Shown here one piece after another: positions 1 through 64,000 of a DNA stretch of 64,000 bases; positions within the stretch are counted from its first letter, which is position 1, and the number at the start of each line of letters is the position of its first letter. The translations under genes were made by a program, and so were the position numbers. This stretch comes from Alphaproteobacteria bacterium UBA830 (GTDB lineage Bacteria; Pseudomonadota; Alphaproteobacteria; MPNO01; UBA830), in the NCBI GenBank assembly GCA_905181725.1, contig CAJIYX010000052.1, forward strand, positions 12,139 through 76,138, in the 5' to 3' direction. The notes below the pieces were generated by a model, which saw nothing but the letters and a program-made list of their open reading frames with translations, had not been told where the DNA came from and made no database searches.

Positions 1-811
1 AGGGATAATCCGTGCCGAACAGGATACGGGATTGGTCGGCCACGGCGCTCAGCCCGGCAAGTGGTACGGCGTCGCCCGACAGAGCGGTGTCGAACCAGAA
101 GCGCTTGATATAGGCGAGCGCGCCGTGCGGGTAATTGTCCTGAAATGTTGTCGATTTATCGAAGATCGATACCCGGTGAGCAAGAAACGGCAACGTGCCG
201 CCCGAATGGGACAGGATGAAGCGGATATCGGGATAGCGCTCCATCACCCCTTGAAAGATCAGGTTGATCGCGACACGCGTGGTCTCAAACGGATAATCGA
301 TCAGCATACGGGGGATATCCCAGCCATCCGCTTCGGTGCCGGGCGGGTAACAGGGATGGATAAACACGACGGCCTTGCGCCGGTTCAGCTCGGCATAAAG
401 CGGCTCGAAATACGCATGGCCGATGTATTTGTCGTCGACGCTGGTCAGCAGGGTGATGCCGTCCAGCTTGAGCTCATCCAGCGCGTAGGCGGTCTCAGAT
501 AAAGCCGCGTCGATATCGGGCAGGGGCAGAAAGCCGAATCCGCCAAAGCGCCCCGGGTGATCCGAGGCGAGTCGCGCAAGAAATTCGTTGCACTGGCGCG
601 CAAGCGCCTTTGTCTGGTCGATAGCGCCGAACCAGATGCCGGGTGACGTGAATGACAGCACCGATGTCGCGATATCTTCGGTTTCCATCACCGACAGGCT
701 GTGCTCGGCGCTCCATTCCGGAAAGCCGCGATAGGCGGACCCCGTGATGCCGGCACCGCGCTGCGCCTCGACATAGAATTCCGGCAATACGTGATGATGT
801 ACGTCGATGCG
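1..811 (-). CDS. amidohydrolase-2 family protein (ACMSD-like), 3' end lies beyond the window start
   Basis: Reverse-complement translation from ATG at 811 gives MAGRIDVHHHVLPEFY...ILFGTDYP, with the HxH metal motif and the FGTDYP C-terminal motif typical of PF04909 amidohydrolases. Not in the ORF track because it runs off the window edge. The listed +strand ORF 32..502 is antisense to it. Confidence 0.7.
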
Positions 812-925
812 TCCGGCCATCCGGCGTCTCCCGCGTGTTGTTGTTTCACGGACTTTAGCGACACCCGGCCTATGCCGTCGAGAGTGGTGATCTGCTAACG
901 TCCCCAAAAATCAGGAGCAGGAACC

Positions 926-1894
926 ATGGCGACATCATCCGGGATCGAAATCATCGCGCTCGAAGAGCATTACTGGGACAAGGTCGTTACTGACACGTTC
1001 GTCGGGCGCAATGCATCGCGCCGAGGGCAGCTACTCGACCGGCTCTACGATGTCAGTGAATTGCGACTGAAGGAAATGGATGACGCCGGGATCGACATTC
1101 AGGTCCTCAGCCATGGTGCACCGTCGGCCCAGCGCCTCGATGTCGAAACCGGTCCCGGCATTGCCCGCCAGGCGAATGACAACCTGCACGCCACTGTCGC
1201 GGCCAATCCTGACCGGTTCGCCGCCTTTGCAGCACTTGCCACCGCGCATCCGGAATCGGCGGCGGACGAGCTGGAACGCTGTGTAAAAGATCTCGGCTTC
1301 AGGGGCGCGATGATCCATGGGCTGACCAATGGAAAATTCTGCGACACACAGGAATATTGGCCGATCTATGCCCGCGCCGAGGCGCTGGGTGTGCCGATCT
1401 ACCTGCATCCGGGCTATCCGCACCCGGATGTCGTGGCAGTTTACTACAAGGATTATCTGGACGATTTTCCGGCGCTGGCGACAGCTGGCTGGGGCTACAC
1501 GGTCGAAACTGCGACCCAGGCGATCCGGATGGTGCTGTCTGGCGTGTTCGATGTCCATCCCGGTTTGCAGATGGTCCTCGGCCATATGGGCGAGGCGTTG
1601 CCCTTCCTGTTATGGCGGGTGAACCAGGCGTTGTCGCGGGTTGAAAACACCCAGACACGCTCGTTCCGCGAAATCTTCGAAGCGCATTTCCACGTGACGA
1701 CCAGCGGTAATTTTTCGAACCCGGTACTTCTCTGCACGGTGCAGGAAATGGGCATCGACCGCGTGATGTTCTCGGTCGATTACCCGTTTGTCGAAAACCA
1801 GCTGGGGGCCAACTGGGCCGAGCAGCTGTCATTCAGCCAGGAAGACCGGGAGAAAATTCTGAACGGCAACGCGCGACGGTTATTGGGGCTATAG
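926..1894 (+). CDS. amidohydrolase-2 family protein
   Basis: 322 aa, MATSSGIEIIALEEHYWD...MFSVDYPF. Divergent from a paralogous amidohydrolase upstream. Confidence 0.85.
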   Translation: MATSSGIEIIALEEHYWDKVVTDTFVGRNASRRGQLLDRLYDVSELRLKEMDDAGIDIQVLSHGAPSAQRLDVETGPGIARQANDNLHATVAANPDRFAAFAALATAHPESAADELERCVKDLGFRGAMIHGLTNGKFCDTQEYWPIYARAEALGVPIYLHPGYPHPDVVAVYYKDYLDDFPALATAGWGYTVETATQAIRMVLSGVFDVHPGLQMVLGHMGEALPFLLWRVNQALSRVENTQTRSFREIFEAHFHVTTSGNFSNPVLLCTVQEMGIDRVMFSVDYPFVENQLGANWAEQLSFSQEDREKILNGNARRLLGL

Positions 1895-2001
1895 GCAGTG
1901 GCGCTATCCGAAAAGGTTGGAACAAACCTCTGCCACCCATTCTGAGTTCCGCTACAGTTATGAAAGGCCCAACAGAGGCTCATGACCGGGAGGAAGATCG
2001 G

Positions 2002-3696
2002 ATGACGGACCTCACGCAGAGTTATGCCAGCGGCACATCCGATGTGCCGTTGATCGGGGCGACCATCGGCGCGCAGTTCGATACGGCGGTGGCGCGCTGG
2101 CGCGCGCGAGATGCGCTGATTGTCCGCCAGCAGGATATCCGGTGGTGATGGCTGGACCTGAAGGAACGGGTCGATGCCTTTGCCGCCGGGCTGATGGATA
2201 TCGGGCTCGACCCCGGCAGCCGCATCGGCATCTGGGCGCCCAATCGCACCGAATGGACGATCACGCAGTTCGCGACTGCCAAGGCCGGGTTGATCCTGGT
2301 GAATATCAATCCCGCCTACCGGCTGGCAGAGCTGGAATACGCGCTGAACAAGGTCGGCTGCACAGCGCTGGTGACGGCGGCGGCCTTCAAGACTAGCGAT
2401 TATCTCGGCATGATCCGCGACCTGGCGCCGGAACTTGATACGGCAACGCCCGGTGAACTTCAAGCCGTGCGGCTGCCCGATCTGCGGCATGTTATTCAGG
2501 TCGGCGGCGGCGATGTGCCGGGCACCTGGGCCTTCGAAGATATTCTAGTGCACGGCAAGGCGGCGGGGCAGGCGGCAGTCGAGGCGCTCGCCCCCAGCCT
2601 GCAGTTCGACGATCCGATCAACATCCAGTTCACTAGCGGCACCACAGGCTCGCCCAAGGGGGCGACGCTTACCCATCACAATATTCTCAATAACGGCTTC
2701 TTTGTCGGCCGCGCCCAAGCACTGGGTGAGGACGACCGGATTTGTATCCCGGTGCCGCTTTATCACTGTTTCGGCATGGTGATGGGAAATCTGGCCTCGG
2801 TCACCCACGGGGCGGCGATGGTCTATCCCGGAGAAGGGTTTGACCCGCTGGCCACGCTTGAGGCGGTCGCCGCCGAGAAATGCACGGCGCTCTATGGCGT
2901 GCCGACTATGTTTATTGCGCAGTTGCAGCACCCGGATTTTGCCAATTTTGACCTGTCGAGCCTGCGCACCGGCATCATGGCGGGTTCACCCTGCCCGGTG
3001 GAGGTGATGAAACAGGTCATCGACAACATGCATATGGACGATGTCACGATTGCCTATGGCATGACCGAAACTAGCCCGGTCTCAACCCAAACCTCGGTGG
3101 ACGACCAGGTCGAGCGGCGGGTATCGACCATCGGGCGCATTCAGCCGCATCTCGAAGTAAAAATAATCGATGGCGATCGACGCATTGTCGCCCCGGGCGT
3201 GACGGGGGAGCTCTGCACCCGGGGCTATTCAGTGATGCGCGGCTACTGGGATGAAGCCGACCGCACGGCGGAGGCAATCGATGCCGGAAAATGGATGCAT
3301 ACCGGCGATCTCGCGACCATGGATGGGGCGGGGTATTTCAATATCGTCGGGCGGATCAAGGATATGGTCATCCGCGGCGGCGAGAACCTGTATCTGCGTG
3401 AAATCGAGGAATTTCTCTATCGTCATCCCAAGATCGCCGATGTCCAGATCTTCGGCATCCCGGATGAGCGCTATGGTGAGGAGCTCTGCGCCTGGATAAA
3501 ACTTGCCGAGGGCGAGGCCGCGTTGGCCGATGAAATCACCGGATTCTGTGAAGGCCAGGTCGCCCATCAGAAGGTGCCGCGCTATATCCGCTTCGTCGAC
3601 GAATTTCCCATGACGGTTACCGGAAAAATCCAGATATTCGTCATGCGTGACCAGATGATCGAAGAACTGGGGCTGAAAGCGGCTAAAACCGCCTGA
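2002..3696 (+). pseudogene. AMP-dependent synthetase/ligase (acyl-CoA synthetase) interrupted by in-frame TGA at 2146-2148
   Basis: After RBS GGGAGGAAG, ATG at 2002 gives MTDLTQSYASGTSDVPLIG...ALIVRQQDIRW, then TGA, then in the same frame [20 protein letters not shown]... continuing into the 500-aa ORF. The AMP-binding motif [18 protein letters not shown] is present. An ORF starting at 2194 would lack the conserved N-terminal ~65 residues. Confidence 0.7.
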
Positions 3697-3748
3697 AACC
3701 GAAACTCCGTCGTTGTAATCCCGGGCGTGGCGTGTCAAACCGCGCGCC

Positions 3749-5665
3749 ATGTTGCAGATTGAAAACCTTACCTACCGGATAGGTCCCCGGGTGCTGCTCG
3801 ACGAGGCGTCGGCATCGATTCCGGCTGGCCATTGCGTTGGGCTGGTTGGGCGCAACGGTACCGGCAAGACCACGCTGCTGCGGCTGATCACCAACGAGAT
3901 CGAAGCCGATGGCGGCAGCATCACGATCCCGCCGCGCTGGCGGATCGGCGTGACCAGCCAGGAAGCACCCGAAGGCCGGGGTTCGCTGGTCGACTCGGTG
4001 CTCGCCGCCGACACGGAGCTGACGGACCTTGAGACCGAGGCGGAGACTGCAACGGACCCTGAGCGGATCTCCTATATCTACGAACGCCTTGGCGAAAAAG
4101 AGGCCCATAGCGCGCCGTCCCGCGCTGCGCGCATTCTGGCGGGGCTTGGTTTCGATGAAGAAGCACAGCAACGTACCCTGGGTGAATTTTCCGGTGGCTG
4201 GCGGATGCGCGTCATGCTGGCATCGCTGCTGTTCACCAAACCCGATCTGCTGCTGCTCGATGAGCCGACCAACCATCTCGACCTGGAAGCAGCACTCTGG
4301 CTGGAGGATTACCTCCGCCGATATGACGGCACCATTCTGATCGTCAGCCATGACCGGGGACTGCTGAACCGGGTGTCCCGAGAGATTCTGCATCTCGAGA
4401 ATTCCACGCTGACGCTTTATCAGGGCGGCTACGATCAGTTCGAGGCGACCCGGCGTATGCGTCTCGAACAGAATGAACGCGCGCGTGAGAAACAGGACCT
4501 CCAGCGCGCGCACATTCAGAGTTTCGTCGACCGTTTTCGGTACAAGGCGAGCAAGGCGCGCCAGGCACAGTCGCGCCTCAAAATGCTCGAGCGGATGGAG
4601 CCGATCGCCGAGCACAGCGAAGGCGGTCGAGTAACCTTCAATTTCCCCGATCCGGTGCCGCAATTGTCGCCGCCGCTGTTCAGCGTGCTGAACGCGACCG
4701 TCGGTTATGACGACAAGGCTGTATTGAGCAACCTCTCGATCCGCCTTGATGAAGACGACCGGGTCGCGCTGCTTGGTGCGAACGGCAACGGCAAATCGAC
4801 GCTGATGCGCCTGCTGGCGGGCCGGCTCAAACAGATGTCGGGCACGTTGACCACCGCGCCAAAGCTTCGCGTCGGCTATTTCGCGCAGCACCAGACCGAA
4901 GAACTGGATATGAACGCGACGCCGGTGATCGAGCTTGGCCGGCGTCTGCCCGAGGACAAGGACGTGCAGCTGCGCAGCCAGCTTGGCCGCTTCGGGTTCA
5001 GCCAGCAGCGCGCGGATACCAAGATCTCCAACCTGTCCGGCGGCGAAAAGGCGCGTCTGCTGTTTGCGCTGATGACCTGTGACAAACCCCATATTCTGCT
5101 GCTGGATGAGCCGACCAACCATCTCGACGTGGATTCGCGCCAGGCGCTGATCCAGGCAATCAACAGCTTTGCCGGTGCGGTGGTGATCGTCAGCCATGAC
5201 CCGCATGTGATCGAGCTGACGGCGGATCGGTTCTGGCTTGTGGCCGATGGCAGCGTCGTCCCGTTTGACGGGGACATGGACGCCTATCGTTCCCTGTTGC
5301 TGGCGGGTGTCAAGAAAACCCGGAAATCGGCGACTGCCAAGATCGAGGAAATTATCCCGGCGGCGCCGCCACCGGCGCCTGTCGACAAGCGCGAACAGCG
5401 TAAAAAGGCTGCCGAGCAACGTGAGGCACTTGCCCCGCTGCGCAAGCAGGTTCAGCGTATGGAAAAGAACATCGCAAAATTTCAGACCGAAAAGGCCGAA
5501 ATCGAAGCGAAGATGGCCGACCCCGATCTGTATGACGGGGACAGCGCGAAACTGGTCGATCTGCAGAAGGACCTCGGCTGGGTTGCGGGCCAGATTGCAG
5601 AGACCGAGGAAGTCTGGCTCGGCCTTCAGCGGGAGCTGGAAGAAGCCTCCGCCGCTGCCGGATAA
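3749..5665 (+). CDS. ABC-F family ATPase (tandem ABC cassettes, coiled-coil C-terminus; Uup/YheS-like)
   Basis: 638 aa with two Walker A/B cassettes, signature LSGGEKARL, and a charged coiled-coil tail. Confidence 0.9.
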   Translation: MLQIENLTYRIGPRVLLDEASASIPAGHCVGLVGRNGTGKTTLLRLITNEIEADGGSITIPPRWRIGVTSQEAPEGRGSLVDSVLAADTELTDLETEAETATDPERISYIYERLGEKEAHSAPSRAARILAGLGFDEEAQQRTLGEFSGGWRMRVMLASLLFTKPDLLLLDEPTNHLDLEAALWLEDYLRRYDGTILIVSHDRGLLNRVSREILHLENSTLTLYQGGYDQFEATRRMRLEQNERAREKQDLQRAHIQSFVDRFRYKASKARQAQSRLKMLERMEPIAEHSEGGRVTFNFPDPVPQLSPPLFSVLNATVGYDDKAVLSNLSIRLDEDDRVALLGANGNGKSTLMRLLAGRLKQMSGTLTTAPKLRVGYFAQHQTEELDMNATPVIELGRRLPEDKDVQLRSQLGRFGFSQQRADTKISNLSGGEKARLLFALMTCDKPHILLLDEPTNHLDVDSRQALIQAINSFAGAVVIVSHDPHVIELTADRFWLVADGSVVPFDGDMDAYRSLLLAGVKKTRKSATAKIEEIIPAAPPPAPVDKREQRKKAAEQREALAPLRKQVQRMEKNIAKFQTEKAEIEAKMADPDLYDGDSAKLVDLQKDLGWVAGQIAETEEVWLGLQRELEEASAAAG

Positions 5666-5761
5666 CCCGGAGAATATCTGGCAGATGGCGGCCCATTCGC
5701 AGGGCGCACGGATTCATGCTAGTCAAATCTGGAACACCATAATCCGAGTGGGAATAACCAG

Positions 5762-6394
5762 ATGATCGATCTTTACGCTGCGCCGACATCGAACGGGTTG
5801 CGGGCGAAAATCATGCTCGACGAGACCGGGCTGGATTACAAGCTGCACGCCGTTGATCTGGCTGCACGGGGTAATCAGACGCCGGAATACCTGAAGCTGA
5901 ACCCCATGGGGCTGATCCCGACGATTGTCGACCCGGACGGGCCGGTCGGCGCTGACGGCACGTCGTTTACGCTGACCCAGTCGATGGCGATCCTCGCCTA
6001 CCTGGCAAATAAATCTGGAAAGTTCCTGCCCGAGCACCTCTCCCAGAACATGCATTTCCGGCGGGACATTATGAGCGTCGCGACCGACATGACGGGCGTG
6101 CTGATGGCCGTGTTTACGATCGGCCGCATGGAAAACCCGCATAAGCCGACGATGGACGATTTCGGCGCGCGTTTTAACCGCTACATGAAATACTGGGACG
6201 GCCTGATGGCTGACCGCAAATATGCGGGCGCGGATGAAGTCACCATCGCCGATTTCGCGTTCTATCCCGTTGTGTACCGCGCCAAGGCGGTGACCCCGCA
6301 ATTCACCGAGGGTTGCCCCAATATAGACCGGTGGTACGCAGAAATTGGCGCCCGCCCGGGCGTGCAAAAAGGCGTTGATTTTAGCCAGGGTTGA
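5762..6394 (+). CDS. glutathione S-transferase
   Basis: MIDLYAAPTSNGLRAKIMLDETGLDYKLHAVDL..., typical GST N-terminal thioredoxin-like fold motifs. Confidence 0.85.
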   Translation: MIDLYAAPTSNGLRAKIMLDETGLDYKLHAVDLAARGNQTPEYLKLNPMGLIPTIVDPDGPVGADGTSFTLTQSMAILAYLANKSGKFLPEHLSQNMHFRRDIMSVATDMTGVLMAVFTIGRMENPHKPTMDDFGARFNRYMKYWDGLMADRKYAGADEVTIADFAFYPVVYRAKAVTPQFTEGCPNIDRWYAEIGARPGVQKGVDFSQG

Positions 6395-6434
6395 TCACCG
6401 GGCTGACAACAAAAAATAAGAAGGATACAAAAAT

Positions 6435-7349
6435 ATGAAAATCGCGGTTCCCGACCTTATCTCCAACTCTTACTTCCCCGTGCCAGCGGCGGTCGAGCTT
6501 GGCTTCTTCGAAAAAGAAGGGCTCGATATGAGCTACGAGCTCGTCTTTCCGGTCGACGACGCCAACAAGGCGATGCGCGACGGCGCTTTCGATTTTGTCG
6601 GCGGCTCGGCGCATTCGACGTTGGCAGCGTTTCCCGAATGGAAGGGTGCAAAGCTTGTCTGCGCGTTGTCGCAGGGCATGTACTGGCTGCTCGTTGCCAG
6701 GACTGATCTGAACATCGAGCTTGGTGATACGGATGCGCTGAAGGGCCTGAATATCGGCGCGGCGCCCTGGGTCGATCTGGGCCTGAAACGCCTGCTGACC
6801 GAAGCCGGGCTGGATCCCGAGAAGGACCTGAATATTGCGCCGGTTCCCGGCACCATCGTGCCGGGCGTGTCGTTCGGCGTCACGGCGGCAAAGGCTTTGG
6901 AAGAAGGCAAGATCGATGCGTTCTGGGCGAATGGCATGGGCGCGGAAGTCGCTGTCACCCGGGGTGTCGGTACCGTCGTGCTCGATCCGCGCCGTGGCGT
7001 CGGACCGGCGGCCTCGTTCAACTATACCCAGCCGGCTTTGGCGACGACGCAGAAAATGATCGACGAAAATCCCGATGCTGTCGCCGCCGCCGTACGCGCC
7101 ATCGTCAATGTCCAGAAAGCGTTGAAGGCGGATATTAGTCTGGCGACCGAGGTCGCACGTAAAAGCTTCCCCGAAGCTGAAACCGCATTGATCGCCCAGG
7201 TTGTCGAACGCGATCTGGGTTTTTACGACGCAGTGATCACGCCGGAATTCGTCACCGGTATGAACGCGTTTTCACGCGATATGGGCCTGATGACCGGCGA
7301 TCCCGCGTTTGAAGATGTGGTCGCGACGCAGTTCAGTAATCTCTGGTAG
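6435..7349 (+). CDS. ABC transporter substrate-binding protein (NMT1/THI5/SsuA-like), orphan
   Basis: 304 aa with RBS AAGAAGGA upstream. Periplasmic-binding-protein-like profile. No adjacent permease or ATPase. Confidence 0.55.
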   Translation: MKIAVPDLISNSYFPVPAAVELGFFEKEGLDMSYELVFPVDDANKAMRDGAFDFVGGSAHSTLAAFPEWKGAKLVCALSQGMYWLLVARTDLNIELGDTDALKGLNIGAAPWVDLGLKRLLTEAGLDPEKDLNIAPVPGTIVPGVSFGVTAAKALEEGKIDAFWANGMGAEVAVTRGVGTVVLDPRRGVGPAASFNYTQPALATTQKMIDENPDAVAAAVRAIVNVQKALKADISLATEVARKSFPEAETALIAQVVERDLGFYDAVITPEFVTGMNAFSRDMGLMTGDPAFEDVVATQFSNLW

Positions 7350-7373
7350 GTGAGATACCCCCAGACCCGGCGT

Positions 7374-8252
7374 TCAGCCCGTCTGGGTTTTGTACCAGTC
7401 GAGAATCTGGTCGCCCGTCATGACCACGACGCCAGGCTTGGAAAGCATGTATTCCATCAGTTCGCGGACGTAGCGGATGCGGTGCGGTGACCCTGAAATA
7501 TACGGGTGTACGGCAAACGACATAACGCGGACGCTCTCGGCGCTTTCTTCGTAGATCGTGTCAAAATAGTCCATCGCGCGGGTCTTGAAGACCGGCGAAT
7601 CCTGATTCTGGATCAGCGAGACGACGATGTCGTGGATTTCGAAATTATAGGGCAGTGAAATCAGCTCGCCATGCTTGGTCTGCAGCGGGACCGGCTGGTC
7701 GTCGAATGCCCAGTCACCAATATACTCAAAACCTGCTTCGGTCAGATAATCTAGTGTGTCAAACGTTTCAGTCAGACCGGGGCCGAACCAGCCGCGCGGC
7801 TTGTAACCACAGACGGATTCTATGGCTTCGATGGTCTTGCGGATATTTTCGCGCTGATCGTCGACCTTGTGCATCGGGATCTGCTCGAACGCATGGGCGT
7901 TAAACTCCCAACCTGATTCCAGGCAGGCTTCGACGACGCGGGGGTATTCCGTGCAGGCGCGGCCGTTCATGGTGACCGTGCCCTTGACGCCCATTTCGTC
8001 GAACAGCTTGCGCAGGCGCCAGAAACCGACCCGCATGCCGTATTCGTGCCACGACCAGTTCGGCACGTCGGGCAGCATCTGCTGGTGCTGGGGCGGCGGC
8101 AGAACGGTACGCGGCATGGCCCGGTCGATATCCCAGACTTCAAGCGACATCAGCGGCCATAAAATCATCCGCCCGCCATCGGGCAGCGTTAGCGGTGCGC
8201 GGTCCTCGATGGCGGAAAAGGGGGTGCGTTCCTGCGGTTTCATGGCAGCCAT
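7374..8252 (-). CDS. polysaccharide deacetylase family protein
   Basis: 292 aa, NodB-like/PuuE-like deacetylase pattern (…GWEFNAHAFEQIPMH…SFAVHPYISG…). Confidence 0.75.
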   Translation of the reverse strand: MAAMKPQERTPFSAIEDRAPLTLPDGGRMILWPLMSLEVWDIDRAMPRTVLPPPQHQQMLPDVPNWSWHEYGMRVGFWRLRKLFDEMGVKGTVTMNGRACTEYPRVVEACLESGWEFNAHAFEQIPMHKVDDQRENIRKTIEAIESVCGYKPRGWFGPGLTETFDTLDYLTEAGFEYIGDWAFDDQPVPLQTKHGELISLPYNFEIHDIVVSLIQNQDSPVFKTRAMDYFDTIYEESAESVRVMSFAVHPYISGSPHRIRYVRELMEYMLSKPGVVVMTGDQILDWYKTQTG

Positions 8253-8477
8253 TCAGATCTCCTCACGTTCAGTGTTTGCAGACGGTACTTGGAATACTCC
8301 ATCCGGTATTTTCAGGTCTACAAACACTGCCATCGGAGCACAGTCAACACTGGTCGGTATCGACACTCTGCCGGTGTTCCGTGTCGGTATAGTTCTATCG
8401 GGGGGTGACCAGAATTGGGACAGATTGCGGTGTTGCGCCCGTTTCGGCACACACCTGCTTCAATGCCTCCCAATCCG

Positions 8478-9650
8478 TCAGCGAAAGCACTTTTCCGGAC
8501 CCGCGCGCAGTATTTCGGATGTAGGCGATACGTTCTGCCGTGCGTGGATGACTGGAAAGCATGCCCAGGATGCTTTGCCGTTCTGTTTTTTCTCAGACTT
8601 TTTGCTGATCTTGTCAAAGAAACGCAGCAACCCGCTACCGTCGATATTTGCAGCATTCAGGCGTTTAATTGCGAAGGTGTCGGCGGCGCGTTCCGCTTTG
8701 TGCGAATAGCTGCTGTTGAGCGCCCATTCAGCTATACCGGTGACCAGAATGCCGTCGGCAAAATCACCGATCATCGCGCTGATCAATAGTGAAACCGCCG
8801 TCGTCCTGTATATCGCTTGTGTCGGGTGCTGATGAAACACATGTCCGATCTCATGGCTGACAACCCCGGCGATTTCTTCAGGCGAACCTGCGGCCTTGAT
8901 CAGACCCGATGTGACAACAACGTATCCCCCCGGCAGAGCGAATGCGTTCACCAGCTTTGCGTCGACAACTACCATGTTGAGCCAGCGCGGGAGCAACCAC
9001 GACGCGTTTGCGGAGAGCGACAGACTCGTTCCACCGAAACGTGCGTTCGCGAAAAAGTACTTCAGCGTTGAGACGCGTAGCCATGGGTTGGCGAGGAGAA
9101 GCATGACAAGGCTCAACGCAGTGTAAGCGAACGAGATCACAGCGTAACGCACTGCCGACCCGTCGAGATCAAAGCGGACACCGCGCCAGATTGTAAGGGT
9201 CGGTCTGTAGCGCCGCATACGGTAGATTGCGATGTGAATCAGGAATGCGATGATTGTGTAATAGATAACCTGGATGATGATTGGCAGCGGGCCTTCCATG
9301 CCCACCATCAGGAACTGAAGCAGCGAATAGACGGCGCCGAACGGTACCAGTATGACGATGGCGATCAGAAAGCCGACGAAAAGTTCTCCGCCGGTGCCAA
9401 GATATTCCAACGGGTCGTCCAGCAGTTTCGTGTGTTGCTAGACATACTTGCGAACCCGGGTTTTTGCCCAGAACCGGTATATCCCCAGGGTGACGATCGT
9501 CAGAAGAAAATTACGTGCGAGCAGCCAGAACAACCGCTTGCGGGGGCCGTCGAAATCCACCGACCGTCTTTGTCCCAGATCGGAAGCAGTATGTGTTGTA
9601 TCCAGAGTCACCGATTGCGGCGCCGTTAAGGCGTTCTCATTCTCTGTCAT
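8478..9650 (-). pseudogene. DUF898 (YjgN-like) membrane domain fused to M48 family metallopeptidase, interrupted by in-frame TAG at 9438-9440
   Basis: N-terminal piece ...FWLLARNFLLTIVTLGIYRFWAKTRVRKYV matches the YjgN first repeat. TAG follows, then the same frame continues QHTKLLDDPLEYLGTGGELF... (second DUF898 repeat), then the M48 motif NAFALPGGYVVVTSGL...HEIGHVFHQH. The TAG aligns with a Gln position in YjgN-like proteins. Confidence 0.55.
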
Positions 9651-9799
9651 AGTGGGGCTCTCTGAGATTGAGGAAGTGTGAGGGTGTAGATATAATTTTT
9701 ACCGATCAATGGTTGCAGGTAAAGGGCGGAATCGCTGGTCATTTTTGAACCGGCCCGTGTTCCGGTATACAGTGGTATGTCGGGACAGGGAGAGAGCAC

Positions 9800-11179
9800 A
9801 TGACGGCAAGCTTCAAGACCAAGGCTGATTCAAAGACAATACCGGTAACACCGATCGAGCATGCCGTATTCGATGCCTGGCTGAAAAAGGAACCGGCGGC
9901 GATTCAAGCCTGGGTGAAGTCATCCGGCTTTACGGCCAAGCCCGGCCAGATCAGCCTGGTGGCGGGTAAAGACGGCAAGCTGTCGCGCGTGTTGTTTGGT
10001 GTAAAGGATCACGATGGGTTCTGGGATTACGCACCATTGCCCACCGCTCTGCCTGAAGGCTCGTACCGGATCGATGCGCGGATGAGTGCGGCCGGGGCGA
10101 CGGCGGCGGCGACGGGCTGGGCGCTCGGTGGGTACCGGTTCGAGCGGTACAAATCGACCAAGAGTAAAAAGCTGCCGACGCTCGTCTGGCCGGCCCGCGC
10201 GGACAAGGCACGGGCGAATGCCATGGCGGAGTCCATTTCGCTGGTGCGCGACCTGATCAACACGCCCGCCGAGGATATGGGGCCATCGCAACTGGCCGCT
10301 GCGGCCCGCACCCTCGGGCGCGGACACAAAGCCGACGTAAAGGTGATCACCGGCGACGCGCTGCTCAAACAGAACTATCCGACAATCCACGCGGTGGGCC
10401 GTGCAAGCGATGATCCGCCCCGGCTGATCGATCTCCGCTGGGGTCGCAAATCCGATCCCAAGGTGACACTGGTCGGCAAGGGTGTGTGTTTCGATACCGG
10501 GGGGCTCGACCTCAAATCTGCCGGGGGCATGCTGCGGATGAAAAAGGATATGGGCGGCGGCGCGCATGCGCTGGGGCTTGCCCACCTGATCATGGCGCTC
10601 AAATTGCGTGTGCGCCTGCGAGTTCTGGTGCCGGCGGTCGAGAACAATGTTGCGGGCAATGCGTTCCGCCCGCTTGATGTCATCACCACCCGCAAAGGTG
10701 TGACGGTCGAGATCGGCAATACCGACGCCGAGGGACGCCTCGTGCTGTGCGATGCGCTGGCCGAAGCCGATAGCGAAGACCCCGACATGATCCTCGATTT
10801 CGCAACCCTGACCGGCGCTGCGCGGGTTGCGCTCGGCACTGATCTGCCGGCGTTGTTCTGCAATAACGATAGTCTCGCGGGAGATCTGGCGAAGGCGGGC
10901 GATACCGTGAACGACCCGATGTGGCGCCTGCCGTTGTGGCGACCCTACCGGCAGCTACTGGAAAGCAAAGTCGCGGACATCAACAACGTATCCGAAGGCG
11001 GTTTTGGCGGCGCGATCACGGCGGCGCTCTACCTGCAGGAATTCGTGCGCGATACCACGCCCTGGGCGCATCTCGACATGATGGCCTGGAATCTGTCGGG
11101 CAGACCCGGACGCCCCGCGGGTGGTGAAGCGCAATCCCTGCGCGCCGTGTTCGAGATGCTTGAAAAACGCTACGGCTGA
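9800..11179 (+). CDS. leucyl aminopeptidase family protein (M17)
   Basis: 459 aa, M17 signature NTDAEGRL and a conserved C-terminal catalytic domain. Confidence 0.9.
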   Translation: MTASFKTKADSKTIPVTPIEHAVFDAWLKKEPAAIQAWVKSSGFTAKPGQISLVAGKDGKLSRVLFGVKDHDGFWDYAPLPTALPEGSYRIDARMSAAGATAAATGWALGGYRFERYKSTKSKKLPTLVWPARADKARANAMAESISLVRDLINTPAEDMGPSQLAAAARTLGRGHKADVKVITGDALLKQNYPTIHAVGRASDDPPRLIDLRWGRKSDPKVTLVGKGVCFDTGGLDLKSAGGMLRMKKDMGGGAHALGLAHLIMALKLRVRLRVLVPAVENNVAGNAFRPLDVITTRKGVTVEIGNTDAEGRLVLCDALAEADSEDPDMILDFATLTGAARVALGTDLPALFCNNDSLAGDLAKAGDTVNDPMWRLPLWRPYRQLLESKVADINNVSEGGFGGAITAALYLQEFVRDTTPWAHLDMMAWNLSGRPGRPAGGEAQSLRAVFEMLEKRYG

Positions 11180-11220
11180 TCCGGCGTTCCTGTTACGGGG
11201 CAGATTTATAACCAGTCGGT

Positions 11221-12219
11221 TTATAACCAGTCGGGCGCGGGCAGATTTTTCTCTTTGAGAAAAGCCGGGTTGAACAGTTTCGACTGATAGCGCTGGCCGC
11301 CGTCGCACAGGATGGTGACGATGGTGTGGCCGGGGCCAAGTTCCCTGGCCAGCCGGATGGCGCCGGCGACGTTGATGCCGGACGAGCCGCCAAGGCACAG
11401 GCCTTCGTCTTGCAGCAGGTCGAAGACGATTGGCAGGGCTTCTTCATCCGGAATCTGGAAGGGCAGGTCGACCTTGGCCTGGGCCACATTGCCGGTGATA
11501 CGTCCCTGTCCGATGCCTTCGGTGATGGAACTGCCCTCGCTCGCCAGTTCGCCCGTCTTGTAATAGCTGTACATCGCTGCACCCATGGGGTCGGCAAGGC
11601 CGATTTTTACATCCTGGTTCTGTTTTTTCAGATAGGTCGATATCCCGGCCAGGGTGCCGCCCGTGCCCATGGCACAGATAAACCCGTCCACCTTGCCGTC
11701 GGTCTGTGCCCAGATCTCCGGGCCGGTCGACTGGTAGTGGCCCTGCCAGTTGGCCGGGTTATCCCACTGGTTTGCCCACAGCGCGCCGTTGGGTTCTTTG
11801 ACCGCGTATTCGGCCGCCACGCGCTCGGACTGGCGGACATAGTTTTCGGGGTCTTTATAGGGTTTCGCCGGGACCGCTATTAACTCCGCGCCGCAGAGCC
11901 GCAGCATATCCATTTTTTCCTGGCTCTGTGTTTCAGGGATCACAATCACCGTGCGGTAGCCGCGGGCATTTGCAACCAGTGCGAGGCCGATCCCGGTATT
12001 GCCCGCGGTGCCTTCGACGATCACACCGCCCGGCTGCAGCGTGCCCTGGCGTTCGGCATCAAGGATCATATACAGCGCTGCGCGGTCTTTTACCGAGCCG
12101 CCGGGGTTGAGGAACTCCGCCTTGCCCAGAATAGTGCAGCCAGTCAGTTCGGATGCCTTTTTCAGTTTGATCAGCGGCGTATTCCCGATCGATCCTGAAA
12201 AACCGTCACGGATATCCAT
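11221..12219 (-). CDS. cysK: cysteine synthase (PLP-dependent, CysK-like)
   Basis: 332 aa, PLP-lysine motif GGSVKDRAA and TAGNTG. Immediately downstream of cysE in the same orientation. Confidence 0.8.
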   Translation of the reverse strand: MDIRDGFSGSIGNTPLIKLKKASELTGCTILGKAEFLNPGGSVKDRAALYMILDAERQGTLQPGGVIVEGTAGNTGIGLALVANARGYRTVIVIPETQSQEKMDMLRLCGAELIAVPAKPYKDPENYVRQSERVAAEYAVKEPNGALWANQWDNPANWQGHYQSTGPEIWAQTDGKVDGFICAMGTGGTLAGISTYLKKQNQDVKIGLADPMGAAMYSYYKTGELASEGSSITEGIGQGRITGNVAQAKVDLPFQIPDEEALPIVFDLLQDEGLCLGGSSGINVAGAIRLARELGPGHTIVTILCDGGQRYQSKLFNPAFLKEKNLPAPDWL

Positions 12220-12268
12220 AGCAGTGCGTCCTTGGAAAGTTTGTATGCGTTCAGCGCGCGTCGCCGAT

Positions 12269-12982
12269 TCAGGGATCGTCGGTAATGACGTCTGGTGCCG
12301 GTGCCGGTGCCGGTGTCGGTGTCGTGTCGGTTAGGTCATCGAGCCGTGTCCGCAGGTTCTGTATTTCGCCCATCATGCCTTCCAGCACCTTGGCGACCGG
12401 ATCCGACAGATCGCCATAGGGAATGCCGTAAGCGGCGAATTCGTCATTTGTGCCCGAGCGGTCCCGGGGCATTACCTGGCGGGCCGGGATGCCGACCATG
12501 GTGACCCCGGGCGGAACGTCCGACAGCACCACGGCATTCGCGCCGATCAGTGCCTTTTCGCCCACCGTGACCGGGCCAAGGACTTGTGCACCGGATCCGA
12601 CAACGACACAGTCGCCGATGGTCGGGTGGCGTTTTTCCTGTTTGAGCGAAACGCCGCCAAGCGTGACGCCATGATACAGCGTGACGTCGTTGCCGACCTC
12701 CGCCGTCTCGCCGATCACCAGGCCCATACCGTGATCGATGAACACCCGGCGGCCGATTTTGGCGGCAGGATGAATTTCGATCCCGGTGAACATGCGCCCA
12801 AGCTGGGATGCAAACCGCCCGACGAATTTCAGGCCCGATGTCCAGGCCATATGCGCCGCGCGGTGAAACAGCAGCGCGTGAAACCCCGGATAGCAGAAAA
12901 ACACTTCAGCACGGGACCGCGCCGCCGGGTCTTTCTCCATGATGATGCGGATGTCTTCGCCGATCCGCCCGAATACCGCCAT
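12269..12982 (-). CDS. cysE: serine O-acetyltransferase
   Basis: [23 protein letters not shown]..., hexapeptide repeats, RBS GAGG 8 nt upstream of ATG at 12982. The C-terminal tail ...[19 protein letters not shown] is encoded by a hexanucleotide repeat. Confidence 0.85.
12294..12323. repeat. hexanucleotide microsatellite (GGTGCC)3(GGTGTC)2 within the cysE 3' end
   Basis: Direct reading of ggtgccggtgccggtgccggtgtcggtgtcg. In frame, encodes the PAPAPA/TPTP tail. Confidence 0.9.
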
Positions 12983-13147
12983 AAAACCGCCTCGTCCCAA
13001 TTCACATACCTTCGACATGGCCCCTGGGGGCACAAGCGTCAATGTGCATAAATAAAAAAGATATTTCCGTTATTTGCCTAACGGCGCGAAAAAGGAGCGA
13101 TTATTCGTGCGATGTTCCTATGAGTAGGACAATTTTGCGCTGAATTC

Positions 13148-13636
13148 CTATTTCAGGTGGTTCGCTTCGACGTCGCGGAGCAGCCCCTGGGCAGCGGCCT
13201 CGATCATGTCGAATACCCGCGCGAAGCCGTCGCCCGCCCCGTAATAGGGATCCGGCACGTCCGTAATGCCGGTTTCGGGCGCGTAATCCATCAACAGGCG
13301 CAGACGGTCGAGATGGGCGGTGGGACAGCTGGCACGCAGGCTGTGAAGATGGCTTGAATCCATCGCGACGATCAGGTCGAAATCGCGAAAATCGTCTCCG
13401 CGCACCGAGCGCGCCTGCTGGCCGCTGATATCGATGCCGCGGGATAAAGCGGTTTTCTGGGATCGCCCGTCCGGCGCTTCGCCCGCGTGCCAGGAGCCCG
13501 TCCCGGCCGAATCTACGCTGATGCGGTCATCCAGTTTTTGCGATTGGACCAGATGCAGAAAAACGCCTTCGGCGGTGGGGGACCGGCAGATATTCCCGGT
13601 GCAGACGAACAGGATCCGAATCTGGTTGGGCAACAC
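13148..13636 (-). CDS. low-molecular-weight protein-tyrosine phosphatase / arsenate reductase family
   Basis: VLPNQIRILFVCTGNICRSPTAEGV... carries the CX5R(S) P-loop. GTG start at 13636 with GAGG upstream. The 495-aa track ORF is a spurious upstream extension overlapping the divergent UDG gene. Confidence 0.8.
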   Translation of the reverse strand: MLPNQIRILFVCTGNICRSPTAEGVFLHLVQSQKLDDRISVDSAGTGSWHAGEAPDGRSQKTALSRGIDISGQQARSVRGDDFRDFDLIVAMDSSHLHSLRASCPTAHLDRLRLLMDYAPETGITDVPDPYYGAGDGFARVFDMIEAAAQGLLRDVEANHLK

Positions 13637-13676
13637 GCGATAGCCTCGATTGGTTGATAGGGCGTATACTACACGT

Positions 13677-13714
13677 TTCCAGCCCCGAAAGTTCCAGCCC
13701 CGAAAGTTCCAGCC
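13677..13714. repeat. 15-bp tandem direct repeat (ccagccccgaaagtt x2.4) in a divergent intergenic region
   Basis: ttccagccccgaaagttccagccccgaaagttccagcc lies between the divergently transcribed LMW-PTP and UDG genes. Confidence 0.85.
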
Positions 13715-13726
13715 GGCCGGCTTGCG

Positions 13727-14314
13727 ATGACAGATACGATCGAAACGATTTTTCGCGATATCCGCGCCTGTACCCATTGCGCGGCGGATTTGCCCATGGG
13801 GCCGCGGCCTGTGGTGCGGGGCACGGCATCGGCGCGCGTGTGTATCATCGGTCAGGCGCCGGGCGTGCGGGTCCACCGCAGCGGGGTTCCGTGGGATGAC
13901 CCCAGCGGCAAACGCCTGCGTGGCTGGCTTGAGGTCGATGACGAGACTTTTTATGACGAAGACCGGTTCGCGATTATTCCGGTTGGATTTTGTTATCCGG
14001 GGACGATGGCAAACGGCGGTGATTATCCGCCGCGCAAGGAATGCGCTCCGCTCTGGCATGCGCCCGTGCTCAATGCGCTGAAAAACGTTGATCTGACCCT
14101 GCTGGTGGGCAGCTACGCCCAGGCCTATTACCTCGGGAAAAATCGCAAAAAGACGATGACCGAAACGGTGAGGTCGTGGCGCGACTACGGCCCCGATGTT
14201 CTGGTGACGCCGCATCCAAGCTGGCGGACAACGGGATGGCAGAAAAAGAACCCGTGGTTCGATGAAGAAATTCTGCCTGAGCTGCGCCGCAAGGTGAAAG
14301 CGCTGATCGCGTGA
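13727..14314 (+). CDS. uracil-DNA glycosylase superfamily protein (family 4/5-like)
   Basis: 195 aa, motif VCIIGQAPG and C-terminal HPS motif (TPHPSWR). Confidence 0.8.
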   Translation: MTDTIETIFRDIRACTHCAADLPMGPRPVVRGTASARVCIIGQAPGVRVHRSGVPWDDPSGKRLRGWLEVDDETFYDEDRFAIIPVGFCYPGTMANGGDYPPRKECAPLWHAPVLNALKNVDLTLLVGSYAQAYYLGKNRKKTMTETVRSWRDYGPDVLVTPHPSWRTTGWQKKNPWFDEEILPELRRKVKALIA

Positions 14315-15231
14315 AGCTACCCGCTGCCTATACCGCCCTGCCGCCCGCCAACCGCGCCGTAATCCTGATGGTGATGTCGGCGATATCCTATGCCCTGACC
14401 TATGCCACGATCCGGGAACTGACCGAGTCGTTCTCGGTGTATCAGCTCGTGCTCTTCCGGACCGGCATCGGGACGGCAGTGATGCTGCCCTGGGTTTTCC
14501 GGTCCGGGATTCGCGTCTTGCGGACATCGCGCTGGAAGCTCTATGGCGTGCGCGCGTTGGCGGTGTACACAGGTAATCTCTGCTGGTTCTACGCCCTCGC
14601 CGAAATGGCCCTTGCAGACGCGACGGCGCTATCATTCCTGATGCCCGTGTTTGCTGCCCTGATATTGGCCTTCTGGATGCGCGAGCAACTCAACGGCGCA
14701 CGACTGGTGGCGCTGTTTCTCGGCCTGGCCGGCGCGTTCGTGGTTATCCGCCCGGGCTTTACCGAGGTCGGGCTTGCAACGCTTTCCATGCTGTATGCGA
14801 CCATCGTTTATGGGGGTGCAATGGCGGTGACCCGCGTGCTGGCCAAGACTGAGGATTCGAACGCCGTTGTTTTTTACATGTTCGCGCTCAACCTACCGCT
14901 GGCATTCGGCCCCGGCGTATATCACTGGACGACCCCATCGCCATCGCTTTGGCTGCTGATCGTGGTTTTCGCGATACTCAGCCTGTATTCGCAGATATTC
15001 ATGACGCGGTCTCTGGCGCTTGCCGAAGCCGCAGTGGTTATGCCGAGTTTCTATCTTCAGCTGCCGATTGCGGCGTTGTTCGGGTTCTTTCTGTTCGGAC
15101 AGGTGCCGGATATCTGGTTGATTCCTGGTGCGATATTAATAATTGGCGGAAGCTACTATTCGGTCTGGAGCGAAAGCAGGCGGCGTCGTCTTGCCGCAGA
15201 AGCGGCCGTGGCGCAGGAAGGTGGCGCATGA
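14311..15231 (+). CDS. EamA/DMT family transporter
   Basis: 306 aa, 10-TM profile with duplicated EamA domains. Confidence 0.8.
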   Translation: MKLPAAYTALPPANRAVILMVMSAISYALTYATIRELTESFSVYQLVLFRTGIGTAVMLPWVFRSGIRVLRTSRWKLYGVRALAVYTGNLCWFYALAEMALADATALSFLMPVFAALILAFWMREQLNGARLVALFLGLAGAFVVIRPGFTEVGLATLSMLYATIVYGGAMAVTRVLAKTEDSNAVVFYMFALNLPLAFGPGVYHWTTPSPSLWLLIVVFAILSLYSQIFMTRSLALAEAAVVMPSFYLQLPIAALFGFFLFGQVPDIWLIPGAILIIGGSYYSVWSESRRRRLAAEAAVAQEGGA

Positions 15232-16106
15232 GTGCACAGGATCGCGCACCCGCAGCGGGCGCGCTTGTCGGGTTAATGTGGATGACCGGGACGGCCGCCT
15301 GTTATGCGGCAAGTTACGTTGCACTGCGCCTGCTGTCGGACGATATCGGTATTTACGAACTGACGTTTCTGCGCTCCGTCGTCGCATGTCTGTTTCTCGG
15401 CCCGTGGATACTGGCGACCCGGCCACGCGCGATGCGGGTGACGCGCTGGAAGCTCTATAGCGTCCGGTCTGCCGTGACCTACGCTGCCATGATGTGCACG
15501 GTCTATGGCGTCGTCCATGTGCAGATCGCCGATGTAACATCGCTGCTCCTGGCGTCGCCTCTGTTCACTGTTTTGTTTGCCGCCGTATTTCTGAAAGAAA
15601 AAGTCGGCTTTCATCGCTGGATGGCCCTGCTTGCCGGGATCGCAGGCGCATTGCTCATCATCCGGCCCGGATTTACCGAAATCACTTTTGCCAGCTTTGC
15701 CGGGCTGTTGGCAGCCTTCGGCTACGGTATGTCCAATGCGGGCACCAAGGCGCTGACGGCGACGGATCATCCCGATGCCGTTGCGTTCTGGATGTACGCA
15801 TTGATCATCCCGATCTCCGCGATACCGGCGGCCGTTCACTGGACGACCCCGGGCTGGAACCACATACCGCTGATCGTTCTGCTCGGTCTGCTGACGATGC
15901 TATCGCAATATTCCATGGCGCGGGCGTTTCGCGCGGCGGATACCAGTGTTGTGCTGCCGGCGCATTATCTGCAGATGCCGTTTGCCGCGGGGCTCGCGTT
16001 TCTGATTCTGTCGCAGGTGCCGTCGGTCTGGGTGTGGCCGGGTGCGGCCATCATCGCGGGCAGTGCCTATTACACCGTGATCCGGGAGCGCCGGAACGCC
16101 TCCTGA
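15228..16106 (+). CDS. EamA/DMT family transporter
   Basis: ATG at 15228 overlaps the upstream TGA (ATGA). MSAQDRAPAAGALVGLMWMTGTAACYAASYV.... The 385-aa track ORF from 14949 is an out-of-frame over-extension. Confidence 0.8.
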   Translation: MSAQDRAPAAGALVGLMWMTGTAACYAASYVALRLLSDDIGIYELTFLRSVVACLFLGPWILATRPRAMRVTRWKLYSVRSAVTYAAMMCTVYGVVHVQIADVTSLLLASPLFTVLFAAVFLKEKVGFHRWMALLAGIAGALLIIRPGFTEITFASFAGLLAAFGYGMSNAGTKALTATDHPDAVAFWMYALIIPISAIPAAVHWTTPGWNHIPLIVLLGLLTMLSQYSMARAFRAADTSVVLPAHYLQMPFAAGLAFLILSQVPSVWVWPGAAIIAGSAYYTVIRERRNAS

Positions 16107-16174
16107 CAGCTTGCGTTCCGACATACCTGCGAACAGGGGTTGTAAATTTATCATTTAAGTAAAAACTTAAATAT

Positions 16175-16511
16175 ATGAACACAACAGCAATCACCCCCGA
16201 TGTTTTCGAGCCCGACATTTTTCAGGCCGTCGCCGATCCGAACCGGCGCACGCTCCTTGATCTGTTGCTGGAAGGTCCCCGGCCCGTGCAGGAACTCGGC
16301 GCGCATTTCGATATCTCCCTCGCCGCCGTCTCCCAGCATCTGAAGGTCCTGCTCCAAGCAGGCCTAGTTTCCCGCGAGGCGTGCGGCAAGTACCCGGTAC
16401 TACCGCGCCCAGCCGGCCGCCCTTCAACAGGTCCATGACTGGACCGAACAATACCGGGAATTCTGGGAAGGCCGTCTCGATCTTCGGCTGACTCATGCGT
16501 CATCATGGTGA
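16175..16511 (+). pseudogene. ArsR/SmtB family transcriptional regulator with +1 frameshift near 16370-16380
   Basis: Frame 1 holds the HTH ADPNRRTLLDLLLEGPRPVQELGAHFDISLAAVSQHLKVLLQAGLVS, then junk to a stop at 16438. The next frame reads ARRAASTRYYRAQPAALQQVHDWTEQYREFWEGRLDLRL, the canonical ArsR C-terminus, ending at TGA 16509-16511. Confidence 0.6.
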
Positions 16512-16555
16512 GAGCGCGGCTCTCATTTGTTTTTACATGACGATGGAGATCGAAA

Positions 16556-16879
16556 ATGCAGTATATCGCCCTGATTTATAAAGATGAGGCCATCCCGGTG
16601 GATATGGGGCCGATGATGTAGGCCTATGGCGCCTTCAATCAGGAACTTGTCGCGTCCGGCAGTTTTGTCGCCGGCGACGCGCTTCAAGCGGTGGCAACAT
16701 CGACCAGCGTACGCGTTCGCGCCGGCAAGACGGAGGTAACCGACGGCCCCCTCGCCGAAACCAAGGAACAACTCGGCGGCTACTATCTGATGGAATGCGA
16801 AAATCTCGACCAAGCGGTCGAATGGGCGGCCAAGATCCCGACCGCGCAGACCGGAACGATCGAGTCCGTCCCATCATGA
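16556..16879 (+). pseudogene. YciI-like (DGPF domain) protein interrupted by in-frame TAG at 16619-16621
   Basis: MQYIALIYKDEAIPVDMGPMM, TAG, then AYGAFNQELVASGSFVAGDALQ...TDGPLAETKEQLGGYYLMECENLDQAVEWAAKIP, all in one frame. Confidence 0.7.
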
Positions 16880-16882
16880 CAT

Positions 16883-18202
16883 ATGACCTCTGAGCCGATC
16901 ACAGAGCATTCTGTCGATACATATCTGACCGGTATCTTCCGTGAAGATGCCGGCCGGGTGCTGTCTGCGCTGATCGCGCAGCTGCGGGATTTCGATCTTG
17001 CAGAAGACGCGCTGCAGGATGCGGTCTCCGCCGCGCTGACCGCGTGGCGTCGGGACGGGTTGCCCGTTAACAGGGCCGCCTGGTTACTCACGGCAGCGCG
17101 GCGAAAGGCAATCGACCGGCTGCGCCGCAATGCCGTGCGCGACGCACCCCAGAATGTTTAGGCGATCGTCGACGAGCTGGAGTAATCCGTGGCCGAACCA
17201 GAAGCCGACCAGGAAATTCCCGATGAACGCCTCCGGCTGATTTTTACCTACTGTAATCCAGCGCTCAATCAGGCGGCACAGGTAGCACTCACGCTGCGGA
17301 CCCTGTGCGGCCTGTCGACGCGTGAAATTGCGCGGGCGTTTCTGGTGCCGGAACCGGCGATGGCCCAACGGCTGGTCCGGGCAAAGGGCAAGATCAGCAA
17401 AGCCGGGATCCCTTATAAGGTCCCCTAGGCACCGCAGCTGGCGGAACGCCTGCACGCCGTTCTGGCGACCGTCTATCTGATCTTCAATGAAGGCTACGCG
17501 GCGACGGACGGGGATAGTCCCGTCAGGGCGGATCTGTGCGAGGAAGCTATCCGCCTTGGTCGACTGCTTGTGCGACTGGCGCCGGAGGCCGAAGTGGGCG
17601 GCCTGCTGGCCCTGATGCTGTTGCACGATTCCCGCCGCACCGCCTGTCACAGCACCGAAGGCGAAATGATCGCCCTGGATGCGCAGGATCGCCGGCTCTG
17701 GAACGAATCCAGGATTGTGGAAGGGACCCATCTGCTTCGTGCGTCGCTCGGGCGGAACCGGCCCGGGCCCTATCAGGTGCAGGCTGCCATGAGCGCCTTG
17801 CATGCGGAAGCCGCCACGTTCGCCGAAACCGACTGGCCCCAGATCGCGGGACTCTACGCCGCGCTCGAACAAATGACGCCGTCCCCTGTCGTGACCCTGA
17901 ACCGAGCGGTTACCGTATCGCATTGCGGTTCCGTGGAAGAGGCATTGCAGATACTGGACTCTGTCGCGGAAGCACTTGCAGGCTATCAGCCTTTGTTGGC
18001 GGCAAGGGCGGATTTTCTGAGGCGGCTTGGCCGGGACGGGCCAGCGCAGAGCAGAGCAGAGCAGAGCAGAGCAGAGCAGAGCAGAGCAGAGCAGAGCAGA
18101 GCAGAGCAGAGGGCCTATCGCGCGGCGCTGGAACTGACGACGAATGCAGCGGAAAGAGGGTTCCTCGAGAAACAGCTCAAGACGCTGCGGCCGGGAGATT
18201 AA
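16883..18202 (+). pseudogene. RNA polymerase sigma-70 factor (ECF-like, DUF6596-type, SigJ-like) with three in-frame stops (TAG 17159, TAA 17183, TAG 17426)
   Basis: The three track ORFs (16883.., 17189.., 17570..) share one frame and together read region 2, ...DERLRLIFTYCNPAL..., ...VLATVYLIFNEGYAA..., and a C-terminal ...AYRAALELTTNAAERGFLEKQL typical of this family, which commonly neighbours YciI-like genes. Confidence 0.7.
18046..18110. repeat. pentanucleotide microsatellite (GCAGA)13 inside the sigma-factor coding region
   Basis: gcagagcaga... encodes (AEQSR)n on the + strand and (LLCSA)n on the antisense ORF. Confidence 0.95.
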
Positions 18203-18600
18203 TCGCCCGCATTGGCTACCAGCCGTTCCATGTCGTCGTCCGACAGGCCGAAATGGTGGCCGATTTCGTGAATCAACACATGGCGGACCAGCTGCGACAG
18301 GTCTTCCTCGGTCTCGCACCAGTAATCGAGCAGCGGGCGGCGATACAGGAAGATCATGTCCACCACGTGTGCCGCGCCCGCATCCTTTTCGCCAACCGGC
18401 ACACCGCTATACAGTCCCATCAGGTCGAACGGGCTTTGCAGGCCTATTTCCATCACCGTCTCCGGGTCCGGAAAGTCATCGACGCGAAACACAATGCCTG
18501 TCGTCAGCATCCGGAAGGTGTCGGGCAGGGTATCGAACGCCGTCCGTGCAATGGCCTCGATGTCGTCAAGCGACGGGGCGGTGGTAAATTCTCTGCTCAT
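18199..18600 (-). CDS. zincin-like metallopeptidase family protein (HExxH, ~130 aa)
   Basis: MSREFTTAPSLDDIEAIARTAFDTLP...HEIGHHFGLSDDDMERL. Confidence 0.6.
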   Translation of the reverse strand: MSREFTTAPSLDDIEAIARTAFDTLPDTFRMLTTGIVFRVDDFPDPETVMEIGLQSPFDLMGLYSGVPVGEKDAGAAHVVDMIFLYRRPLLDYWCETEEDLSQLVRHVLIHEIGHHFGLSDDDMERLVANAGD

Positions 18601-18674
18601 GGCGTCATGATTACCCGCCCTTGATCGTCCGGCCAAGGCGCATCACGTTACATCGGTCTTAAACAGGAGGTTTC

Positions 18675-18986
18675 ATGGTCGATAAACTCACCGGTGCCGC
18701 CCGCACCAAAGCACTGGCGGCGCTCAAAGGCTGGAAAAAAGTCCGGGGGCGTGATGCGCTCTCCAGGGATTACAGGTTTTCTGATTTCAACGAGGCTTTC
18801 GGCTTCATGACGCGGGTTGCGATCAAGGCGGATCAGATGGATCACCATCCCGAATGGTCGAATATCTATAACAACGTATCGATCACGCTGACCACGCATG
18901 ACGCCGGCGGAATATCGGCGCGTGATGTCGCGCTGGCGAAATTCATCGACCGGATCGCGGGGCGAAAGGCCGTTTCGGCGAAGTAG
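18675..18986 (+). CDS. 4a-hydroxytetrahydrobiopterin dehydratase (pterin-4-alpha-carbinolamine dehydratase)
   Basis: 103 aa, ...[26 protein letters not shown].... Confidence 0.85.
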
Positions 18987-18995
18987 TCGGCCCGC

Positions 18996-19883
18996 TCAGG
19001 CCCTCTCCTTTTTCGCTTCATGCCGTGTGATGTAGAGCGTCGCGGAGACGATGATCCCGGCCCCGACCCACGTCCAGATATCGGGCACCTCGGTGAAGAT
19101 AAAATACCCGGCAAGGGCCGCGAACACGAGGCGGATATATTCCATCGTGCCCATCAGACTGGATTCGCCGACCGAAAACCCGCGCACGAAAAAATTCATG
19201 CCGATGGCCGTGAAGGTCGCGATCAGGCAAAGCAGCACCCATTCATGCGGTGTCGGGTCGACCCAGACATAGGCCGCCGGTGCGGCGAAGATGATTACGC
19301 CGAATATGTGGTACCAGAACAGGATGGTGCCCGGCGGATCGTCGCGGCCAAGAATGCGGATGATGATAAGCCCGGAGGAAAACAGCAGCGCGGTGACAAG
19401 TGCCACTCCCCAGGCGATATCGACCTCGCCACCGAACGGCCGCATCATCACGATCACGCCGGCAAACCCGATGAGCGTCGCGCACCAGCGGTGAAGTCCG
19501 ACGACTTCTTTCAGAATAAAGATTGCCAGGATCGTCAGGAAAAGGGGGCGCGTGAAGGTCATGGCCGTCGCATCCGCGAGCTGCAGATGAATGACCGTAT
19601 AGAAAATACCAGCCTGTCCCAATGTTGCCAGCACCGCGCGGATAAAATGCAGTTTCAGCCGCTTGGTGCGGAGTTTGACGCGACCCGTCCGTATAAATAG
19701 CGGGGCGAGCAGGATAAAACCGATGCCGTAGCGAAAGATCGACATCTGCGCCGGATGGATGCGGTCGCCGGTAAGCTTCACGACGATATCCGTCAGCACG
19801 AAGAACGCCGTACCCATGATCACGAACAGCGCGCCGCGGATATTCGGCGGCAGAGCATGGAATTTTTCGATATATCCGCTCAT
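18996..19883 (-). CDS. EamA/DMT family transporter
   Basis: 295 aa, 10-TM EamA duplication. First of four tandem paralogs. Confidence 0.8.
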   Translation of the reverse strand: MSGYIEKFHALPPNIRGALFVIMGTAFFVLTDIVVKLTGDRIHPAQMSIFRYGIGFILLAPLFIRTGRVKLRTKRLKLHFIRAVLATLGQAGIFYTVIHLQLADATAMTFTRPLFLTILAIFILKEVVGLHRWCATLIGFAGVIVMMRPFGGEVDIAWGVALVTALLFSSGLIIIRILGRDDPPGTILFWYHIFGVIIFAAPAAYVWVDPTPHEWVLLCLIATFTAIGMNFFVRGFSVGESSLMGTMEYIRLVFAALAGYFIFTEVPDIWTWVGAGIIVSATLYITRHEAKKERA

Positions 19884-19895
19884 GCGACCCGTTTC

Positions 19896-20780
19896 CTATT
19901 TCTTGCGGCCCTGGCGCGTCAACCAGACCGCGGAGATAAAGATGATCGTTCCGCCGATCCACGTCCAGACGTCTGGAAATTCAGCAAAAACCAGCCAACC
20001 AAGAAGTGCCGCCCATATCAGGCGGGTAAAATTGAACGGCATGGCGATGGAAATATCTGCGGCCTGAATACCCCGGTTATAGGTACGCTGCAGGATCACG
20101 CTCGTCGCGCCGATAAAGACGAATATCCCCCATTCCTCGAGGCTCGGCGTGCGCCAGACGATCAGGGTCGGGATCAGCAGGATCAGTGTCTGCGTGACGA
20201 ACAGCCAGGCGGCAATGGTATCCGGCGGATCGGTGCGGACCAGCGTCTTGATCATAATAGACACGAATGCGCCGGCGACCGCCGAGCCCAGCGCGTAGGC
20301 CATGCCCAGATTGAATTCAGCAAAGCCCGGCCGGACGACGAGGACGGCGCCGACGAAGCCCATGGAAATCGCCAACCAGCGTTTGCGCCCGGCCACTTCA
20401 CCCAGAACGAACCCGGCGATGGCGGCTCCGATCACCGGCTGCAGAAAATTGATCGCCGACATATCGGCAATCGGGATCAGCGCGACGGCGGCAAATAGCA
20501 GGGTAACATTGGTCGACGACATGAAACCGCGGATGACATGTTTGCCGATCTGCCTGGTGCGCATCGCGCCCAGTCCGACCTTCATCAGCCAGGGCATCAT
20601 GAACAGGATTGCGAAGGCGTTGCGCAGAAACGCGATCTGGAACACTTCGATGCTGGGCGCCATGTAGCGCCCGATCGCGATTGAAATCACATATGCGACC
20701 GCGGAGATCGACATCCAGACCCCGGACCGGACCGGGCCGGGCAGGGCAGCGAAACGTGCGGTCAGGGTAGCGACGGTCAT
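19896..20780 (-). CDS. EamA/DMT family transporter
   Basis: 294 aa. Confidence 0.8.
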   Translation of the reverse strand: MTVATLTARFAALPGPVRSGVWMSISAVAYVISIAIGRYMAPSIEVFQIAFLRNAFAILFMMPWLMKVGLGAMRTRQIGKHVIRGFMSSTNVTLLFAAVALIPIADMSAINFLQPVIGAAIAGFVLGEVAGRKRWLAISMGFVGAVLVVRPGFAEFNLGMAYALGSAVAGAFVSIMIKTLVRTDPPDTIAAWLFVTQTLILLIPTLIVWRTPSLEEWGIFVFIGATSVILQRTYNRGIQAADISIAMPFNFTRLIWAALLGWLVFAEFPDVWTWIGGTIIFISAVWLTRQGRKK

Positions 20781-20781
20781 G

Positions 20782-21726
20782 CTATTCCGGCACCGAAGTG
20801 GTGGATGCTGCAGTGGCTGCCCGTTCGCGCGCTTTCCGTGCCTCGCGCTGGGCGATATAGACGGTTGAGGCGAAGATCAGTGCGCCGCCCATCGCGGTGT
20901 AGATCGACGGTATCTCCGAAAACAGCACATAGCCGAACAGGGCGGCGATGATGAGCCGCGAAAAATCCATCGGCAGAATGATCGATGCGTCAGCCGCCGC
21001 GTATCCGCGCGACATTGCGCGTTGTCCGAGCGTGCCGACCAGCCCTGTGAATGACAGCCAGCCGATCTGCTCCCAGGTCGGCGTCTCCCACACGAACAGC
21101 GCCAGGACCAGCATCATCGGGGTTGTGAACAGCACCATGTACATGGTGATGGTGTCGGGAGATTCCGTGCGTGACAGATAGCGGATAAGGATCGCCGCCG
21201 CGGCGCCCGCGATGGAGGCGACAAATACGGCTGCAAGACCGAGACTGAGCGCCTCGAAGCCGGGCCGGACCATCACGAGGACGCCGAGAAAGCCGATCCC
21301 CAGCGCCGTCCAGCGCCGTTGGCCGACAATCTCGCCGAGAAAGACAATGGCGAAAACCGTGCCGTAGAGCGGGCGCGTGAACATGATTGCCACGGCATCG
21401 GCTAGCGGGATCTCGCCGAGCGCATAGAAAAAACCGAGCGATCCGATGGTCGTGGCGAGCGCTCGGGCCAGAAACGAGGAGGTCTTGGTGGTTTTCAAAC
21501 CCTGCAGGCGTGAGCGGATCAGCCACGGGGCCATAAAGACAAAACCGAGCCCGATGCGAAAAAACGCGATGATGAAGGTGTGCACATCCGCCGAAAGGTG
21601 CCGGATCGTGGCTGCCATGGCGGTAAGGCAGACGGCGGCGATCAGTATCCAGATCGTGCCCTGGACCGGGCCTGAAAGCCCGGCGAACCAGGTGGCGACG
21701 GCACCGGTGGTCGTGCCCGTGCTCAC
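20782..21726 (-). CDS. EamA/DMT family transporter
   Basis: 314 aa. Confidence 0.8.
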   Translation of the reverse strand: MSTGTTTGAVATWFAGLSGPVQGTIWILIAAVCLTAMAATIRHLSADVHTFIIAFFRIGLGFVFMAPWLIRSRLQGLKTTKTSSFLARALATTIGSLGFFYALGEIPLADAVAIMFTRPLYGTVFAIVFLGEIVGQRRWTALGIGFLGVLVMVRPGFEALSLGLAAVFVASIAGAAAAILIRYLSRTESPDTITMYMVLFTTPMMLVLALFVWETPTWEQIGWLSFTGLVGTLGQRAMSRGYAAADASIILPMDFSRLIIAALFGYVLFSEIPSIYTAMGGALIFASTVYIAQREARKARERAATAASTTSVPE

Positions 21727-22622
21727 GACGCTTTTTTCCGGTCACGGCGCGATTCGGTGCGTCCGGCGAAGATCGACGAACAGAAGATCACCACGCCGCC
21801 GGCAATGGTCCAGATATCCGGCAGTTCCGAGAAAACGACAAAGCCGATGGCAATGGCGAAGGGCAGGCGGGTGAAATCGAACGGCGCGATGGACCCGACA
21901 TCGCCGGTCGCAAAGGCGCGGGAATACAGGCGTTGAGCTGTGGTCGACCCGGCGCCGAGCATGAAACCCCAGAACCATTGTTCTGCGGTCGGCCATTCCC
22001 AGACGAACAGCACGGCGATGAAGGCAAAGGGCAGCATGTAGATTGACTGATAGATCGCCGCTTTGTCCGGCGTATCAGTGCGCAGCATGACCTTCAGGAT
22101 CATGGCGGAAAAAGCGATGCACACGCCGCCGCCCACCACCATGAAGACGCCGATATTCACTTCCTGAAAACCGGGGCGAACGACGATCAGTGTCCCGGCG
22201 AACCCGATGGCCAGCGCGATCCATCTGGTGGCATGCGCCGGCTCTTTGAGCAGCAACACGCCGGCAAGCGCAATAAACAGCGGAAAAGTGAACGAGATCG
22301 CAGTCGCATCCCCGATCGGGATGAGTGCCAGGCTGCCGAACCAGCCATACATGGCGATCGTACTCAGAAACCCGCGGGTGACATAAAATTTCGTGTGCGA
22401 TGTCCGCAATACGCCGACGCCCGACCGCATCAGCCAGGGCAGCATGATGACGATGCCGAATACGGCGCGGAAAAACGAGATCTCGATAAAGTGTAGATCT
22501 CTGGACAGGTAGCGCACGATCCCGGCCTGGCCGGCGAAAAACACGGCGCTGAGCGTCATCCAGATGGCGCCTTGCGCAGAAGGCGACAGCCGGGCGAAAG
22601 TAGTTTTTACGGATTGGATCAT
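21723..22622 (-). CDS. EamA/DMT family transporter
   Basis: 299 aa, 4-nt overlap with the upstream paralog. Confidence 0.8.
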   Translation of the reverse strand: MIQSVKTTFARLSPSAQGAIWMTLSAVFFAGQAGIVRYLSRDLHFIEISFFRAVFGIVIMLPWLMRSGVGVLRTSHTKFYVTRGFLSTIAMYGWFGSLALIPIGDATAISFTFPLFIALAGVLLLKEPAHATRWIALAIGFAGTLIVVRPGFQEVNIGVFMVVGGGVCIAFSAMILKVMLRTDTPDKAAIYQSIYMLPFAFIAVLFVWEWPTAEQWFWGFMLGAGSTTAQRLYSRAFATGDVGSIAPFDFTRLPFAIAIGFVVFSELPDIWTIAGGVVIFCSSIFAGRTESRRDRKKAS

Positions 22623-22661
22623 TGGCGGGCCATTAAACGACCTACCGCGGGGGAGGGATAG

Positions 22662-23492
22662 ATGTCGAGGCGTTTTGAAGACAAGGTCGTCTGGGTGACC
22701 GGTGCTTCTTCGGGTATTGGCGAGGCGGTCGTGCGCCAGCTCGATGCCGAGGGCGCGACGCTCGTTTTGTCGTCGCGTGCACCGGATGAATTACAGGCGG
22801 TTGCGGATACGCTTTCCGGTGATGGCGAGAGAATGGCACTGCCGTTCGACGTCACCGAAGAGGCCGGGGTTTCGGCGGCAGCACAAACCGTCCTAGACCA
22901 CTTCGGACGGGTCGATATTCTGTTCAACAACGCAGGAATTACCCAGCGCGCCCGCGTGGCCGATGCAGACCTGTCGGTCTATCGGACGATGATGGACGTC
23001 AACTTTTTCGGACCACTGATGCTGACAAAGGCCGTACTGCCCTCGATGCTGGCGCGCGGCGAGGGGCAGATCGTGTGCACGACCAGCGTTGCCGGCAAGT
23101 ACGGCTCCCCGATGCGGTCGGGCTACAATGCGGCGAAACACGCAGCCCACGGTTTCTTCGATTCCCTTCGCGAAGAGGTTGCCGAGGCCGGTATCGACGT
23201 GACGCTGATTGTACCGGGGGCTGTGCGCACCAATGTGTCGATCAATGCGCTGCGCGGCGATGGCTCGCTGTACAACAGGATGGATCCGTTTCTGGAAAGC
23301 GGTATATCGCCCGAAGACTGCGCCCGGCGGGTGCTGAATGCGATCCATGGACGAAAACGCGAAGTTCTGATTGCAGACGGCGTCGCCCGGCGGAATGTCT
23401 TGTTGAAACGATGGTCGCCCGCGCTTTTGTCCTGGGTGACGCGGCGGCGCAAGCCGGGCAGAACGACCGTTCCGGCAGGCGGATCAACCTGA
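22662..23492 (+). CDS. SDR family oxidoreductase
   Basis: VWVTGASSGIGEAV Rossmann motif, catalytic YxxxK (YNAAK). Confidence 0.85.
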   Translation: MSRRFEDKVVWVTGASSGIGEAVVRQLDAEGATLVLSSRAPDELQAVADTLSGDGERMALPFDVTEEAGVSAAAQTVLDHFGRVDILFNNAGITQRARVADADLSVYRTMMDVNFFGPLMLTKAVLPSMLARGEGQIVCTTSVAGKYGSPMRSGYNAAKHAAHGFFDSLREEVAEAGIDVTLIVPGAVRTNVSINALRGDGSLYNRMDPFLESGISPEDCARRVLNAIHGRKREVLIADGVARRNVLLKRWSPALLSWVTRRRKPGRTTVPAGGST

Positions 23493-23552
23493 TAGTCTTC
23501 GACAACTCTCGCCGGTACGCGGGCGATACTTATATTTCTCAGGAGCATTAAA

Positions 23553-23894
23553 ATGGTCAGCGATCACAAGGAATTCGCCAAGGAAGTTGACGCCCGGGCA
23601 GCAAAGCTCTTCAAGGCGGCACCCGATACGATGCGGGCATTCCGGGGGTTGATGGAAACCGCCGGCAAGGAAGGGGCGCTGGATGCCAAGACCAAGGAAC
23701 TGATGGCGCTGGCTGTTGGAATTGCCGTCCATTGTGAGGGCTGCATCAATTTTCACACACGTGCGGCTATCAAAAAGGGTGCGACGCGTGAAGAAGTGGC
23801 CGAAACGGCGGCAGTCGCGATCGAGATGGGGGGCGGCCCCGCCGCCGTTTACGGTGCCCAGGCGCTCGAGGCGTTCGATCAGCTTTCGGGCTAA
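23553..23894 (+). CDS. carboxymuconolactone decarboxylase (AhpD-like) family protein
   Basis: 113 aa, AhpD-like CxxC-type motif HCEGCINFH. Confidence 0.8.
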   Translation: MVSDHKEFAKEVDARAAKLFKAAPDTMRAFRGLMETAGKEGALDAKTKELMALAVGIAVHCEGCINFHTRAAIKKGATREEVAETAAVAIEMGGGPAAVYGAQALEAFDQLSG

Positions 23895-24027
23895 ACAATA
23901 AAATTCTACGAGGTCTAAAATTTACTTTGACCCGTATCCAGAACGATAGCATTTTCTCGACGGATTGATTTCGCAGGGAACGCGATGAACGCGCGGCTTT
24001 AAGCCTATCTTGGAGGCCTTTTTAAGA

Positions 24028-25695
24028 ATGTCTGGTGCTTTCTCTACTGGCCTGTTCAGGGCTGGTCTGTTGTATTTTGGAATAGCTCTGACGGCAGGAT
24101 TTGCCGTTTCCACTGCCTATGCACAGGGAACGGAGCTGTCTGGTCGTGCCAAGGCGGCCGACAAGAACAAGAACGGTGTTATTGACCGCAATGAGGCGGG
24201 AGGTCCGCTGAAGTCGAATTTCGCCGAGATGGACTGCAATAAATCCGGCACGCTCGACGGCGCCGAGATCAGCGGTTTCTTTACCGGCGTGGAATGCCCC
24301 AAACCCGCCGCTGCCGCACCGGTCGCTGCGCCGGTTATGGCTAAAAAACCCGTGCCGCCGCTATCGGATCGCGGCAAGGCCGCCGATAAGAACAAAAATG
24401 GTGTGATCGACCGCAACGAGGCGGGAGGTCCGCTGCAGTCGAATTTTAATGATATGGATTGCGACAAATCGGGCACGCTGGACGGCGGCGAGATCAAAGG
24501 TTTCTTCACCGGTGAAGAATGCCCGAAACCGGTCGCTGCGAAATCCGCCCGCGGTACGGCGCCAAAAGCGCAGGCCAAACCAACGGCGACAGATGGTAAA
24601 AAAGCCAGCGGCAAGAAAGCTGGCGGTCGGCGGCCGCGTGCCGTTCGTGTTGATGCCGTCATCGTTGAGCCCAAATCCCAGACCTACCCGGTGATTGGTC
24701 GGCTGGTTGCCCAGCGCACCGGCAACGTGGCGGCCAGGATTAACGGTGCCGTCGTCGAAATGAACGCAAACGTCGGCGATCGCGTCAAAAAAGGCGATGT
24801 TCTTGCGGTGCTGGCGATTAAGCGCCTGACCGCCCAGCGCGACAAATATGCGGCGGCGTTGTCGACCCGGCGCGCCATGGTTCAGACGGCGCAGGCGGAA
24901 GCGTCGAAGACCACGCAGGAACTTCGGCGGATGTCGAACCTGAAGAAATCGTCGGCCTTTTCGGGTGCCCGATATGAAGATCTTCAGCGTGACGTTGATG
25001 CGCGTCGTGCGACAGTGAATGAACGTCGCTCGCAGATGAAAGAAGCACAGGCGGAACTCGACCAGGTCGCGATCGATTTGTATAACGGCAGCATCCGCGC
25101 ACCCTATGATGGCGTTGTCAGCGAAAAGAACACGGAAATCGGCTCTTATGTAAATGTCGGGAACCCCGTGGTCACGCTGATCAGCGACACCGAGATCGAA
25201 GTCGAAGCGGAAGTGCCGTCCGACCGCATTGCTGGCCTGACAACCGGCAGGGTCGTGCGCTTTGAGCTGGATGACGGCACCGAGCACCGGGCAACGGTTC
25301 GCTCTGTTATTCCGAGCGAAAATGCCCGCACCCGCACGCGTCCGGTCCGGTTTACGCCGAAATTCGGTGAAAAATCATCGCGCTTCGCGATCAATCAAAG
25401 TGTGACGGTTCTGGTGCCTATCGGCAAAATCCAAGACGTCGTGACGGTGCACAAGGACGCCATCGTCCATCGTGGCCCGAACCGCGTCGTCAGTATTATC
25501 CGCAACGGCAAGGCTTTCCCACGCCAGGTGACGCTCGGTGTCGCGGTCGGTAATCGCTACATCGTCCAAAAGGGGCTCAAAGCAGGCGACGTGGTCGTGA
25601 CCCACGGCAACGAAACCCTGCCGCCGGGTGCGGCGATACGCATTCTGACCGGTGGTTCGCCGCGCGCCAATGGCGAGCAGACACAGACCAACTAA
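24028..25695 (+). CDS. efflux RND periplasmic adaptor (HlyD/MFP family) with N-terminal signal peptide and duplicated EF-hand pair module
   Basis: GGAGG RBS before ATG 24028, signal peptide MSGAFSTGLFRAGLLYFGIALTAGFAVSTAYA. Two ~55-aa repeats each carry canonical EF loops DKNKNGVIDRNE and DCNKSGTLDGAE. A K/A/P-rich linker leads into MFP beta-barrel/lipoyl/alpha-hairpin regions (…VIGRLVAQRTGNVAARINGAV…). Confidence 0.8.
   Translation: MSGAFSTGLFRAGLLYFGIALTAGFAVSTAYAQGTELSGRAKAADKNKNGVIDRNEAGGPLKSNFAEMDCNKSGTLDGAEISGFFTGVECPKPAAAAPVAAPVMAKKPVPPLSDRGKAADKNKNGVIDRNEAGGPLQSNFNDMDCDKSGTLDGGEIKGFFTGEECPKPVAAKSARGTAPKAQAKPTATDGKKASGKKAGGRRPRAVRVDAVIVEPKSQTYPVIGRLVAQRTGNVAARINGAVVEMNANVGDRVKKGDVLAVLAIKRLTAQRDKYAAALSTRRAMVQTAQAEASKTTQELRRMSNLKKSSAFSGARYEDLQRDVDARRATVNERRSQMKEAQAELDQVAIDLYNGSIRAPYDGVVSEKNTEIGSYVNVGNPVVTLISDTEIEVEAEVPSDRIAGLTTGRVVRFELDDGTEHRATVRSVIPSENARTRTRPVRFTPKFGEKSSRFAINQSVTVLVPIGKIQDVVTVHKDAIVHRGPNRVVSIIRNGKAFPRQVTLGVAVGNRYIVQKGLKAGDVVVTHGNETLPPGAAIRILTGGSPRANGEQTQTN
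24141..24530. repeat. ~165-bp imperfect tandem duplication encoding the two EF-hand-pair units
   Basis: 24141-24304 and 24367-24530 are ~80-85% identical at the DNA level. Confidence 0.8.
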
Positions 25696-25749
25696 ACGTC
25701 GACCAATCAGGTGGCGCGCGCGCCACTCGTCAAAGGAACGGAGCAGGCC

Positions 25750-28700
25750 GATGAACTTAATCCGGCTTTCAATCGAACGGCCCATTGCGATTGTCGCCAT
25801 GGTCATGATGATCATTTTGTTCGGCTATGTCGCCCTGCAACGTATCCCGATTCAGATGGCGCCCGACGTGCGCCAGCCGATTATTATCGTCAAAACGACC
25901 TGGCCGGGTGCTGCCCCGCAGGAGGTTGAGCGTGAAGTTATCAACCCGCAGGAAGACGAACTGAAAGGTCTCGAAGGCGTCAAGAAAATGACGTCGAAAG
26001 CTCAGCGCAACCGCGGCGAGGTGACGCTCGAATTCGGTCCGGAAATCAACTTCGACCGCGCACTGCTTCTTGTTGCCAACCGGCTCGACCGGGTGTCGGG
26101 ATATCCGGAGGAAGCGGACGAGCCTGTATTGTCCACGTCAGGCACCGAAGACAATGCCATTGCCTGGTTCATCATTACGCGCCAGGAAGGCAATACCCGT
26201 GACATGATCACTAATGGTGATTTCCTTGCGGATGTCGTCCAGGAGCGGATAGAGCGGGTCGAAGGCGTCGCCGGCGTCAATATCTTCGGCGAAACCGAAC
26301 GCGAGATGTCGATTACGATCACGCCGGAAAAACTGGCGCGCTACGGGATGACCGTCAGCGAGGTATTACGGCGCCTTCGGGCAGCAAATGCGTCAATCAC
26401 GGGCGGTGATGTCGAAGAGGGCAAGCGGCGCTATGTCGTCCGCACCGAAGGTGATCTGAACACAACGCAGCTTGTTGAAGACGTGGTTCTGCGGAGCGAC
26501 GGCGACGGCGGTGATCGTGGCGTCGGGCGCGTTGTTGTGCGTGATATCGCCGATGTGTCCATCGGTTACAAGAAAGCGCAGGCGCGCCTGCGGATACTTA
26601 ACCAGCCTGCACTTGCCTTCAATATTACGCGGGAACAGGGCGCCAACGTTATCAAGACGATGGCGGATGTGCGGGAGATTATAAAAGGCCTCGCCGACGG
26701 ACCCGTGAAGCGCCAGGGGCTGTTGATCGAACAGGTTTACGACGAGACAGATTACATCAATTCGTCGATCGACCTGGTGCGCACCAATATCATTTACGGC
26801 GGCATTCTCGCGATTATCGTCCTCATGATTTTCCTGCGATCCTGGCGGCCGACGGCCGTTGTGGCGATGGCGATTCCGGTCTCGGTGGTGGGCTCATTCG
26901 TTGCGATGGCGGTCCTTGGCCGCTCGCTCAACGTGATCAGCCTTGCAGGGATCGCGTTCGCCGTCGGCATGGTGGTCGATGCTGCCATTGTTGTGCTCGA
27001 AAACATCTTCCGCCTGCGCCAAGAAGGCCGCTCCCGCACGGAAGCGGCATATTACGGCGCGCAGCAGGTCTGGCCCGCCGTCCTCGTTTCCGCGCTGACG
27101 ACGGTAATGGTGTTTATCCCGATTCTGATCATGGATCTTGAAGTCGGGCAGTTGTTCCGCGATATCGCGGTCGCGATCTCGGTATCGGTCATGCTGTCTT
27201 TGCTGGTTGCCGTCACACTGATCCCCGCGCTGGCAAACGGGCTTCTGGGGGGTGTGAAAACGGAAATGGGCGGCATGCGCATTCCGCTGGTGGACGATTT
27301 CGCCCGCGGCTTTACGAATTTCTGGTCCCGCTATGCGCGGTTTGTCGTGCAGTACAAGACGATGGCTGTTGCGGTTGTCACGCTGATTGTTGTGGTCGCC
27401 GGAACGATTTCCATCCTGATTATGCCGAAGCTGGACTACCTACCAAAAGGCAACCGCAACCTGGTCTTCGGTATTGTCCTGCCGCCCGCGGGCTACAATC
27501 TCGATACCAATGAAGGCATCGCGCGGAGCGTCGCGGATAAAACGAAAAAATATTGGTCGCGCGGCGCCTATGCCGAGATCAACAAGCCTGAAGACCAGAA
27601 GATCGACCGTTTTTTCTATGTAGCCCGGCTGGGCAGTATGTTCATGGCGGCGACCCATGTCGACCCGCAGAAGGCGGGTGAACTGGAAGCGCTTATCGAA
27701 GGACCGGCCCGGGCGGAACCAGGTGTGTTTGCATTTATGTTCCAGCCGTCCCTGTTCGGACGATCCATCGGGTCGGGACGGGCCATAGATATTGAAATAT
27801 CGGGTCCCGATCTTGAGACGATTTATGGCGTCGGCCGAGAGGTCTTCTTTGCGGCGCGCGCAGTCCTGCCGCCAAGCGAAGGCAACAGGGTGCGGCCCAA
27901 GCCTGCCCTCACGCTTGGAGAGCCCGAAGTTCGTATTACTCCGGATCGCGTTCGTCTTTCCGACAATGGACTATCCGCACGTGAGCTTGGCGAATCCATT
28001 GACGCGTTCAATGATGGTATCCGCGTCGCCGAGGTTACGGTCGACGGAAAACGGATTGATCTGACCCTCAAGGGACCTGATCCGGAGCAGGAATCGACCC
28101 AGGCTATCCGCTCCCTTCCGGTTGTAACATCGGATGGCCGGATCGTGCCGGTCGGCAATCTTGCTGACATCCGGGAAACCACTGGCCCGACAGAGATTCA
28201 GCGCATCGACCGGTCGCGCACTATGACGGTCAGTGTCAGTCCGAATGACGCGCTGCCGCTCGAAGCTGCCGCCGAACTTCTTGAAGAAAAAGTTCTCGGA
28301 CCGATCCGGGCACGGGGTCTGCCTGAAGGGGTCCGGTTCCGGCTAGGCGGTAGTGCTGACAAGCTGAAGGAAACCTGGGATCACATGCAGCTCGATCTGT
28401 TGCTGGCACTTGTGATCGTCTTCCTGGTGATGGCGGTGCTGTTCGAAAGTTTCCTCTATCCTTGGATTGTGATGCTGACAGTGCCGGTGGCGGCGGCGGG
28501 CGGTCTCGGCGGTCTGGCATTACTTAATACATTTGTGCCCCAGTCTCTCGATATGTTGACCATGCTCGGCTTTGTCATATTGATCGGGATAGTGGTCAAT
28601 AACGCGATCCTGCTGGTGCATCAGACCCTGTTCCATATCCGCGAAGACGGACTGGACGTGAATAACGCCATCGAGACTGCGACCCGTAACCGAATTCGCC

Positions 28701-28933
28701 CTATCTTCATGTCGACGCTGACATCGGTCTTCGGGATGCTGCCGCTGGTCGCTTTCCCCGGGGCGGGTTCGGAGCTGTATCGCGGGCTGGGCGCTGTCGT
28801 ATTGGGCGGGTTGTCGCTGTCGGCGGTCCTGACGATGGCGATCGTGCCGCCGATGATGTCGATTACCGTCGGTATCGTCGAAGGCCGCAAGGCGCGTCGT
28901 GTGGCCCGTTCGGAGCCGGTCGCGGCGGCGTAA
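25750..28933 (+). CDS. efflux RND transporter permease (AcrB/AcrD/HAE1-like)
   Basis: MNLIRLSIERPIAIVAMVMMIILFG..., ~1060 aa, 12-TM with two large periplasmic loops. The track ORF start at 25652 is an over-extension overlapping the MFP. Confidence 0.9.
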
Positions 28934-28985
28934 GCTCCCGCGGGAGCCGGTCGCGGCGGAGCAAGCTGTGGTGTAAACTGGAGGC

Positions 28986-29735
28986 ATGACGGAATACATC
29001 CAGACGCTCGCCCGGCTGATCGACGACGCCCAACGGGTTGTCGTGTTCACCGGGGCGGGCATTTCGACCGAATCGGGTATTCCCGACTTTCGTAGCCCGA
29101 CCGGGATCTGGTCGCAGACAAAGCCGATTTATTTTGATGAGTATGTCAGCTCGGCGGATGCACGGCGCGAAGCCTGGCGGCGCAAGTTCGAGATCGACAA
29201 GGATATGATCGGTGCGGAACCCAACCGCGGCCACAGGGCGGTCGCGAAGCTCGTGCGGACCGGCAAGGTCAGCGCGGTGATTACCCAGAATATCGATGGG
29301 CTGCACCAGGAATCAGGCGTTCCCGATGCGCATATGATCGAACTGCACGGTAATGCGACCTATGCCACCTGCCTGACCTGTTCGAGCCGCTTTGAGCTCG
29401 AACCGATCAAGGCGGCGTTTCAGGAAACGGGCACGCTACCTCAATGCCAGTTCTGCGCCGGTATTGTCAAAACGGCGACGATATCGTTCGGTCAGGCCAT
29501 GCCCCAGGGGCCGATGGGGCGGGCGCAGGAGGAAACGCTTGCAGGCGATCTGTTCCTTGCCATCGGCTCATCGCTAGTGGTCTACCCGGCGGCCGGTTTC
29601 CCCGCTATGGCCAAGAAAAACGGGGCAAAGCTCGTGATCCTGAACCGGGATCCGACGGACCTTGACGGGATTGCCGATCTCGTACTGAATCAGGAGATCG
29701 GTCCCACGCTGGGCGAAGCGGCGAACGTCAACTAG
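28986..29735 (+). CDS. cobB: NAD-dependent protein deacylase (Sir2/CobB family)
   Basis: GAGISTESGIPDFR, Zn ribbon CxxC...CxxC. Confidence 0.85.
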   Translation: MTEYIQTLARLIDDAQRVVVFTGAGISTESGIPDFRSPTGIWSQTKPIYFDEYVSSADARREAWRRKFEIDKDMIGAEPNRGHRAVAKLVRTGKVSAVITQNIDGLHQESGVPDAHMIELHGNATYATCLTCSSRFELEPIKAAFQETGTLPQCQFCAGIVKTATISFGQAMPQGPMGRAQEETLAGDLFLAIGSSLVVYPAAGFPAMAKKNGAKLVILNRDPTDLDGIADLVLNQEIGPTLGEAANVN

Positions 29736-29768
29736 ACCGTTAGACCGTCTGTTTTTCCGGGCTGTTTG

Positions 29769-31043
29769 TCAGGACGGTTTTGTCAGAAACATTCGGCTCA
29801 GGCCGTAGAATGAACTGAAAAGCTGGTCGAATTGTCCTTTGAACGTGTCCCAGCCGGGTGCCGGTTTTTGCGTGGATTTCAGCCCGGCGTGAATCTGCGC
29901 GAGCGACCGTTTGCCGTCGATCAGCAACAGGATGGGGGCTGCAAGAGCGGGGAGCGGCAGGGATAGCTTCACCCCCTCCATATCGACCTTCAGCGACATG
30001 CCGAGTTTGATCTGTGCCCCCAGCGCCGGGCCGTCACCGTCCCGCATGACCGGTATCGTATCGGCGGTGTCGGGAATGGCGAGGGTGTTGGTCCGGTTGT
30101 CGTCCCGTACGGCATACAGGATGTGGGTTTTCATATTGCCCGCCAAGAGCTCGGCGAAGGCACATCGCTGAACCCAGTTGAGGCCGCTTGTGCGTTTCAC
30201 TAGCTCCGCCGATGACAGATAGACGCTCGGCTCATACCGGGCGGGGTCGACGAAGTTCACCGGTCTCATGCCGCCCTGCTGGATCAGTCCGGCCAGTTCG
30301 GGCACGGAATAGGCACGGTCCCGGCGGTGCAGGAGCAGGTCGTAAATCCCGGAATCGCCCTGGTCAATGTGATCGCCGACATGCGGGTTGCGTTTCAGCC
30401 AGTTCGAATCGGGCAGCTCCCCAAGTAGCTGCCGCGCGGCGGAAATGCGTTCCGGGTCCGGGGCGTCACCGGTAATCATCTGTAGCATCGCCTGCGCATG
30501 ATAGACGCCGGTCCGCCCCAGCGGAGCATAGACCATCATGCCGAGACCGCCCATCGGTTTCAGCGCTTCTCTGAGCGCTTTGAGCCCGGCCACGGGGTCT
30601 TTCAGATGGTGAAGTACGCCGCAGCAGTCGATGTAGTCGAACGTGCCGAGGGCGCGCTCTGCAATGGTCTCGATTGCGCCGTGGACAAATGTCGTATTGG
30701 TCAGGCCGCGCGCGTCGATGCGTGCTTTGGCAATCGCGGATGATGCTTCCGAAATATCCAGATGAATGATCTCCGCGTCGATACCCGCCGCCCCATGCTG
30801 GGCCGCCAGCATGACCGTCGCGTCGCCCGTGCCGCCGCCGGCGATGAGTATCCGCCGGGGTACGTCAGTATTGCGGATGCCGCCGGTGATATGGTGCTCG
30901 ATCTCGGAAATGTGACTCGGCGACCCCGTGATCAGCCGCGCCGCTTCATCCGCGGGATCCCGGGGCGGGTAGGGGTAATTCTCGTATTGGCCGCGCAGAT
31001 CGTCATTCATAGGTTCTTTGTTCCTTCTCCTTGCGCGATTCAT
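29769..31043 (-). CDS. class I SAM-dependent methyltransferase domain protein (function unknown)
   Basis: 424 aa, motif I ILIAGGGTGDATV. True start may be the internal MNDDL at 31010. Confidence 0.6.
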   Translation of the reverse strand: MNRARRRNKEPMNDDLRGQYENYPYPPRDPADEAARLITGSPSHISEIEHHITGGIRNTDVPRRILIAGGGTGDATVMLAAQHGAAGIDAEIIHLDISEASSAIAKARIDARGLTNTTFVHGAIETIAERALGTFDYIDCCGVLHHLKDPVAGLKALREALKPMGGLGMMVYAPLGRTGVYHAQAMLQMITGDAPDPERISAARQLLGELPDSNWLKRNPHVGDHIDQGDSGIYDLLLHRRDRAYSVPELAGLIQQGGMRPVNFVDPARYEPSVYLSSAELVKRTSGLNWVQRCAFAELLAGNMKTHILYAVRDDNRTNTLAIPDTADTIPVMRDGDGPALGAQIKLGMSLKVDMEGVKLSLPLPALAAPILLLIDGKRSLAQIHAGLKSTQKPAPGWDTFKGQFDQLFSSFYGLSRMFLTKPS

Positions 31044-31066
31044 TCCCGGCTGTAGAATCCGGCCTC

Positions 31067-31615
31067 ATGCGTGGATATTTTGGTATCGGAATAGAAGGGG
31101 TCAGCAAACCGATGAATGTCGGTAACCTGGTCAGGTCCGCGCATGCCTTCGGCGCGAGTTTTGTGTTTACCGTCGCTGCCAATTACGACGTCTCCAAGAG
31201 TGGATCCGATACCTCCGATACCACCGCGCAGGTGCCGTTCTACCCATTCGATTCGATGGAGTCGATGCGTCTACCTGCCGGCTGCGCGCTGGTCGGCATT
31301 GAGCTGGACGACACGGCAATCGACCTGCCGAGTTTTCGCCACCCGCGGCGGGCGGCCTATGTTCTTGGGATGGAACGTATCGGTCTTAGTGATGCCATGA
31401 TTGCGTGTTGTGACCATATTGTGAAAATACCGACGAAGTTCTCGCTGAACCTTGCAACTACCGGCGGAATTGTGATGTACGATCGTTTGCTGTCGATGGG
31501 CCGGTTCGCGGATCGCCCGGTGATGGCGGGTGCCCAGCCTGAACCGCTGCCTGAGCATGTGTTCGGCACGCCGGTGCTCGGCCGGAAAAAGCGCAGTGTG
31601 GGAGGAAGCCGATGA
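31067..31615 (+). CDS. TrmH/SpoU family RNA methyltransferase
   Basis: MRGYFGIGIEGVSKPMNVGNLVRSAHAFG... SPOUT-like motifs. Confidence 0.7.
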   Translation: MRGYFGIGIEGVSKPMNVGNLVRSAHAFGASFVFTVAANYDVSKSGSDTSDTTAQVPFYPFDSMESMRLPAGCALVGIELDDTAIDLPSFRHPRRAAYVLGMERIGLSDAMIACCDHIVKIPTKFSLNLATTGGIVMYDRLLSMGRFADRPVMAGAQPEPLPEHVFGTPVLGRKKRSVGGSR

Positions 31616-32112
31616 GATATCTCGTGATTGCCCTGATAGCGGCCTTTGCCGTTTCCACGGTGCCTGCATCCGCCAAACAGATAGCGGCCTTCAAAGGCTG
31701 GTCCGCGCATTCCGAAGGCAAGGGCAAGACGCGTATCTGCTGGATCTACAGCGAACCGGTCAAGGATGAAGGCAATTACAAGAAAAGAGGCCGCATCTAT
31801 CTGCTGGTCACGCATCGTCCCGGCGAGAAGACTTTTAATCAGGTCCAGTTCACGGCCGGCTATACCTACAAAAAAGACAACGCTGTTCAGGTTGCCATCG
31901 GCGCAAAAAAGTTTGATCTGTTTACCAATGGCGACACGGCCTGGGCGCGGAGCACAAAGGATGACCGGAACCTCGCCACCGCGATGCGCGGTGGTGCCCG
32001 GATGGTCGTCACTGGGCAATCTTCCCGCGGCACGAAGACCAAGGATACGTATTCTCTGTCGGGCATATCCGCCGCGCATAAGGCCATCGGCAAGGCCTGC
32101 GGCGTTAAATAG
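31612..32112 (+). CDS. invasion-associated locus B (IalB) family protein
   Basis: 166 aa with signal peptide; IalB-like pattern. Confidence 0.6.
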   Translation: MRYLVIALIAAFAVSTVPASAKQIAAFKGWSAHSEGKGKTRICWIYSEPVKDEGNYKKRGRIYLLVTHRPGEKTFNQVQFTAGYTYKKDNAVQVAIGAKKFDLFTNGDTAWARSTKDDRNLATAMRGGARMVVTGQSSRGTKTKDTYSLSGISAAHKAIGKACGVK

Positions 32113-32149
32113 TGGCGGCTGGTTACGCCTAAAATAAATTTCCTTTAGA

Positions 32150-33364
32150 GTGCGCCCGATGGAAATGACAGTTCCTCATATGAAGCGCAATGTGACGCTG
32201 CTGGCTTTGTGCCAGGGGTATGCGCAGACTTCGGTTACCGTGGTCATCAGCGTCTCCGCGCTGGCGGCGCTCACCATCATTGAAGACAAATCCCTGGCGA
32301 CCCTGCCGCATGCGTTTATGTGGATGGCGACGGCGCTCGCGGCGACGCCCGCGTCGATGCTAATGCGGAAGTATGGCCGGCGCGCCGGTTTCAGCATAGG
32401 GGCCATATTCGGCTACGCGGGATGTCTTTTATGCGCGCTGGGGCTCGATTTTGGCAATTTCTGGGTCTTTATCGCGGGAACGTCCTGTATGGGGGCGTTC
32501 AACGCTTTTAATCAGTATCTCCGCTTTGCGGCGGCTGAAACGGCGACGGATTCGTTCCGCCCGAAGGCGATTTCCTTCGTAATCGGCGGCGGTATCATCG
32601 CCGCCTTTGTGGGGGGTACGCTCGCGGGCAAGACCGGCATGCTGCTGACGCCGCAATTTCTGGCGACCTATCTAGTCCTGGCGGTGACGCCGATTCTGTT
32701 TGCGATCACGATCCAGTTCGTTCGGATGCCTGAGCCGGATGCACCTGTTCGAAAGTCCGGCGAAAAACAATCCACCGGCCGCCCGCTGTTGGAGATTATG
32801 AAGCAACCGGCATTCATCGTAGCCGCCACCGGCACGTCGGTCGCCTGGGCAGGGATGATCCTCATGATGGCAGCGACGCCCCTGTCGATGCATCATTCAG
32901 GCTTGGTGAGCGACGTTCCCTTCGTGATCCAGTGGCACATGTTTGCCATGTTCGCGCCGTCTTTTATTGCCGGTTCGCTGATTATCAGATACGGGTATCA
33001 GAAAGTTGTGATGCTGGGGTTTGTTCTGTTTTTCGGCGGGATCACCGCCGGGTTGATGGGCGTCTCGGTTAGTCACTATTTCATCACCAACGTGCTCATC
33101 GGGGCGGGCTGGAATTTTATGCTGATCGGGTCCACGGCGCTTCTCGTCACCTGTCATACCGAAGCGGAAAAGGGAAAGGTGCAGGGTGCGAATGACACGA
33201 TCGCCTATATCCTGTCGGCGATTTCGTCCTTCTTCGCAGGTTACCTGCAGATCGAGTTCGGTTGGAACGCCGTCATGATCGCGATCATTCCCCAGGTACT
33301 AATCGTTGGGCTTGCAGTTTGGTGGATGAGCTTCGCCCGGGGCGGCACGGTCGCTGCGGAATAA
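32150..33364 (+). CDS. MFS transporter
   Basis: 404 aa, 12 TM. Confidence 0.8.
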   Translation: MRPMEMTVPHMKRNVTLLALCQGYAQTSVTVVISVSALAALTIIEDKSLATLPHAFMWMATALAATPASMLMRKYGRRAGFSIGAIFGYAGCLLCALGLDFGNFWVFIAGTSCMGAFNAFNQYLRFAAAETATDSFRPKAISFVIGGGIIAAFVGGTLAGKTGMLLTPQFLATYLVLAVTPILFAITIQFVRMPEPDAPVRKSGEKQSTGRPLLEIMKQPAFIVAATGTSVAWAGMILMMAATPLSMHHSGLVSDVPFVIQWHMFAMFAPSFIAGSLIIRYGYQKVVMLGFVLFFGGITAGLMGVSVSHYFITNVLIGAGWNFMLIGSTALLVTCHTEAEKGKVQGANDTIAYILSAISSFFAGYLQIEFGWNAVMIAIIPQVLIVGLAVWWMSFARGGTVAAE

Positions 33365-33380
33365 GTGCTTCGGCCCGGGT

Positions 33381-34247
33381 TCAGTGGCCACCTTCGCGTT
33401 TTGCCAATTGCCAGGTGCCGATAAAGATCACAGCGGCGCCGATTATCGTCCAGACACCTGGAACCTCCGCAAAAAAGATATAGGCAGCCACTGCCGTCAG
33501 CGGCAGGCGGATAAATTCCATCGGGATGATCACGCTGGCATCTGCCCGTTTCATGGCCTGGGCAAGACACATATGTGCCGTCCACGCCGTCACGCCCATT
33601 ACCAGGATCAGCGGAATATCGCTGGCCGGCGGGGTGTGCCAGTTCATTGCGGTCGGGATCGCCGAAAACACGATCAGGTAGATATTGAGGTTCACCACAA
33701 TCAGGCGCACGGGTTCGGTACGTGACAGCAGCTTTGTGCTAATATCGCCGCTCGCATATCCTGCCGCGGACAGGAAGACCACCAGCGCCATGATGTTGAT
33801 GGCCTCGGCGCCGGGGCGCAGGATGATCAGGACGCCGACGAAACCGATTACGACCGCCATCCATCGGGGCTGGGTGATCTGCTCGCGCAGGATCACGGCG
33901 GACAGGATCAGGCCGAAAATCGGCAGTGTGAAATGCAGGGCCACGGCTTCGGCAAGCGGTAGTTCGGCGATGGCAAAAAACCATGCGGAGACGCCGATAA
34001 ATGTGCCGAGAGCACGCGCTCCATATAGCCTGCCAAGGGCGTTTGGCCTGAAGGTATGAACTGTTTCACGCCAGACGCGGAGTACCATCGGAAGGCCGAT
34101 TGCCAGGCTGATGACACTGCGCAGGAATACCTGTTCGAAAGGGGGGATGGTGTCCGACAGATATCGGACGGCGATAATCATCGCCGAAAAGCTCGCCGTG
34201 CTCGCCGTCATCCATAACAGACCCTGCATAACGGGCGTCAGGTTCAT
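33381..34247 (-). CDS. EamA/DMT family transporter
   Basis: 288 aa. Confidence 0.8.
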   Translation of the reverse strand: MNLTPVMQGLLWMTASTASFSAMIIAVRYLSDTIPPFEQVFLRSVISLAIGLPMVLRVWRETVHTFRPNALGRLYGARALGTFIGVSAWFFAIAELPLAEAVALHFTLPIFGLILSAVILREQITQPRWMAVVIGFVGVLIILRPGAEAINIMALVVFLSAAGYASGDISTKLLSRTEPVRLIVVNLNIYLIVFSAIPTAMNWHTPPASDIPLILVMGVTAWTAHMCLAQAMKRADASVIIPMEFIRLPLTAVAAYIFFAEVPGVWTIIGAAVIFIGTWQLAKREGGH

Positions 34248-34326
34248 GTTTGGGCCTTCTGATGAACGATAGAGCCAACTGCAAGACTATGGTTGATCGC
34301 GTGATGGGTGCGCCTATATTGCCGCC

Positions 34327-35433
34327 ATGTCAATATTCGCAGAACCCAAGATAATCGCCTCCGCTACCGGGAAGATAGACCTCGTTGGATTGTCGCGCGC
34401 CGATATGGCCACGGAATTCGATCGACTTGGTTTACCCGCTTTCCGCGTAAAACAGGTCTGGCACTGGATCTACCATCATGGCGTCCGTGATTTCACCGAA
34501 ATGACGACTATCGCCAAGGGGATGCAGAGCGAGCTTGAGGAGCTGTTCGATATCTCACGCCCCGGAATCGCGACCGAACAGACCTCCACCGACGGGACGC
34601 GGAAATGGCTGATGTCGTTTGCGGACGGAAAGATGGCGGAGGCCGTCCATATCCCGGAATCAGACCGGGGCGCCGTCTGTGTCTCGTCTCAGGTCGGTTG
34701 CACACTCAACTGCAGGTTCTGTCACACCGGCACGCAGGTCATGGTCCGCAACCTGACCGCGGCGGAAATCGTCGGCCAGTTCATGCTGGCGCGCGATTCC
34801 TATGGCGAATGGCCGTCTTCGAAAGAACCCCGCCAATTAACGAATATCGTGATGATGGGTATGGGAGAGCCGCTTTATAACTATAACAATGTGGTCAAGG
34901 CGCTGCGCATCGTCATGGACGAAGAAGGCATTAACGTCTCGCGTCGCCGGATTACGCTGTCGACCGCAGGCGTGGTGCCGATGATTCCGCAGATTGGTAC
35001 CGATCTCGGCGTGCAGCTTGCGATCTCGCTGCATGCGGTGAACGACGATCTGCGCGATGAAATCGTACCGATAAACAAGAAATACCCGATCGCAGACCTG
35101 CTGGATGCCTGCCGGACCTACCCGGAAGCGCGCAATTCGCGGCGGATCACGTTCGAATACGTCATGCTCAAGGGGATGAACGATAGCCCGGCGGATGCAC
35201 GCGAACTGGTCCGTCTGATCAGCGGAATTCCCGCCAAGATCAACCTGATCCCGTTCAACCCGTGGCCCGGCGCGCCGTATGAATGCTCAACCGATGAAGA
35301 CATCGAGGCGTTTGCCGAGATTATCAACCGGGCAGGGTATTCCTCGCCGGTCCGTAAACCGCGCGGCCGCGACATCTTCGCCGCCTGCGGCCAGTTGAAA
35401 ACCGAAAGCCTGCGCGAGCGGAAATCCGCCTGA
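34327..35433 (+). CDS. rlmN: 23S rRNA (adenine2503-C2)-methyltransferase, radical SAM
   Basis: 368 aa, [11 protein letters not shown] radical-SAM motif. Confidence 0.9.
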
Positions 35434-35482
35434 GGGCACCGCCCGCGTCCGCCATTAAATAAAAACCGTGGAAGGGGCTATT

Positions 35483-35944
35483 ATGGAATGGAAACAACTG
35501 ACGCCTGAAGAGGCAGCGCAGCAGAAATATTACGGTCTAGGCGGCTGGTTGCTTTTCTTCTATGTGCTTGCCGTCATCGCTTTCGTCGGCTCCTTCGCAA
35601 ACCTGATGAACCACGAAGCGATGAAGCTCGTCTAAGGCGACAGCTATGTTGTGATGCTGGCCTTTGGCGTATTGGGCGCGCTTCTGATCCTGCCGTTTAT
35701 CATCATGGCGTCGCAGAAGAATCCAATGATGCCAAGCGCGACGATTTGGGCCTACAGCTTACAACTTGTCCTGCTCGCGATCAGCGCTTTTGTCGCAGGC
35801 CCGACCATCGTGCTGCCCCAGCTCATTGCTGGTGTCATCTACGTGCTGCTGTTTTGCTGGTTTTTGAAGCGGTCGAAACGGGTGAATGTCACCTATCTGC
35901 ACCGTGTGCGCGCAGAAGCCGCGGATGCCTCGGCGAAAGCCTGA
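35483..35944 (+). pseudogene. DUF2569-like small membrane protein, possibly split by in-frame TAA at 35630-35632 (alternatively two small ORFs)
   Basis: MEWKQLTPEEAAQQKYYGLGGWLLFFYVLAVIAFVGSFANLMNHEAMKLV, TAA, then GDSYVVMLAFGVLGALLILPFII... in the same frame. Confidence 0.35.
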
Positions 35945-36032
35945 AATCGCCCTTTTCCTGTGGTTTCCAGACCCGCTTGCCGCACCGTCGGTAATCCCTA
36001 TACTCCGCCGCGATTAAACAAAAGGGTATCAC

Positions 36033-37253
36033 ATGGCCGGACCACGACCCGGAGAGGTCAACAAGATCGTGCTCGCCTATTCGGGCGGGCTGGATACGTC
36101 TGTCATCCTCAAATGGCTGCAGGAAACCTATGATTGTGAGGTGGTGACATTCACCGCCGATCTCGGTCAGGGAGAAGAGGTCGAGCCGGCGCGGGCCAAA
36201 GCCGAAGCCGCCGGGGTGAAGGAAATCTTCATCGACGACCTGCGCGAGGAATTCGTCCGAGATTTCGTCTTTCCGGTGTTCCGCGCCAATGCCCTGTATG
36301 AAGGCGTTTACCTGCTCGGCACCTCGATCGCCCGGCCGCTGATTTCCAAGCGCCAGATCGAAATCGCCCGCCAGGTTGGTGCCGATGCCGTCAGCCACGG
36401 GGCAACCGGCAAGGGCAATGACCAGATCCGGTTCGAGCTTGGCTATTACGCGCTGGAGCCCGATATCAAGGTGATCGCGCCGTGGCGTGAATGGGATCTT
36501 GATTCCCGCACCAAACTGATGGAATACGCCCGGGAGCACCAGATCCCGATCGCGCGCGACAAGATCGACGAGCCGCCTTATTCGACCGACGCCAACCTAC
36601 TGCACATTTCCTATGAAGGAAAAGCGTTGGAAGACCCGTGGGTCGAGGCGGACGAGGCGATGTATACGCGTTCTGTCTCGCCCGAGATGGCGCCCGATAC
36701 GCCGACCTATGTCGAGATTGATTTCGATCGGGGTGACGCCGTGGCCGTCGACGGTCAGGAAATGTCACCCGCAACGCTGCTGACCAAGCTGAACGAGCTT
36801 GGTGGCGCCAACGGCATCGGCCGGATCGACATCGTCGAGAACCGCTATGTCGGCATGAAGTCCCGCGGCGTGTACGAGACGCCGGGTGGCACGATCCTGA
36901 TCGCGGCCCATCGCGGCATCGAATCCCTCACCCTCGACCGGGGGGCTGCGCATCTGAAGGACGAGCTCATGCCGCGCTACGCGGAGTTGGTCTATAACGG
37001 TTTCTGGTTCGCGCCCGAGCGCGAGATGCTCCAGGCCGCCGTCGATGAGAGCCAGAAATACGTCAACGGTACTGTCCGTCTGAAACTGTTCAAGGGGTCG
37101 GTCACCGTGGTTGGGCGCAAATCACCGGTCAGTCTGTATTCCGAACAGCACGTCACCTTCGAGGCGGATACCGTTTATGACCAGCGCGACGCTGAAGGAT
37201 TCATCAAGCTGAACGCCCTGCGTCTTCGCCTGATGAACGCCCGCAAGGGATGA
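36033..37253 (+). CDS. argG: argininosuccinate synthase
   Basis: 406 aa, [11 protein letters not shown]-loop. Unmistakable ArgG. Confidence 0.95.
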
Positions 37254-38137
37254 CGGTGGGGGGCTCTGCCCCACCGTCCCAGTTTCTCCGCAGCGCTTTC
37301 TGGGCGATTCTGGCAGCTGTCAGTTTCGCCTTCATGATGACAAGCGTGCGCTATATGGACGGCAAGTTTGATGCTTTCCAGATTGTGCTGGTTCGTGCGC
37401 TGGTCGGGATTCTGCTGGTGGGCCCGCTGGTCTCCAGATCCGGCATCGGCGCGCTCAGGACAAACCGGTTACCGATGCATTTCGTGCGCACGCTGTTCGC
37501 GCTGTTCGCCATGGCGACCCTGTATTATGCGCTCGCCTATATTCCGGTGGCGCAGGCGATCGCGCTGACGTTCCTCATTCCCCTGTTTACGACGATCGCC
37601 GCAGGCCTGGTGCTGCGGGAATCCGTTGGTATTCATCGCTGGGGCGCGACCCTGGTCGGGTTTGCCGGGGCCATGGTGATCATCCGGCCGGGCGTGATCG
37701 AAATCGAATTGCCCGTGATGCTCGTGGTCCTGTCATCCGCGCTGTATGCCGGGGCATGGTCCAGCGTCAAAATCTTGACCCGCACAGATTCTCCCGCCGT
37801 TACCGTGTTCTGGCTGAACGTGCTGATGGTGCCGCTGACGGCGATCCCGTCAGCGTTTCTGTGGGTAACGCCGGACTGGTCTGATGCCCTCCCATTGATG
37901 GCAATGGCGCTGTCGGGCTGGTCCGCCCATTTCTGTCAGGCGCGTGCGTTCGAACATTCCGACGCCAGTGCAGTGATGCCGTTCGATTTTTTGCGCTTGC
38001 CGCTGGGCGCCCTGTTCGGCTACGTATTGCTGGACGAATTCATCGATGTGTGGACCTGGACCGGCGCCGTCATCATCTTTGTCGCCGGTTATTACATCAC
38101 CCGGCGTGAAGCGCTGCGGAGTGCGAAGCCCTTATAG
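37250..38137 (+). CDS. EamA/DMT family transporter
   Basis: 295 aa. Confidence 0.8.
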
Positions 38138-38327
38138 CGTCGGCAGAATGGGGAGAGCCTATTCGCGGGTTCTGATCTGCCTAGACCGGGAAAAGGTTCA
38201 TCCCGAAGATGTTTTCGTGCACATACAGCAAGGCGAGGTAAAGCACCGTGGCGAGAACGACCCGCCACCAGCCGACATCGCGCATCACCAGTGACCGACG
38301 GTCTTGGAGTATCGCCTTGAACGGTGT

Positions 38328-38874
38328 TCAGCAGGTGCCGTCCTCGAAGGCCCGCCAGGCCTCATCAGCATTGGCGCGCCGGAGGGCGTCGATATGGACC
38401 ATGCCGAATGTCGAGAGCAACCAGAAACCGCCGAAAAACAGGATGGCGTCGATGTCGCCGCCGACAAACAGATGCGTGTCGGCCCAAAGTGCGAAGGCGG
38501 CCAGCATCGGATGGCGGACGATTGCGTAGATGCCTTTGCCGGGCGCTACCTCATGTGCAGCGCATCCATGCCGATCAGTTTCGGGTTCGGGTCGTGACGC
38601 TGCACAGAAAAAAGAAAATCGCGAAATACATCACAATCAGAATGACGTGCGGTCCGAACAGCCCGACATCGCAGACCCGCTGATACGAGGCTGCGTTATA
38701 GGCGCCGATCATCCAGACGAGCGCCGCGATCATCAGGACCGAATAAATCGCCCGGAAAGGTCCTTCGCCGATCACACCGGCAATGGAACTGCGGATCGCT
38801 CCCGATGACAGGATAAAATGTCCACCGGTAAAGGCGAGCGCAGAGAGCAGTAGGGGCAGGAAAGCAGCGCACAT
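38328..38874 (-). pseudogene. NnrU family membrane protein with frameshift in an A6/T6 homopolymer (~38605-38610)
   Basis: N-part MCAAFLPLLLSALAFTGGHFILSS... ends at 38575. An adjacent frame continues ...HEVAPGKGIYAIVRHPMLAAFALWADTHLFVGG... (NnrU C-terminal motifs) to TGA at 38328. Deleting one T of the T6 run restores a single ORF. Confidence 0.5.
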
Positions 38875-38924
38875 TGGTTATATTATGCTCGTTTCTTCGG
38901 TGACTGCCCGACCATAGCGCGTTC

Positions 38925-39827
38925 TCAGATGTCCGGAACGTCGATATCGTTCTGCTGGCAGGCGGCGATCAGGGTGTTGCGCAGCAGGCAGGCAATGGTC
39001 ATTGGCCCGACACCGCCCGGCACCGGTGTGATTGCCCCTGCTATGTCGATCGCTTCATCAAAGGCGACATCGCCGACGAGGCGCGTCTTTCCTTCCTCGG
39101 CGGCAGGCACACGGTTGATGCCGACGTCGATGACCGTCGCGCCCGGCTTAATCCAGTCGCCTTTGATCATCTGAGGGCGCCCGACGGCGGCAACCAGAAT
39201 ATCGGCGCTCTGGCAGATTGCGGGCAGATCTGCGGTGCGTGAATGGGCAATGGTCACCGTGCAGTTGGCCGATAGCAGAAGCTGCGCCATTGGCTTTCCG
39301 ACAATATTGGACCGGCCGACAATCACGGCGTTCAGGCCCGTCAGATCGCCAAGCCGGTCTTCGAGCATCATCAGGCAGCCAAGCGGTGTACACGGCACCA
39401 TCCCGCCGCGCCTGGTGGCGAGCAGCCCCACATTACGCAGGTGAAAACCGTCCACGTCCTTTGCGGGGTTGATGGCGTCGATGACGGCGTGCGGATCGAT
39501 CTGATCGGGCAGGGGAAGCTGCACGAGAATGCCATGAACGGCCGGGTCGGTATTCAGCTTGTCGATTTCGGCCAGCAGGTCTTTTCCCGACGTGTCTACG
39601 GGGAGTGTCTCGCCCAGTGAATTCATGCCCGCGTCGACCGTCTGCTTGTTTTTGTTTCGCACGTAGACCTGGCTGGCCAAATCTTTTCCCACCAGTACCG
39701 CGGCAAGACCCGGCACGATCCCGTGATCAGTTTTGAGCCTGGCAGTTTCCGTGGTCACGCGTGCGCGGAGCTTGGCGGCGAAGCCTTTGCCGTCAATTAT
39801 TTTTGCCCCGATTTTTGTCTCAGTCAT
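38925..39827 (-). CDS. folD: bifunctional methylenetetrahydrofolate dehydrogenase/methenyl-THF cyclohydrolase
   Basis: 300 aa, clear FolD. Confidence 0.9.
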
Positions 39828-39969
39828 TCGCCGTGCTATCTCCGGTCTTTCCCGTCGTCAGTATATTGTGGCGTCGGGCTCGACCGGCCCGACTATGAAG
39901 CCCGCGGGATACCCACGCGAACAAACGGATCTCGCCCGGTCGGCTGAAGATAGGCGCCAAAGGCCGCGT

Positions 39970-40248
39970 CTAGCGGGCGAAATCGAAGATCAGGTCGCGG
40001 ATGAACCACAACAGCAGAATCAGCACCACGGGCGACAGATCGAGCCCACCCATATTAGGCAGCAGTCGACGGATGGGGCGCAGTGCCGGTTCGGTCATCT
40101 TGTAGAGAACGTCGACGACCATATAGACGACGCGGTTCGAGGTGTTGATCACGTTGAAATTGATCAGCCAGCTCGCGATTACGGAGAGAAATAGGATCCA
40201 GATGTAAAGAGAGACGACGTTGTCTATCAGGTTCAGGACGGCGGTCAT
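39970..40248 (-). CDS. YggT family membrane protein
   Basis: 92 aa, 2 TM. Confidence 0.7.
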   Translation of the reverse strand: MTAVLNLIDNVVSLYIWILFLSVIASWLINFNVINTSNRVVYMVVDVLYKMTEPALRPIRRLLPNMGGLDLSPVVLILLLWFIRDLIFDFAR

Positions 40249-40446
40249 GGCGGATTCCGTGGTGTTTAAGGCTTCAGGCAGGCCCGAAGCGGTCGCCGGA
40301 GCCTAGCGATACGGCGATTTGGACGCAAGCGGAGACCGCGTCCGCAAATCGCTTCGAAACCCTTTCAGATAGCTTGACAGAGAGGGGTCCCGAAACCATG
40401 ATCCGGCCTGCTCGACCCCCGCGGTTTATCGCCCGCGGTCGACACA

Positions 40447-40485
40447 GTGGGGCCGTAGATCAGCTGGGAGAGCGCAACGTTCGCA
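40447..40485 (+). other. partial (5'-half) tRNA-Ala-like pseudo-copy
   Basis: GGGGCCGTAGATCAGCTGGGAGAGCGCAACGTTCGCAAC matches acceptor/D-arm/anticodon-loop of the downstream tRNA-Ala, then diverges into AT-rich sequence with palindrome CAGAATTCTG. Confidence 0.6.
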
Positions 40486-40634
40486 ACACAGAATTCTGCG
40501 AATAAACTAAATGTTTCCAGTAGGTTATAGGTGACAAAAACACCGTGTGAATGATATGTGTCTTTCACACATTATTTTCTTGGTGAATTAGGTTGAGGTC
40601 GGAGCTATAAAGTCTTATTAAATTTCAAGTATTT

Positions 40635-40710
40635 GGGGGTGTAGCTCAGTTGGGAGAGCGATACGTTCGCAACGTATAGGTCAGCGGTTCGATTCCGCTC
40701 ATCTCCACCA
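40635..40710 (+). tRNA. tRNA-Ala (anticodon CGC)
   Basis: 76 nt cloverleaf: acceptor GGGGGTG/CATCTCC with G3:U70, D-arm GCTC-AGTTGGGA-GAGC, anticodon loop TTCGCAA, T-arm AGCGG-TTCGATT-CCGCT, encoded CCA. Confidence 0.85.
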
Positions 40711-40895
40711 CTTTTTGTCGTCCGAACACCCTGTGAAACTCATATATTTTAGTTTCACAGGGTGTTTCATACCTCTTTTAATATCCTCTGATATTATCAG
40801 TCAAAACGTTCACACCATTCACATGAGACTGAAACCCCATCGATTCGGTGGGGTTTTGTCATGTCCGACACTCTGAGGTCACATGGATGACCTCC

Positions 40896-41129
40896 CTGTT
40901 TGACGTACCCGTTAAGTGAGCAAAGGTCGGTGAGTTTGAGACAAACCTTCGCAAAGAGAGACAGATGGAAGGAATACAGAAGGCGAAGGAAAAGGGTGTT
41001 TATAAAGGACGCAAACCCTCCGTGAATGTGGAGCAGGTCAAGGAACTGCGTGATAGTTGAATGGGTGAGTCAGCAATAGCGCAGGAGATGGGAATAGGCA
41101 GAGCGAGTGTCTATCGGACACTTGGTTAG
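40896..41129 (+). pseudogene. serine recombinase (resolvase/invertase) C-terminal remnant with two in-frame TGA
   Basis: FDVPVK, TGA, then AKVGEFETNLRKERQMEGIQKAKEKGVYKGRKPSVNVEQVKELRDS, TGA, then the HTH MGESAIAQEMGIGRASVYRTLG. No N-terminal catalytic domain. Low-GC context. Confidence 0.55.
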
Positions 41130-41337
41130 GTTCTACTGAGCACCCTTTGTATTTCTTACGGACACATTCACGAGCGAGTTTCTGTGCGGCAGAGAGGTCG
41201 GCAAGTGGTGTCCATTCACGCAGAGCAGTCGCGTAGTCACTACCTTGAGCAGCAGTTAGACCCTTTTGGTAATCAGCAGAAAATACAGAGTTCTCCACCA
41301 AGACGGTGAAGAGTAGGACAGGAAAGATGAGTAATCA
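41038..41337 (-). pseudogene. Sel1-repeat secreted protein fragment (in-frame TGA in the signal peptide, truncated)
   Basis: MN, TGA, then LLIFPVLLFTVLVENSVFSADYQKGLTAAQGSDYATALREWTPLAD... Sel1 motif, then divergence. Confidence 0.35.
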
Positions 41338-41694
41338 GTTCATCTGGGGATGATTGGACGGATGTTCTGGGATGGGCAAGGTGGAATGGGGCGTGGGTGG
41401 TTCTGGGAACCCAGCGCATCGGTCCATCAGGCAAAGGGACGCAAACCCTCTGAGGGTACGCACCCCCTGCTGACCGTCCAGTTACAGGTCGTAAAACGTT
41501 ATTGGATATCGAGTGGCGCTACTTAATTCCCAAGTCCCAGCGAGTTTTGAAACTGTTGCCCGCCTGCCAAGCGCCAAGAGCATCATTGTCTTGGCATGGG
41601 TGAGGGCAAGGAAGAAAGCAGATATCGGTGATCTGCGCCATAGCATCTCGTTTGAAATCGTCGCTAAAATTACCTTTACCCATGACGGCCTCGC

Positions 41695-42090
41695 TTATTG
41701 CCTAACAATAAATTTGTCAGAGAGTAATTTTCGCTTGTCTACGCTGACTTCAACCGACCAACTCCCCTTCAGAGCCTTTACGCTTGCCCATGTTCTCCAA
41801 TGCATTGGACTCTCAACTGGCTGTTTAATACAGGAATATTGAACTTCATTGCGGTCAAAGCAGAAACGGACGTAATGCACAGGCGTAGTGCAACTTAGCT
41901 TAATAAAAGTGAATATGCGTTTGTCGTTCTGCGTAAAGACGGTACGCAAATCTATTGGTACTCTATCTTTAACGGTTCGAGAAATTTGCCAGTTGGTAAC
42001 CAAGCAATCGTTAGCCATGGCTTCTTCGCTTATCAACAAGGTGCCGAGGACTAATCCCACAGCAACTTTACTTAGAAATTTCCAACGCAA
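41695..42090 (-). CDS. DUF2914-like secreted protein (low-GC, probably horizontally acquired)
   Basis: Signal peptide MRWKFLSKVAVGLVLGTLLISEEAMA, then a pattern resembling DUF2914 (...VDRVPIDL...F.F...H.W...W.VEV.D). Confidence 0.4.
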   Translation of the reverse strand: MRWKFLSKVAVGLVLGTLLISEEAMANDCLVTNWQISRTVKDRVPIDLRTVFTQNDKRIFTFIKLSCTTPVHYVRFCFDRNEVQYSCIKQPVESPMHWRTWASVKALKGSWSVEVSVDKRKLLSDKFIVRQ

Positions 42091-42470
42091 TTAATATCGT
42101 CCCCACAAATGAAAGAGTGCCTTGATTTTTTGATGGCCTCCTCCGGAGGCCTGAATTTAAAAATCTATCGACATGCTCGGAGAATTTTTGCATCACAGAA
42201 AGCGGATGTCTAGCCTTGTCTAACGTCAGCATCGGCTTGTCGTCCTGTGGAAGACCTTTTCCGTTAGCGTACATCTCACCCAGATTGGATTGGGCAGCGG
42301 CATACCCCTGTTCGGCAAGGGGTGTCCATTTACGCAGAACGGTTGCGGGGTCACCATCCTCGTATGCAGTAACACCCTTGTGGTAATCAGCACTCCACGA
42401 CACCCCAGCACTTCCAAGAAGTACGGCGATCGTCAGGCAGATGGTGCCGGTCAGTTTTCTCAGGCGGGAA
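42068..42470 (-). pseudogene. Sel1-repeat secreted protein fragment (no ATG; one repeat then truncated)
   Basis: ...LRKLTGTICLTIAVLLGSAGVSWSADYHKGVTAYEDGDPATVLRKWTPLAEQGYAAAQSNLGEMYANGKGLPQDD, then non-Sel1 sequence. Paralogous to 41038-41337. Confidence 0.35.
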
Positions 42471-42645
42471 CTCTGACAGAGTATGTCTGAATAGCCCCTA
42501 GATTAGTAGACGCCTTCGTCCCTAAATTTGATGCCAGGAGGTCATGATGGGCAAAGGTGATTTCAGCGACGATTTCAAGCGAGACGCTGTGGTGCAGATC
42601 GATGATCTGATAACGCTGCCAAGTAGGTTTTCCAACGAACTACCC

Positions 42646-43491
42646 TTACGATTGACCACCGCTGCAATTGATCACATCTCCGGTCACGAAGCTTGCGTCA
42701 TCCGATGCCAGAAAGGCGACGGCGGCGGCATGTTCGTCGGGCACCCCACGGCGGTGCAGCGATTGCTGAGAGCGAATGTCGGCAACCATTTCCTGGCGAA
42801 ATTCTTCGGCCTGTTCCTGTTCGAGGCCTTCGGCCATGACACCGGCACCAAGAAACTGCCGCGGCGTTATCCGGTCGGGAATGTCCGTGCCACCCGGCGA
42901 CAGCGTATTCACCCGAATACCATACCGCCCATATTCCATGGCCAGTACCTTGCCGAGCGCCAGAATGCCGCCTTTGCTCGACGCATAAGGTGCCCGATAA
43001 AGCCCGCGCACCGACTGCGAGCCTATATTTATGATCGAGCCTGCTTGCTGTTCCATCATGATCGGCAATACGGCCCGGCAACCCCAGAGGGTCGGCAGCA
43101 GGGAACGCTCGAGTTCCAGCTTTACCTCTTCTTCGGTATACAGATGAAAGGGCTTCATCCAGATCGTACCGCCAACATTGTTGACGAGCACGTCGATCTG
43201 GCCGAACGCCTTCATCGCCAGGTCCATCATCTCCTCGGCACCCGAAAATGTGCTCAGATCGACGAGCGCCTTGATGGCGCCAACACCGTGCTCAGTCAGT
43301 TCGTCGGTTGTCTGGGTGGCGCCTTCATCGACCCGGTCCGCGACGACAATCTTGCCGCCTTCCTGACCCAGCCGCCGGGCAATTGCCCGCCCAATGCCCT
43401 GCCCGGCGCCGGTGACGATACAGACCTTGTTCTTTAACCGGCGTGCACCGGCAGCTCTTGGATCGAGTTCATCAGCCAAATTCAGCTCCAT
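42646..43491 (-). CDS. SDR family oxidoreductase (cis-diol dehydrogenase BenD/CmtB-like)
   Basis: KVCIVTGAGQGIGRAIA, catalytic YASSKGG. Confidence 0.8.
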   Translation of the reverse strand: MELNLADELDPRAAGARRLKNKVCIVTGAGQGIGRAIARRLGQEGGKIVVADRVDEGATQTTDELTEHGVGAIKALVDLSTFSGAEEMMDLAMKAFGQIDVLVNNVGGTIWMKPFHLYTEEEVKLELERSLLPTLWGCRAVLPIMMEQQAGSIINIGSQSVRGLYRAPYASSKGGILALGKVLAMEYGRYGIRVNTLSPGGTDIPDRITPRQFLGAGVMAEGLEQEQAEEFRQEMVADIRSQQSLHRRGVPDEHAAAVAFLASDDASFVTGDVINCSGGQS

Positions 43492-43554
43492 TGGTAGCGC
43501 GCCGCTGAAACCCCAAGGATGAGCGGGGCTGAGCGATGCTGTTATCCGCCCAGA

Positions 43555-44922
43555 TCAGATCGATATATGGGCGACGCCCTTCCTGACCTTCATTGGGTCT
43601 CCCGGGGCCTCGTTGAAAGGTATCTCACGGGGCAGCTCGAACGAGGCGGAGCGTACCGCCTGCGAGGCTTCATCCAGGCCGGGCGGCGGTTTTCCCGTTT
43701 CCAGGTCGCGGGCGGCATCGTGCAACTGGTGTCGCGCCATGAAGATGGCCTTGTCGGTCATGACCAGGTTCTCTCCGGTGCGGTCCTGAACGGTGCCCAT
43801 GCTTTCCTGCAGGGATGCGTCCTGCATCGCGATGCCTTTGACACCACTGAATGATGTCCGTGCCTTCTGCGCTTCACGGTCCATCATATAGTCGTTGTCC
43901 CTGTTCATCACCGGTCGGAACGTCCCTGGAATCAGCTCGACATGAAGGCTGCCACCGTCGCGCATAACGCCGAGTTCCAGATCATTCAGCGGACGCGATG
44001 GGTGATACGAAAAGGTCCAGGCAAAGCAGTTCTCATCGTCGATCGGCACCCAGGCATGACCGTGCAGCGGGTTGTCACCATAAGGCGGCACGATCGTATA
44101 CCAGGGCATGATCCACGGTGTGACCCGCCAGTAGTAATTCTCGTTTCCGGCATTGCGCCGTACGCCGATGTTCAGACCACCCTGCGATTCGACGATTTCG
44201 AATTTTGGCGCCAGGTCGGCGAGGTGATAGTCAGATCCCTTTGATCCGTGGTGCAGGGGATCGCTCCGAAGCTCCCCGCTATGTAGGAAGGCGACGTGGC
44301 TCGAATCAATCCCGCCTTCCAGTGCCTGCAGATAATTGCATTCCTCGAGGCGTTTCGAATGGAAACGCTGGTTCGCGGGCACTGTGGCCCATTCGAATGC
44401 CGGCGGTGTCGGCTGTTCTTCGGGCGGGCCCATATAGGTCCAGATGATGCCACCCCGCTCGACACATGGATAGGATGTCAGCGCGATTTCCGCACAGAAA
44501 CGGCTCTCCGGGGGCTCTGACGGGATTTCCGTACACTGGCCGGCGACGTCGTATTTCCAGCCGTGGTAGGGACAACGGATGCCGCCCTCTTCATTGCGGC
44601 CGAACCACAACGAAATGCGGCGGTGGGCGCAGAACTCTTCGATCAGTCCCAGCTTGCCATCGCTGTCGCGAAAGGCCAGCAACTGTTCGGACAGCAATTT
44701 GACGCGGACAGGCGCGCAATCCTTCTCGGCCACCTCGTGGGAGAGCAGGAACGGTATCCAGTAACGGCGGAACAGGTTGCCGGTCGGGGTGCCGGGACCG
44801 GTTTCGGTAACCAGTTTGTTCCTGTCATGTGTCAGCACGTGTTTCTCATTCCCCCGCGCACCGCGCGGCTCATTTGCATCGCCTCCGGATCGTCGCCGGG
44901 TCGGCATATTATAGAGCGACAT
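43555..44922 (-). CDS. Rieske non-heme iron oxygenase alpha subunit (VanA/GbcA-like single-component terminal oxygenase)
   Basis: Rieske CAHRRISLWFGRNEEGGIRCPYHGWKYD plus C-terminal mononuclear-iron domain. No beta subunit or reductase nearby. Confidence 0.8.
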   Translation of the reverse strand: MSLYNMPTRRRSGGDANEPRGARGNEKHVLTHDRNKLVTETGPGTPTGNLFRRYWIPFLLSHEVAEKDCAPVRVKLLSEQLLAFRDSDGKLGLIEEFCAHRRISLWFGRNEEGGIRCPYHGWKYDVAGQCTEIPSEPPESRFCAEIALTSYPCVERGGIIWTYMGPPEEQPTPPAFEWATVPANQRFHSKRLEECNYLQALEGGIDSSHVAFLHSGELRSDPLHHGSKGSDYHLADLAPKFEIVESQGGLNIGVRRNAGNENYYWRVTPWIMPWYTIVPPYGDNPLHGHAWVPIDDENCFAWTFSYHPSRPLNDLELGVMRDGGSLHVELIPGTFRPVMNRDNDYMMDREAQKARTSFSGVKGIAMQDASLQESMGTVQDRTGENLVMTDKAIFMARHQLHDAARDLETGKPPPGLDEASQAVRSASFELPREIPFNEAPGDPMKVRKGVAHISI

Positions 44923-45169
44923 GACAAGGTCGGCTATTCTGATTAGCTGAAATGTTCGGCAGATTTCACTCGTGCAACACACGATGTCCGGCAGCCTCGG
45001 AAGTCAGCGCGGCACCAGCAATGAGATATCGCCCTGCTCTCACCATAGCGAAAAGTCGGAAAGAACCGCGCGGGCTCCTCGGTCGAGAGTAATTGTCGGG
45101 AGCGGGTTCCGCGTTATCTGAAATCGGGGACCGGATTCGTCTTAGCCTGATGTCACTGTGACGCCGCTA

Positions 45170-45632
45170 TTACGGGCTCTGCCAACTCGTGGGTATCGCT
45201 GCTATGACAATCGAGTAATCGGTTGCACTCGAACTCAATTCGGTTTCTCCGAACGCGGGCGGATTGAAACTCGCCATGGCATTTCGCAGGGCTTCGACAT
45301 TTTCTGCGGCAAGCGTGTAGCCGTTACCGTCGTCCAGATCGAGCCGGTTGGATGTCCCGCTATACCATTCATCAACGGTAACGCTGTCGGTCGTCCCTAT
45401 TACGGATACCTCCAGATCATTCCCGACCTGTCGGAACCAGAGTTGATCGTCGTCGATGGTCGACCCGAAAAGAACGAGGCCCATCAGCGCAAGATTGACG
45501 GCCCCGACGAGCAGTTCGAGTGTCTGGACGCCGTAAAATACGGTGCCGAAGTTTCCGCTATCTGCCAGATGTGCCAGGAATACGGCTGAGGGTACCAAGA
45601 CGATTAGTACGTTTCCGACGATCAGCGGCATG
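45170..45632 (-). CDS. hypothetical membrane-anchored protein
   Basis: MPLIVGNVLIVLVPSAVFLAHL... then a soluble domain. No family recognised. Confidence 0.35.
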
Positions 45633-45732
45633 CGTTTTTCTTGGCCGAAATCCGTGGGTCGGCCCAGCCTTTGCCGAGCGACATGCCTGTCGCTCCGATC
45701 ATGATCAGGCAAGAAATCAGGACAATTATCTA

Positions 45733-45867
45733 CTATAAAATGGCGTTTTCGACCGCAGCGATATCGGCGTGGCTGCCCAAGGTTTCCGATATGAGCGTGG
45801 ACAGCCAGAACGTCAGAATCGTCAGGAAAGCGATGATGCCGGCGATTGCATGAATACGGATCTTAAT
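45733..45867 (-). CDS. small hydrophobic peptide (45 aa) ending in tandem stops TAG-TAG
   Basis: MIKIRIHAIAGIIAFLTILTFWLSTLISETLGSHADIAAVENAIL, GGAAGG ~10 nt upstream. Confidence 0.3.
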   Translation of the reverse strand: MKIRIHAIAGIIAFLTILTFWLSTLISETLGSHADIAAVENAIL

Positions 45868-45871
45868 CATT

Positions 45872-46312
45872 TCATTTGCCTTCCATGGGGGAGGGGCGCG
45901 CGTCCAGATAGTCCCTACAGAGCGCGTCCAGCGCCTCGAGAAGCGTAAATGCTTCGCGCAACTGGGCGGGCGGTAGTCCGGCAAAGGCTTTGTTGGCCCA
46001 TTGCGCGTATACCTTGTCCGCCTGGTGGTAGGTTTTCTCACCCGCCAAGGTCAGGCGTATGAGCTTCGCACGTTTGTGGTGGGGGTTATCGTCAAAGATG
46101 ATGAGATCTGCGGTGTTGAGATCGTTCGCGACCCGCTGTACAGCCTGACGCGACAGTCCTAGATTTCGGGCGATCTGGGGGACGGTAACATCGCTCTCCG
46201 ACAGTACAATAGATCCCATGACCTGCCAGCGCGCACTTGTCAGATTGAATGGCTGAACCATGCGATCACCAAGTGCAATCAGGTGGCCGTGGAGCCGGAA
46301 CGTGGCGGACAT
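45872..46312 (-). CDS. MarR family transcriptional regulator
   Basis: wHTH ...SARWQVMGSIVLSESDVTVPQIARNLGLSRQAVQRVANDL.... Confidence 0.75.
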   Translation of the reverse strand: MSATFRLHGHLIALGDRMVQPFNLTSARWQVMGSIVLSESDVTVPQIARNLGLSRQAVQRVANDLNTADLIIFDDNPHHKRAKLIRLTLAGEKTYHQADKVYAQWANKAFAGLPPAQLREAFTLLEALDALCRDYLDARPSPMEGK

Positions 46313-46440
46313 CGTGTCGGTTGCGGCGGTGGCCTGGGGACTGAGTTCGGATGTTTTAATGAGGCCCTCTTCTGACAATTGATTGCGATAATGACAATAT
46401 ATTGTCGAATCAGATTTATTCAACTCTTCAAAATATTTTG

Positions 46441-46472
46441 GACAAAAAAGGGGCGGATCAAAGATCCGCCCC
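46441..46472 (-). terminator. rho-independent terminator-like hairpin downstream of the peroxiredoxin gene
   Basis: GGGGCGGATC-aaa-GATCCGCCCC perfect 10-bp stem followed on the minus strand by TTTTTTGTC. Confidence 0.7.
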
Positions 46473-46496
46473 AGAGTACTATATTGCCGATTTCCG

Positions 46497-46949
46497 CTAT
46501 TTCATGCCGTCCAGATCGGCGATGATTTCGGCGGGGTGATCCGCCGGTTTTACCGCGTCGTAGGATGCAACGACCTTGCCGTCGGGGCCGATCAGCACCG
46601 ACTTGCGGGGCGAACGGGGGCTGTCTGGCTCCGATACGCCAAAGGCGACTGATACCGCACCGTCCTCGTCGCTCACGAGGTCATAGGGAAAATAGAATTT
46701 TTCACGGAACGCACCATTATCGGCCGGGCTGTCATAGCTGACGCCGAGGATGGAAGCGTTACGGTCTTCAAAGTCCTGGATTCGATCACGGAACCCGTTG
46801 CCTTCGATCGTTCAGCCAGGTGTGTCGGCTTTTGGGTACCACCAGAGCAAGACGTAGCGGCCGGTGAAGTCGTCTTTCTTCACCGCAGCGCCGTCCTGGT
46901 TCGGGAGGCTGAAATCGGGCGCGTCAACGCCGGCGGCAATCAATGCCAT
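46497..46949 (-). CDS. Bcp-type 1-Cys peroxiredoxin with TGA at the peroxidatic Cys codon (46812-46814): selenoprotein candidate or nonsense pseudogene
   Basis: Not in the ORF track. GGAG RBS, ATG 46949. MALIAAGVDAPDFSLPNQDGAAVKKDDFTGRYVLLWWYPKADTPG, TGA, then TIEGNGFRDRIQDFEDRNASILGVSYDSPADNGAFREKFYFPYDLVSDEDGAVSVAFGV...IIADLDGMK, stop TAG. The TGA sits exactly where the Prx T-P-G-C-T motif has Cys. Confidence 0.6.
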
Positions 46950-47063
46950 TCAGGTTTCTCCATCGGTTAGGGTTTACGGGATGAGCCTATCATCTGCCCG
47001 CGGAGTCCGGAATGCAGTCATAAAAAAAACCCGGTGACAGGCACCGGGTTTTTTGTGGGTCGT

Positions 47064-47253
47064 AAATCAGAGGTTAGACAAAATCGGGTTCGCTGCGTTT
47101 CCGGCAGCGCAGGCACAAACGATTATGCCATCCCTCGCTTGCAAATTTTTCACTGCATGACATGCATTTGCGGTCGATCGGAACGTCCGTGGCCGCGCGG
47201 TGGTCCAAGACAATTTCTTCAGCATCCAATGAACCGGTGTTCGATTCGCTCAT
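47064..47253 (-). CDS. small zinc-ribbon protein (CxxC...CxxC), 59 aa
   Basis: Strong RBS AAGAGGGAG. MSESNTGSLDAEEIVLDHRAATDVPIDRKCMSCSEKFASEGWHNRLCLRCRKRSEPDFV. Not in the ORF track. Confidence 0.5.
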
Positions 47254-47743
47254 TTAAAGGCTCCCTCTTTGCGTCGTCAGTTGTAAGTCAGTCGTCAGAT
47301 CGTCCGTTGTCCCTGCCACTTATTTTTCGTGGCATGTTCTTAATATCCGCACTCATCGGCTTATCGCCTTCGGCAACACCTTTTTCGATCAAATTTTAGC
47401 CGGACCGTCCCTTCTTGAGCCGAAGGGCGGTCGCTGTGGCATTGCTATTCCTTACTGTCCCATCCTGCCGTGTATCCGGTTAGATATCGTTTTCTGACGG
47501 AACACCCTGTAGCCGCCGACACCCCAATTTTTTGAGTGTACCGACAAAACACAGAATATCACGGGTTTAGCTTTGGGGGGTAATGAATCTGTAAATATTT
47601 CTGAATTTTAACCAAAATTGACCCTCTCAACGGGCCATACAAGGCAAATAATCCGGAGTCCGGGCCGGGGTCTGTGGACAACTGGTCGAATCATCCACAG
47701 GCTACTCCCCGTCTATCTCTCGACCAGCCCGACCTATGGTCGG

Positions 47744-48166
47744 TCAGAAACTCTGGCTACCCGGAATGGCGGCGATAGCCTCCATCGCGACTTCGCGATC
47801 CTGTTCGCCCGTGCCGGACCCGACGCCGACACCGCCAATGCAGTGACCGCCCACGATAATCGGCAGTCCGCCCGGCAGATTGATCCGCTGGCCGTCGGTC
47901 CCGAGGGCAAGCTTGATGGCAACGTCATCCTGCATTCCGCCTGTCGGCGCGCCATAGCACGCAGCCGTCTTTGCCTTGCGGAGCGATGTCTCGAGAGACA
48001 TGTGGAACGCGCCGTCCATCCGCACGAATGCCAGCAGATGCCCACCGGGATCGACGATGGAAATACATTGCGGCTGGCCCATCGCGGTTGCCTTTGCGAT
48101 TCCGGCGTTTAGGGCGGCCAGCGCGCCCTCATGGGACAGTTTCAGGGATGCGGATGTCTCGGCCAT
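47744..48166 (-). CDS. heme-binding protein (GlcG/HbpS-like, DUF336)
   Basis: 140 aa, ...GGLPIIVGGHCIGGVGVSGG-like motif. Confidence 0.8.
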   Translation of the reverse strand: MAETSASLKLSHEGALAALNAGIAKATAMGQPQCISIVDPGGHLLAFVRMDGAFHMSLETSLRKAKTAACYGAPTGGMQDDVAIKLALGTDGQRINLPGGLPIIVGGHCIGGVGVGSGTGEQDREVAMEAIAAIPGSQSF

Positions 48167-48231
48167 TGGGTCTCTCCTAAGTTATGTTGGGGAGAGTGTT
48201 CCAGTTCGTCATCGGTGGCGCAAGACGGGTG

Positions 48232-49461
48232 TCAGCCGGCTTTCTCGCCCGCACTATTTTGTTCCTCAACCGGGCGTGCGAGAGGTGCTTCGTCGATTCC
48301 CCAGTGAATGAGGGCGGCCGCGCCACCCAGTGCGATTGCGATCCACCATACGGCGTCATAGGTACCGTAAAGGTCGTAGAGAATTCCCCCAAGTGCTACG
48401 CCGGTAAAACTTCCAAGCTGGTGGCTGAGAAACACGATCCCGAACAGGGTTCCCATGTATCGCGGCCCGAACACCTGGGCAACGATCCCGCTCGTGAGTG
48501 GGACCGTGGAAAGCCATAGCAAGCCCATAATGGCGGCGAAGCCCAGCACCGTCACCGCGTTAACCGGCAGGTAGATGAACGTCATGAACAAAACCGCGCG
48601 GGCAAGATAGAGCAGACATAAAAGGTTTTTTTTGCTCCAGCGCGATCCCATGCGCCCGGCGATAATCGTGCCGACAATGTTAAACAGACCGATGGTGCCG
48701 AGTGCCCAGGCAGCGAGATAGTTATCCGCACCCGCGTCGTTCAGAAAACCGGGAAGGTGGGTGCCGACGAACTGGACGTGGAAGCCACACACGAAAAAAC
48801 CCATTACCAGAAGCAGGTATCCACGGTGCCGGATGGCTTCGCGCAACGCGGTCGACAGGCTCTGATGATCTGGCTGCGCCAGGGTCTCAGCACTGCCGGC
48901 TTTCATCGAAAGGGCCAGTGGGATGGCGACAGCGACCATGATCGCCAGGATCACCAGCGCTTCCGACCAACCGAACGATCCGATCAGTGCGGTGCTGGTG
49001 GGCGCGAAGACGAACTGCCCGGCGGATCCGCCCGCGGTCACGATGCCGAGCCATAAGACCCGCGACTGCGCCGGCGCAACACGACCCACTAGGGCGAGCG
49101 GCAAGGTAAAGCCGACACCGGCCGCACCCAACCCGACCACGAAGCCCGCGGACAGGATCATGCTTTCCGGCGTCGTGGAAATCGAAATTAGTGCCATGCC
49201 GATTGCGTAAAGGGCGGCAGATACCGCGATGACACGTATCGGCCCGATGCGGTCGCCAATGGCGGCGACAAAGGGCGCGGCACAGCCCATGACGAGATTC
49301 TGGATTGCAATCGCCCAGGCGAATTCACTGCGGCCCCAGCCGAGTTCTGTACTGATGGGCACGATAAACAGGCCGAAGCTCTGACGTGATCCGTTGGCGA
49401 TCAGGATAATCGCGGTCGCCGCGAACAGAACGAATACGGGGCTACGCCAGAATGCTGTCAT
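48232..49461 (-). CDS. MFS transporter
   Basis: 409 aa, 12 TM. Confidence 0.8.
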   Translation of the reverse strand: MTAFWRSPVFVLFAATAIILIANGSRQSFGLFIVPISTELGWGRSEFAWAIAIQNLVMGCAAPFVAAIGDRIGPIRVIAVSAALYAIGMALISISTTPESMILSAGFVVGLGAAGVGFTLPLALVGRVAPAQSRVLWLGIVTAGGSAGQFVFAPTSTALIGSFGWSEALVILAIMVAVAIPLALSMKAGSAETLAQPDHQSLSTALREAIRHRGYLLLVMGFFVCGFHVQFVGTHLPGFLNDAGADNYLAAWALGTIGLFNIVGTIIAGRMGSRWSKKNLLCLLYLARAVLFMTFIYLPVNAVTVLGFAAIMGLLWLSTVPLTSGIVAQVFGPRYMGTLFGIVFLSHQLGSFTGVALGGILYDLYGTYDAVWWIAIALGGAAALIHWGIDEAPLARPVEEQNSAGEKAG

Positions 49462-49567
49462 GTGAGGGAATTCCAGGGGCGATCAGAATGTCTCAGAGGA
49501 GTATTCCATTCATACTTGCAAGGAGAAAGTGACGGTCAGCGCTGCCGTTCTGCATCCGATGGCAGGA

Positions 49568-50737
49568 TCAGCCGTTGTCGCGTTCCAGCGTGTGAATTTC
49601 CGCGCCCGCCTCGATTTCATCCGCCTCGGCGCCTTCGCCAAGTTCGATCTGCTCGATCTTCTCGCCGCGACTGGTGACCTTGTTGGTCGAAATGGTGATG
49701 TCATCGATGTCTTTCTCGGCCTGCTTGAAGTGCTTTTTGAGGTTGCCAACGCGCTCGTCGATGCGCTCCACGTCGATCAGTATCTTGCGCACTTCAGTTT
49801 GAATGACGCCGGCCTGTTCCTGCATTGATGCGTCCTTCAGGACAGCGCGGATCGTGTTCAGCGTCGCCATCAGGGTCGTCGGCGATACGATCCAGACCTT
49901 GGCCCGGTGGGATTTCTCCACCGTCGCCTGGTGGTTGGCGTAGAGTTCAGCATAGACGGCCTCGGACGGCAGGAACATCAGGGCCGATTCGGCCGTTTCC
50001 TCCGGAACGATATAGCGATCTGCAATATCGCGAACATGCTTTAGCACGTCAGCCGCAAAGGCGCGGGAATACTGGGTCTTTGCTGTGTCGTCCGTCGCGT
50101 TACGCAGCGCATGATAGCTTTCCAGTGGGAACTTCGCATCGACGGCGATCGCGCCGGGCGGGTTGGGCAGCATCAGCAGGCAGTCGACGCGCTTGCCGTT
50201 GGTCAGGGTCTGCTGAAAGGAATAGGCGGATGGCGGCAGGGCTGATTTCACCAGATCCTGCAACTGCACTTCTCCGAAGGCGCCGCGCGCATGGCGGTTG
50301 GACAGCACATCCTGAAGCTGGACGACCTGTTCGGACAGCCCGGTGATGTTCTTCTGGGCAACGTCGATAACGGCCAGGCGTTCCTGCAGCTTGGTCATGG
50401 TCTCCGACGATTTGACGCTGGACTGCTGCAGCGAATCGCCGACCTTCTTCGTCACGTCCGCGAGGCGTGCTTCAAGCGTTTTGGTGATCGCAATTTCCTG
50501 GTTCTGCAGGCGTTCGGACAAGGCCTTCTGGCTCGCTGCATCGGCTTCGGCGATTTGTGACAGGCGTCCCGCAAGTTCCGACTGGGCGGCGATCAGCCGT
50601 TCTGTCGTCCGGGTCATCTGCTCGGTCTGTTCATCTGCCTGACCATCGTTGCGGCCATTGCCGCGCAGAAGGGCGAAAGCCGCGACGCCAATGGCGGCAG
50701 CGGCAATCAAAAGCGCAATAATCGTCACAGGATCCAC
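49568..50737 (-). CDS. rmuC: DNA recombination protein RmuC
   Basis: 389 aa, N-terminal TM then coiled coil then the RmuC nuclease-like C-terminus. Confidence 0.85.
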   Translation of the reverse strand: MDPVTIIALLIAAAAIGVAAFALLRGNGRNDGQADEQTEQMTRTTERLIAAQSELAGRLSQIAEADAASQKALSERLQNQEIAITKTLEARLADVTKKVGDSLQQSSVKSSETMTKLQERLAVIDVAQKNITGLSEQVVQLQDVLSNRHARGAFGEVQLQDLVKSALPPSAYSFQQTLTNGKRVDCLLMLPNPPGAIAVDAKFPLESYHALRNATDDTAKTQYSRAFAADVLKHVRDIADRYIVPEETAESALMFLPSEAVYAELYANHQATVEKSHRAKVWIVSPTTLMATLNTIRAVLKDASMQEQAGVIQTEVRKILIDVERIDERVGNLKKHFKQAEKDIDDITISTNKVTSRGEKIEQIELGEGAEADEIEAGAEIHTLERDNG

Positions 50738-50928
50738 TACAGTTATATAACACGAACCTGCAGCGCCGGGGCGAATCGGATCGGGGCGGGCGCACGCCTG
50801 CTGCCGGTATCACCGCCAACGTGAGGACAGACGTGCGGGCGGAACTGAGCGTAGACCTGAGCGCAGACTTGACCGGCTAGGCGCAACCGCATACCTAACG
50901 CGTTCTGTTAAAGAGGTAATTCGCTCCG

Positions 50929-51453
50929 ATGGCCTTACTGCCCATCATCACCGCGCCTGATCCGCGCCTGAAGCTCGTTGCATCGCGTGTCGACGCCGTC
51001 GATGACGGGGTTCGGCGCCTGATGGACGACATGCTGGAAACCATGTACGAGGCGCCCGGCGTTGGGCTGGCTGCGCCGCAGGTGGGTGTGTTGAAGCGGG
51101 TGATCGTCGCGGACGTTGCGCGGTCCGGGGAGGCGCCGCAGCCGATGCTGATGGCCAACCCGGAAATCATCGAGGCGTCTCAGGAACGGGTCATGTTCGA
51201 GGAGGGCTGTCTTTCATTGCCCGAGCATTTCGCCGATGTAAAGCGGCACGAACGGATACGGATCCGGTATCTTGACCGCGAAAACGAGATTCGGGAACAG
51301 GATGTGGAAGGATTTCTCGCAACCTGCGTTCAGCATGAGATCGACCATCTCGACGGTGTCCTGTTCGTCGATCATATCTCGGGCCTCAAACGCGGGATGA
51401 TTATGCGCAAGCTGACCAAGCTTAAAAAACAAGACGTCAAAGCCGACGCCTGA
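50929..51453 (+). CDS. def: peptide deformylase
   Basis: GVGLAAPQVG, EGCLS, HEIDHLDG motifs. Confidence 0.9.
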   Translation: MALLPIITAPDPRLKLVASRVDAVDDGVRRLMDDMLETMYEAPGVGLAAPQVGVLKRVIVADVARSGEAPQPMLMANPEIIEASQERVMFEEGCLSLPEHFADVKRHERIRIRYLDRENEIREQDVEGFLATCVQHEIDHLDGVLFVDHISGLKRGMIMRKLTKLKKQDVKADA

Positions 51454-51465
51454 GGGAGAGGGCCA

Positions 51466-52371
51466 ATGCGTCTGATCTTTATGGGGACGCCGGATTTCGC
51501 GGTTCCCGCGCTTGCCGCCCTGGTCGATGCCGGCCACGACGTGGTCTGTGTCTATTCGCAACCGCCGCGGCCCTCGGGTCGCGGCCACAGGGAGCAGCCG
51601 TCTCCCGTCCAGAAATATGCGCAAGCTCAGGGTATCGACGTCAGATACCCGGTGAGCCTCAAGGCCGCCGACGCCCAGGCCGATTTCGCCGCGCTCAATG
51701 CAGATGCGGCCGTCGTCGCCGCCTACGGGCTGATCCTGCCCAAAGCCATCCTCGACGCCCCGGCCCTCGGCTGTCTCAATATTCACGCATCGTTGCTGCC
51801 GCGCTGGCGCGGTGCGGCGCCGATCCAGCGCGCCATCCTTGCCGGCGATACGGAAACCGGCGTTACCATCATGCAGATGGATGAAGGGCTCGATACCGGG
51901 CCGGTGCTGATGACGGGAAAGTTTCCCATCGGGAATGAGACAACCGCATCCGATGTGCATGACGCGTTAGCCGCGCTTGGCAGAGAGCTGATTGTGCAGG
52001 TGCTGTCCGCCGATCTGCCGACACCGGAGCCGCAACCCGGAGACGGCTCGACCTACGCGCCGAAGCTCGACCGCGCCGAGGGCCGGATCGACTGGACGGA
52101 GTCTGCGGCCACGCTGGATCTTAAAATCCGGGCGCTCAATCCCTGGCCGGGGGTCTGGTGTGAGCGCGATGACGTGCGTCTTCGTGTCCTTGCCGCGAAG
52201 CCCGTTCCCGGCTCCGGCGAACCCGGCACCGTGATCGATGCGCCGCTGACTGTTGCATGCGGCGACGGTGCTTTGCGGCTGGACCGGGTGCAACGTGCCG
52301 ACAAATCGGCGATGTCCGCGGATGAATATGCGCGCGGCAATCCGGTTCCGGCCGGCACGGTCCTGCAATGA
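51466..52371 (+). CDS. fmt: methionyl-tRNA formyltransferase
   Basis: 301 aa, immediately after def. Confidence 0.9.
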
Positions 52372-53117
52372 CACGTTGGCGGGTCCGGATCGAATATGAC
52401 GGCGGCCCCTATGTTGGCTGGCAACGTCAGAAAAACGGCCGGTCGATCCAGCAATCGATTGAAGAGGCCGTATTCAGGTTTTGTGGTGAACATACGCGTG
52501 TCTATGGCGCGGGCCGCACCGATGCCGGGGTGCATGCGATGGGCCAGGTCGCCCATATCGATATCGAGCGCCCGACAACGGCAGACACCGTGCGCGATGC
52601 GATCAACGCGCATCTTCGCGATGAGCCGATTTCAATCGTCGAGGCCGTGGCTGCTGCTGAGGGGTTTCACGCTCGGATTTCGGCCCGCGAGCGGGTTTAT
52701 CTCTATCGTGTTCTCAATCGTCGCCCGCCGCCCGCGATCGATCAGGGACGGGTCTGGCATATTCCGTGGGATCTCGATGCCGATGCCATGCATGAAGCTG
52801 CCCAATGTCTCGTCGGGACGCATGATTTCACAAGCTTCCGGGCAACCGTGTGTCAGGCTAGGTCCCCGGTGAAGACCCTGGACGTGCTGGATGTTCGAAA
52901 GGCTGGCGCGGAAATTCATTTTCACGCCCGCGGACGGTCGTTCCTGCATCATCAGGTCCGGAATATTGTCGGCACGCTCGAGCGGGTCGGTGCCGGCAAA
53001 TGGACCGCGGCTGATGTCTCGACAGCATTGGATGCCCGGGACCGGGCGGCTGCCGGTGCGACAGCACCACCCGATGGGTTATCTCTGGTATCGGTGACCT
53101 ATCCGGACGATTCGTAA
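52368..53117 (+). CDS. truA: tRNA pseudouridine(38-40) synthase
   Basis: RTDAGVHA catalytic motif. Overlaps the fmt stop. Confidence 0.9.
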
Positions 53118-53146
53118 CCCGGCTTCTGGCAACGCCTTAAGCCCTG

Positions 53147-53725
53147 TCAGGTGACGCTCAGATAAAGCGACCGGCTGACCAGGCTGAGAGCGATGGCAAT
53201 CGTCAGATCGATCACGACAACCAGAAAAGCGACCGGGGTCGTTACGTCCAGTGTCGTCTTGGCGATAAAGCCCTGATAGAAGAAAATTGCCAGCGTCGCT
53301 ACAAGGCTTACGAGCCCGCCCAGACTGTCGGGCACGGTGCCGCTCGCTGAAAATGCCGATATGCCCAGGAAAAAATATGCCTGAAGCACGATCGACCAGT
53401 TCCAGGCAGTGATGAACCGGAAATAATTCCGGTCGCATTTCATGGTGTCCGTGAACGCCACCATGATCAGGGGAAACAGTACCCAGCCGATCGCGTAGGA
53501 AATCACTTCGACGGACAGGATGCGGAATGCTCCGGCGTCGACCGGGTGTTGTGTAAAACTCAGCAGCACCAGCAGCGCATAAGCCGGCAAGGCAAGCCAG
53601 GCGGCATTAAACGATTTCCAGAAGGCGTCCCGGGTATTGTCGAAGAACTGAACGGCCGTGCGGTCGAGTGTCGCGAAGCGCCAGGTACCGTAAATCACGA
53701 CGGAAATTTCTCGGATGGTGACCAT
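53147..53725 (-). CDS. Yip1-like multi-TM membrane protein (hypothetical)
   Basis: 192 aa, 5 TM. Confidence 0.45.
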   Translation of the reverse strand: MVTIREISVVIYGTWRFATLDRTAVQFFDNTRDAFWKSFNAAWLALPAYALLVLLSFTQHPVDAGAFRILSVEVISYAIGWVLFPLIMVAFTDTMKCDRNYFRFITAWNWSIVLQAYFFLGISAFSASGTVPDSLGGLVSLVATLAIFFYQGFIAKTTLDVTTPVAFLVVVIDLTIAIALSLVSRSLYLSVT

Positions 53726-53733
53726 GCCGGCGC

Positions 53734-54900
53734 TTAGCCGTGTGCCGCGAAATATCCGTCGAGGACCGCAGCGTATATATCGGCCAGCGCGCGGATATCG
53801 GCAACCGCGATGCGCTCGTCCACCTTGTGCATGGTCTGACCGACCAGCCCGAATTCCGCGACCGGGCAGTAATCCTTAATAAATCGCGCGTCTGACGTGC
53901 CGCCAGATGTGCTGAGCTCCGGCTCAATGCCGGTGACGTCCTTGACGACGCGTGCCATCAGCGCGCTGAAGTCTGCGGGCGGTGTCAGGAATGCTTCGCC
54001 CGATATCCGGATATCGAGATCGTATTGTCCGCCGATTGCTTTGCATTGCTCGTGCAGCCATTCCGTCAGGCTGGCGCCGGTATGCAGGTCATTGAACCGG
54101 ATATTGAAACCGGCGGTCGCCTGTGCAGGGATGACATTCGTTGCCGGGTTGCCGGTGTCGATGGTGGTGAGCTGTAGGTTCGAAGGCTGGAAGTGATCAG
54201 TGCCGTCATCCAGTTTCGTATTGGCCAAGGCGTCGAGTATTGCGATCAACCGGAGCAGGGGATTGTCGGCAAGATGCGGATAGGCAGTGTGCCCCTGCAC
54301 GCCGGTAACGGTAATTGTCGCGGTCATGCTGCCGCGGCGGCCGATCTTTATCATGTCGCCGAGCTTGAGCGGGTTCGTCGGTTCACCGACAAGGCAGACG
54401 TCGATGACCTCGCCGTTTTCGACCATCCAGTCGAGCACCTTCGTGGTGCCGTTGACCGCGGGGCCTTCCTCGTCGCCGGTGATCAGCAGGCTAATCGAGC
54501 CTCCGACCGAGCCCCCGACCGCGCCGGCTGCGATAATGCGCGATGCGGCATCTACGAATGCACCCACGGCACTTTTCATATCGGTTGCGCCGCGGCCATA
54601 CAGCACGTCGTCGATGATCTCCCCGCCAAATGGATCGACCGACCATGAGTCCGGATTGCCGAGCGGCACGACGTCCGTGTGGCCGGCAAAGCAGAAATTC
54701 GGCGCCGTATCGCCAAACCGGGCATACAGATTGTCGATATCCGGCGTATCGGCATCGGAAAATTTCAGCCGGTGGCAGACAAAGCCGATCCCCTCAAGTG
54801 CTGTCTGCAATACATCCAGCGCACCGGCATCCGCCGGCGTAATGCTGGGGCAGCGGAGCAGGTCACGGGAAAGCTCGACGGCGTCAACGATGGCGATCAA
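53734..54900 (-). CDS. dapE: succinyl-diaminopimelate desuccinylase (M20)
   Basis: 388 aa, M20 metal ligands. Confidence 0.9.
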
Positions 54901-55754
54901 TCCCGCAGCAGGTCGTTGATCGACGTCTTGGACCGGGTCTGTTCATCTACCCGCTTGACGATCACGGCACAGTAAAGGCTGGGCCCTTCGCTGCCGTCGG
55001 GCAGCGGCTTGCCCGGCAGCGTGCCCGGCACGACGACCGAATAGGACGGCACGCGGCCCATATGGATTTCGCCGGTCGCCCGGTCGATGATCTTGGTCGA
55101 CTGTCCCAGGAACACCCCCATGGACAGCACAGCGCCTTCCTCGACGATCACACCTTCGGCGACTTCCGAGCGGGCGCCGATAAAGCAGTTATCCTCGATG
55201 ATGACTGGGTCGGCCTGTAGCGGTTCCAGAACGCCGCCGATACCGACGCCGCCCGAGATATGACAATTCTTGCCGATCTGCGCGCAGGACCCGATTGTGG
55301 CCCAGGTATCGACCATGGTGCCTGAATCGACATAGGCGCCGAGGTTCACGAAGCTCGGCATCAGGATCACGTTGGGGGCGAGATACGCGGAACGGCGAAC
55401 GGTGCAGTTCGGAACGGTGCGGAATCCGGCGGCGCGGAACTTTTCTTCATCCCAGCCGGCAAATTTCGACGGCACCTTGTCGAACCAGGCGCTCTCGCCG
55501 AGGCCGGGGAACGTAGGTCCACCTGGAAGCGGCGCCATGTCGTGAATGCGGAACGACAGCAGCACGGCTTTTTTGAGCCACTGGTTGACTTTCCAGCCGT
55601 CAGCGCCTTTTTCGGCGACCCGCAGCGTGCCTGAATCGAGCCCTTCGAGGGCGGCTTCGATTGCGTCGCGCGCGGCGCCTGTGGATTGCGGCGTAATCGA
55701 ATCGCGGTCTTCCCACGCCTGATCAATGGATTGTTCGAGTGCTGTATCGGTCAT
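54897..55754 (-). CDS. dapD: 2,3,4,5-tetrahydropyridine-2,6-dicarboxylate N-succinyltransferase
   Basis: 285 aa, hexapeptide-repeat, overlaps dapE. Confidence 0.9.
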
Positions 55755-55822
55755 GTTGTCTGCGCCCTGTGCCTGGAAATTCGGCTGGAATATAGAGCAT
55801 TATCGTCGCTGGTGGAAACGCG

Positions 55823-56518
55823 TCAGCCAGTATTTCCGACATTTTGTAGCCAGGCGGTCAGATCGTCGGTGATATGGTCGATATGATCCGTTTCGGTCAC
55901 GTCTTTTGCCCAGCTTGTATCGGTCCGGACCCAGACGGTCGTCATCCCCAGTTCTGCCGCCGGTTCGAGATTCCGCGAGATATCCTCGACCATCGCCGCT
56001 CGCGTCGGGTCGACATCGTGCAGGTCGCACAGGCGGCGATAGGAATCGATGGCGGGTTTGGGCACGTAATCCGCGTCGCCGATATCGTAGACGGCGTCGA
56101 AATGAGCAGTGATACCGATACGTTCCATCACCTCACGCGTATGTTCCGTAAACGCGTTGGTATAGATGATCTTGCGGCCATCCAGTCTGTTCAGCGTATC
56201 TGCAAGCTCCGGATTGGGGGCGACGTCCGACAGGTCGAGCTGCGACAGGTGGTCGATATAATCCTGGGGGTCCAGCCCGTGTTCGAGCATCAGGCCACGA
56301 AGGGTCAATCCGTGGGTTAGGAAATACCCTTTCTGGATGCGCCGGGCCTCGACGCGGTCGACGTTCAGGAAGTCGCTGATGAAAGACCCCATCAAATGGT
56401 CGATCTGGGCCAGCATCTCCGGGCTGGTGCGGTACAGCGTGTTGTCGAGATCGAATATCCAGGTGTCGATGCCACTGGAATCAACGTTTTTCGCGGGTAT
56501 GGGGCGGTTATTCTGCAT
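55823..56518 (-). CDS. HAD family pyrimidine 5'-nucleotidase
   Basis: FDLDNTLY motif I. Confidence 0.8.
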   Translation of the reverse strand: MQNNRPIPAKNVDSSGIDTWIFDLDNTLYRTSPEMLAQIDHLMGSFISDFLNVDRVEARRIQKGYFLTHGLTLRGLMLEHGLDPQDYIDHLSQLDLSDVAPNPELADTLNRLDGRKIIYTNAFTEHTREVMERIGITAHFDAVYDIGDADYVPKPAIDSYRRLCDLHDVDPTRAAMVEDISRNLEPAAELGMTTVWVRTDTSWAKDVTETDHIDHITDDLTAWLQNVGNTG

Positions 56519-56579
56519 GTGCCGAATGTGGCGTGGGATCTCGGGCGACGCAAGGAATCGTTAAGGCCCAGTTGTTAAG

Positions 56580-56890
56580 GTGGCAAACGGGTTCATCGCG
56601 AGTAGAACGGGCAGATTGAAACGAATGGCGCAGTCGCAGGCACAACCTGAATATGTCGATATGCTCAAAAGGAGCGTAACCGGTTCGTCGCGCTCGCTTT
56701 CTGTGCTGCGGATATGCTGTTTGAGGTCGATAAAGACCAGACAATTACCTATGTCGCCGGCGCCACCAAGGCGTTAACGGACTATGAACCCCACGATGTG
56801 ATCGGCAAGCCTTTCGTCGATCTGATCGATTCGGCCGAGCGAGACTACGTTACCCGGCGGCTCGAAGGGCTTGGCTCGGCGAACCGTCTT
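56580..56890 (+). pseudogene. PAS-domain protein remnant (possible N-terminal frameshift; 3' end truncated by a mobile-element scar)
   Basis: Frame A MAQSQAQPEYVDMLKRS..., then frame B ...RNRFVALAFCAADMLFEVDKDQTITYVAGATKALTDYEPHDVIGKPFVDLID... PAS-like. Composition drops to AT-rich at ~56890. Confidence 0.35.
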
Positions 56891-57065
56891 GAATGGTTGA
56901 TATTACGTGTTAAAAAGTTAATATATTCAATGGTTTATAAGTTGGAGTGTGTCGCACTGTACCGAAATGTGTCACACCCCGTGTCACAGTTTTAAGAGAC
57001 GATCAGCAGGGAAGGTCTCTGAGGCTCCGCTGGGGTCTCGACCATCTCGAAGAGATCGGTTGGTG

Positions 57066-57254
57066 CTAGTGGTGCATGTACCGCTGCGTTGTCGTGATCA
57101 CCTTGTGGCCAAGCCACTCTTTGATAGGTAGTGCGCTCAGTCCTGCCTGCGCAAAACGCGAGGCGCACGTATGGCGTAAGATGTGCGGCACATAGTTTGA
57201 GTTGTCGACCTCGCCAAGCATCTCACGGCCTTGCTGAAACCTGCGGTAATACAT
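57066..57254 (-). pseudogene. tyrosine recombinase (phage integrase) C-terminal fragment
   Basis: ...HILRHTCASRFAQAGLSALPIKEWLGHKVITTTQRYMHH contains the R-H-R-H-Y catalytic box region. No upstream part, because the TauD gene starts at 57302. Confidence 0.55.
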
Positions 57255-57301
57255 TGAGTAGCCCAGACCCTCGAAAGGTGAGGACAGCCCCAGCGACTTT
57301 T

Positions 57302-58405
57302 CTATTCCCGATCAATGGGCGCGTTCAATACCGTATCAGGACCGATAATGCCGCCAGGTCGTTCGACCGTATCGCGCGTTCCATGGCGTTCGTAGAAGGC
57401 GTTAGGCAGGGGGCGACCGTTTAGAGCTCGCACCCATATCCGCACCAGATGGCGTTTGCGATCCGGTTCGTCGCGGTCCTGATAGTCGAGGCGGGTGTGG
57501 AAAATGACATGGTTATTCAGAAATTGCATATCGCCGAGTTGGAAGCCCATTTCGAAGCTTTGTTCTTTTGCCGCGCTTTGGACCGTGTCGAGGGCTTCCT
57601 TTTGCGCGGGTGTCATCACAAATTCCGGGCCGAAACGGTGGGCTGATCCCATATATGTCGGCTCGATGGAGGAACTGAAATAGCCTTGGTGATAGTTGAA
57701 CACCGGAAGTTTGTACCAAGGCTCCATGTTCGGTGGAATTTCGTCGCGGCGATCTCGATAGTAGGGCTCGGCGAGTGTCCGGACAATATCCGGACGGGTT
57801 TTCAGTAACTCATTGTGGACGGTGACGGAACTGGCGAGGTGGCTTTCGCCGCCGGAAATTGGTGTTTCAAGGCACAACAACCCGACAATGTCGCCACAAT
57901 CGGCATGGAAGGGAATTTCTTCACGCGAATAGGGGCCGCGCTGGGACGGATTTGCCTTGGTTTGGCCGAGGTCAGTCACATGGCCGAGAACGTGGCCACG
58001 TTTGTTTTGTGATAACACTCCGTCGCCTAGATGTTGACTGATTGCCCAGAACGCTGCCACCGCGCCGCGTTTGCCTAATTCTTCAATTGGCAAACCGCGA
58101 AAGAGAATAAACCCGCGTCCATAGAGTAGCTCTTGGCGGATGTCGCGAAGGGTGTTCGCCAGGTGAGGCAGGGGAAAGTCGTCTCTGACCAATGGCATTA
58201 AGTCGACGCCATCCGCCGATAGCCCCGTGACCGCGTTGCGGATATCGTCAATTTCCAAATCGGTGAAATCGTGCCTCCACGAATTGGTCTTAGTCAATTC
58301 CGCCGGCGTCCATCCTGCCGGATCATCGATTGGTTCAAGTGGCATGGCGGGGGCGCGGCGTTCAATAAAGGGGTCGTTTGAATTTTTTACTACTTGCGTG
58401 GCCAT
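57302..58405 (-). CDS. TauD/TfdA family Fe(II)/2-oxoglutarate dioxygenase
   Basis: 367 aa, HxD...H facial triad context (…FHADCGDIV…). Confidence 0.8.
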   Translation of the reverse strand: MATQVVKNSNDPFIERRAPAMPLEPIDDPAGWTPAELTKTNSWRHDFTDLEIDDIRNAVTGLSADGVDLMPLVRDDFPLPHLANTLRDIRQELLYGRGFILFRGLPIEELGKRGAVAAFWAISQHLGDGVLSQNKRGHVLGHVTDLGQTKANPSQRGPYSREEIPFHADCGDIVGLLCLETPISGGESHLASSVTVHNELLKTRPDIVRTLAEPYYRDRRDEIPPNMEPWYKLPVFNYHQGYFSSSIEPTYMGSAHRFGPEFVMTPAQKEALDTVQSAAKEQSFEMGFQLGDMQFLNNHVIFHTRLDYQDRDEPDRKRHLVRIWVRALNGRPLPNAFYERHGTRDTVERPGGIIGPDTVLNAPIDRE

Positions 58406-58806
58406 TACGCGATCTCCGAAATTGGTGCCAACTTACGGCCTAATGGTGGCCGCTACACCCCCGGTCGTCCAGTTGAAACAACGCGGTGGCGGTGTAGCGG
58501 AGAATGGCGCTGGTGAACGGCCAGTGTGTGTCGGAATAATCTCCGCGTTTCTGCGCTTTATCATGCAGTCTGTTGTACCTGCTGATCGTTTCCTCGCGCA
58601 TGAAACGCTCAAGGGTCTTCTGTTCTTCAAGGATTTTGGCTGCTTCAATCAAATCAAATCTCCGGTTTTTTGCGGTACAAGGTAAGTCTGTATTCCCAAC
58701 TAATTGGTAGGGGTATAAATAAATAAAAACACCTGTAAAAACAGGGTTTTAGGTCGTTATATTGGTAGCCAAAAGGGGATAGAAGGTATCTGCCACATCA
58801 GAACCT

Positions 58807-59787
58807 ATGATGTTGCGGATGTCCGGACCGAACGGTCCGACACCGCGATTGATGCAGACCGGCTATCATCTGCCTGACCTGCCCAGATCATTTTTCTTCG
58901 CGCTTCGGCTGATCAGTCAAGACGAGACGATGACGGATAACTCTGACCGCCGGCGCGATGCGGAGACCGGACTTCTTAACAAAGAGGCGTTCGCCGAATT
59001 CGCGACCCAGCGCATCAAGGACGCGGAGGCCGACGGCGAAGACCTGAAGGTCACGATGCTGCGTCTTGAAGACATGGGTGAGCTTCGTCCCCGTCTTGAC
59101 GAGGAGGCCGATCAGGATCTGATGCGGACCCTGGCCCGGTGTTTCGACGATGGCGCCGGGAACCGGGACGTCGCCGCCAAGTTCGATGATGAGAATTATG
59201 GCGTCTTGCACGCCGACGTGTTTGATATCGGGGTACTTAGGAACCGCTTGGAAACCCACCTGAAGGGCGCGGACCCTAAAGGTATCGGGGTTCGCGTGAA
59301 CAGCAGCACTGCGCCCGCGGATTTAAAACGCGTCGACCCCCAAGATGCCGTGAAGGCATTTCTTTATACGGTTAATCATTATTGCGCGGACCCGAGCAGT
59401 GAACTCGCGATCAAAAGCCTGGGCGAAAATCTCGACAACCTTCTTGCTGATACGTCAGCGAAGATGGTCGAATTCAAGAAAATGGTCTCAGCCGACAGTT
59501 TCAACGCCGTATTCCAGCCCGTCGTCGGCTTGCCGACGCAGGGGATCCATCATTACGAAGCGATTGCCGTGCTGGGCGGCACGGCGATGCGAAAAGCATT
59601 TTCTCTCTCCAGTGCAAAGGGCGTTGTAGCCCTGTCTTGGAAGGCCGGGTTATCGGCGGAGCTCGCGCATCAGCTGCAGCTTCGGCTTGCGAAAGTATTT
59701 CCATCGGAAACAATCAAGCCGCGGGGCGGGAATTACGGCATGTCCGAAAAAGACCTTGCCTGGCAAGTAGAGTTCTTCGGCGGCTAG
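58807..59787 (+). CDS. degenerate GGDEF-like domain protein with short EAL-like C-terminal fragment
   Basis: ...RDAETGLLNKEAF... with DDENY in place of GG(D/E)EF, then FQPVVGLPTQGIHHYEAI (EAL-start motif) but only ~70 aa follow. Confidence 0.45.
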   Translation: MMLRMSGPNGPTPRLMQTGYHLPDLPRSFFFALRLISQDETMTDNSDRRRDAETGLLNKEAFAEFATQRIKDAEADGEDLKVTMLRLEDMGELRPRLDEEADQDLMRTLARCFDDGAGNRDVAAKFDDENYGVLHADVFDIGVLRNRLETHLKGADPKGIGVRVNSSTAPADLKRVDPQDAVKAFLYTVNHYCADPSSELAIKSLGENLDNLLADTSAKMVEFKKMVSADSFNAVFQPVVGLPTQGIHHYEAIAVLGGTAMRKAFSLSSAKGVVALSWKAGLSAELAHQLQLRLAKVFPSETIKPRGGNYGMSEKDLAWQVEFFGG

Positions 59788-59804
59788 CCCGGGACGTCAG
59801 GCTG

Positions 59805-60731
59805 CTATTTTTTTGCCCTGATCATGGTACCGGCGCCGTGTTCGGTGAAAATTTCAAGCAATAGCGCATGCGGCACACGGCCATCCATGATGACCGATGC
59901 CTCGACACCCTCTTTTACGGCGTCCAGACAGGTTTCGATCTTTGGGATCATACCGCCCGTAATGGTAGCGTTTTTGATCAGGGTCTTCGCCTGGCGTGCC
60001 GTGATATCGGTGATCAGCTCGCCTTTTTTGTCCAGCACGCCTGTCACATCGGTCAGCATCAAAAGGCGGGTCGCTCCGATCGCGCCGGCAATGGCGCCGG
60101 CGGCGGTGTCGGCATTGATGTTGTAGGTCGTACCACCCTCGCCGATACCGAGCGGGGCTATCACCGGGATCATGTGCGATCCGGCCAGCGTATCCAGTAC
60201 CTTGGTGTTGATCGCGACCGGTTCGCCGACAAAACCGAGATCGACGACTTTCTCAATATTGGAATCCGTCTTCTGGCGATGCCTGAGCTTCCGCGCCCGG
60301 ATCAGATTTCCGTCCTTGCCTGAAATACCGACCGCGGTGCCCCCGGCATCGTTGATCGCTGTCACGACCTCTTTGTTGATCGATCCGGACAGCACCATCT
60401 CGACGATCTCGACGGTCCGTTTGTCGGTAACCCGGAGCCCGTCGATAAATTCGCTTTCGATCTTGAGCTGCTGGAGCATCCGGCCGATCTGCGGGCCACC
60501 GCCATGCACGATGACCGGGTTTATACCGACCTGTTTCAGCAGAACGATGTCGCTCGCGAACTGTTCAGCGAGCCGGGCGTCACCCATCGCATGCCCGCCA
60601 TACTTGATCACGAAGGTCTTGCCGCCGAATTCCTGGAGATAGGGCAGCGCTTCGGTCAGTGTTTCAGCAGTACGCAGCAACGATTTGATCTCGGAAAGGT
60701 TTTTGGGTTCGTGCTTCTTGGAGGCTGCCAT
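59805..60731 (-). CDS. argB: acetylglutamate kinase
   Basis: 308 aa. Confidence 0.9.
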
Positions 60732-60776
60732 CTTGTGCTCTTGGGCCGGAGAAGAGGATGAAACTGAGTTCCGCGT

Positions 60777-61436
60777 TTAGCGGATATCGGCGATCATTGC
60801 CAGTTCTGCGCGCAGAAATTCGATCCCCTGGCCTTTAACCGAACTGGTCTGGACGATGACGGGATGGGCAGCGACGTGTTTCGCAATCTGTGCCTTCGTG
60901 TCGGCCATCAGGCGGTCCATCGCCTCGGCTTTGACCTTGTCGCACTTGGTGAGCACGATCTGATAGGACACCGCAGCCGTATCCAGGTCCTTCATGACAC
61001 CGATATCGCTGTCTTTGAGCCCATGCCGGGCATCGATCAGCAGGCAGACACGGCGCAATGGCGCCCGGCCCCGCAGATAGTCGAAGATCATCGTGGTCCA
61101 GCGCTCGATTTCAGTCTTCGATGCCTTGGCGTATCCGTATCCGGGCAGATCGGCGAGCATCAGCGCATCGAGAATCTGGAAGAAATTGATCTGCTGCGTA
61201 CGTCCGGGCGTGTTCGATGTCCGCGCCAGCGTCCTGCGCCCGGTCAGGGAATTGATCAGGCTCGATTTGCCGACATTGGAGCGTCCGACAAAAGCGATTT
61301 CAGGGACCCGGGTGACCGGGACGCCGTCGTAATCGGCAGCGCCGGAGATAAATACGGCTTCCTGCGCAAACAGCCAGCGTCCCCGCTCCAGCGAAGCCGC
61401 GTCATGTTCGTGCTCGGTATCCGGCGCATCGGTCAT
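60777..61436 (-). CDS. engB: ribosome biogenesis GTP-binding protein YihA/YsxC
   Basis: GRSNVGKSSLIN G1 motif. Confidence 0.9.
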   Translation of the reverse strand: MTDAPDTEHEHDAASLERGRWLFAQEAVFISGAADYDGVPVTRVPEIAFVGRSNVGKSSLINSLTGRRTLARTSNTPGRTQQINFFQILDALMLADLPGYGYAKASKTEIERWTTMIFDYLRGRAPLRRVCLLIDARHGLKDSDIGVMKDLDTAAVSYQIVLTKCDKVKAEAMDRLMADTKAQIAKHVAAHPVIVQTSSVKGQGIEFLRAELAMIADIR

Positions 61437-61456
61437 GAGCGGGCTCCCTTTGCCGC

Positions 61457-63424
61457 TCAGCGTTTCTTACGCTGGCGGCGGGTTTTGCCCTTGGACGACG
61501 GCGGGGTCGGGCCGGGTTTTTTCTCCGGCTCTTCGCCGCCCTCGGATGCATCATTCTTTTTCTTGTTGCCGCGGGGCGGTGCCTTTGGCGGCTCTTCGTT
61601 GGTCGACTTGCCGGAGGCGGTGACGCCCATCCTCCGCATGATCACCCATTGCTGGGCAATCGACAGTGTGTTGTTCCAGGCCCAGTAAATGACCAGCCCA
61701 GCCGGGAAGCTGCCGAGCAGGAACGTAAAGACGATGGGCAACAGCATAAAGATTTTCTGCTGCATCGGATCCGCCGGCTGAGGATTGAGCCTTTGCTGCA
61801 GGAACATGGTGATGCCCATGATGATCGGCCAGATGCCGACATTGACGATCTGTAGGCTCTGCGGGACGTCCCAGTTGAACAGACCGAAGCCGATCAGCAA
61901 TCCGAACGGATCGGGCGCGGACAGGTCCTGGATCCAGCCGAAGAACGGTGCATGACGCATTTCAATCGTGACAAACAGCACTTTGTAGAGGGCGAAGAAC
62001 ACCGGAATCTGGATCAGGATGGGGAAGCAACCCGACATCGGGTTTGCGCCTTCTTTCTTGTATAATTCCATCATCGCCGTGTTCTGGCGCTGTTTGTCAT
62101 CCTTATTTTTTTCGCGGATCTCGACCATTTTCGGCTGTAGTTTCTTTAGCCGGCTCATGGACTTGTATGACTTGTTCGCCAGCGGGAAGAACGCGAGTTT
62201 GATCAGAACCGTCAGCAGCAGGATGGCGAGGCCGAAATTGCCCAGCAGCTGATAGAAATAATCGATCGCGTAGAAAATTGGCTTGGTCAGGAAATAGAAC
62301 CAGCCGAAATCGACCATGCGGTCGAACCGCGGAATACCGAGTTTTTCCTCATAGGAATCCAGCAGCCGGACTTCTTTCGCGCCGGCAAACAGGCGGGTCG
62401 TGAAGGCCGCCGACTGACCTGGCGCCACAGTTTGCGAGGCTGCCAGGTAATCTGCCTGAAACTTGTCCTTGCCGCCCGTTGCCGTGTGAACGAACCGCCC
62501 GTTATTGGCGACCTTCTGATCGGGGACCAGAGACGTTGCGAAATACTTGGCGGTGATGCCGAGCCATTTGGCCGCGCCGTCGACTGCCCGGATGCCGTTT
62601 GGTTCGTCCGGCAGATCATCGTAATCGACCTCGGTCAGTGTTTCGTCAAAAACCCCGATCATGCCTTCATGCAAAATCCAGAAACCGGCGGTTTCCGGTG
62701 TGCCGCTTAGCGAAATCAGGCCGAAGGGGTGAATAACCGCGGTTTGAGTGCCGTTATTGATAATGCGCTGGTCGACGGCGAACATGAAATTCTCGTCGAT
62801 CGAGATGACCTGCGCGAATTCAATACCCTCCGGGTTGGTCCAGCGCAGGGTTACCGGTTGACCAACGGACAGCGTGGACCGGTCGGACGTCCAGACTGTA
62901 TCTGCGGTTGGTAGGGTCACGCCGGTCGTGGTCGAGGTCCAGCCAAACTGGGCATAATAGGGGTTTTCGGTGCCCAGCGGCGACAGCATGACGATATTAT
63001 CGCTGTCTTTTTCCAGGGTCTGGCGATAGTTGAGAAGGGTCAGGTCGTCGATCAGCCCGCCCTTCAAACGGATCGATCCGATGACCCTGTTGGTCGTGAT
63101 CTTGATTCGCGGCTCGGCGCCAACCACGGCATCGCGCGAAATACTGCGGGGCGCCACGGACTGGCCGGCGACAGGTGCGCCTGCACCCGGTGGCACGGCA
63201 CCCGGCGTCGGCACGATCGACTGCCCACCGACACTTTGCCCGGGGAGGGGCGCGACACCCTGCCCCGGTATCGCGGGGTTGATTGTCTGGGCGGCTTCCT
63301 GGGCCTTCTGAGCCTCCTGCTGCGCACGTTGTTCCTCTACGCGCGGGCCTTCAATGAAGACCTGGAAACCCAACAGTATGGACACCGACATAACGATGGC
63401 GAGGATGAGATTACGTTGATCCAT
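61457..63424 (-). CDS. yidC: membrane protein insertase YidC
   Basis: 655 aa. Confidence 0.9.
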   Translation of the reverse strand: MDQRNLILAIVMSVSILLGFQVFIEGPRVEEQRAQQEAQKAQEAAQTINPAIPGQGVAPLPGQSVGGQSIVPTPGAVPPGAGAPVAGQSVAPRSISRDAVVGAEPRIKITTNRVIGSIRLKGGLIDDLTLLNYRQTLEKDSDNIVMLSPLGTENPYYAQFGWTSTTTGVTLPTADTVWTSDRSTLSVGQPVTLRWTNPEGIEFAQVISIDENFMFAVDQRIINNGTQTAVIHPFGLISLSGTPETAGFWILHEGMIGVFDETLTEVDYDDLPDEPNGIRAVDGAAKWLGITAKYFATSLVPDQKVANNGRFVHTATGGKDKFQADYLAASQTVAPGQSAAFTTRLFAGAKEVRLLDSYEEKLGIPRFDRMVDFGWFYFLTKPIFYAIDYFYQLLGNFGLAILLLTVLIKLAFFPLANKSYKSMSRLKKLQPKMVEIREKNKDDKQRQNTAMMELYKKEGANPMSGCFPILIQIPVFFALYKVLFVTIEMRHAPFFGWIQDLSAPDPFGLLIGFGLFNWDVPQSLQIVNVGIWPIIMGITMFLQQRLNPQPADPMQQKIFMLLPIVFTFLLGSFPAGLVIYWAWNNTLSIAQQWVIMRRMGVTASGKSTNEEPPKAPPRGNKKKNDASEGGEEPEKKPGPTPPSSKGKTRRQRKKR

Positions 63425-63427
63425 AAT

Positions 63428-63685
63428 TTAGCGTCCGTCTCCGTCGGGCACGGGATCATATCCTTGACCGCCCCATGGATGGCAACGGGTAATACGCCGC
63501 AACGCCAGTAATCCGCCGCGGCCGGGGCCGTGTAGCCGGATCGCATCGATAGCGTATCCCGAACATGTTGGATGAAACCGGCAGGTTTGCGGCAGGACAG
63601 GCGATATCAGAAGCTGATACCCCCGTGCGACGCCAATAAGCAAAGCGCTTAATGTTCTGACGGTGAGTGTTGTTAGAGCGTTCAT
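63428..63685 (-). CDS. yidD: membrane protein insertion efficiency factor YidD
   Basis: 85 aa, conserved [10 protein letters not shown]. Confidence 0.85.
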
Positions 63686-64000
63686 GCCGTTTCGTTTTCC
63701 TCAGCGGCCTGCCGGAACGCTCCGAGCTTGCGCAGACCAGTTTCCAAGTCGTTTTTCAGGGCGCCGAAATCCCGCATAGGCGTTCCCTGCCGCCCGATCA
63801 GCACATAGTCATGCGCTGTCAGGGCACAGTTCGATAGAACTTCCTCCGCCGCTGCCCGCAGACGTCTGCGGGCACGGTTACGTATCACGGCATTCCCGAC
63901 ACGCTTACTTACCGTGAGGCCGTAGCGAGGCCCTTCCGTTGCCGCCCGGTCTTCGGGTGGCTGGGGCGCAACCTGAAGCACAATGCCCGGTGCGGCCCAT
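63682..64000 (-). CDS. rnpA: ribonuclease P protein component (5' end beyond window)
   Basis: ...GIVLQVAPQ...[24 protein letters not shown]. The frame stays open to the window end. Confidence 0.8.

Follow-up and report, generated by a model that had tools for sequence, protein, structure and literature searches.

In the window (i.e., the whole 64,000-nucleotide stretch of DNA analyzed here), nine genes appear to be broken by in-frame stops or frameshifts. Based on comparative sequence analyses, these nine most probably (probability of about 0.88) represent eight true and recent pseudogenes and one intact selenoprotein gene, which encodes a peroxiredoxin (Prx). The source organism, a marine alphaproteobacterium that has not been cultured, is represented in public records by metagenome-assembled genomes (MAGs) labelled Alphaproteobacteria or Rhodospirillaceae bacterium. 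Six-frame translation recovered every lesion listed in an earlier sequence-only reading of this DNA, and the housekeeping genes (i.e., those of ArgG, FolD, RlmN, Def, Fmt, TruA, DapD/E, ArgB, YidC and ABC-F) were whole, as that reading had stated. Its proposal of gene erosion under relaxed selection holds for eight of the nine loci, but the TGA of the Prx gene appears not to be a lesion. It had also placed the same family on both sides of each lesion. When the frames were rejoined, a single Pfam domain bridged the lesion in five cases (AMP-binding, residues 26–416; YCII, 1–106; DUF2569, 18–138; NnrU, 8–227; and AhpC-TSA, 7–128), but the DUF898/M48 frame was found to be a chimera.

The Interrupted Genes

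The acyl-CoA synthetase (ACS) pseudogene (2002..3696, + strand) contains a nonsense TGA at 2146–2148 in place of an ancestral TCA (Ser). The AMP-binding domain spans this stop, and the same split into 48 and 500 amino acids (aa) is also found in L001–L003, while the orthologs of L005 and L010 have Ser at this position. A 97.3% identical strain, L185, keeps TCA at the stop site but has four 1-nt insertions of its own; thus, ACS was disrupted independently in two strains. ACS differs between the window and L185 by 23 non-synonymous and 15 synonymous changes, compared to 3 and 44, respectively, for the neighboring ABC-F gene. The ACS gene is absent from L006, L007 and L009, where its slot is empty, and in L004 the slot is occupied by a beta-lactamase-like gene.

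The remnant of a DUF898 membrane protein and an M48 peptidase (8478..9650, − strand) is interrupted by a TAG at 9438–9440 (ancestral TGG, Trp). Instead of the single conserved gene that had been described, it is a chimera that resulted from a ~1.2-kb deletion over two adjacent genes, with the junction at 8960–9034. The caveat that the two ends of an interrupted frame might normally belong to distinct genes is partly correct here in that DUF898 and M48 are encoded by two genes in L009 (about 416 and 380 aa), but the TAG falls within DUF898 itself, at a codon that is TGG in L009. The split is also found in L001, and the locus is deleted in L004–L007. Intact copies for comparison come only from L009, which is more distant, and near sisters give no date for this lesion.

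Three adjacent pseudogenes form a cassette that is present or absent between related species. The ArsR-family regulator (16175..16511, + strand) has a +1 frameshift, which is real but results from an extra C in the CCC at 16393–16395 and not from a change near 16375. This gene is intact in L006, L187 and L188 (114–124 aa), and the window has lost the AHSA1 gene found after it in relatives. In the YciI-like pseudogene (16556..16879, + strand), the TAG at 16619–16621 (ancestral CAG) was confirmed, and one nucleotide is also deleted after 16864, a lesion that had not been listed before; intact 112-aa orthologs are found in L186–L188. The ECF sigma factor pseudogene (Sigma70_r2 + r4_2 + DUF6596; 16883..18202, + strand) contains three nonsense codons (i.e., TAG 17159, TAA 17183 and TAG 17426, from ancestral CAG, CAA and GAG, respectively) located between the r2, r4_2 and DUF6596 domains, while its intact 419-aa orthologs are 82–92% identical. 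The ancestral codons of YciI and the sigma factor (CAG, CAG, CAA and GAG) and the intact ArsR frame are seen in L186–L188. Within the species, the sigma factor shows 2 synonymous and 10 non-synonymous SNPs. A pentanucleotide repeat at 18042–18111 is expanded in this pseudogene, compared to only about two imperfect copies in the intact orthologs. Similar to phase-variable contingency loci, this repeat varies between strains by non-multiples of three. Given the three nonsense codons, however, it cannot switch expression, and its behavior is that of a neutral microsatellite within dead sequence. The DUF899 gene of the same cassette is split in L186 and L187.

The DUF2569-family membrane protein pseudogene (35483..35944, + strand) carries a TAA at 35633–35635, a real stop that had been placed at 35630. 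Relatives have Tyr at this position (TAT in L189), and intact 153-aa orthologs at 95% and 82% identity occupy the same RlmN–ArgG slot. For the NnrU pseudogene (38181..38874, − strand), the frameshift proposed in an A6/T6 run near 38607 was not borne out; the real lesions lie elsewhere and consist of two 1-nt deletions (between 38589 and 38588 and between 38556 and 38555) and a nonsense TGA at 38328–38330 (ancestral CGA). L191, a relative with 92% nt identity, has an intact 231-aa gene with CGA in the same FolD–EamA slot.

The PAS-EAL signaling gene, which originally encoded a 574-aa protein, is whole in the 95% relatives L099 and L100. Its N-terminal PAS remnant (56624..56995, + strand) has a 1-nt deletion at 56667, which is polymorphic among strains, and includes a PAS fragment at 56714–56995. 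A 1.9-kb insertion (56890..58802, no strand assigned), which L099 and L100 lack and in which a TauD gene and a phage-integrase fragment are found, separates this remnant from the middle part of the gene (58803..59787, + strand; 89% nt identity to L099 6039–6804), in which 5 synonymous and 13 non-synonymous SNPs are found within the species. Deletion has also removed the EAL domain together with the two genes that follow (PAS-GAF-GGDEF and DUF2336, ~3.3 kb).

Replication, Ancestral States and Neutral Drift

Errors of base-calling, polishing or assembly in the MAG contig had been put forward as another source of the stops and frameshifts. The contig is indeed metagenome-assembled, and some related contigs (L087, L095 and L185) have Ns and extra single-base indels that are possibly errors. 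Each lesion was, however, reproduced in 1–5 independent metagenome assemblies that were 98.2–99.99% identical (L001–L003, L084–L098 and L101–L104, including NCBI GCA_054189545.1) and were derived from many separate samples and different pipelines (ENA, JGI and NCBI), and this recurrence largely refutes such errors. The lesions are also mostly substitutions rather than homopolymer indels, and errors would not create the neutral SNP pattern found at these loci. An artifactual origin is thus extremely improbable. Replication was from one other assembly (99.95% identical) for the DUF898/M48 lesion and from strains of at least 99.2% identity for those of ArsR, YciI, the sigma factor and NnrU; "fixed" here means present in every contig sampled, of which there were no more than 5 per site.

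Alignment with orthologs revealed sense codons in relatives at the positions corresponding to all pseudogene stops. Near sisters (92–97% nt identity) have sense codons or intact frames at the lesion sites (TCA, CAG, CAA, GAG and CGA), and more distant relatives (64–82% aa identity) have TGG for DUF898 and TAT for DUF2569. Of the eight substitutions to stop codons, six are GC>AT (C>T in four cases, G>A in one and G>T in one), which agrees with the GC-to-AT flavor noted before but carries little weight given that stop codons are AT-rich anyway.

The within-species SNPs in the pseudogenes are 10 synonymous and 41 non-synonymous (codon positions 16/20/15), compared to 369 and 194 in the intact genes (112/86/365; Fisher p = 1.8e-10). 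Likewise, on the branch since the 93% relative, the synonymous and non-synonymous changes are 31 and 23 for the pseudogenes and 66 and 17 for their neighbors (p = 0.007). In more distant relatives, several of the pseudogenized genes (i.e., ACS, the M48 locus and the ArsR-YciI-sigma cassette) are deleted outright with flanking synteny kept.

It is equally improbable that these genes still yield full-length proteins, be it with a suppressor tRNA, through codon reassignment or by programmed readthrough of the stops. One TGA, that of the Prx gene, is probably recoded, and just one tRNA gene lies within the window, which leaves room for suppressors elsewhere. However, all three stop codons terminate intact genes (27 TGA, 13 TAG and 12 TAA among the 52 intact genes of the window), and thus there is no genome-wide codon reassignment. 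The earlier exclusion of codon reassignment is correct to that extent, but it does not extend to site-specific recoding, given that the Prx TGA probably is a selenocysteine (Sec) codon. Moreover, the ancestral residues (Ser, Trp, Gln, Gln, Gln, Glu, Tyr and Arg) fit no single decoding rule, most of these genes also contain frameshifts or deletions, their SNPs are neutral, and their stops, unlike the Prx TGA, are not conserved in relatives.

Ordinary mutations account for the inactivation of the eight probable pseudogenes: eight substitutions to stop codons, five 1-nt indels, an expanded microsatellite, a single insertion and three larger deletions. At six loci, the lesions probably arose after the split from the sampled sisters of 92–97% nt identity (94% aa for DUF2569). 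At all eight loci, they appear to predate the diversification of the sampled clade of at least 98% identity, and they are thus common to every sampled strain of this clade. The dead genes would now drift neutrally, with deletion removing them, as has already happened in related species. The results for the pseudogenes cover their reality, fixation, ancestral states, neutral drift and deletion in relatives, and we infer as the cause that their functions became dispensable or that selection became ineffective.

A Probable Peroxiredoxin Selenoprotein

The ninth gene is predicted to be an intact, 150-codon gene for a Bcp-type Prx (46497..46949, − strand), in which the UGA at 46812–46814 would encode Sec in the context TPG-U-T. 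It had been read as a pseudogene with a nonsense TGA, consistent with its split by gene callers into 45-aa and 59-aa products. However, the TGA is kept in 80 of 80 homologous loci with 60–97% aa identity and aligns with the peroxidatic Cys of PDB 5enu. Downstream of the UGA, dN/dS is 0.05–0.19, equal to the upstream value, which indicates strong purifying selection; 9 synonymous and 4 non-synonymous SNPs are found within the species, and the rejoined frames match Pfam AhpC-TSA at 8.9e-30.

A candidate bacterial SECIS hairpin (46770..46805, − strand) begins 7 nt past the UGA, with a lower stem of GAAG/CUUY, an upper stem of GGGUUC/GAAUCC and an apical loop of CGUGAUM. The synonymous sites over this hairpin are frozen (CGU in 62/62, UUC in 61/62, GAU in 60/62 and AUC in 61/62), while the T-P-G codons upstream of the UGA vary freely. 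Pairing is kept in 99.5% of 620 cells and in 100% of those of the upper helix, with a single GC>AU double change; the element is so nearly invariant that it offers minimal covariation. Folded alone, the hairpin does not exceed shuffled sequence in stability, an Rfam search did not yield a SECIS match for it, the surroundings of the Prx loci showed no tRNA-Sec, and selA, selB, selC and selD, which would lie outside the window, were not observed. Both the single-sequence fold and the lack of Sec machinery in the window fit a pseudogene. Given the conserved TGA, the selection past it, the frozen sites over a pairing-competent hairpin, the peroxidatic position and a family already known to consist of selenoproteins, it is nevertheless very unlikely that this gene is a pseudogene. 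The pattern of conservation instead suggests that the UGA is decoded as Sec, aided by the downstream hairpin, to yield a Sec-containing Bcp-type Prx.

The selenoprotein families listed from marine metagenomes include a Prx family that has pfam00578 and a TxxU motif (PMC2398784 Table 2; PMC9312934), and the Prx of the window is probably one more member of it. It shares with this family (Bcp type, pfam00578/COG1225) the AhpC-TSA domain, Sec at the peroxidatic Cys position in T-P-G-U, a marine bacterial source and a hairpin directly past the UGA, and in the features compared, nothing essential differs.

Pseudogene Density and Comparison with Known Systems

Reductive genome evolution in recently host-restricted bacteria (e.g., Mycobacterium leprae or Sodalis) leaves many nonsense and frameshift pseudogenes beside intact housekeeping genes, with regulators and sigma factors lost. 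The pattern in the window is similar, including the loss of regulators and a sigma factor. In contrast to those bacteria, the organism studied here was recovered from many seawater metagenomes, purifying selection on its core genes is normal, no IS bloom is seen outside the island remnants, and the lesions are confined to accessory slots.

Pseudogenes account for about 9–10 of ~62 gene positions (~15%), a share that comes from one, possibly unusually flexible, window and does not imply genome-wide erosion. One window is insufficient to judge genome erosion as a genome-wide state, and the lesions here lie in accessory, strain-variable slots. The chances are close to even, if slightly below, that the lesions are real but reflect ordinary turnover of a few flexible slots and not an unusual erosion of the whole genome, with their density being a local sampling effect. 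Consistent with such turnover, all the pseudogenes occupy slots whose content differs among relatives, some species have and others lack the M48 locus and the sigma cassette, the PAS-EAL gene adjoins the inserted island, relatives have pseudogenes of their own (the split DUF899 and the frameshifted ACS of L185), and the core genes are under normal purifying selection. However, the share exceeds the 3–5% reported for marine roseobacters (bioRxiv 10.1101/2021.01.15.426902), with a binomial probability of ~0.002 for at least 9 of 61 at 4.7%, which is an unfair test because the window was selected. In addition, the lesions dated against near sisters, which exclude that of DUF898/M48, fall on one short branch, and further null alleles segregate.

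Whether their density is local or not, the eight pseudogenes resemble those of bacterial flexible genomes, which are short-lived, strain- or species-specific and lost by deletion bias, in that the lesions are lineage-specific and relatives have the genes intact or cleanly deleted. Neutral evolution after inactivation and the independent disruption of one gene in different strains are likewise shared. The two differ in that the local density is higher than in the roseobacters and that the fixed lesions, where datable, belong to a single short branch in a planktonic lineage that has been widely sampled. The null alleles segregating in other strains are those of adh_short and MarR genes.

Recurrence of the Disruptions in Independent Assemblies

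Translation of the sites named in a sequence-only reading of the window confirmed every in-frame stop and frameshift that it had listed. These include a TGA at 2146 (+ strand) in the acyl-CoA synthetase (ACS) gene, a TAG at 9438 (- strand) in the DUF898/M48 frame, a +1 frameshift from an extra C in the CCC of 16393-16395 in the ArsR gene, a TAG at 16619 in the YciI gene, three stops (TAG 17159, TAA 17183 and TAG 17426) in the ECF sigma factor gene, a TAA at 35633 in the DUF2569-like gene and a TGA at 46812 (- strand) in a peroxiredoxin (Prx) gene. Once the frames were rejoined, the Pfam domains AMP-binding (26-416), YCII (1-106), NnrU (8-227) and AhpC-TSA (7-128) spanned the lesions, as did a DUF2569 domain (18-138) that scored 27.3 bits, barely over the cut-off. 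The three sigma factor stops fell in the linkers separating Sigma70_r2, r4_2 and DUF6596. The housekeeping genes of the window (G+C of about 59%) were intact. A 495-aa ORF at 13148-14635 (- strand) was rejected as spurious, as it overlaps LMWPc and UDG genes called in other assemblies.

Base-calling or assembly errors had been offered as one of two explanations for such a pattern. We compared the window with contigs from independent assemblies of different samples that carried exactly identical neighbouring proteins; they came from several ENA assemblies, three JGI metagenomes and NCBI GCA_054189545.1 and were 98.2-99.99% identical to the window. Each covering contig had the same codon at the lesion, with 1-5 independent assemblies per site: the ACS TGA in three of three contigs, the CTA at 9438 (TAG on the minus strand) of DUF898/M48 in the single covering contig, the YciI TAG in three of three, the three sigma factor stops in all of the 4-5 contigs covering them and the DUF2569 stop in four of four. 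Gene callers also produced identical fragments on the replicate contigs (48 + 500, 310 + 70, 62/92/79/172, 50 + 96 and 59 + 99 aa). Given that the same codons and the same fragments occur in independent assemblies, random or pipeline-specific error cannot explain the lesions, and this explanation is refuted. It should be noted that additional splits in the NCBI MAG GCA_054189545.1 arose partly from N runs and were left out of the lesion count. Comparison of independent metagenome assemblies can tell real lesions from errors without reads.

Ancestral States of the Disrupted Genes

Using the adjacent leucyl aminopeptidase as the query against species-representative genomes gave syntenic relatives with 60-91% amino acid identity; the window's own species was not among the matches, the best of which was 91% identical. 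Nearer sister lineages were found by protein searches and contig look-ups. The flanks of the Prx loci contained no orthologs of NnrU and DUF2569 beyond the species itself, so separate protein searches were needed for these two genes. At eight loci, relatives have an intact ortholog in the same place in the genome as the disrupted frame of the window, and alignment of the orthologs, the check that had been proposed for the stops, revealed sense codons in the relatives at the pseudogene sites. Genome erosion, the other explanation originally offered, is supported for these eight loci with several details corrected, and falls for the ninth, Prx, which is a predicted selenoprotein gene. Six of the eight nonsense changes were GC to AT.

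In the ACS gene, a strain with 97.3% nucleotide identity (L185) has TCA (Ser) at 2146, and the change was therefore TCA to TGA; Ser is also found in more distant orthologs. Selenocysteine was considered at this TGA, where the fold gave z = -2.2 over 91 nt, but it was rejected because the relatives have Ser (TCA/TCT/TCG). The L185 gene has four 1-nt insertions of its own. Non-synonymous and synonymous differences between it and the window number 23 and 15, compared to 3 and 44, respectively, in the adjoining ABC-F gene. Between the amidohydrolase and ABC-F genes (window 1895-3748; 4134-5247 in the related locus L004) lies a variable hotspot: this slot is filled by ACS in the window lineage, L005, L010 and L185, it is empty in L006, L007 and L009, all of which lack ACS, and in L004 it is occupied by a 365-aa beta-lactamase-like serine hydrolase.

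DUF898 and M48 are two adjacent genes of about 416 and 380 aa in the more distant L009. In the window, about 1.2 kb spanning the gene junction has been lost, which left a chimeric frame that also carries a TGG to TAG change; L004-L007 have a clean deletion of the locus. The ArsR, YciI and sigma factor genes belong to a cassette, ArsR-AHSA1-(DUF899)-YciI (112 aa)-sigma (419 aa), that is found between the EamA and Zincin_1 genes in three sisters with the same flanks as the window (L186 and L187, about 93-94% nucleotide identity; L188, about 85%). Compared to these sisters, the window has the extra C in ArsR, has lost AHSA1, carries CAG to TAG and a 1-nt deletion in YciI, and in the sigma factor gene carries CAG to TAG, CAA to TAA and GAG to TAG together with a 60-nt expansion of a pentanucleotide repeat. 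The entire ArsR-YciI-sigma cassette is missing from L004, L005 and L007-L010. In L186 (251-961) and L187 (2478-3188), which keep the sigma cassette, the DUF899 gene is split (161 + 58 aa), so the window's species is not alone in having pseudogenes in this cassette.

In the same RlmN-ArgG slot, relatives carry intact 153-aa orthologs of DUF2569 (95 and 82% identity), with Tyr (TAT) where the window has its stop. The NnrU break had been placed in a T6/A6 run, but this run is unchanged relative to the intact 231-aa gene of a 92% relative (L191); the disruption consists instead of two 1-nt deletions (GG to G at 38589|88 and CC to C at 38556|55) and a nonsense codon (CGA to TGA at 38328-38330). In two 95% relatives (L099 and L100), a 574-aa PAS-EAL gene precedes a PAS-GAF-GGDEF gene and a DUF2336 gene. 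The PAS-EAL gene of the window is split by a 1.9-kb insertion with an integrase fragment and TauD, is truncated by a deletion of about 3.3 kb and also lacks 1 nt at 56667, a deletion for which the strains are polymorphic.

A Predicted Selenocysteine Codon in the Peroxiredoxin Gene

Codon reassignment had been excluded for all of the stops. Genome-wide this holds, since TGA, TAG and TAA all end intact genes (27, 13 and 12 of 52, respectively) and the ancestral residues at the stops were several different amino acids (Ser, Trp, Gln, Glu, Tyr and Arg), not one. It does not hold for the in-frame TGA at 46812-46814 of Prx (46497-46949, - strand), a predicted selenocysteine codon. The rejoined protein matches Pfam PF00578 (E = 8.9e-30, residues 7-128) and its best PDB matches are Bcp peroxiredoxins. 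Residue 46, encoded by TGA, aligns with the C of ...YPKDNTPGCTTEG... in 5enu_A, so that the motif T-P-G-U-T (TPG-x-T) corresponds to TPGCT of PDB 5enu and the TGA lies exactly at the Bcp peroxidatic Cys.

A metagenome scan with the rejoined protein found TGA at this codon in all 80 loci, at 60-97% amino acid identity. The dN/dS was 0.01-0.19 over the 45 codons before the TGA and 0.05-0.19 over the 100 codons after it, and the within-species SNPs were nine synonymous and four non-synonymous. In a 62-sequence comparison, the stretch +18 to +36 past the UGA was frozen at synonymous sites (Gly GGG 56/62, Phe UUC 61/62, Arg CGU 62/62, Asp GAU 60/62 and Ile AUC 61/62), whereas the conserved Thr, Pro and Gly codons directly upstream used all four synonymous codons. 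A candidate SECIS element, a 10-bp interrupted hairpin at +7 to +42 from the UGA with GGGUUC-CGUGAUM-GAAUCC atop a 4-bp lower stem, is paired in 99.5% of 620 cells, and in 100% for the upper helix. Covariation is minimal, with one double change (GC to AU) and several single changes compatible with wobble pairing. The hairpin is visible only in the 62-sequence comparison: single-sequence folds of the 60-90 nt after the UGA gave no hairpin above shuffles (z = +0.8), and an Rfam scan of the window returned tRNA-Ala, its one tRNA gene, and no match at the hairpin. ARAGORN found no tRNA-Sec within 10 kb on either side of Prx in 29 related loci.

The fold family, the UGA at the peroxidatic Cys, the conservation of the UGA and its flanks and the downstream stem-loop are those of a TxxU peroxiredoxin, and from this signature of conservation we predict that the TGA encodes selenocysteine and that the hairpin is its bacterial insertion element. 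The gene is of an already known kind: the pfam00578/COG1225 TxxU peroxiredoxins belong to the most abundant selenoprotein families of marine metagenomes (PMC2398784, Table 2), and the Prx TxxU family is listed among verified prokaryotic selenoproteins (PMC9312934). Gene callers cut it into 45- and 59-aa pieces in every assembly examined. For annotation, the split Prx calls should be merged into a single selenoprotein and the eight other loci labelled pseudogenes; more generally, no in-frame TGA that falls on a catalytic Cys should be scored as decay until selenocysteine has been tested for.

Just upstream of Prx lies a 59-aa CxxC...CxxC ORF (47074-47253, - strand) that has its own terminator hairpin (about 47020-47050); the ORF was considered as a SelW-like selenoprotein and rejected, being zinc-ribbon-like and having no in-frame TGA. 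In a distant relative (L173, 14382-14472), ARAGORN called a 91-nt tRNA-Phe(gaa), unusually long for tRNA-Phe, about 4 kb from the TGA-containing Prx.

Selection and Timing

SNPs pooled over same-species contigs comprised 369 synonymous and 194 non-synonymous changes in intact genes (112/86/365 at codon positions 1/2/3), in contrast to 10 and 41 in the pseudogene pieces (16/20/15; Fisher p = 1.8e-10). The broken genes, taken together, are no longer under purifying selection. Per-gene counts are small, and no within-species SNPs fall in ACS, M48 or DUF2569; for ACS, relaxation is supported by the comparison with L185. Along the branch since the 93% relative, ArsR, YciI and sigma together accumulated 31 synonymous and 23 non-synonymous changes, compared to 66 and 17 in their neighbours (p = 0.007), an intermediate ratio that fits inactivation part-way along the branch.

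Intact alleles in sisters of 92-97% nucleotide identity (94% amino acid identity for DUF2569) indicate that the lesions at six of the eight loci post-date that split, and all lesions predate the sampled clade of at least 98% identity. Those of DUF898/M48 could be older, because their only intact comparator is the distant L009.

Decay continues, as seen in a variable repeat in the dead sigma factor gene and in nonsense alleles segregating in other strains. The repeat is a CAGAG/GCAGA microsatellite of 14 copies (18042-18111) that varies in length between strains (-25, -20 and +10 nt), and intact orthologs have about two imperfect copies. The adh_short (22662-23492) and MarR (45872-46378) genes are intact in the window and carry independent nonsense alleles elsewhere: 22884 CAA to TAA in L091 and L092 and 23239 TCG to TAG in L095 for adh_short, and 46047 TTG to TAG in L097, L105 and L108 for MarR. 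Their SNP patterns look relaxed (11 synonymous and 20 non-synonymous; 4 and 16), and they are likely the next genes to go. Putative strain-specific frameshifts occur in the IalB gene (31612-32112) of L087, which lacks 13 nt at 31856, and in a gene for a 192-aa protein (53147-53725) of L103, which lacks 1 nt at 53555.

Extent and Meaning of the Gene Loss

About 9-10 of approximately 62 ancestral genes in the window (about 15%) are dead, covering roughly 11% of its bases; pseudogenes were reported at 3-5% in marine roseobacters (bioRxiv 10.1101/2021.01.15.426902). The nominal binomial probability of such a density is about 0.002, which is not a fair test given that the window was selected for its lesions. 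The lesions dated by near sisters arose on one short branch, between the 92-97% sisters and the clade of at least 98% identity found in many ocean samples, and further null alleles are segregating in adh_short, MarR and, putatively, IalB and the 192-aa protein gene. Each lesion sits in a slot whose content varies among relatives, and the core genes, with 65% of their SNPs at third positions, are under normal constraint. We give turnover confined to flexible slots a weight comparable to that of reduction across the lineage. The more specific reading, that a free-living planktonic alphaproteobacterium is midway through genome reduction via a bottleneck or genome-wide sweep (drift or hitch-hiking) and sheds its regulators first, rather than undergoing ordinary flexible-genome turnover, is doubtful, and we give it roughly one chance in four; under it, the regulators shed first may be ECF sigma/YciI, ArsR and c-di-GMP signalling. 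Should the whole genome prove equally dense in pseudogenes, the lineage would offer a useful natural example in the debate on drift versus streamlining in bacterioplankton genome reduction.

No new kind of system is present. The region is of value for getting the annotation right and for showing, with well-polarised and dated examples, how an abundant, uncultured marine bacterium loses accessory regulators and stress genes.

Elsewhere in the window, an island at 40250-46450, with G+C as low as 49%, adjoins tRNA-Ala(CGC) at 40635-40710. It contains two IS3-type OrfA N-terminal fragments (41519-41683, - strand, and 42544 onward, + strand), Sel1-repeat-like fragments and adh_short, Rieske/LigXa and MarR genes; its counterpart in the related L113 is about 4 kb long versus about 6 kb in the window. 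Eight EamA-family (DMT) transporter genes were also found, at 14311-16106, 18996-22559 (four in tandem), 33381-34247 and 37250-38137, all of them intact and syntenic in relatives.

Follow-up and report, generated by a model that had tools for sequence, protein, structure and literature searches.

An RND efflux adaptor of uncultured Alphaproteobacteria with portable N-terminal EF-hand modules

Here, we present an analysis of a two-gene RND efflux operon in a 64,000-nucleotide stretch of DNA (the window) from the Alphaproteobacteria bacterium UBA830, an uncultured and probably marine organism. In this operon, the gene for a periplasmic adaptor precedes that for a permease (Table 1). The adaptor ORF (24010/24028..25695, plus strand) has no interruption; its best candidate start is ATG 24028, which has GGAGG 12 nt upstream. 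As stated in a preliminary description of the locus, the adaptor is of the HlyD type (Pfam HlyD_3, 8.5e-22; HlyD_D23, 1.2e-18) and is followed by the gene for an AcrB-like permease, whose product matches ACR_tran. The adaptor also passes the TIGR01730 RND_mfp model (189.5 bits; cut-off 94.9). The same protein matches EF-hand_1 in four stretches (9.8e-11; 40.9 bits; cut-off 25.4), and this EF-hand part and the adaptor lie in the one uninterrupted ORF. The signal peptide noted earlier is predicted from the sequence; it lacks a lipobox Cys, and its residues 10-22 form a helix in the structure model. The number of sigma-70-like sites in the region is that expected from shuffles, and the best match is listed as a candidate only.

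Table 1. Features of the adaptor-permease operon, with coordinates in the window.
Feature	Residues (aa)	Coordinates	Strand	Basis or detail
Candidate weak sigma-70-like promoter match		23892..23921	+	9/12 hexamer matches; 133-nt gap upstream of adaptor gene
RND periplasmic adaptor (MFP) gene with N-terminal EF-hand extension	555 in total	24028..25695	+	ORF, Pfam and TIGR01730
Sec-type signal peptide	1-32	24028..24123	+	Read from sequence; predicted cleavage between AYA and QG
EF-hand-pair module 1	36-91	24133..24300	+	Module HMM, 107.8 bits
Module 1 loop 1, DKNKNGVIDRNE	45-56	24160-24195	+	Sequence
Module 1 loop 2, DCNKSGTLDGAE	69-80	24232-24267	+	Sequence
Linker 1	92-110	24301..24357	+	12/19 Ala or Pro, 3 Lys, 0 acidic
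EF-hand-pair module 2	111-166	24358..24525	+	Module HMM, 110.0 bits
Module 2 loop 1, DKNKNGVIDRNE	120-131	24385-24420	+	Sequence
Module 2 loop 2, DCDKSGTLDGGE	144-155	24457-24492	+	Sequence
DNA direct repeat span behind both modules		24135..24539	+	Units 24135-24314 and 24360-24539
Linker 2	167-199	24526..24624	+	Lys/Ala/Pro-rich: 9 K+R, 12 A+P
Adaptor core: membrane-proximal, beta-barrel, lipoyl and alpha-hairpin domains	200-555	24625..25692	+	Structure model and Foldseek
Alpha-hairpin	helices 264-303 and 313-352	24817..25083	+	Structure model
RND permease	1060 in total	25751..28933	+	ACR_tran, 1.3e-202

The N-terminal extension contains two 56-residue modules, each with two 12-residue loops separated by 12 residues. 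The loops were initially described as canonical EF-hand loops, and the alignment bears this out: D1, N/D3, N/S5, G6, I/L8, D9 and E12 show no or almost no variation, and the canonical Ca ligands are kept in all four loops of the window adaptor. Module 2 is 82% identical to module 1; of the codons that differ between the two, 18 are synonymous and 10 non-synonymous. The underlying DNA duplication was correctly recognized at the outset; however, the units are 180 nt long, 82% identical (81.7% when recomputed) and 225 nt apart, rather than ~165 bp, tandem and ~85% identical. The 225-nt start-to-start spacing implies that each unit consists of a module plus linker and that the units are not head-to-tail; Tandem Repeats Finder did not detect the direct repeat at 24135..24539. 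A model of the module (pLDDT 88.7) resembles EF-hand lobes (TM 0.55-0.70), and in the structure model of the adaptor the linkers are disordered, with pLDDT values <50 over residues 90-107 and 166-199. Linker 2 is the Lys/Ala/Pro-rich segment anticipated ahead of the adaptor, and its length differs between homologues. Each module also contains two putative disulfide partners (Cys70/Cys90 and Cys145/Cys165). A Cys at position 2 of loop 2 and a Cys 20 residues later were both present in 182 modules and both absent in 171, and the second never occurred without the first. This perfect co-occurrence implies a periplasmic disulfide, i.e., the module may be stapled by the Cys pair.

The adaptor core was modelled with pLDDT values mostly of 82-97 and, in Foldseek, matched AcrA (2e-27), TMexC, MacA and MexA, with a TM score of 0.76 to Escherichia coli MacA. 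The two hairpin helices have 40 residues each in the model, and R301, L305 and S312 of the tip (R301-x3-L305-x6-S312) are invariant in 32 sequences. We take this tip to be the 'RLS' motif by which AcrA and MacA contact the outer-membrane factor (OMF). As reported previously, the locus lacks an OMF gene: none was present among the window ORFs of at least 400 aa or among the conserved neighbours, up to 8 kb away, of 80 related loci. The long hairpin and the invariant RLS-type tip make an unlinked TolC-like duct likely, and we suggest that the system most likely works as a tripartite pump whose duct is specified by a gene outside this locus. Of the two possibilities raised in the preliminary description, this one is supported by the hairpin, the tip motif and the matches to TolC/OprM-docking adaptors, while the same features disfavour an inner-membrane-only function. 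The adaptor shares the four-domain core, the long alpha-hairpin, the R-x3-L-x6-S tip and the position directly upstream of an RND permease gene with AcrA, MexA and MacA; however, it differs from them in having no lipobox or obvious TM anchor besides the cleavable-looking signal peptide, in its 166-residue N-terminal extension with two Ca2+-binding modules, and in being encoded in an operon without an OMF gene.

The permease starts at ATG 25751 and not at GTG 25652. Its TM4 and TM10 motifs are GMVVDAAIVVLEN and GIVVNNAILLV, respectively, and D408 and K940 of AcrB are replaced by Ala and Asn. The best solved relatives are 8yr0 and 7wlv, which appear in AdeG and BpeB/BpeF papers, respectively, followed by MexB and CmeB. 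The permease scores below the cut-off of every NCBIfam subfamily model, including that for CusA/CzcA (308 bits; cut-off 701), and the adaptor scores below that of the CzcB-class model (109; cut-off 319). Judged by these matches, the permease is divergent and nearest to multidrug (HAE1-type) pumps (AdeG, BpeF, MexB and CmeB) and not to metal pumps.

A search for the same fusion in other genomes identified a protein of 97% identity, which represents 55 member sequences and has the same continuous architecture, and >100 further homologues with one, two or three modules, some of which are encoded on MAG chromosomes of 3.5-6.1 Mb. At least one EF loop was present in 119 of the 120 best homologues, with up to six loops per protein. 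All 80 related genome loci derive from uncultured alphaproteobacterial MAGs, and an RND gene follows the adaptor gene at each of them where the sequence extends that far. Relatives were found in Tara samples and in metagenomes of seawater and sponges, and their isolate names suggest sponge symbionts as well as origins in the deep ocean, the Caspian Sea, the Fram Strait and a sea cave. Within the clade, the module is retained down to ~43% adaptor identity, and copies within a protein resemble each other (0.86-1.0) more closely than copies from different lineages do. In the literature searched, we found no paper on an EF-hand/RND-adaptor fusion, in line with the initial impression that the architecture had not been described.

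The preliminary description proposed Ca2+-sensing or Ca2+-gated efflux. According to this model, Ca2+ binding to the four EF-hands would alter the extension, and hexamerisation of the adaptor, its contact with the permease or the opening of the duct would become dependent on Ca2+ in the periplasm. The canonical, strictly conserved loops are consistent with this idea, as is the junction of the extension with the membrane-proximal domain, the part of the adaptor in contact with the permease. Tripartite RND pumps have an adaptor:permease stoichiometry of 6:3, and with six adaptors each assembly would be surrounded by 24 sites. However, the module is not confined to pumps. Full-length matches occur in TRAP DctP binding proteins (P0204, P0216 and P0231) and in MBL-fold hydrolases (P0130 and P0180), in clusters of 11 to 82 member sequences and directly after the signal peptide. 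Moreover, linkers of 19-33 residues, modelled as disordered, lie between module and core; the copy number varies from one to three among adaptor orthologues; and the EF-less sister clade and L051 have permease TM4/TM10 motifs identical to those of their module-bearing relatives. Finally, periplasmic Ca2+ in marine bacteria should be ~10 mM, and EF-hands of typical affinity would be saturated in such hosts. A low-affinity (mM) EF site could still sense Ca2+, and a portable module can have a pump-specific effect here; nevertheless, we consider gating unlikely. Because the module also heads unrelated periplasmic proteins, it probably serves as an all-purpose appendage and not as a Ca switch for the pump. 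The EF-less sister clade has no lipobox either, arguing that the module does not simply substitute for a lost lipid anchor.

It could also be envisioned that the modules capture periplasmic Ca2+ or a lanthanide and deliver the metal to the pump, which would export it. Among solved structures, lanmodulins are the closest to the module (8fns, 2.5e-6; 6mi5, 3.7e-6), with an alignment free of gaps over 44 residues that includes both loops and the 12-residue spacer. Like LanM, the adaptor is periplasmic and has EF loops 12 residues apart with Asp at position 9, as in Mex-LanM. LanM itself is a free-standing protein whose four EF-hands form a single domain, and its loops have Pro and Asp at positions 2 and 3, respectively (PMC11576760); by contrast, the adaptor has two independent two-EF modules, its loops carry Lys/Ala or Cys instead of Pro at the second position, and in loops 1 and 3 positions 3 and 5 are occupied by Asn and not Asp, leaving fewer carboxylates per loop. 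Although the NCBIfam LanM model matches the adaptor at 2.8e-10, the score of 40 bits is under the cut-off of 135, so that the module does not qualify as a lanmodulin, and LanM is absent from the top 50 Foldseek matches of the module. There is precedent for a metal-binding domain on a flexible linker of an RND adaptor in CusB/SilB-type extensions (PMC10407283), i.e., the N-terminal Met site of CusB/SilB and the SilF-like C-terminal domain of C. metallidurans SilB, and a lanthanide-induced RND system has been reported (PMC9988556). In CusB/SilB, however, Cu(I)/Ag(I) is bound via Met and His, the pumps are HME pumps and the metal is the pump substrate, whereas the EF-hand module has O-ligands, belongs to a near-multidrug pump that is not of the HME class (with an adaptor not of the CzcB class), and is also found on importer binding proteins and hydrolases. 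Furthermore, an EF pair with 24-residue spacing is a general feature of secreted multi-EF proteins in bacteria; xoxF, lut and PQQ genes were not found among the annotated neighbours; and Ca2+ export would be pointless where seawater has access to the periplasm. We therefore regard metal hand-off as very improbable, and both pump-specific models as less likely than a generic role.

The module profile matched 4694 representatives (E <=1e-3). Secreted multi-EF proteins (Pfam EF-hand_5 type) similarly have a signal peptide and a 24-residue loop spacing alternating with longer gaps, and Caulobacter CaBP is described as periplasmic, Sec-exported and having three EF-hands (PMC13171946). These proteins are stand-alone and consist of EF-hands only; the unit described here, in contrast, is a discrete 56-residue module, often with the putative disulfide, that fronts functional periplasmic domains. 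Such a module might be a passive spacer or folding aid, that is, a stable and soluble bead, folded by Ca2+ and partnerless, that extends the N-terminus or aids export or folding, and its spread would then be due to the ease with which it is duplicated and shuffled and not to any role in binding. The labile copy number, the concerted evolution of the copies, the frameshifted assemblies that arise from the repeats and the invariable position straight after the signal peptide in unrelated proteins all fit this reading, as does the failure to find a binding partner, an anchor target or a conserved neighbouring gene for the module near the locus or the related loci. On the other hand, non-ligand surface residues (R5, E21-A22-x-G24-P25-L26, F30, E45-I46 and F49-F50) are strongly conserved among 13 module representatives (pairwise <80% identical) plus the window's second module, both copies are under purifying selection, as judged from the synonymous and non-synonymous differences, and the clade has kept the module as adaptors diverged. 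Two intact Ca sites and a putative disulfide would be unneeded in a simple spacer. We consider this explanation possible but doubtful.

Rather, we favour, at about an even chance, that the module is portable, constitutively loaded with Ca and a structural or docking appendage on a likely tripartite multidrug-type pump. We propose that the two modules, carried on flexible Ala/Pro/Lys-rich linkers between the signal peptide and the first core strand, fold around Ca2+ after export and stay Ca2+-loaded in these hosts. They would then serve as a generic structural appendage by which, most plausibly, periplasmic proteins are multivalently tethered or docked, and not as a pump-specific Ca2+ switch or metal-delivery site. 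By analogy only, dockerins are likewise small duplicated Ca2+-loop modules at a terminus, with Pro-rich linkers, and are attached to a wide range of unrelated domains with catalytic or binding functions; however, the adaptor has no Pfam Dockerin_1 match at E <=1, no cohesin-like partner is known for it, and its compartment is the periplasm and not the cell surface. Altogether, our findings support that uncultured Alphaproteobacteria, in many cases marine ones, carry the module as a portable unit at the N-terminus of periplasmic proteins. The EF-hand/adaptor architecture is not rare but occurs in hundreds of database proteins under generic names.

The adaptor gene is a single unbroken ORF on the plus strand that starts at TTG 24010 or ATG 24028; we take ATG 24028 as the start because a GGAGG sequence is located 12 nt upstream, which gives a protein of 555 aa. 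On this one polypeptide, Pfam identifies HlyD_3 (8.5e-22) and HlyD_D23 (1.2e-18), both exceeding their cut-offs, together with EF-hand_1 (9.8e-11), which matches four stretches with 40.9 bits versus a cut-off of 25.4. The ORF and the Pfam matches bear out the anatomy proposed in the preliminary description, i.e., a signal peptide, EF-hands, a linker and an adaptor followed by a permease. That description had also considered that a start codon or a frameshift might split the EF-hands from the adaptor; however, the ORF is continuous, and continuous fusion is the rule among the homologues. The duplication reported for the EF-hand region is present, but not as a head-to-tail 165-bp repeat with 85% identity: the unit consists of a module plus its linker, and a direct-repeat search aligned two 180-nt copies with 82% identity and a start-to-start distance of 225 nt. 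Tandem Repeats Finder missed this repeat (24135-24539) because the copies are 225 nt apart and the linker has diverged.

Features of the adaptor-permease locus, of other genes in the window and of related loci (aa positions refer to the adaptor; copies and loops as named in the text)
Locus	Feature	Position	Remarks
Window	Adaptor gene	24028-25695 (+)	
Window	Signal peptide	aa 1-32	Ends AYA/QG; no lipobox Cys
Window	Module 1 (EF-hand pair)	aa 36-91	Loops DKNKNGVIDRNE and DCNKSGTLDGAE
Window	Linker 1	aa 92-110	Ala or Pro at 12 of 19 residues
Window	Module 2 (EF-hand pair)	aa 111-166	Loops DKNKNGVIDRNE and DCDKSGTLDGGE
Window	Linker 2	aa 167-199	Lys+Arg 9, Ala+Pro 12
Window	Adaptor core	aa 200-555	Four domains
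Window	Repeat copy 1	24135-24314	
Window	Repeat copy 2	24360-24539	
Window	Permease gene	25751-28933 (+)	ATG start 55 nt past the adaptor stop; 1060 aa
Window	Four back-to-back paralogues	18996-19883, 19896-20780, 20782-21726, 21723-22622 (-)	About 295-314 aa; together 18996-22622
Window	ORFs clustering with these paralogues	14949-16106, 33381-34247, 37250-38137	
Window	ORF with phosphatase match	13148-14635 (-)	495 aa
Window	ORF	17084-18319 (-)	411 aa; no Pfam match
L051	Adaptor without EF module	6867-9131	
L058	ORF upstream of EF-less adaptor	2959-5349 (-)	C-terminal DsbA/ScsC-like thioredoxin domain
L081	Three-module adaptor gene	6001-7742	98-99-aa call caused by a frameshift between modules
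L082	Short module call	6001-6406	98-99-aa call caused by a frameshift at a low-coverage contig end

The same fusion recurs in other genomes. A whole-adaptor protein search returned 1103 matches, and a loop-pattern scan of the 120 best detected one or more EF loops in 119 of them, with up to six loops per homologue, corresponding to one, two or three modules. Precomputed Pfam annotation omits the EF-hands in many single-module homologues, even though the loops are present, and the database name for these proteins is only "RND family efflux transporter MFP subunit." The nearest homologue is 97% identical and represents 55 member sequences, and several homologues are encoded on contigs of 3.5-6.1 Mb. 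The module repeats cause assembly and gene-calling errors. Accordingly, P0150 and P0270, two matches of 98-99 aa that resembled stand-alone module proteins, were rejected, as they actually result from frameshifts that metagenome assemblies show within the module repeats of adaptor genes; the loci of such short proteins (L081 and L082) are listed in the table. No genuine stand-alone form of the module was demonstrated among the short matches checked.

Both modules appear to be folded and maintained as EF-hand pairs. Residues 1-33 contain no Cys, and the AYA/QG site, as read from the sequence, suggests signal-peptide cleavage; adaptors are commonly, but not universally, anchored in the inner membrane through a lipobox Cys or a transmembrane helix. 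In the full-length AlphaFold2 model, both modules have a pLDDT of ∼84 and both linkers of <50; the linkers thus model as disordered, and the modules are predicted to behave as beads on a string. A module-only model (pLDDT 88.7) contains three short helical segments and a beta bridge linking the loops, forms a paired helix-loop-helix lobe, and matches the EF-hand lobes of troponin C, calmodulin and EhCaBP1 in Foldseek with TM scores of 0.55-0.70, although with E values above 0.03 because the domain is small. The structure prediction proposed earlier for this region thus returned EF-hand lobes. All four loops are canonical: each has 12 residues, with ligands in positions 1, 3, 5 and 12, a Gly in position 6 and a hydrophobic residue in position 8. 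In an alignment of the two window modules with 12 of 13 module representatives (<80% pairwise identity), D1, N3 and E12 do not vary, nor do the hydrophobic positions, which disposes of the earlier concern that the loops might lack conserved ligands; the inter-loop segment E-A-x-G-P-L is likewise invariant. A scan of the window for additional modules revealed none beyond the two.

Among 59 codons, the two window copies show 18 synonymous and 10 non-synonymous differences, and both are under purifying selection. In most lineages, module copies within one protein are 0.86-1.0 identical and closer to each other than to the copies of other lineages, which indicates concerted evolution by recurrent duplication or gene conversion. 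Each window module also has a Cys at position 2 of the second loop and another Cys 20 residues further on. Among 358 distinct modules, 182 have both Cys, 171 have neither, and the second Cys never occurs alone; of the five modules with only the first Cys, four have the partner at +19 instead. This co-variation is the pattern predicted for a structural disulfide in an oxidising compartment. We considered that the module might be a passive spacer or folding aid; however, this explanation is disfavoured because both Ca sites, the putative disulfide and non-ligand surface residues are strictly conserved, and we regard it as unlikely.

The best solved sequence relatives of the extension are lanmodulins (8fns, 2.5e-6; 6mi5, 3.7e-6), with a gap-free alignment of 44 residues covering loop, 12-residue spacer and loop, and the NCBIfam LanM equivalog (NF053806) matches the extension at 2.8e-10. 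Nevertheless, the extension is not a lanmodulin. The NF053806 score is 40.4 bits versus a cut-off of 135. A lanmodulin is a single compact, free-standing domain (about 110 aa) that comprises four EF-hands, whereas here two separate pairs, with a linker modelled as disordered, are fused to an adaptor. Loop position 2 is Pro in lanmodulin but Lys/Ala or Cys in the window modules, and position 3 is Asp in lanmodulin, but loops 1 and 3 here invariably have Asn. In a survey of lanmodulins, D3 was highly conserved among the homologues, all of which had four EF-hands (PMC11576760). The 12-residue spacing between adjacent loops in the module resembles the 12-13 residues in lanmodulin; however, this spacing is also common in generic secreted EF proteins. 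Searching 1.84 billion representatives with the module profile gave 4694 matches at E ≤1e-3, mostly secreted multi-EF proteins in which loop spacings of 24 residues alternate with spacings of 33-60 residues, showing that the 24-residue-spaced EF pair is generic. By sequence, we therefore place lanmodulin as one specialised member of a broad class of secreted EF proteins and the adaptor module as another. One match of a different kind was P0184, an unrelated HlyD-type adaptor of 617 aa encoded on a 105-kb ENA contig with three EF pairs at the C-terminus (aa 420-617), which looks like an independent joining of EF pairs to an efflux adaptor.

The core of the protein is that of an RND periplasmic adaptor. 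TIGR01730 scores 189.5 bits versus a cut-off of 94.9, and the AlphaFold2 model has the four-domain fold with an alpha-hairpin whose helices are 40 residues long. Foldseek matches AcrA, TMexC, MacA and MexA from assembled tripartite pumps at E values of 2e-27 to 1e-24 (TM 0.76 to E. coli MacA). At the hairpin tip, R301-x3-L305-x6-S312 is invariant in 32 sequences, a spacing that we take to be the RLS motif touching the outer-membrane duct in the AcrA/MacA literature. As previously described, an OMF gene is lacking: none was detected among window ORFs of at least 400 aa, nor do the genes conserved in the 8-kb surroundings of the 80 related loci include one. The hairpin features and the lack of a linked OMF thus make an unlinked TolC-like duct the likely partner. 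Of the two options raised in the preliminary description, a TolC-like duct encoded elsewhere is favoured by the long hairpin, the RLS-type tip and the Foldseek matches, while an inner-membrane-only function is unlikely on the same grounds.

The permease matches ACR_tran (1.3e-202) but remains under every NCBIfam subfamily cut-off, with only the ACR_tran superfamily model exceeded. This is the case for the HAE1 models (RND_permease_2, 596 versus 1250; TIGR00915, 430 versus 940) and for the HME (CusCBA/CzcCBA) models (TIGR00914, 308 versus 701 for the permease; TIGR00999, 109 versus 319 for the adaptor). Its best solved relatives are 8yr0 and 7wlv, which appear in AdeG and BpeB/BpeF papers, respectively, followed by MexB and CmeB. 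These relatives and the lower CusA/CzcA score place the permease, as judged by similarity, nearest to multidrug (HAE1-type) pumps yet outside the curated subfamilies. Aligned to MdtF and AcrB, TM4 (GMVVDAAIVVLEN, near aa 405-417) reads VDAA and TM10 (GIVVNNAILLV, near aa 945-955) reads VNNA; hence, Ala stands in place of AcrB D408 and Asn in place of K940, whereas the equivalents of D407 and R971 are retained, and the AcrB-type proton relay (D407, D408, K940) is incomplete. Neither motif varies across more than 60 related loci, including the EF-less sister clade, which suggests that this RND subfamily relays protons (or ions) differently.

A locus scan using one genome per species yielded the 80 loci, every one of which belongs to an uncultured Alphaproteobacteria MAG. 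Among the labels of these MAGs are Rhodospirillaceae, Defluviicoccus, Paracoccaceae, Hyphomicrobiaceae and Kiloniellaceae, and isolate names point to origins in the deep ocean, the Fram Strait, the Caspian Sea or a sea cave, or to sponge-symbiont bins. The architecture is common in Alphaproteobacteria that are uncultured and in many cases marine; the cultured organisms sampled here lack it. The adaptor is followed by the orthologous permease in 79 of the 80 loci; the remaining contig stops inside the adaptor gene. Neighbourhood clustering of the 80 loci identified no conserved partner, regulator, OMF or metal-related gene, and a Sir2-family gene is the sole neighbour common to close relatives. 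In L058 and at the same position in six other EF-less loci, there is a conserved upstream ORF with a thioredoxin domain, the long unannotated N-terminal part of which may be an over-extended ORF. Within the window, one tested member of the paralogue cluster listed in the table is an EamA/DMT-family transporter. The low-molecular-weight phosphotyrosine phosphatase match of the 495-aa ORF covers aa 341-486 only, and the 340 aa N-terminal to it may represent an unknown domain or reflect over-extension of the ORF; the ORF of 411 aa may be spurious.

The module is present in adaptors down to about 43% identity, with paired permeases at least 63% identical to that of the window, while in the EF-less sister group adaptor and permease are about 47% and 56-58% identical, respectively. 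In L051, the adaptor lacks the module, although its permease (70% identical) falls within the module-bearing range; this is probably a secondary loss. We also considered that the module substitutes for a lost lipid anchor. However, the sister adaptors likewise have a plain AxA signal peptide (…AEA/Q) without lipobox that runs straight into the first core strand. The pattern in the sister group and L051 therefore argues that the module was inserted between signal peptide and core rather than replacing an anchor.

The result that shifts the interpretation most is the portability of the module. In the profile search, full-length, high-scoring modules directly followed the signal peptide in several proteins that are not adaptors: the DctP-type TRAP substrate-binding proteins P0204, P0216 and P0231 (PF03480), the MBL-fold protein P0130 (PF12706), which has two copies, and P0180, which has one copy and was assigned as MBL-fold by its similarity to P0130. 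The clusters of P0130, P0204, P0216 and P0231 contain 55, 16, 82 and 11 member sequences, respectively, of consistent length and from sources including NCBI, JGI, ENA and Tara; their named members are marine Rhodospirillales or Alphaproteobacteria MAGs. A further protein search using the non-adaptor modules returned short fragments only and no new carrier families.

The preliminary description suggested Ca2+-sensing or Ca2+-gated efflux. A Ca2+ gate tailored to the pump is disfavoured because the module is portable to importer binding proteins and hydrolases, the linkers are flexible, the module copy number is labile, EF-less relatives have the same permease, the permease is nearer to multidrug than to metal pumps, and the hosts are probably marine; we consider sensing or gating distinctly unlikely. 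The same observations disfavour capture and hand-off of Ca or lanthanides, which would find analogies in CusB/SilB (PMC10407283) and in a lanthanide-induced RND system (PMC9988556), and which we consider very improbable. Rather, we suggest that the module is a generic N-terminal appendage that folds with Ca2+ and is loaded constitutively, the most plausible role of which would be that of a multivalent tether or docking handle of periplasmic proteins; its carriers include two kinds of proteins that work with inner-membrane transporters. We give this reading, in which Ca2+ occupancy, disulfide and partner are presumed, about an even chance of being correct. A more specific version, which we offer as a speculation with little likelihood, is that the 56-residue module with its putative disulfide is the periplasmic counterpart of dockerin, i.e., a portable device for Ca2+-dependent docking that, in one to three copies at the N-terminus, would connect unrelated periplasmic proteins of uncultured marine Alphaproteobacteria (RND adaptors, TRAP binding proteins and MBL hydrolases) to a common envelope partner or to each other. 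Dockerin type I itself (PF00404) is absent among the 18 families listed at E ≤1 for the window protein.

Everything beyond the anatomy is our reading of sequences. Full-text literature searches returned no description of an EF-hand/RND-adaptor (or HlyD, DctP) architecture, in agreement with the initial impression that it is not a described one. RND adaptors are usually pictured as proteins of four domains that a lipid or a transmembrane helix holds at the inner membrane; here, a whole clade bears repeated modules of predicted Ca2+-binding function at the usual position of the anchor. Because it is compact, is related to lanmodulin-type EF pairs and has a putative natural disulfide, the module may interest metal-binding-protein engineers. 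If it tunes pump assembly, it would be a first example of an RND adaptor that a metal controls directly in a pump other than a heavy-metal pump. If it is a docking or tethering device, it would represent an unrecognised way to organise periplasmic proteins in abundant uncultured marine bacteria.

Follow-up and report, generated by a model that had tools for sequence, protein, structure and literature searches.

The UGA at codon 46 (positions 46812..46814, minus strand) of a BCP-type peroxiredoxin (Prx) gene in the window, i.e. the whole 64-kb stretch of DNA analysed, very probably encodes selenocysteine (Sec), which would be inserted as the peroxidatic residue in a SelB- and SECIS-dependent manner. 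The headline reading of the initial annotation, i.e. that the gene encodes a selenoprotein, is upheld by the presence of TGA at the homologous codon in all 80 of the relatives listed, by selection on the sequence downstream of it, and by a constrained hairpin with compensatory changes.

The Prx gene (46497..46949) lies on the minus strand, a strand assignment that had not been given previously. By translation it begins with an ATG at 46949..46947 and comprises 150 codons, including the UGA for the putative Sec46, followed by a TAG stop at 46499..46497. The lone in-frame TGA (46814..46812) is codon 46, after which the frame stays open to the TAG; the translation reads MALIAAGVDAPDFSLPNQDGAAVKKDDFTGRYVLLWWYPKADTPG before the TGA and TIEGNGFRDRIQDF...DLDGMK after it, the immediate surroundings being ...WWYPKADTPG, the TGA and then TIEGNGFRDRIQDF.... 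The active site motif, P39-K-A-D-T43-P-G-U46-T, matches PxxxTxxC(U), and the predicted catalytic Arg, R115, shows conservation of at least 90% and corresponds in the alignment to the Arg of 5enu and 5iph. With Cys substituted at the TGA codon, a Pfam search of the protein returned AhpC-TSA (PF00578; E=8.9e-30, 103.6 bits versus a cut-off of 26) over residues 7-128, a match that spans the TGA, together with Redoxin (E=6.9e-16). The closest PDB chains are all BCP/PrxQ proteins (best E=1e-18), in which the stretch YPKDNTPGCTTEG aligns on YPKADTPG[U]TIEG of the window protein, with the catalytic Arg being aligned too. Translation, Pfam and the PDB alignment thus confirm what had been proposed for this gene, i.e. 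a Bcp-type Prx with TGA at the peroxidatic Cys codon and a frame open to TAG. With respect to subfamily, the protein scores 103.2 bits against the 140-bit cut-off of the NCBIfam Bcp equivalog (NF006960) and 95.8 bits against the 260-bit cut-off of NCBIfam PrxQ (NF053650); both scores lie below the cut-offs, and the accurate label would therefore be BCP-type Sec-peroxiredoxin, rather than an equivalog of E. coli Bcp.

A Shine-Dalgarno-like GGAG (46958..46961, minus strand), as read from the sequence, is located 8 nt upstream of the ATG and is a candidate for the corresponding signal. At the other end of the gene, a consensus scan identified an intrinsic terminator-like hairpin (46450..46472, minus strand), which has a 10-bp stem with 8 G-C pairs and precedes a T-run. 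Since this hairpin starts 25 nt after the TAG, the Prx gene appears to be the last of its transcription unit, and to be monocistronic; by the same type of scan the upstream gene also carries a terminator-like hairpin, at 47042..47029.

Relatives were obtained by scanning one genome for each species, from which 80 loci are listed and 162 further matched loci were left out. Those listed derive almost entirely from marine alphaproteobacterial MAGs, with Prx identities of 60-97%. As to whether the Sec or the Cys form is the norm among orthologs, a comparison raised at the outset, TGA is found at the homologous codon in 80 of the 80 matches listed, in addition to the window, and Cys is found at the codon-46 position in more distant homologs (P0017, P0065, P0088, P0106 and P0111), as well as in BCPs in the PDB. 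Across the 80 listed sequences the synonymous sites of Prx are saturated and the amino acids are conserved, on the 5' side of the TGA as well as far beyond it. Comparison of the window gene with its eight closest relatives among the matches listed, by the Nei-Gojobori method, gave dN/dS values of 0.04-0.11 for the entire gene and of 0.06-0.17 for codons 47-150. Relative to the nearest listed relative (L001), there are 24 synonymous and 4 non-synonymous differences (dS ~0.28), with 14 synonymous and 4 non-synonymous differences lying past the UGA. In each half of the gene the reading frame scores as coding, the other frames giving negative scores, and no extra stops or frameshifts were found in the window copy. 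On this comparative evidence, purifying selection evidently acts on the part of the protein encoded past the UGA.

The candidate SECIS element lies within the coding sequence at 46768..46807 (minus strand, as are all its parts), and its assignment is based on covariation, RNAalifold, synonymous constraint and the criteria for bacterial SECIS (bSECIS) elements. It is composed of a lower stem, UCGAAG/CUUUGA (46807..46802 / 46773..46768), an upper stem, GGGUUC/GAAUCC, with one G.U pair (46796..46791 / 46783..46778), and an apical loop, CGUGAUC (46790..46784). The spacer between the UGA and the stem is 15 nt, with the stem opening at the 16th nt; the hairpin, including its 6 bp with a G.U pair and the lower stem beneath, is as the initial annotation described. 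By themselves, the 73 nt that follow the UGA fold no better than chance (z=+1.67 versus shuffles), and Rfam applied at the gathering threshold to the entire window returned only the tRNA-Ala, with no SECIS family match. Because the single-sequence fold is no better than that of shuffled sequences, the significance of the hairpin is to be sought solely in the cross-species comparison.

That comparison is informative. In the 80-sequence alignment, which contains 78 distinct sequences, the upper-stem pairs are standard in 100% of cells, including where both partners have changed: pair 23/39 is altered from G-C to A-U in one relative (L035) and pair 25/37 from U-A to C-G in two others (L019 and L054), the latter entailing F-to-L and I-to-A substitutions in the protein. 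The G.U pair of the upper stem is replaced by A-U in 14 sequences and by G-C in 2. Loop positions 2-5 (G, U, G, A) are invariant across the species listed, and RNAalifold run on the listed relatives recovers the same hairpin together with a 4-bp lower stem. At the nucleotide level, codons +6 to +11 past the UGA hardly vary among the 80 listed sequences: Arg is encoded by CGT in 80/80, even with six codons possible, Phe by TTC in 78/78, Asp by GAT in 77/80 and Ile by ATC in 77/78, with Gly being only GGG or GGA and the second Arg only CGA or AGA. The normalised synonymous entropy of the hairpin codons is 0.16, compared with 0.81 for 43 other conserved codons (p=5.7e-5, Mann-Whitney). The result is a rigid consensus among the listed relatives, GGR UUC CGU GAY MGA AUC C, positioned 15 nt past the UGA, and the hairpin is, as judged from these substitution patterns, under selection at the RNA level.

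The bSECIS model, as summarised in a 2026 review (PMC13188914), has a loop of 3-9 nt, an upper stem of 4-16 bp, a UGA-loop spacing of 16-37 nt and a minimum free energy (MFE) of -7.5 kcal/mol or lower, with G at one of the first two loop positions and usually G or U next to it on the 3' side (Fig. 2A of PMC13188914). The window element has a loop of 7 nt starting C-G-U, a stem of 6 bp, a UGA-loop spacing of 21 nt and an MFE of -11.0 kcal/mol, and hence conforms to all the published bSECIS criteria of that review. The likeness to a bacterial SECIS that had been suggested is thus borne out, including by the covariation and the synonymous constraint. The window element shares with the consensus model an in-ORF stem-loop directly 3' of the UGA, but differs from it in that no Rfam family matches; binding of SelB to it is putative.

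Two relatives with Cys in place of Sec bear on the hairpin. The Cys form L086 (57% identity), which served as a negative control, has GGT TTC CGG GAT CGG TCC in this region, with which the hairpin cannot form. The Cys form L085 (TGC, 62% identity), present on one 590-nt contig, keeps the hairpin intact, apparently having exchanged Sec for Cys only recently, with its SECIS left as a fossil.

With respect to the machinery for Sec insertion, the initial annotation was correct in stating that none is encoded in the window: we found no selA, selB or selD in the 64 kb, and its tRNA genes comprise tRNA-Ala only, with no tRNA-Sec. Searches with E. coli SelA, SelB and SelD by tblastn against the window and ~1.2 Mb of sequence flanking the 80 listed loci gave only a generic GTPase-domain match, in L014, and in 79 of the 80 listed relatives the flanks contain neither selA, selB or selD nor tRNA-Sec. 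In L030 a tRNA-Sec with anticodon UCA is encoded 3 kb from the Prx ortholog, as identified by ARAGORN and by Rfam (RF01852, 79 bits versus a gathering score of 47). The window locus is also present in ENA ERZ1699356 and in the NCBI MAG GCA_054189545.1, on 24-kb and 4-kb contigs. Two codon-usage screens revealed no other selenoprotein genes in the window, although these screens are insensitive, with Prx itself being rejected by the second filter because its SECIS codons are atypical.

The lack of this machinery in the window is pertinent to an alternative, according to which Prx is an ancestral Sec gene that is now dead in this genome, the lineage having lost selA/B/C/D such that the mRNA is untranslatable beyond codon 45. 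The presence of several pseudogenes in the same 64 kb is in keeping with such a loss, as is the apparent Sec-to-Cys switch with a kept hairpin in L085, which shows that lineages do abandon Sec. We consider this scenario improbable, nevertheless, given that the window gene and its SECIS do not depart from the clade consensus at any constrained position, that the differences from L001 are 24 synonymous versus 4 non-synonymous, and that the gene has acquired neither extra stops nor frameshifts, whereas loss of Sec decoding normally leads to rapid decay or to conversion to Cys.

Three other genes in the window do contain in-frame stops. An AMP-binding acyl-CoA synthetase gene is interrupted within its Pfam domain by a TGA at 2146, the aligned residue in PDB homologs being Ala or Thr; the gene for an ECF sigma factor (Sigma70_r2, r4_2, DUF6596) has TAG at 17159, TAA at 17183 and TAG at 17426, with no frameshift; and an NnrU gene reduced to its C-terminal half has a TGA at 38330 where L002, L006 and L008 have Arg. 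The NnrU TGA is private to the window, as would be the pattern of a true nonsense mutation. Because at least three window genes have true in-frame stops, this lineage does undergo gene decay. The description of the window as rich in nonsense mutations therefore holds for these three genes, but not for the rest of it, which is densely tiled with intact long ORFs.

These stops, together with the lack of Sec machinery in the window, are what might be cited in favour of Prx being an ordinary Cys-peroxiredoxin inactivated by a recent TGC-to-TGA nonsense mutation, which had been regarded as equally possible. That parity is unsupported, because the TGA is ancestral and present in all 80 of the listed clade members, i.e. 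it is not private to the window but is shared with relatives down to 60% identity. Further, the low downstream dN/dS and the covarying SECIS are incompatible with an untranslated 3' remnant, there is no second lesion in the gene, and an assembly artefact that creates the TGA is implausible across 80 independent MAGs and Sanger reads of 2005-2008. We thus regard a recent nonsense mutation as very improbable indeed. The comparison is of some general use, since a recoded UGA is shared by relatives and nonsense mutations are private, which provides a way to separate the two on one contig.

Decoding of the UGA as an amino acid other than Sec, i.e. as Trp (genetic code 4) or by near-cognate read-through, is barely conceivable: several of the ~30 database homologs that have been given W at this codon likewise extend past the TGA at their own end (...DGMSWQLES), indicative of a wrong code on short contigs, TGA terminates 23 of the 45 window ORFs of at least 250 aa in a genome of ~59% G+C, Trp as the peroxidatic residue would abolish catalysis, and the conserved hairpin fits a SelB-dependent SECIS in a clade in which tRNA-Sec exists. 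A global reassignment of TGA was likewise considered and rejected, TGA being the commonest stop of the long window ORFs.

A protein search reveals how genes of this type are represented in public databases. The ~30 'full-length' homologs with W at the active-site position have 57-82% identity, and many homologs from long contigs are C-terminal fragments of 83-103 aa; in ENA ERZ1699356 the gene is called as two fragments, of 45 aa and 59 aa. The false W at the Sec position bears the mark of gene callers having applied genetic code 4 to short contigs. The main value of the present work may therefore be with respect to annotation, since public calls either split Prx or put a false Trp at its active site; the SECIS consensus GGR UUC CGU GAY MGA AUC C would give a simple and specific rule with which to rescue miscalled genes.

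On Sec insertion, the preferred reading, the UGA at codon 46 of the Prx mRNA would not be taken as a stop; the mRNA hairpin 15 nt past it would act as a bacterial SECIS, to which SelB carrying Sec-tRNA(Sec) would bind, so delivering Sec to the UGA. The predicted product is a 150-residue protein with a thiol-peroxidase fold, with a peroxidatic selenolate in a P-x-x-x-T-x-x-U pocket that includes Arg115. Sec46 would attack the peroxide, i.e. H2O2 or organic hydroperoxides, to give a selenenic acid intermediate. The recoding steps are supported by the sequence evidence; we infer the action of SelB and tRNA-Sec in the source genome, the incorporation of selenium, the peroxidase activity and the identity of the reductant, with the proposed chemistry and reductant following by analogy from established peroxiredoxin biochemistry.

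Most BCP/PrxQ proteins have a resolving Cys. The window Prx has zero Cys residues by translation, and hence no resolving Cys, i.e. the residue of the atypical 2-Cys mechanism, which is optional in the subfamily; among the Sec forms (the 80 matches listed) there is no conserved Cys position. Since a conserved Cys is lacking from both Prx and its Sec-form orthologs, recycling would have to involve an external thiol reductant of the thioredoxin, glutaredoxin or glutathione type, in a '1-Sec' mechanism.

The genes adjacent to Prx were analysed in the listed relatives. The upstream block (def, RmuC, MFS, HbpS-like, a 59-aa CxxC...CxxC protein and Prx) is kept in the 13-20 closest listed loci. Downstream of Prx, the genes for MarR, a haemolysin-type Ca-binding-related protein and a Rieske oxygenase are common to only 0-6 listed loci. 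A tRNA-Ala(CGC) gene is located 5.8 kb downstream of Prx in the window and 0.1-10 kb downstream in 13 listed relatives, and the window DNA between Prx and the tRNA-Ala has a G+C content of 0.53-0.56 versus ~0.60; the variable downstream content and the lower G+C thus suggest a variable island between the tRNA-Ala and Prx genes. The downstream MarR regulator was considered as a conserved peroxide-sensing partner, and rejected as it is present in only 1 of the 80 listed relatives.

The 59-aa CxxC...CxxC protein, for which there is no Pfam family, is encoded ~125 nt upstream of Prx in the 20 closest listed relatives. As a universal partner it was rejected, since it is found only in those 20 and its gene is separated from Prx by a terminator-like hairpin. 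A more ambitious proposal is that the alphaproteobacterial BCP clade is an obligate '1-Sec' peroxiredoxin, the selenenic acid of which is recycled by a dedicated partner, e.g. the upstream 59-aa protein. Its basis is that Sec is present in 80/80 listed species in proteins without a resolving Cys, with the SECIS constraining the GFRDRIQ protein sequence; we see it as unlikely, with a small chance of being correct. If it were true, an obligate 1-Sec Prx with a dedicated partner would be a peroxidase system that has so far had no biochemical description.

Comparison with known systems places the window protein with respect to both its fold and its family. The BCP/PrxQ structures, including those of Xanthomonas campestris BCP (3gkk/5iiz) and a Burkholderia protein (5enu), match it with E=1e-18 to 1e-15, with YPKDxTPGCTxEG and the catalytic Arg aligning; these proteins have a peroxidatic Cys, whereas the window protein has a predicted Sec and is without any Cys. 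PrxU (NF040737), an experimentally characterised Sec-Prx that is listed as Prx, PF00578, TxxU in PMC13188914, shares the Sec in a PxxxTxxU motif of an AhpC/TSA-fold peroxidase; it belongs, however, to a different Prx subfamily, with the window protein scoring 44.3 bits against a 270-bit cut-off on its 233-position profile, and the two are not orthologs. The Prx-like 1/2/3 proteins of the Global Ocean Sampling (GOS) study are thioredoxin-fold marine selenoproteins that share the pfam00578-type similarity but carry UxxC, in contrast to the TPGU-TIE sequence of the window protein, which is of the TxxU type with no Cys at +3. The 'Prx-like' label that had been applied to the window gene is accordingly not the precise family.

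The closest known system is the Sec-peroxiredoxin of marine bacteria (Prx; COG1225/Bcp, pfam00578, TxxU), which was described from the Sargasso Sea in 2005 by Zhang, Fomenko & Gladyshev (PMC1088965) and again in the GOS selenoproteome in 2008 by Zhang & Gladyshev (PMC2398784). AACY01451564, AACY01271188 and JCVI_READ_1000727, from the supplements to these papers, belong to the same subclade as the window protein, with the sequence ...RYVLLWWYPKADTPGUTIEGNGFRDRIQDFEDRNASI..., and JCVI_READ_1000727 is 87% identical to the window Prx across all 150 residues. The Sec-Prx family of the window gene is therefore already known and, the family having been published in 2005-2008, the finding made for the window is correct but not new; the initial annotation was right about the abundance of Sec-Prx forms among marine bacteria. 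The results confirm the wide distribution of Bcp-type peroxiredoxins with Sec among marine Alphaproteobacteria. Nothing essential differs between the window copy and the marine Sec-Prx reported in 2005 and 2008, except that it lies on a 64-kb contig on which the genomic context is visible. What is added to the read-level catalogues is the presence of TGA in 80/80 of the listed relatives, the covariation in the putative SECIS, and the apparent fossil SECIS in a Cys form.

A homolog of the Sec-peroxiredoxin (Prx) that encodes Cys (TGC) at the Sec position (protein P0017; 62% identity) is present at positions 120-572 of an ENA contig (ERZ27300294 k119_170300; locus L085), where, despite the TGC codon, the SECIS hairpin is intact (GGGUUC CGUGAUA GAAUCC). 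This locus comes from a single 590-nt contig, and its combination of TGC with a hairpin is possibly a sequencing or assembly variant, but it looks like a recent Sec-to-Cys conversion in which a fossil SECIS element has been retained. Errors in the annotation of the Sec-Prx family are systematic, both among database homologs (P0001-P0057) and in the ENA contig identical to the window (L083, 12513-12965). Because genetic code 4 was chosen, calls on short contigs place Trp at the Sec position and continue past their terminal TGA; on long contigs the gene is called in pieces, with 45 aa at the N-terminal end and C-terminal fragments of 59-103 aa.

Within the window, the Prx TGA could be contrasted with the in-frame TGA (38330..38328) of an NnrU-family remnant (38181-38507, minus strand). 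The NnrU remnant is a genuine pseudogene: its Pfam match is confined to the C-terminal half (profile positions 104-187 of 188), the upstream part of its frame has many stops throughout, and three related loci (L002, L006 and L008) encode Arg at the site of the TGA. The in-frame TGA at 2146 (codon 63) of an AMP-binding acyl-CoA synthetase (1960-3696, plus strand), which is located within the Pfam AMP-binding match, looks like a nonsense mutation, because PDB homologs have Ala or Thr, not Cys, at this position. The pattern of decay is odd in an ECF-type sigma factor gene (Sigma70_r2, Sigma70_r4_2, DUF6596; 16880-~18150, plus strand), whose frame of ~420 codons is continuous except for three in-frame stop codons (17159 TAG, 17183 TAA and 17426 TAG), i.e. 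three nonsense changes with neither indel nor frameshift. The sigma factor C terminus has a tandem repeat of a 5-residue unit (RAEQS, four copies), and a partial YCII-domain ORF (16691-16879) adjoins the gene.

Approximately 125 nt upstream of Prx, with a terminator-like hairpin in between, is a gene for an apparently zinc-ribbon-like 59-aa CxxC...CxxC (CMSC...CLRC) protein (47074-47253, minus strand), which matches no Pfam family. Its conservation is strong, with a near-invariant C-terminal SEGWHNRLCLRCRKRSEPDFV, and among the matches listed is limited to the 20 closest relatives. On the other side of Prx, the stretch from tRNA-Ala(CGC) (40635-40710) to the Prx stop (40635-46497) has a GC content of 0.53-0.56, compared with ~0.60, and encodes MarR, an HCBP-related protein, a Rieske oxygenase and an SDR. 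In relatives, the tRNA is downstream of Prx at a widely varying distance (0.1-10 kb); this shifting spacing, together with the finding that genes of the stretch are common to only 0-6 of 80 loci among the matches listed, suggests a variable island adjoining the tRNA-Ala gene. Another lower-GC stretch (56-60 kb, GC 0.548) contains a 51-aa Phage_integrase fragment, called in the identical ENA contig (L083 2241-2396, i.e. window ~57.07-57.22 kb), which may be a mobile-element remnant.

A tRNA-Sec (UCA) gene was located in one related locus (L030, JAQCKY010000096.1; 6110-6200, minus strand), ~3 kb from the Sec-Prx ortholog. It stands alone, with no adjoining selB detected by tblastn; according to a 2026 review (PMC13188914), selC lies within selB or overlaps it in some Alphaproteobacteria.
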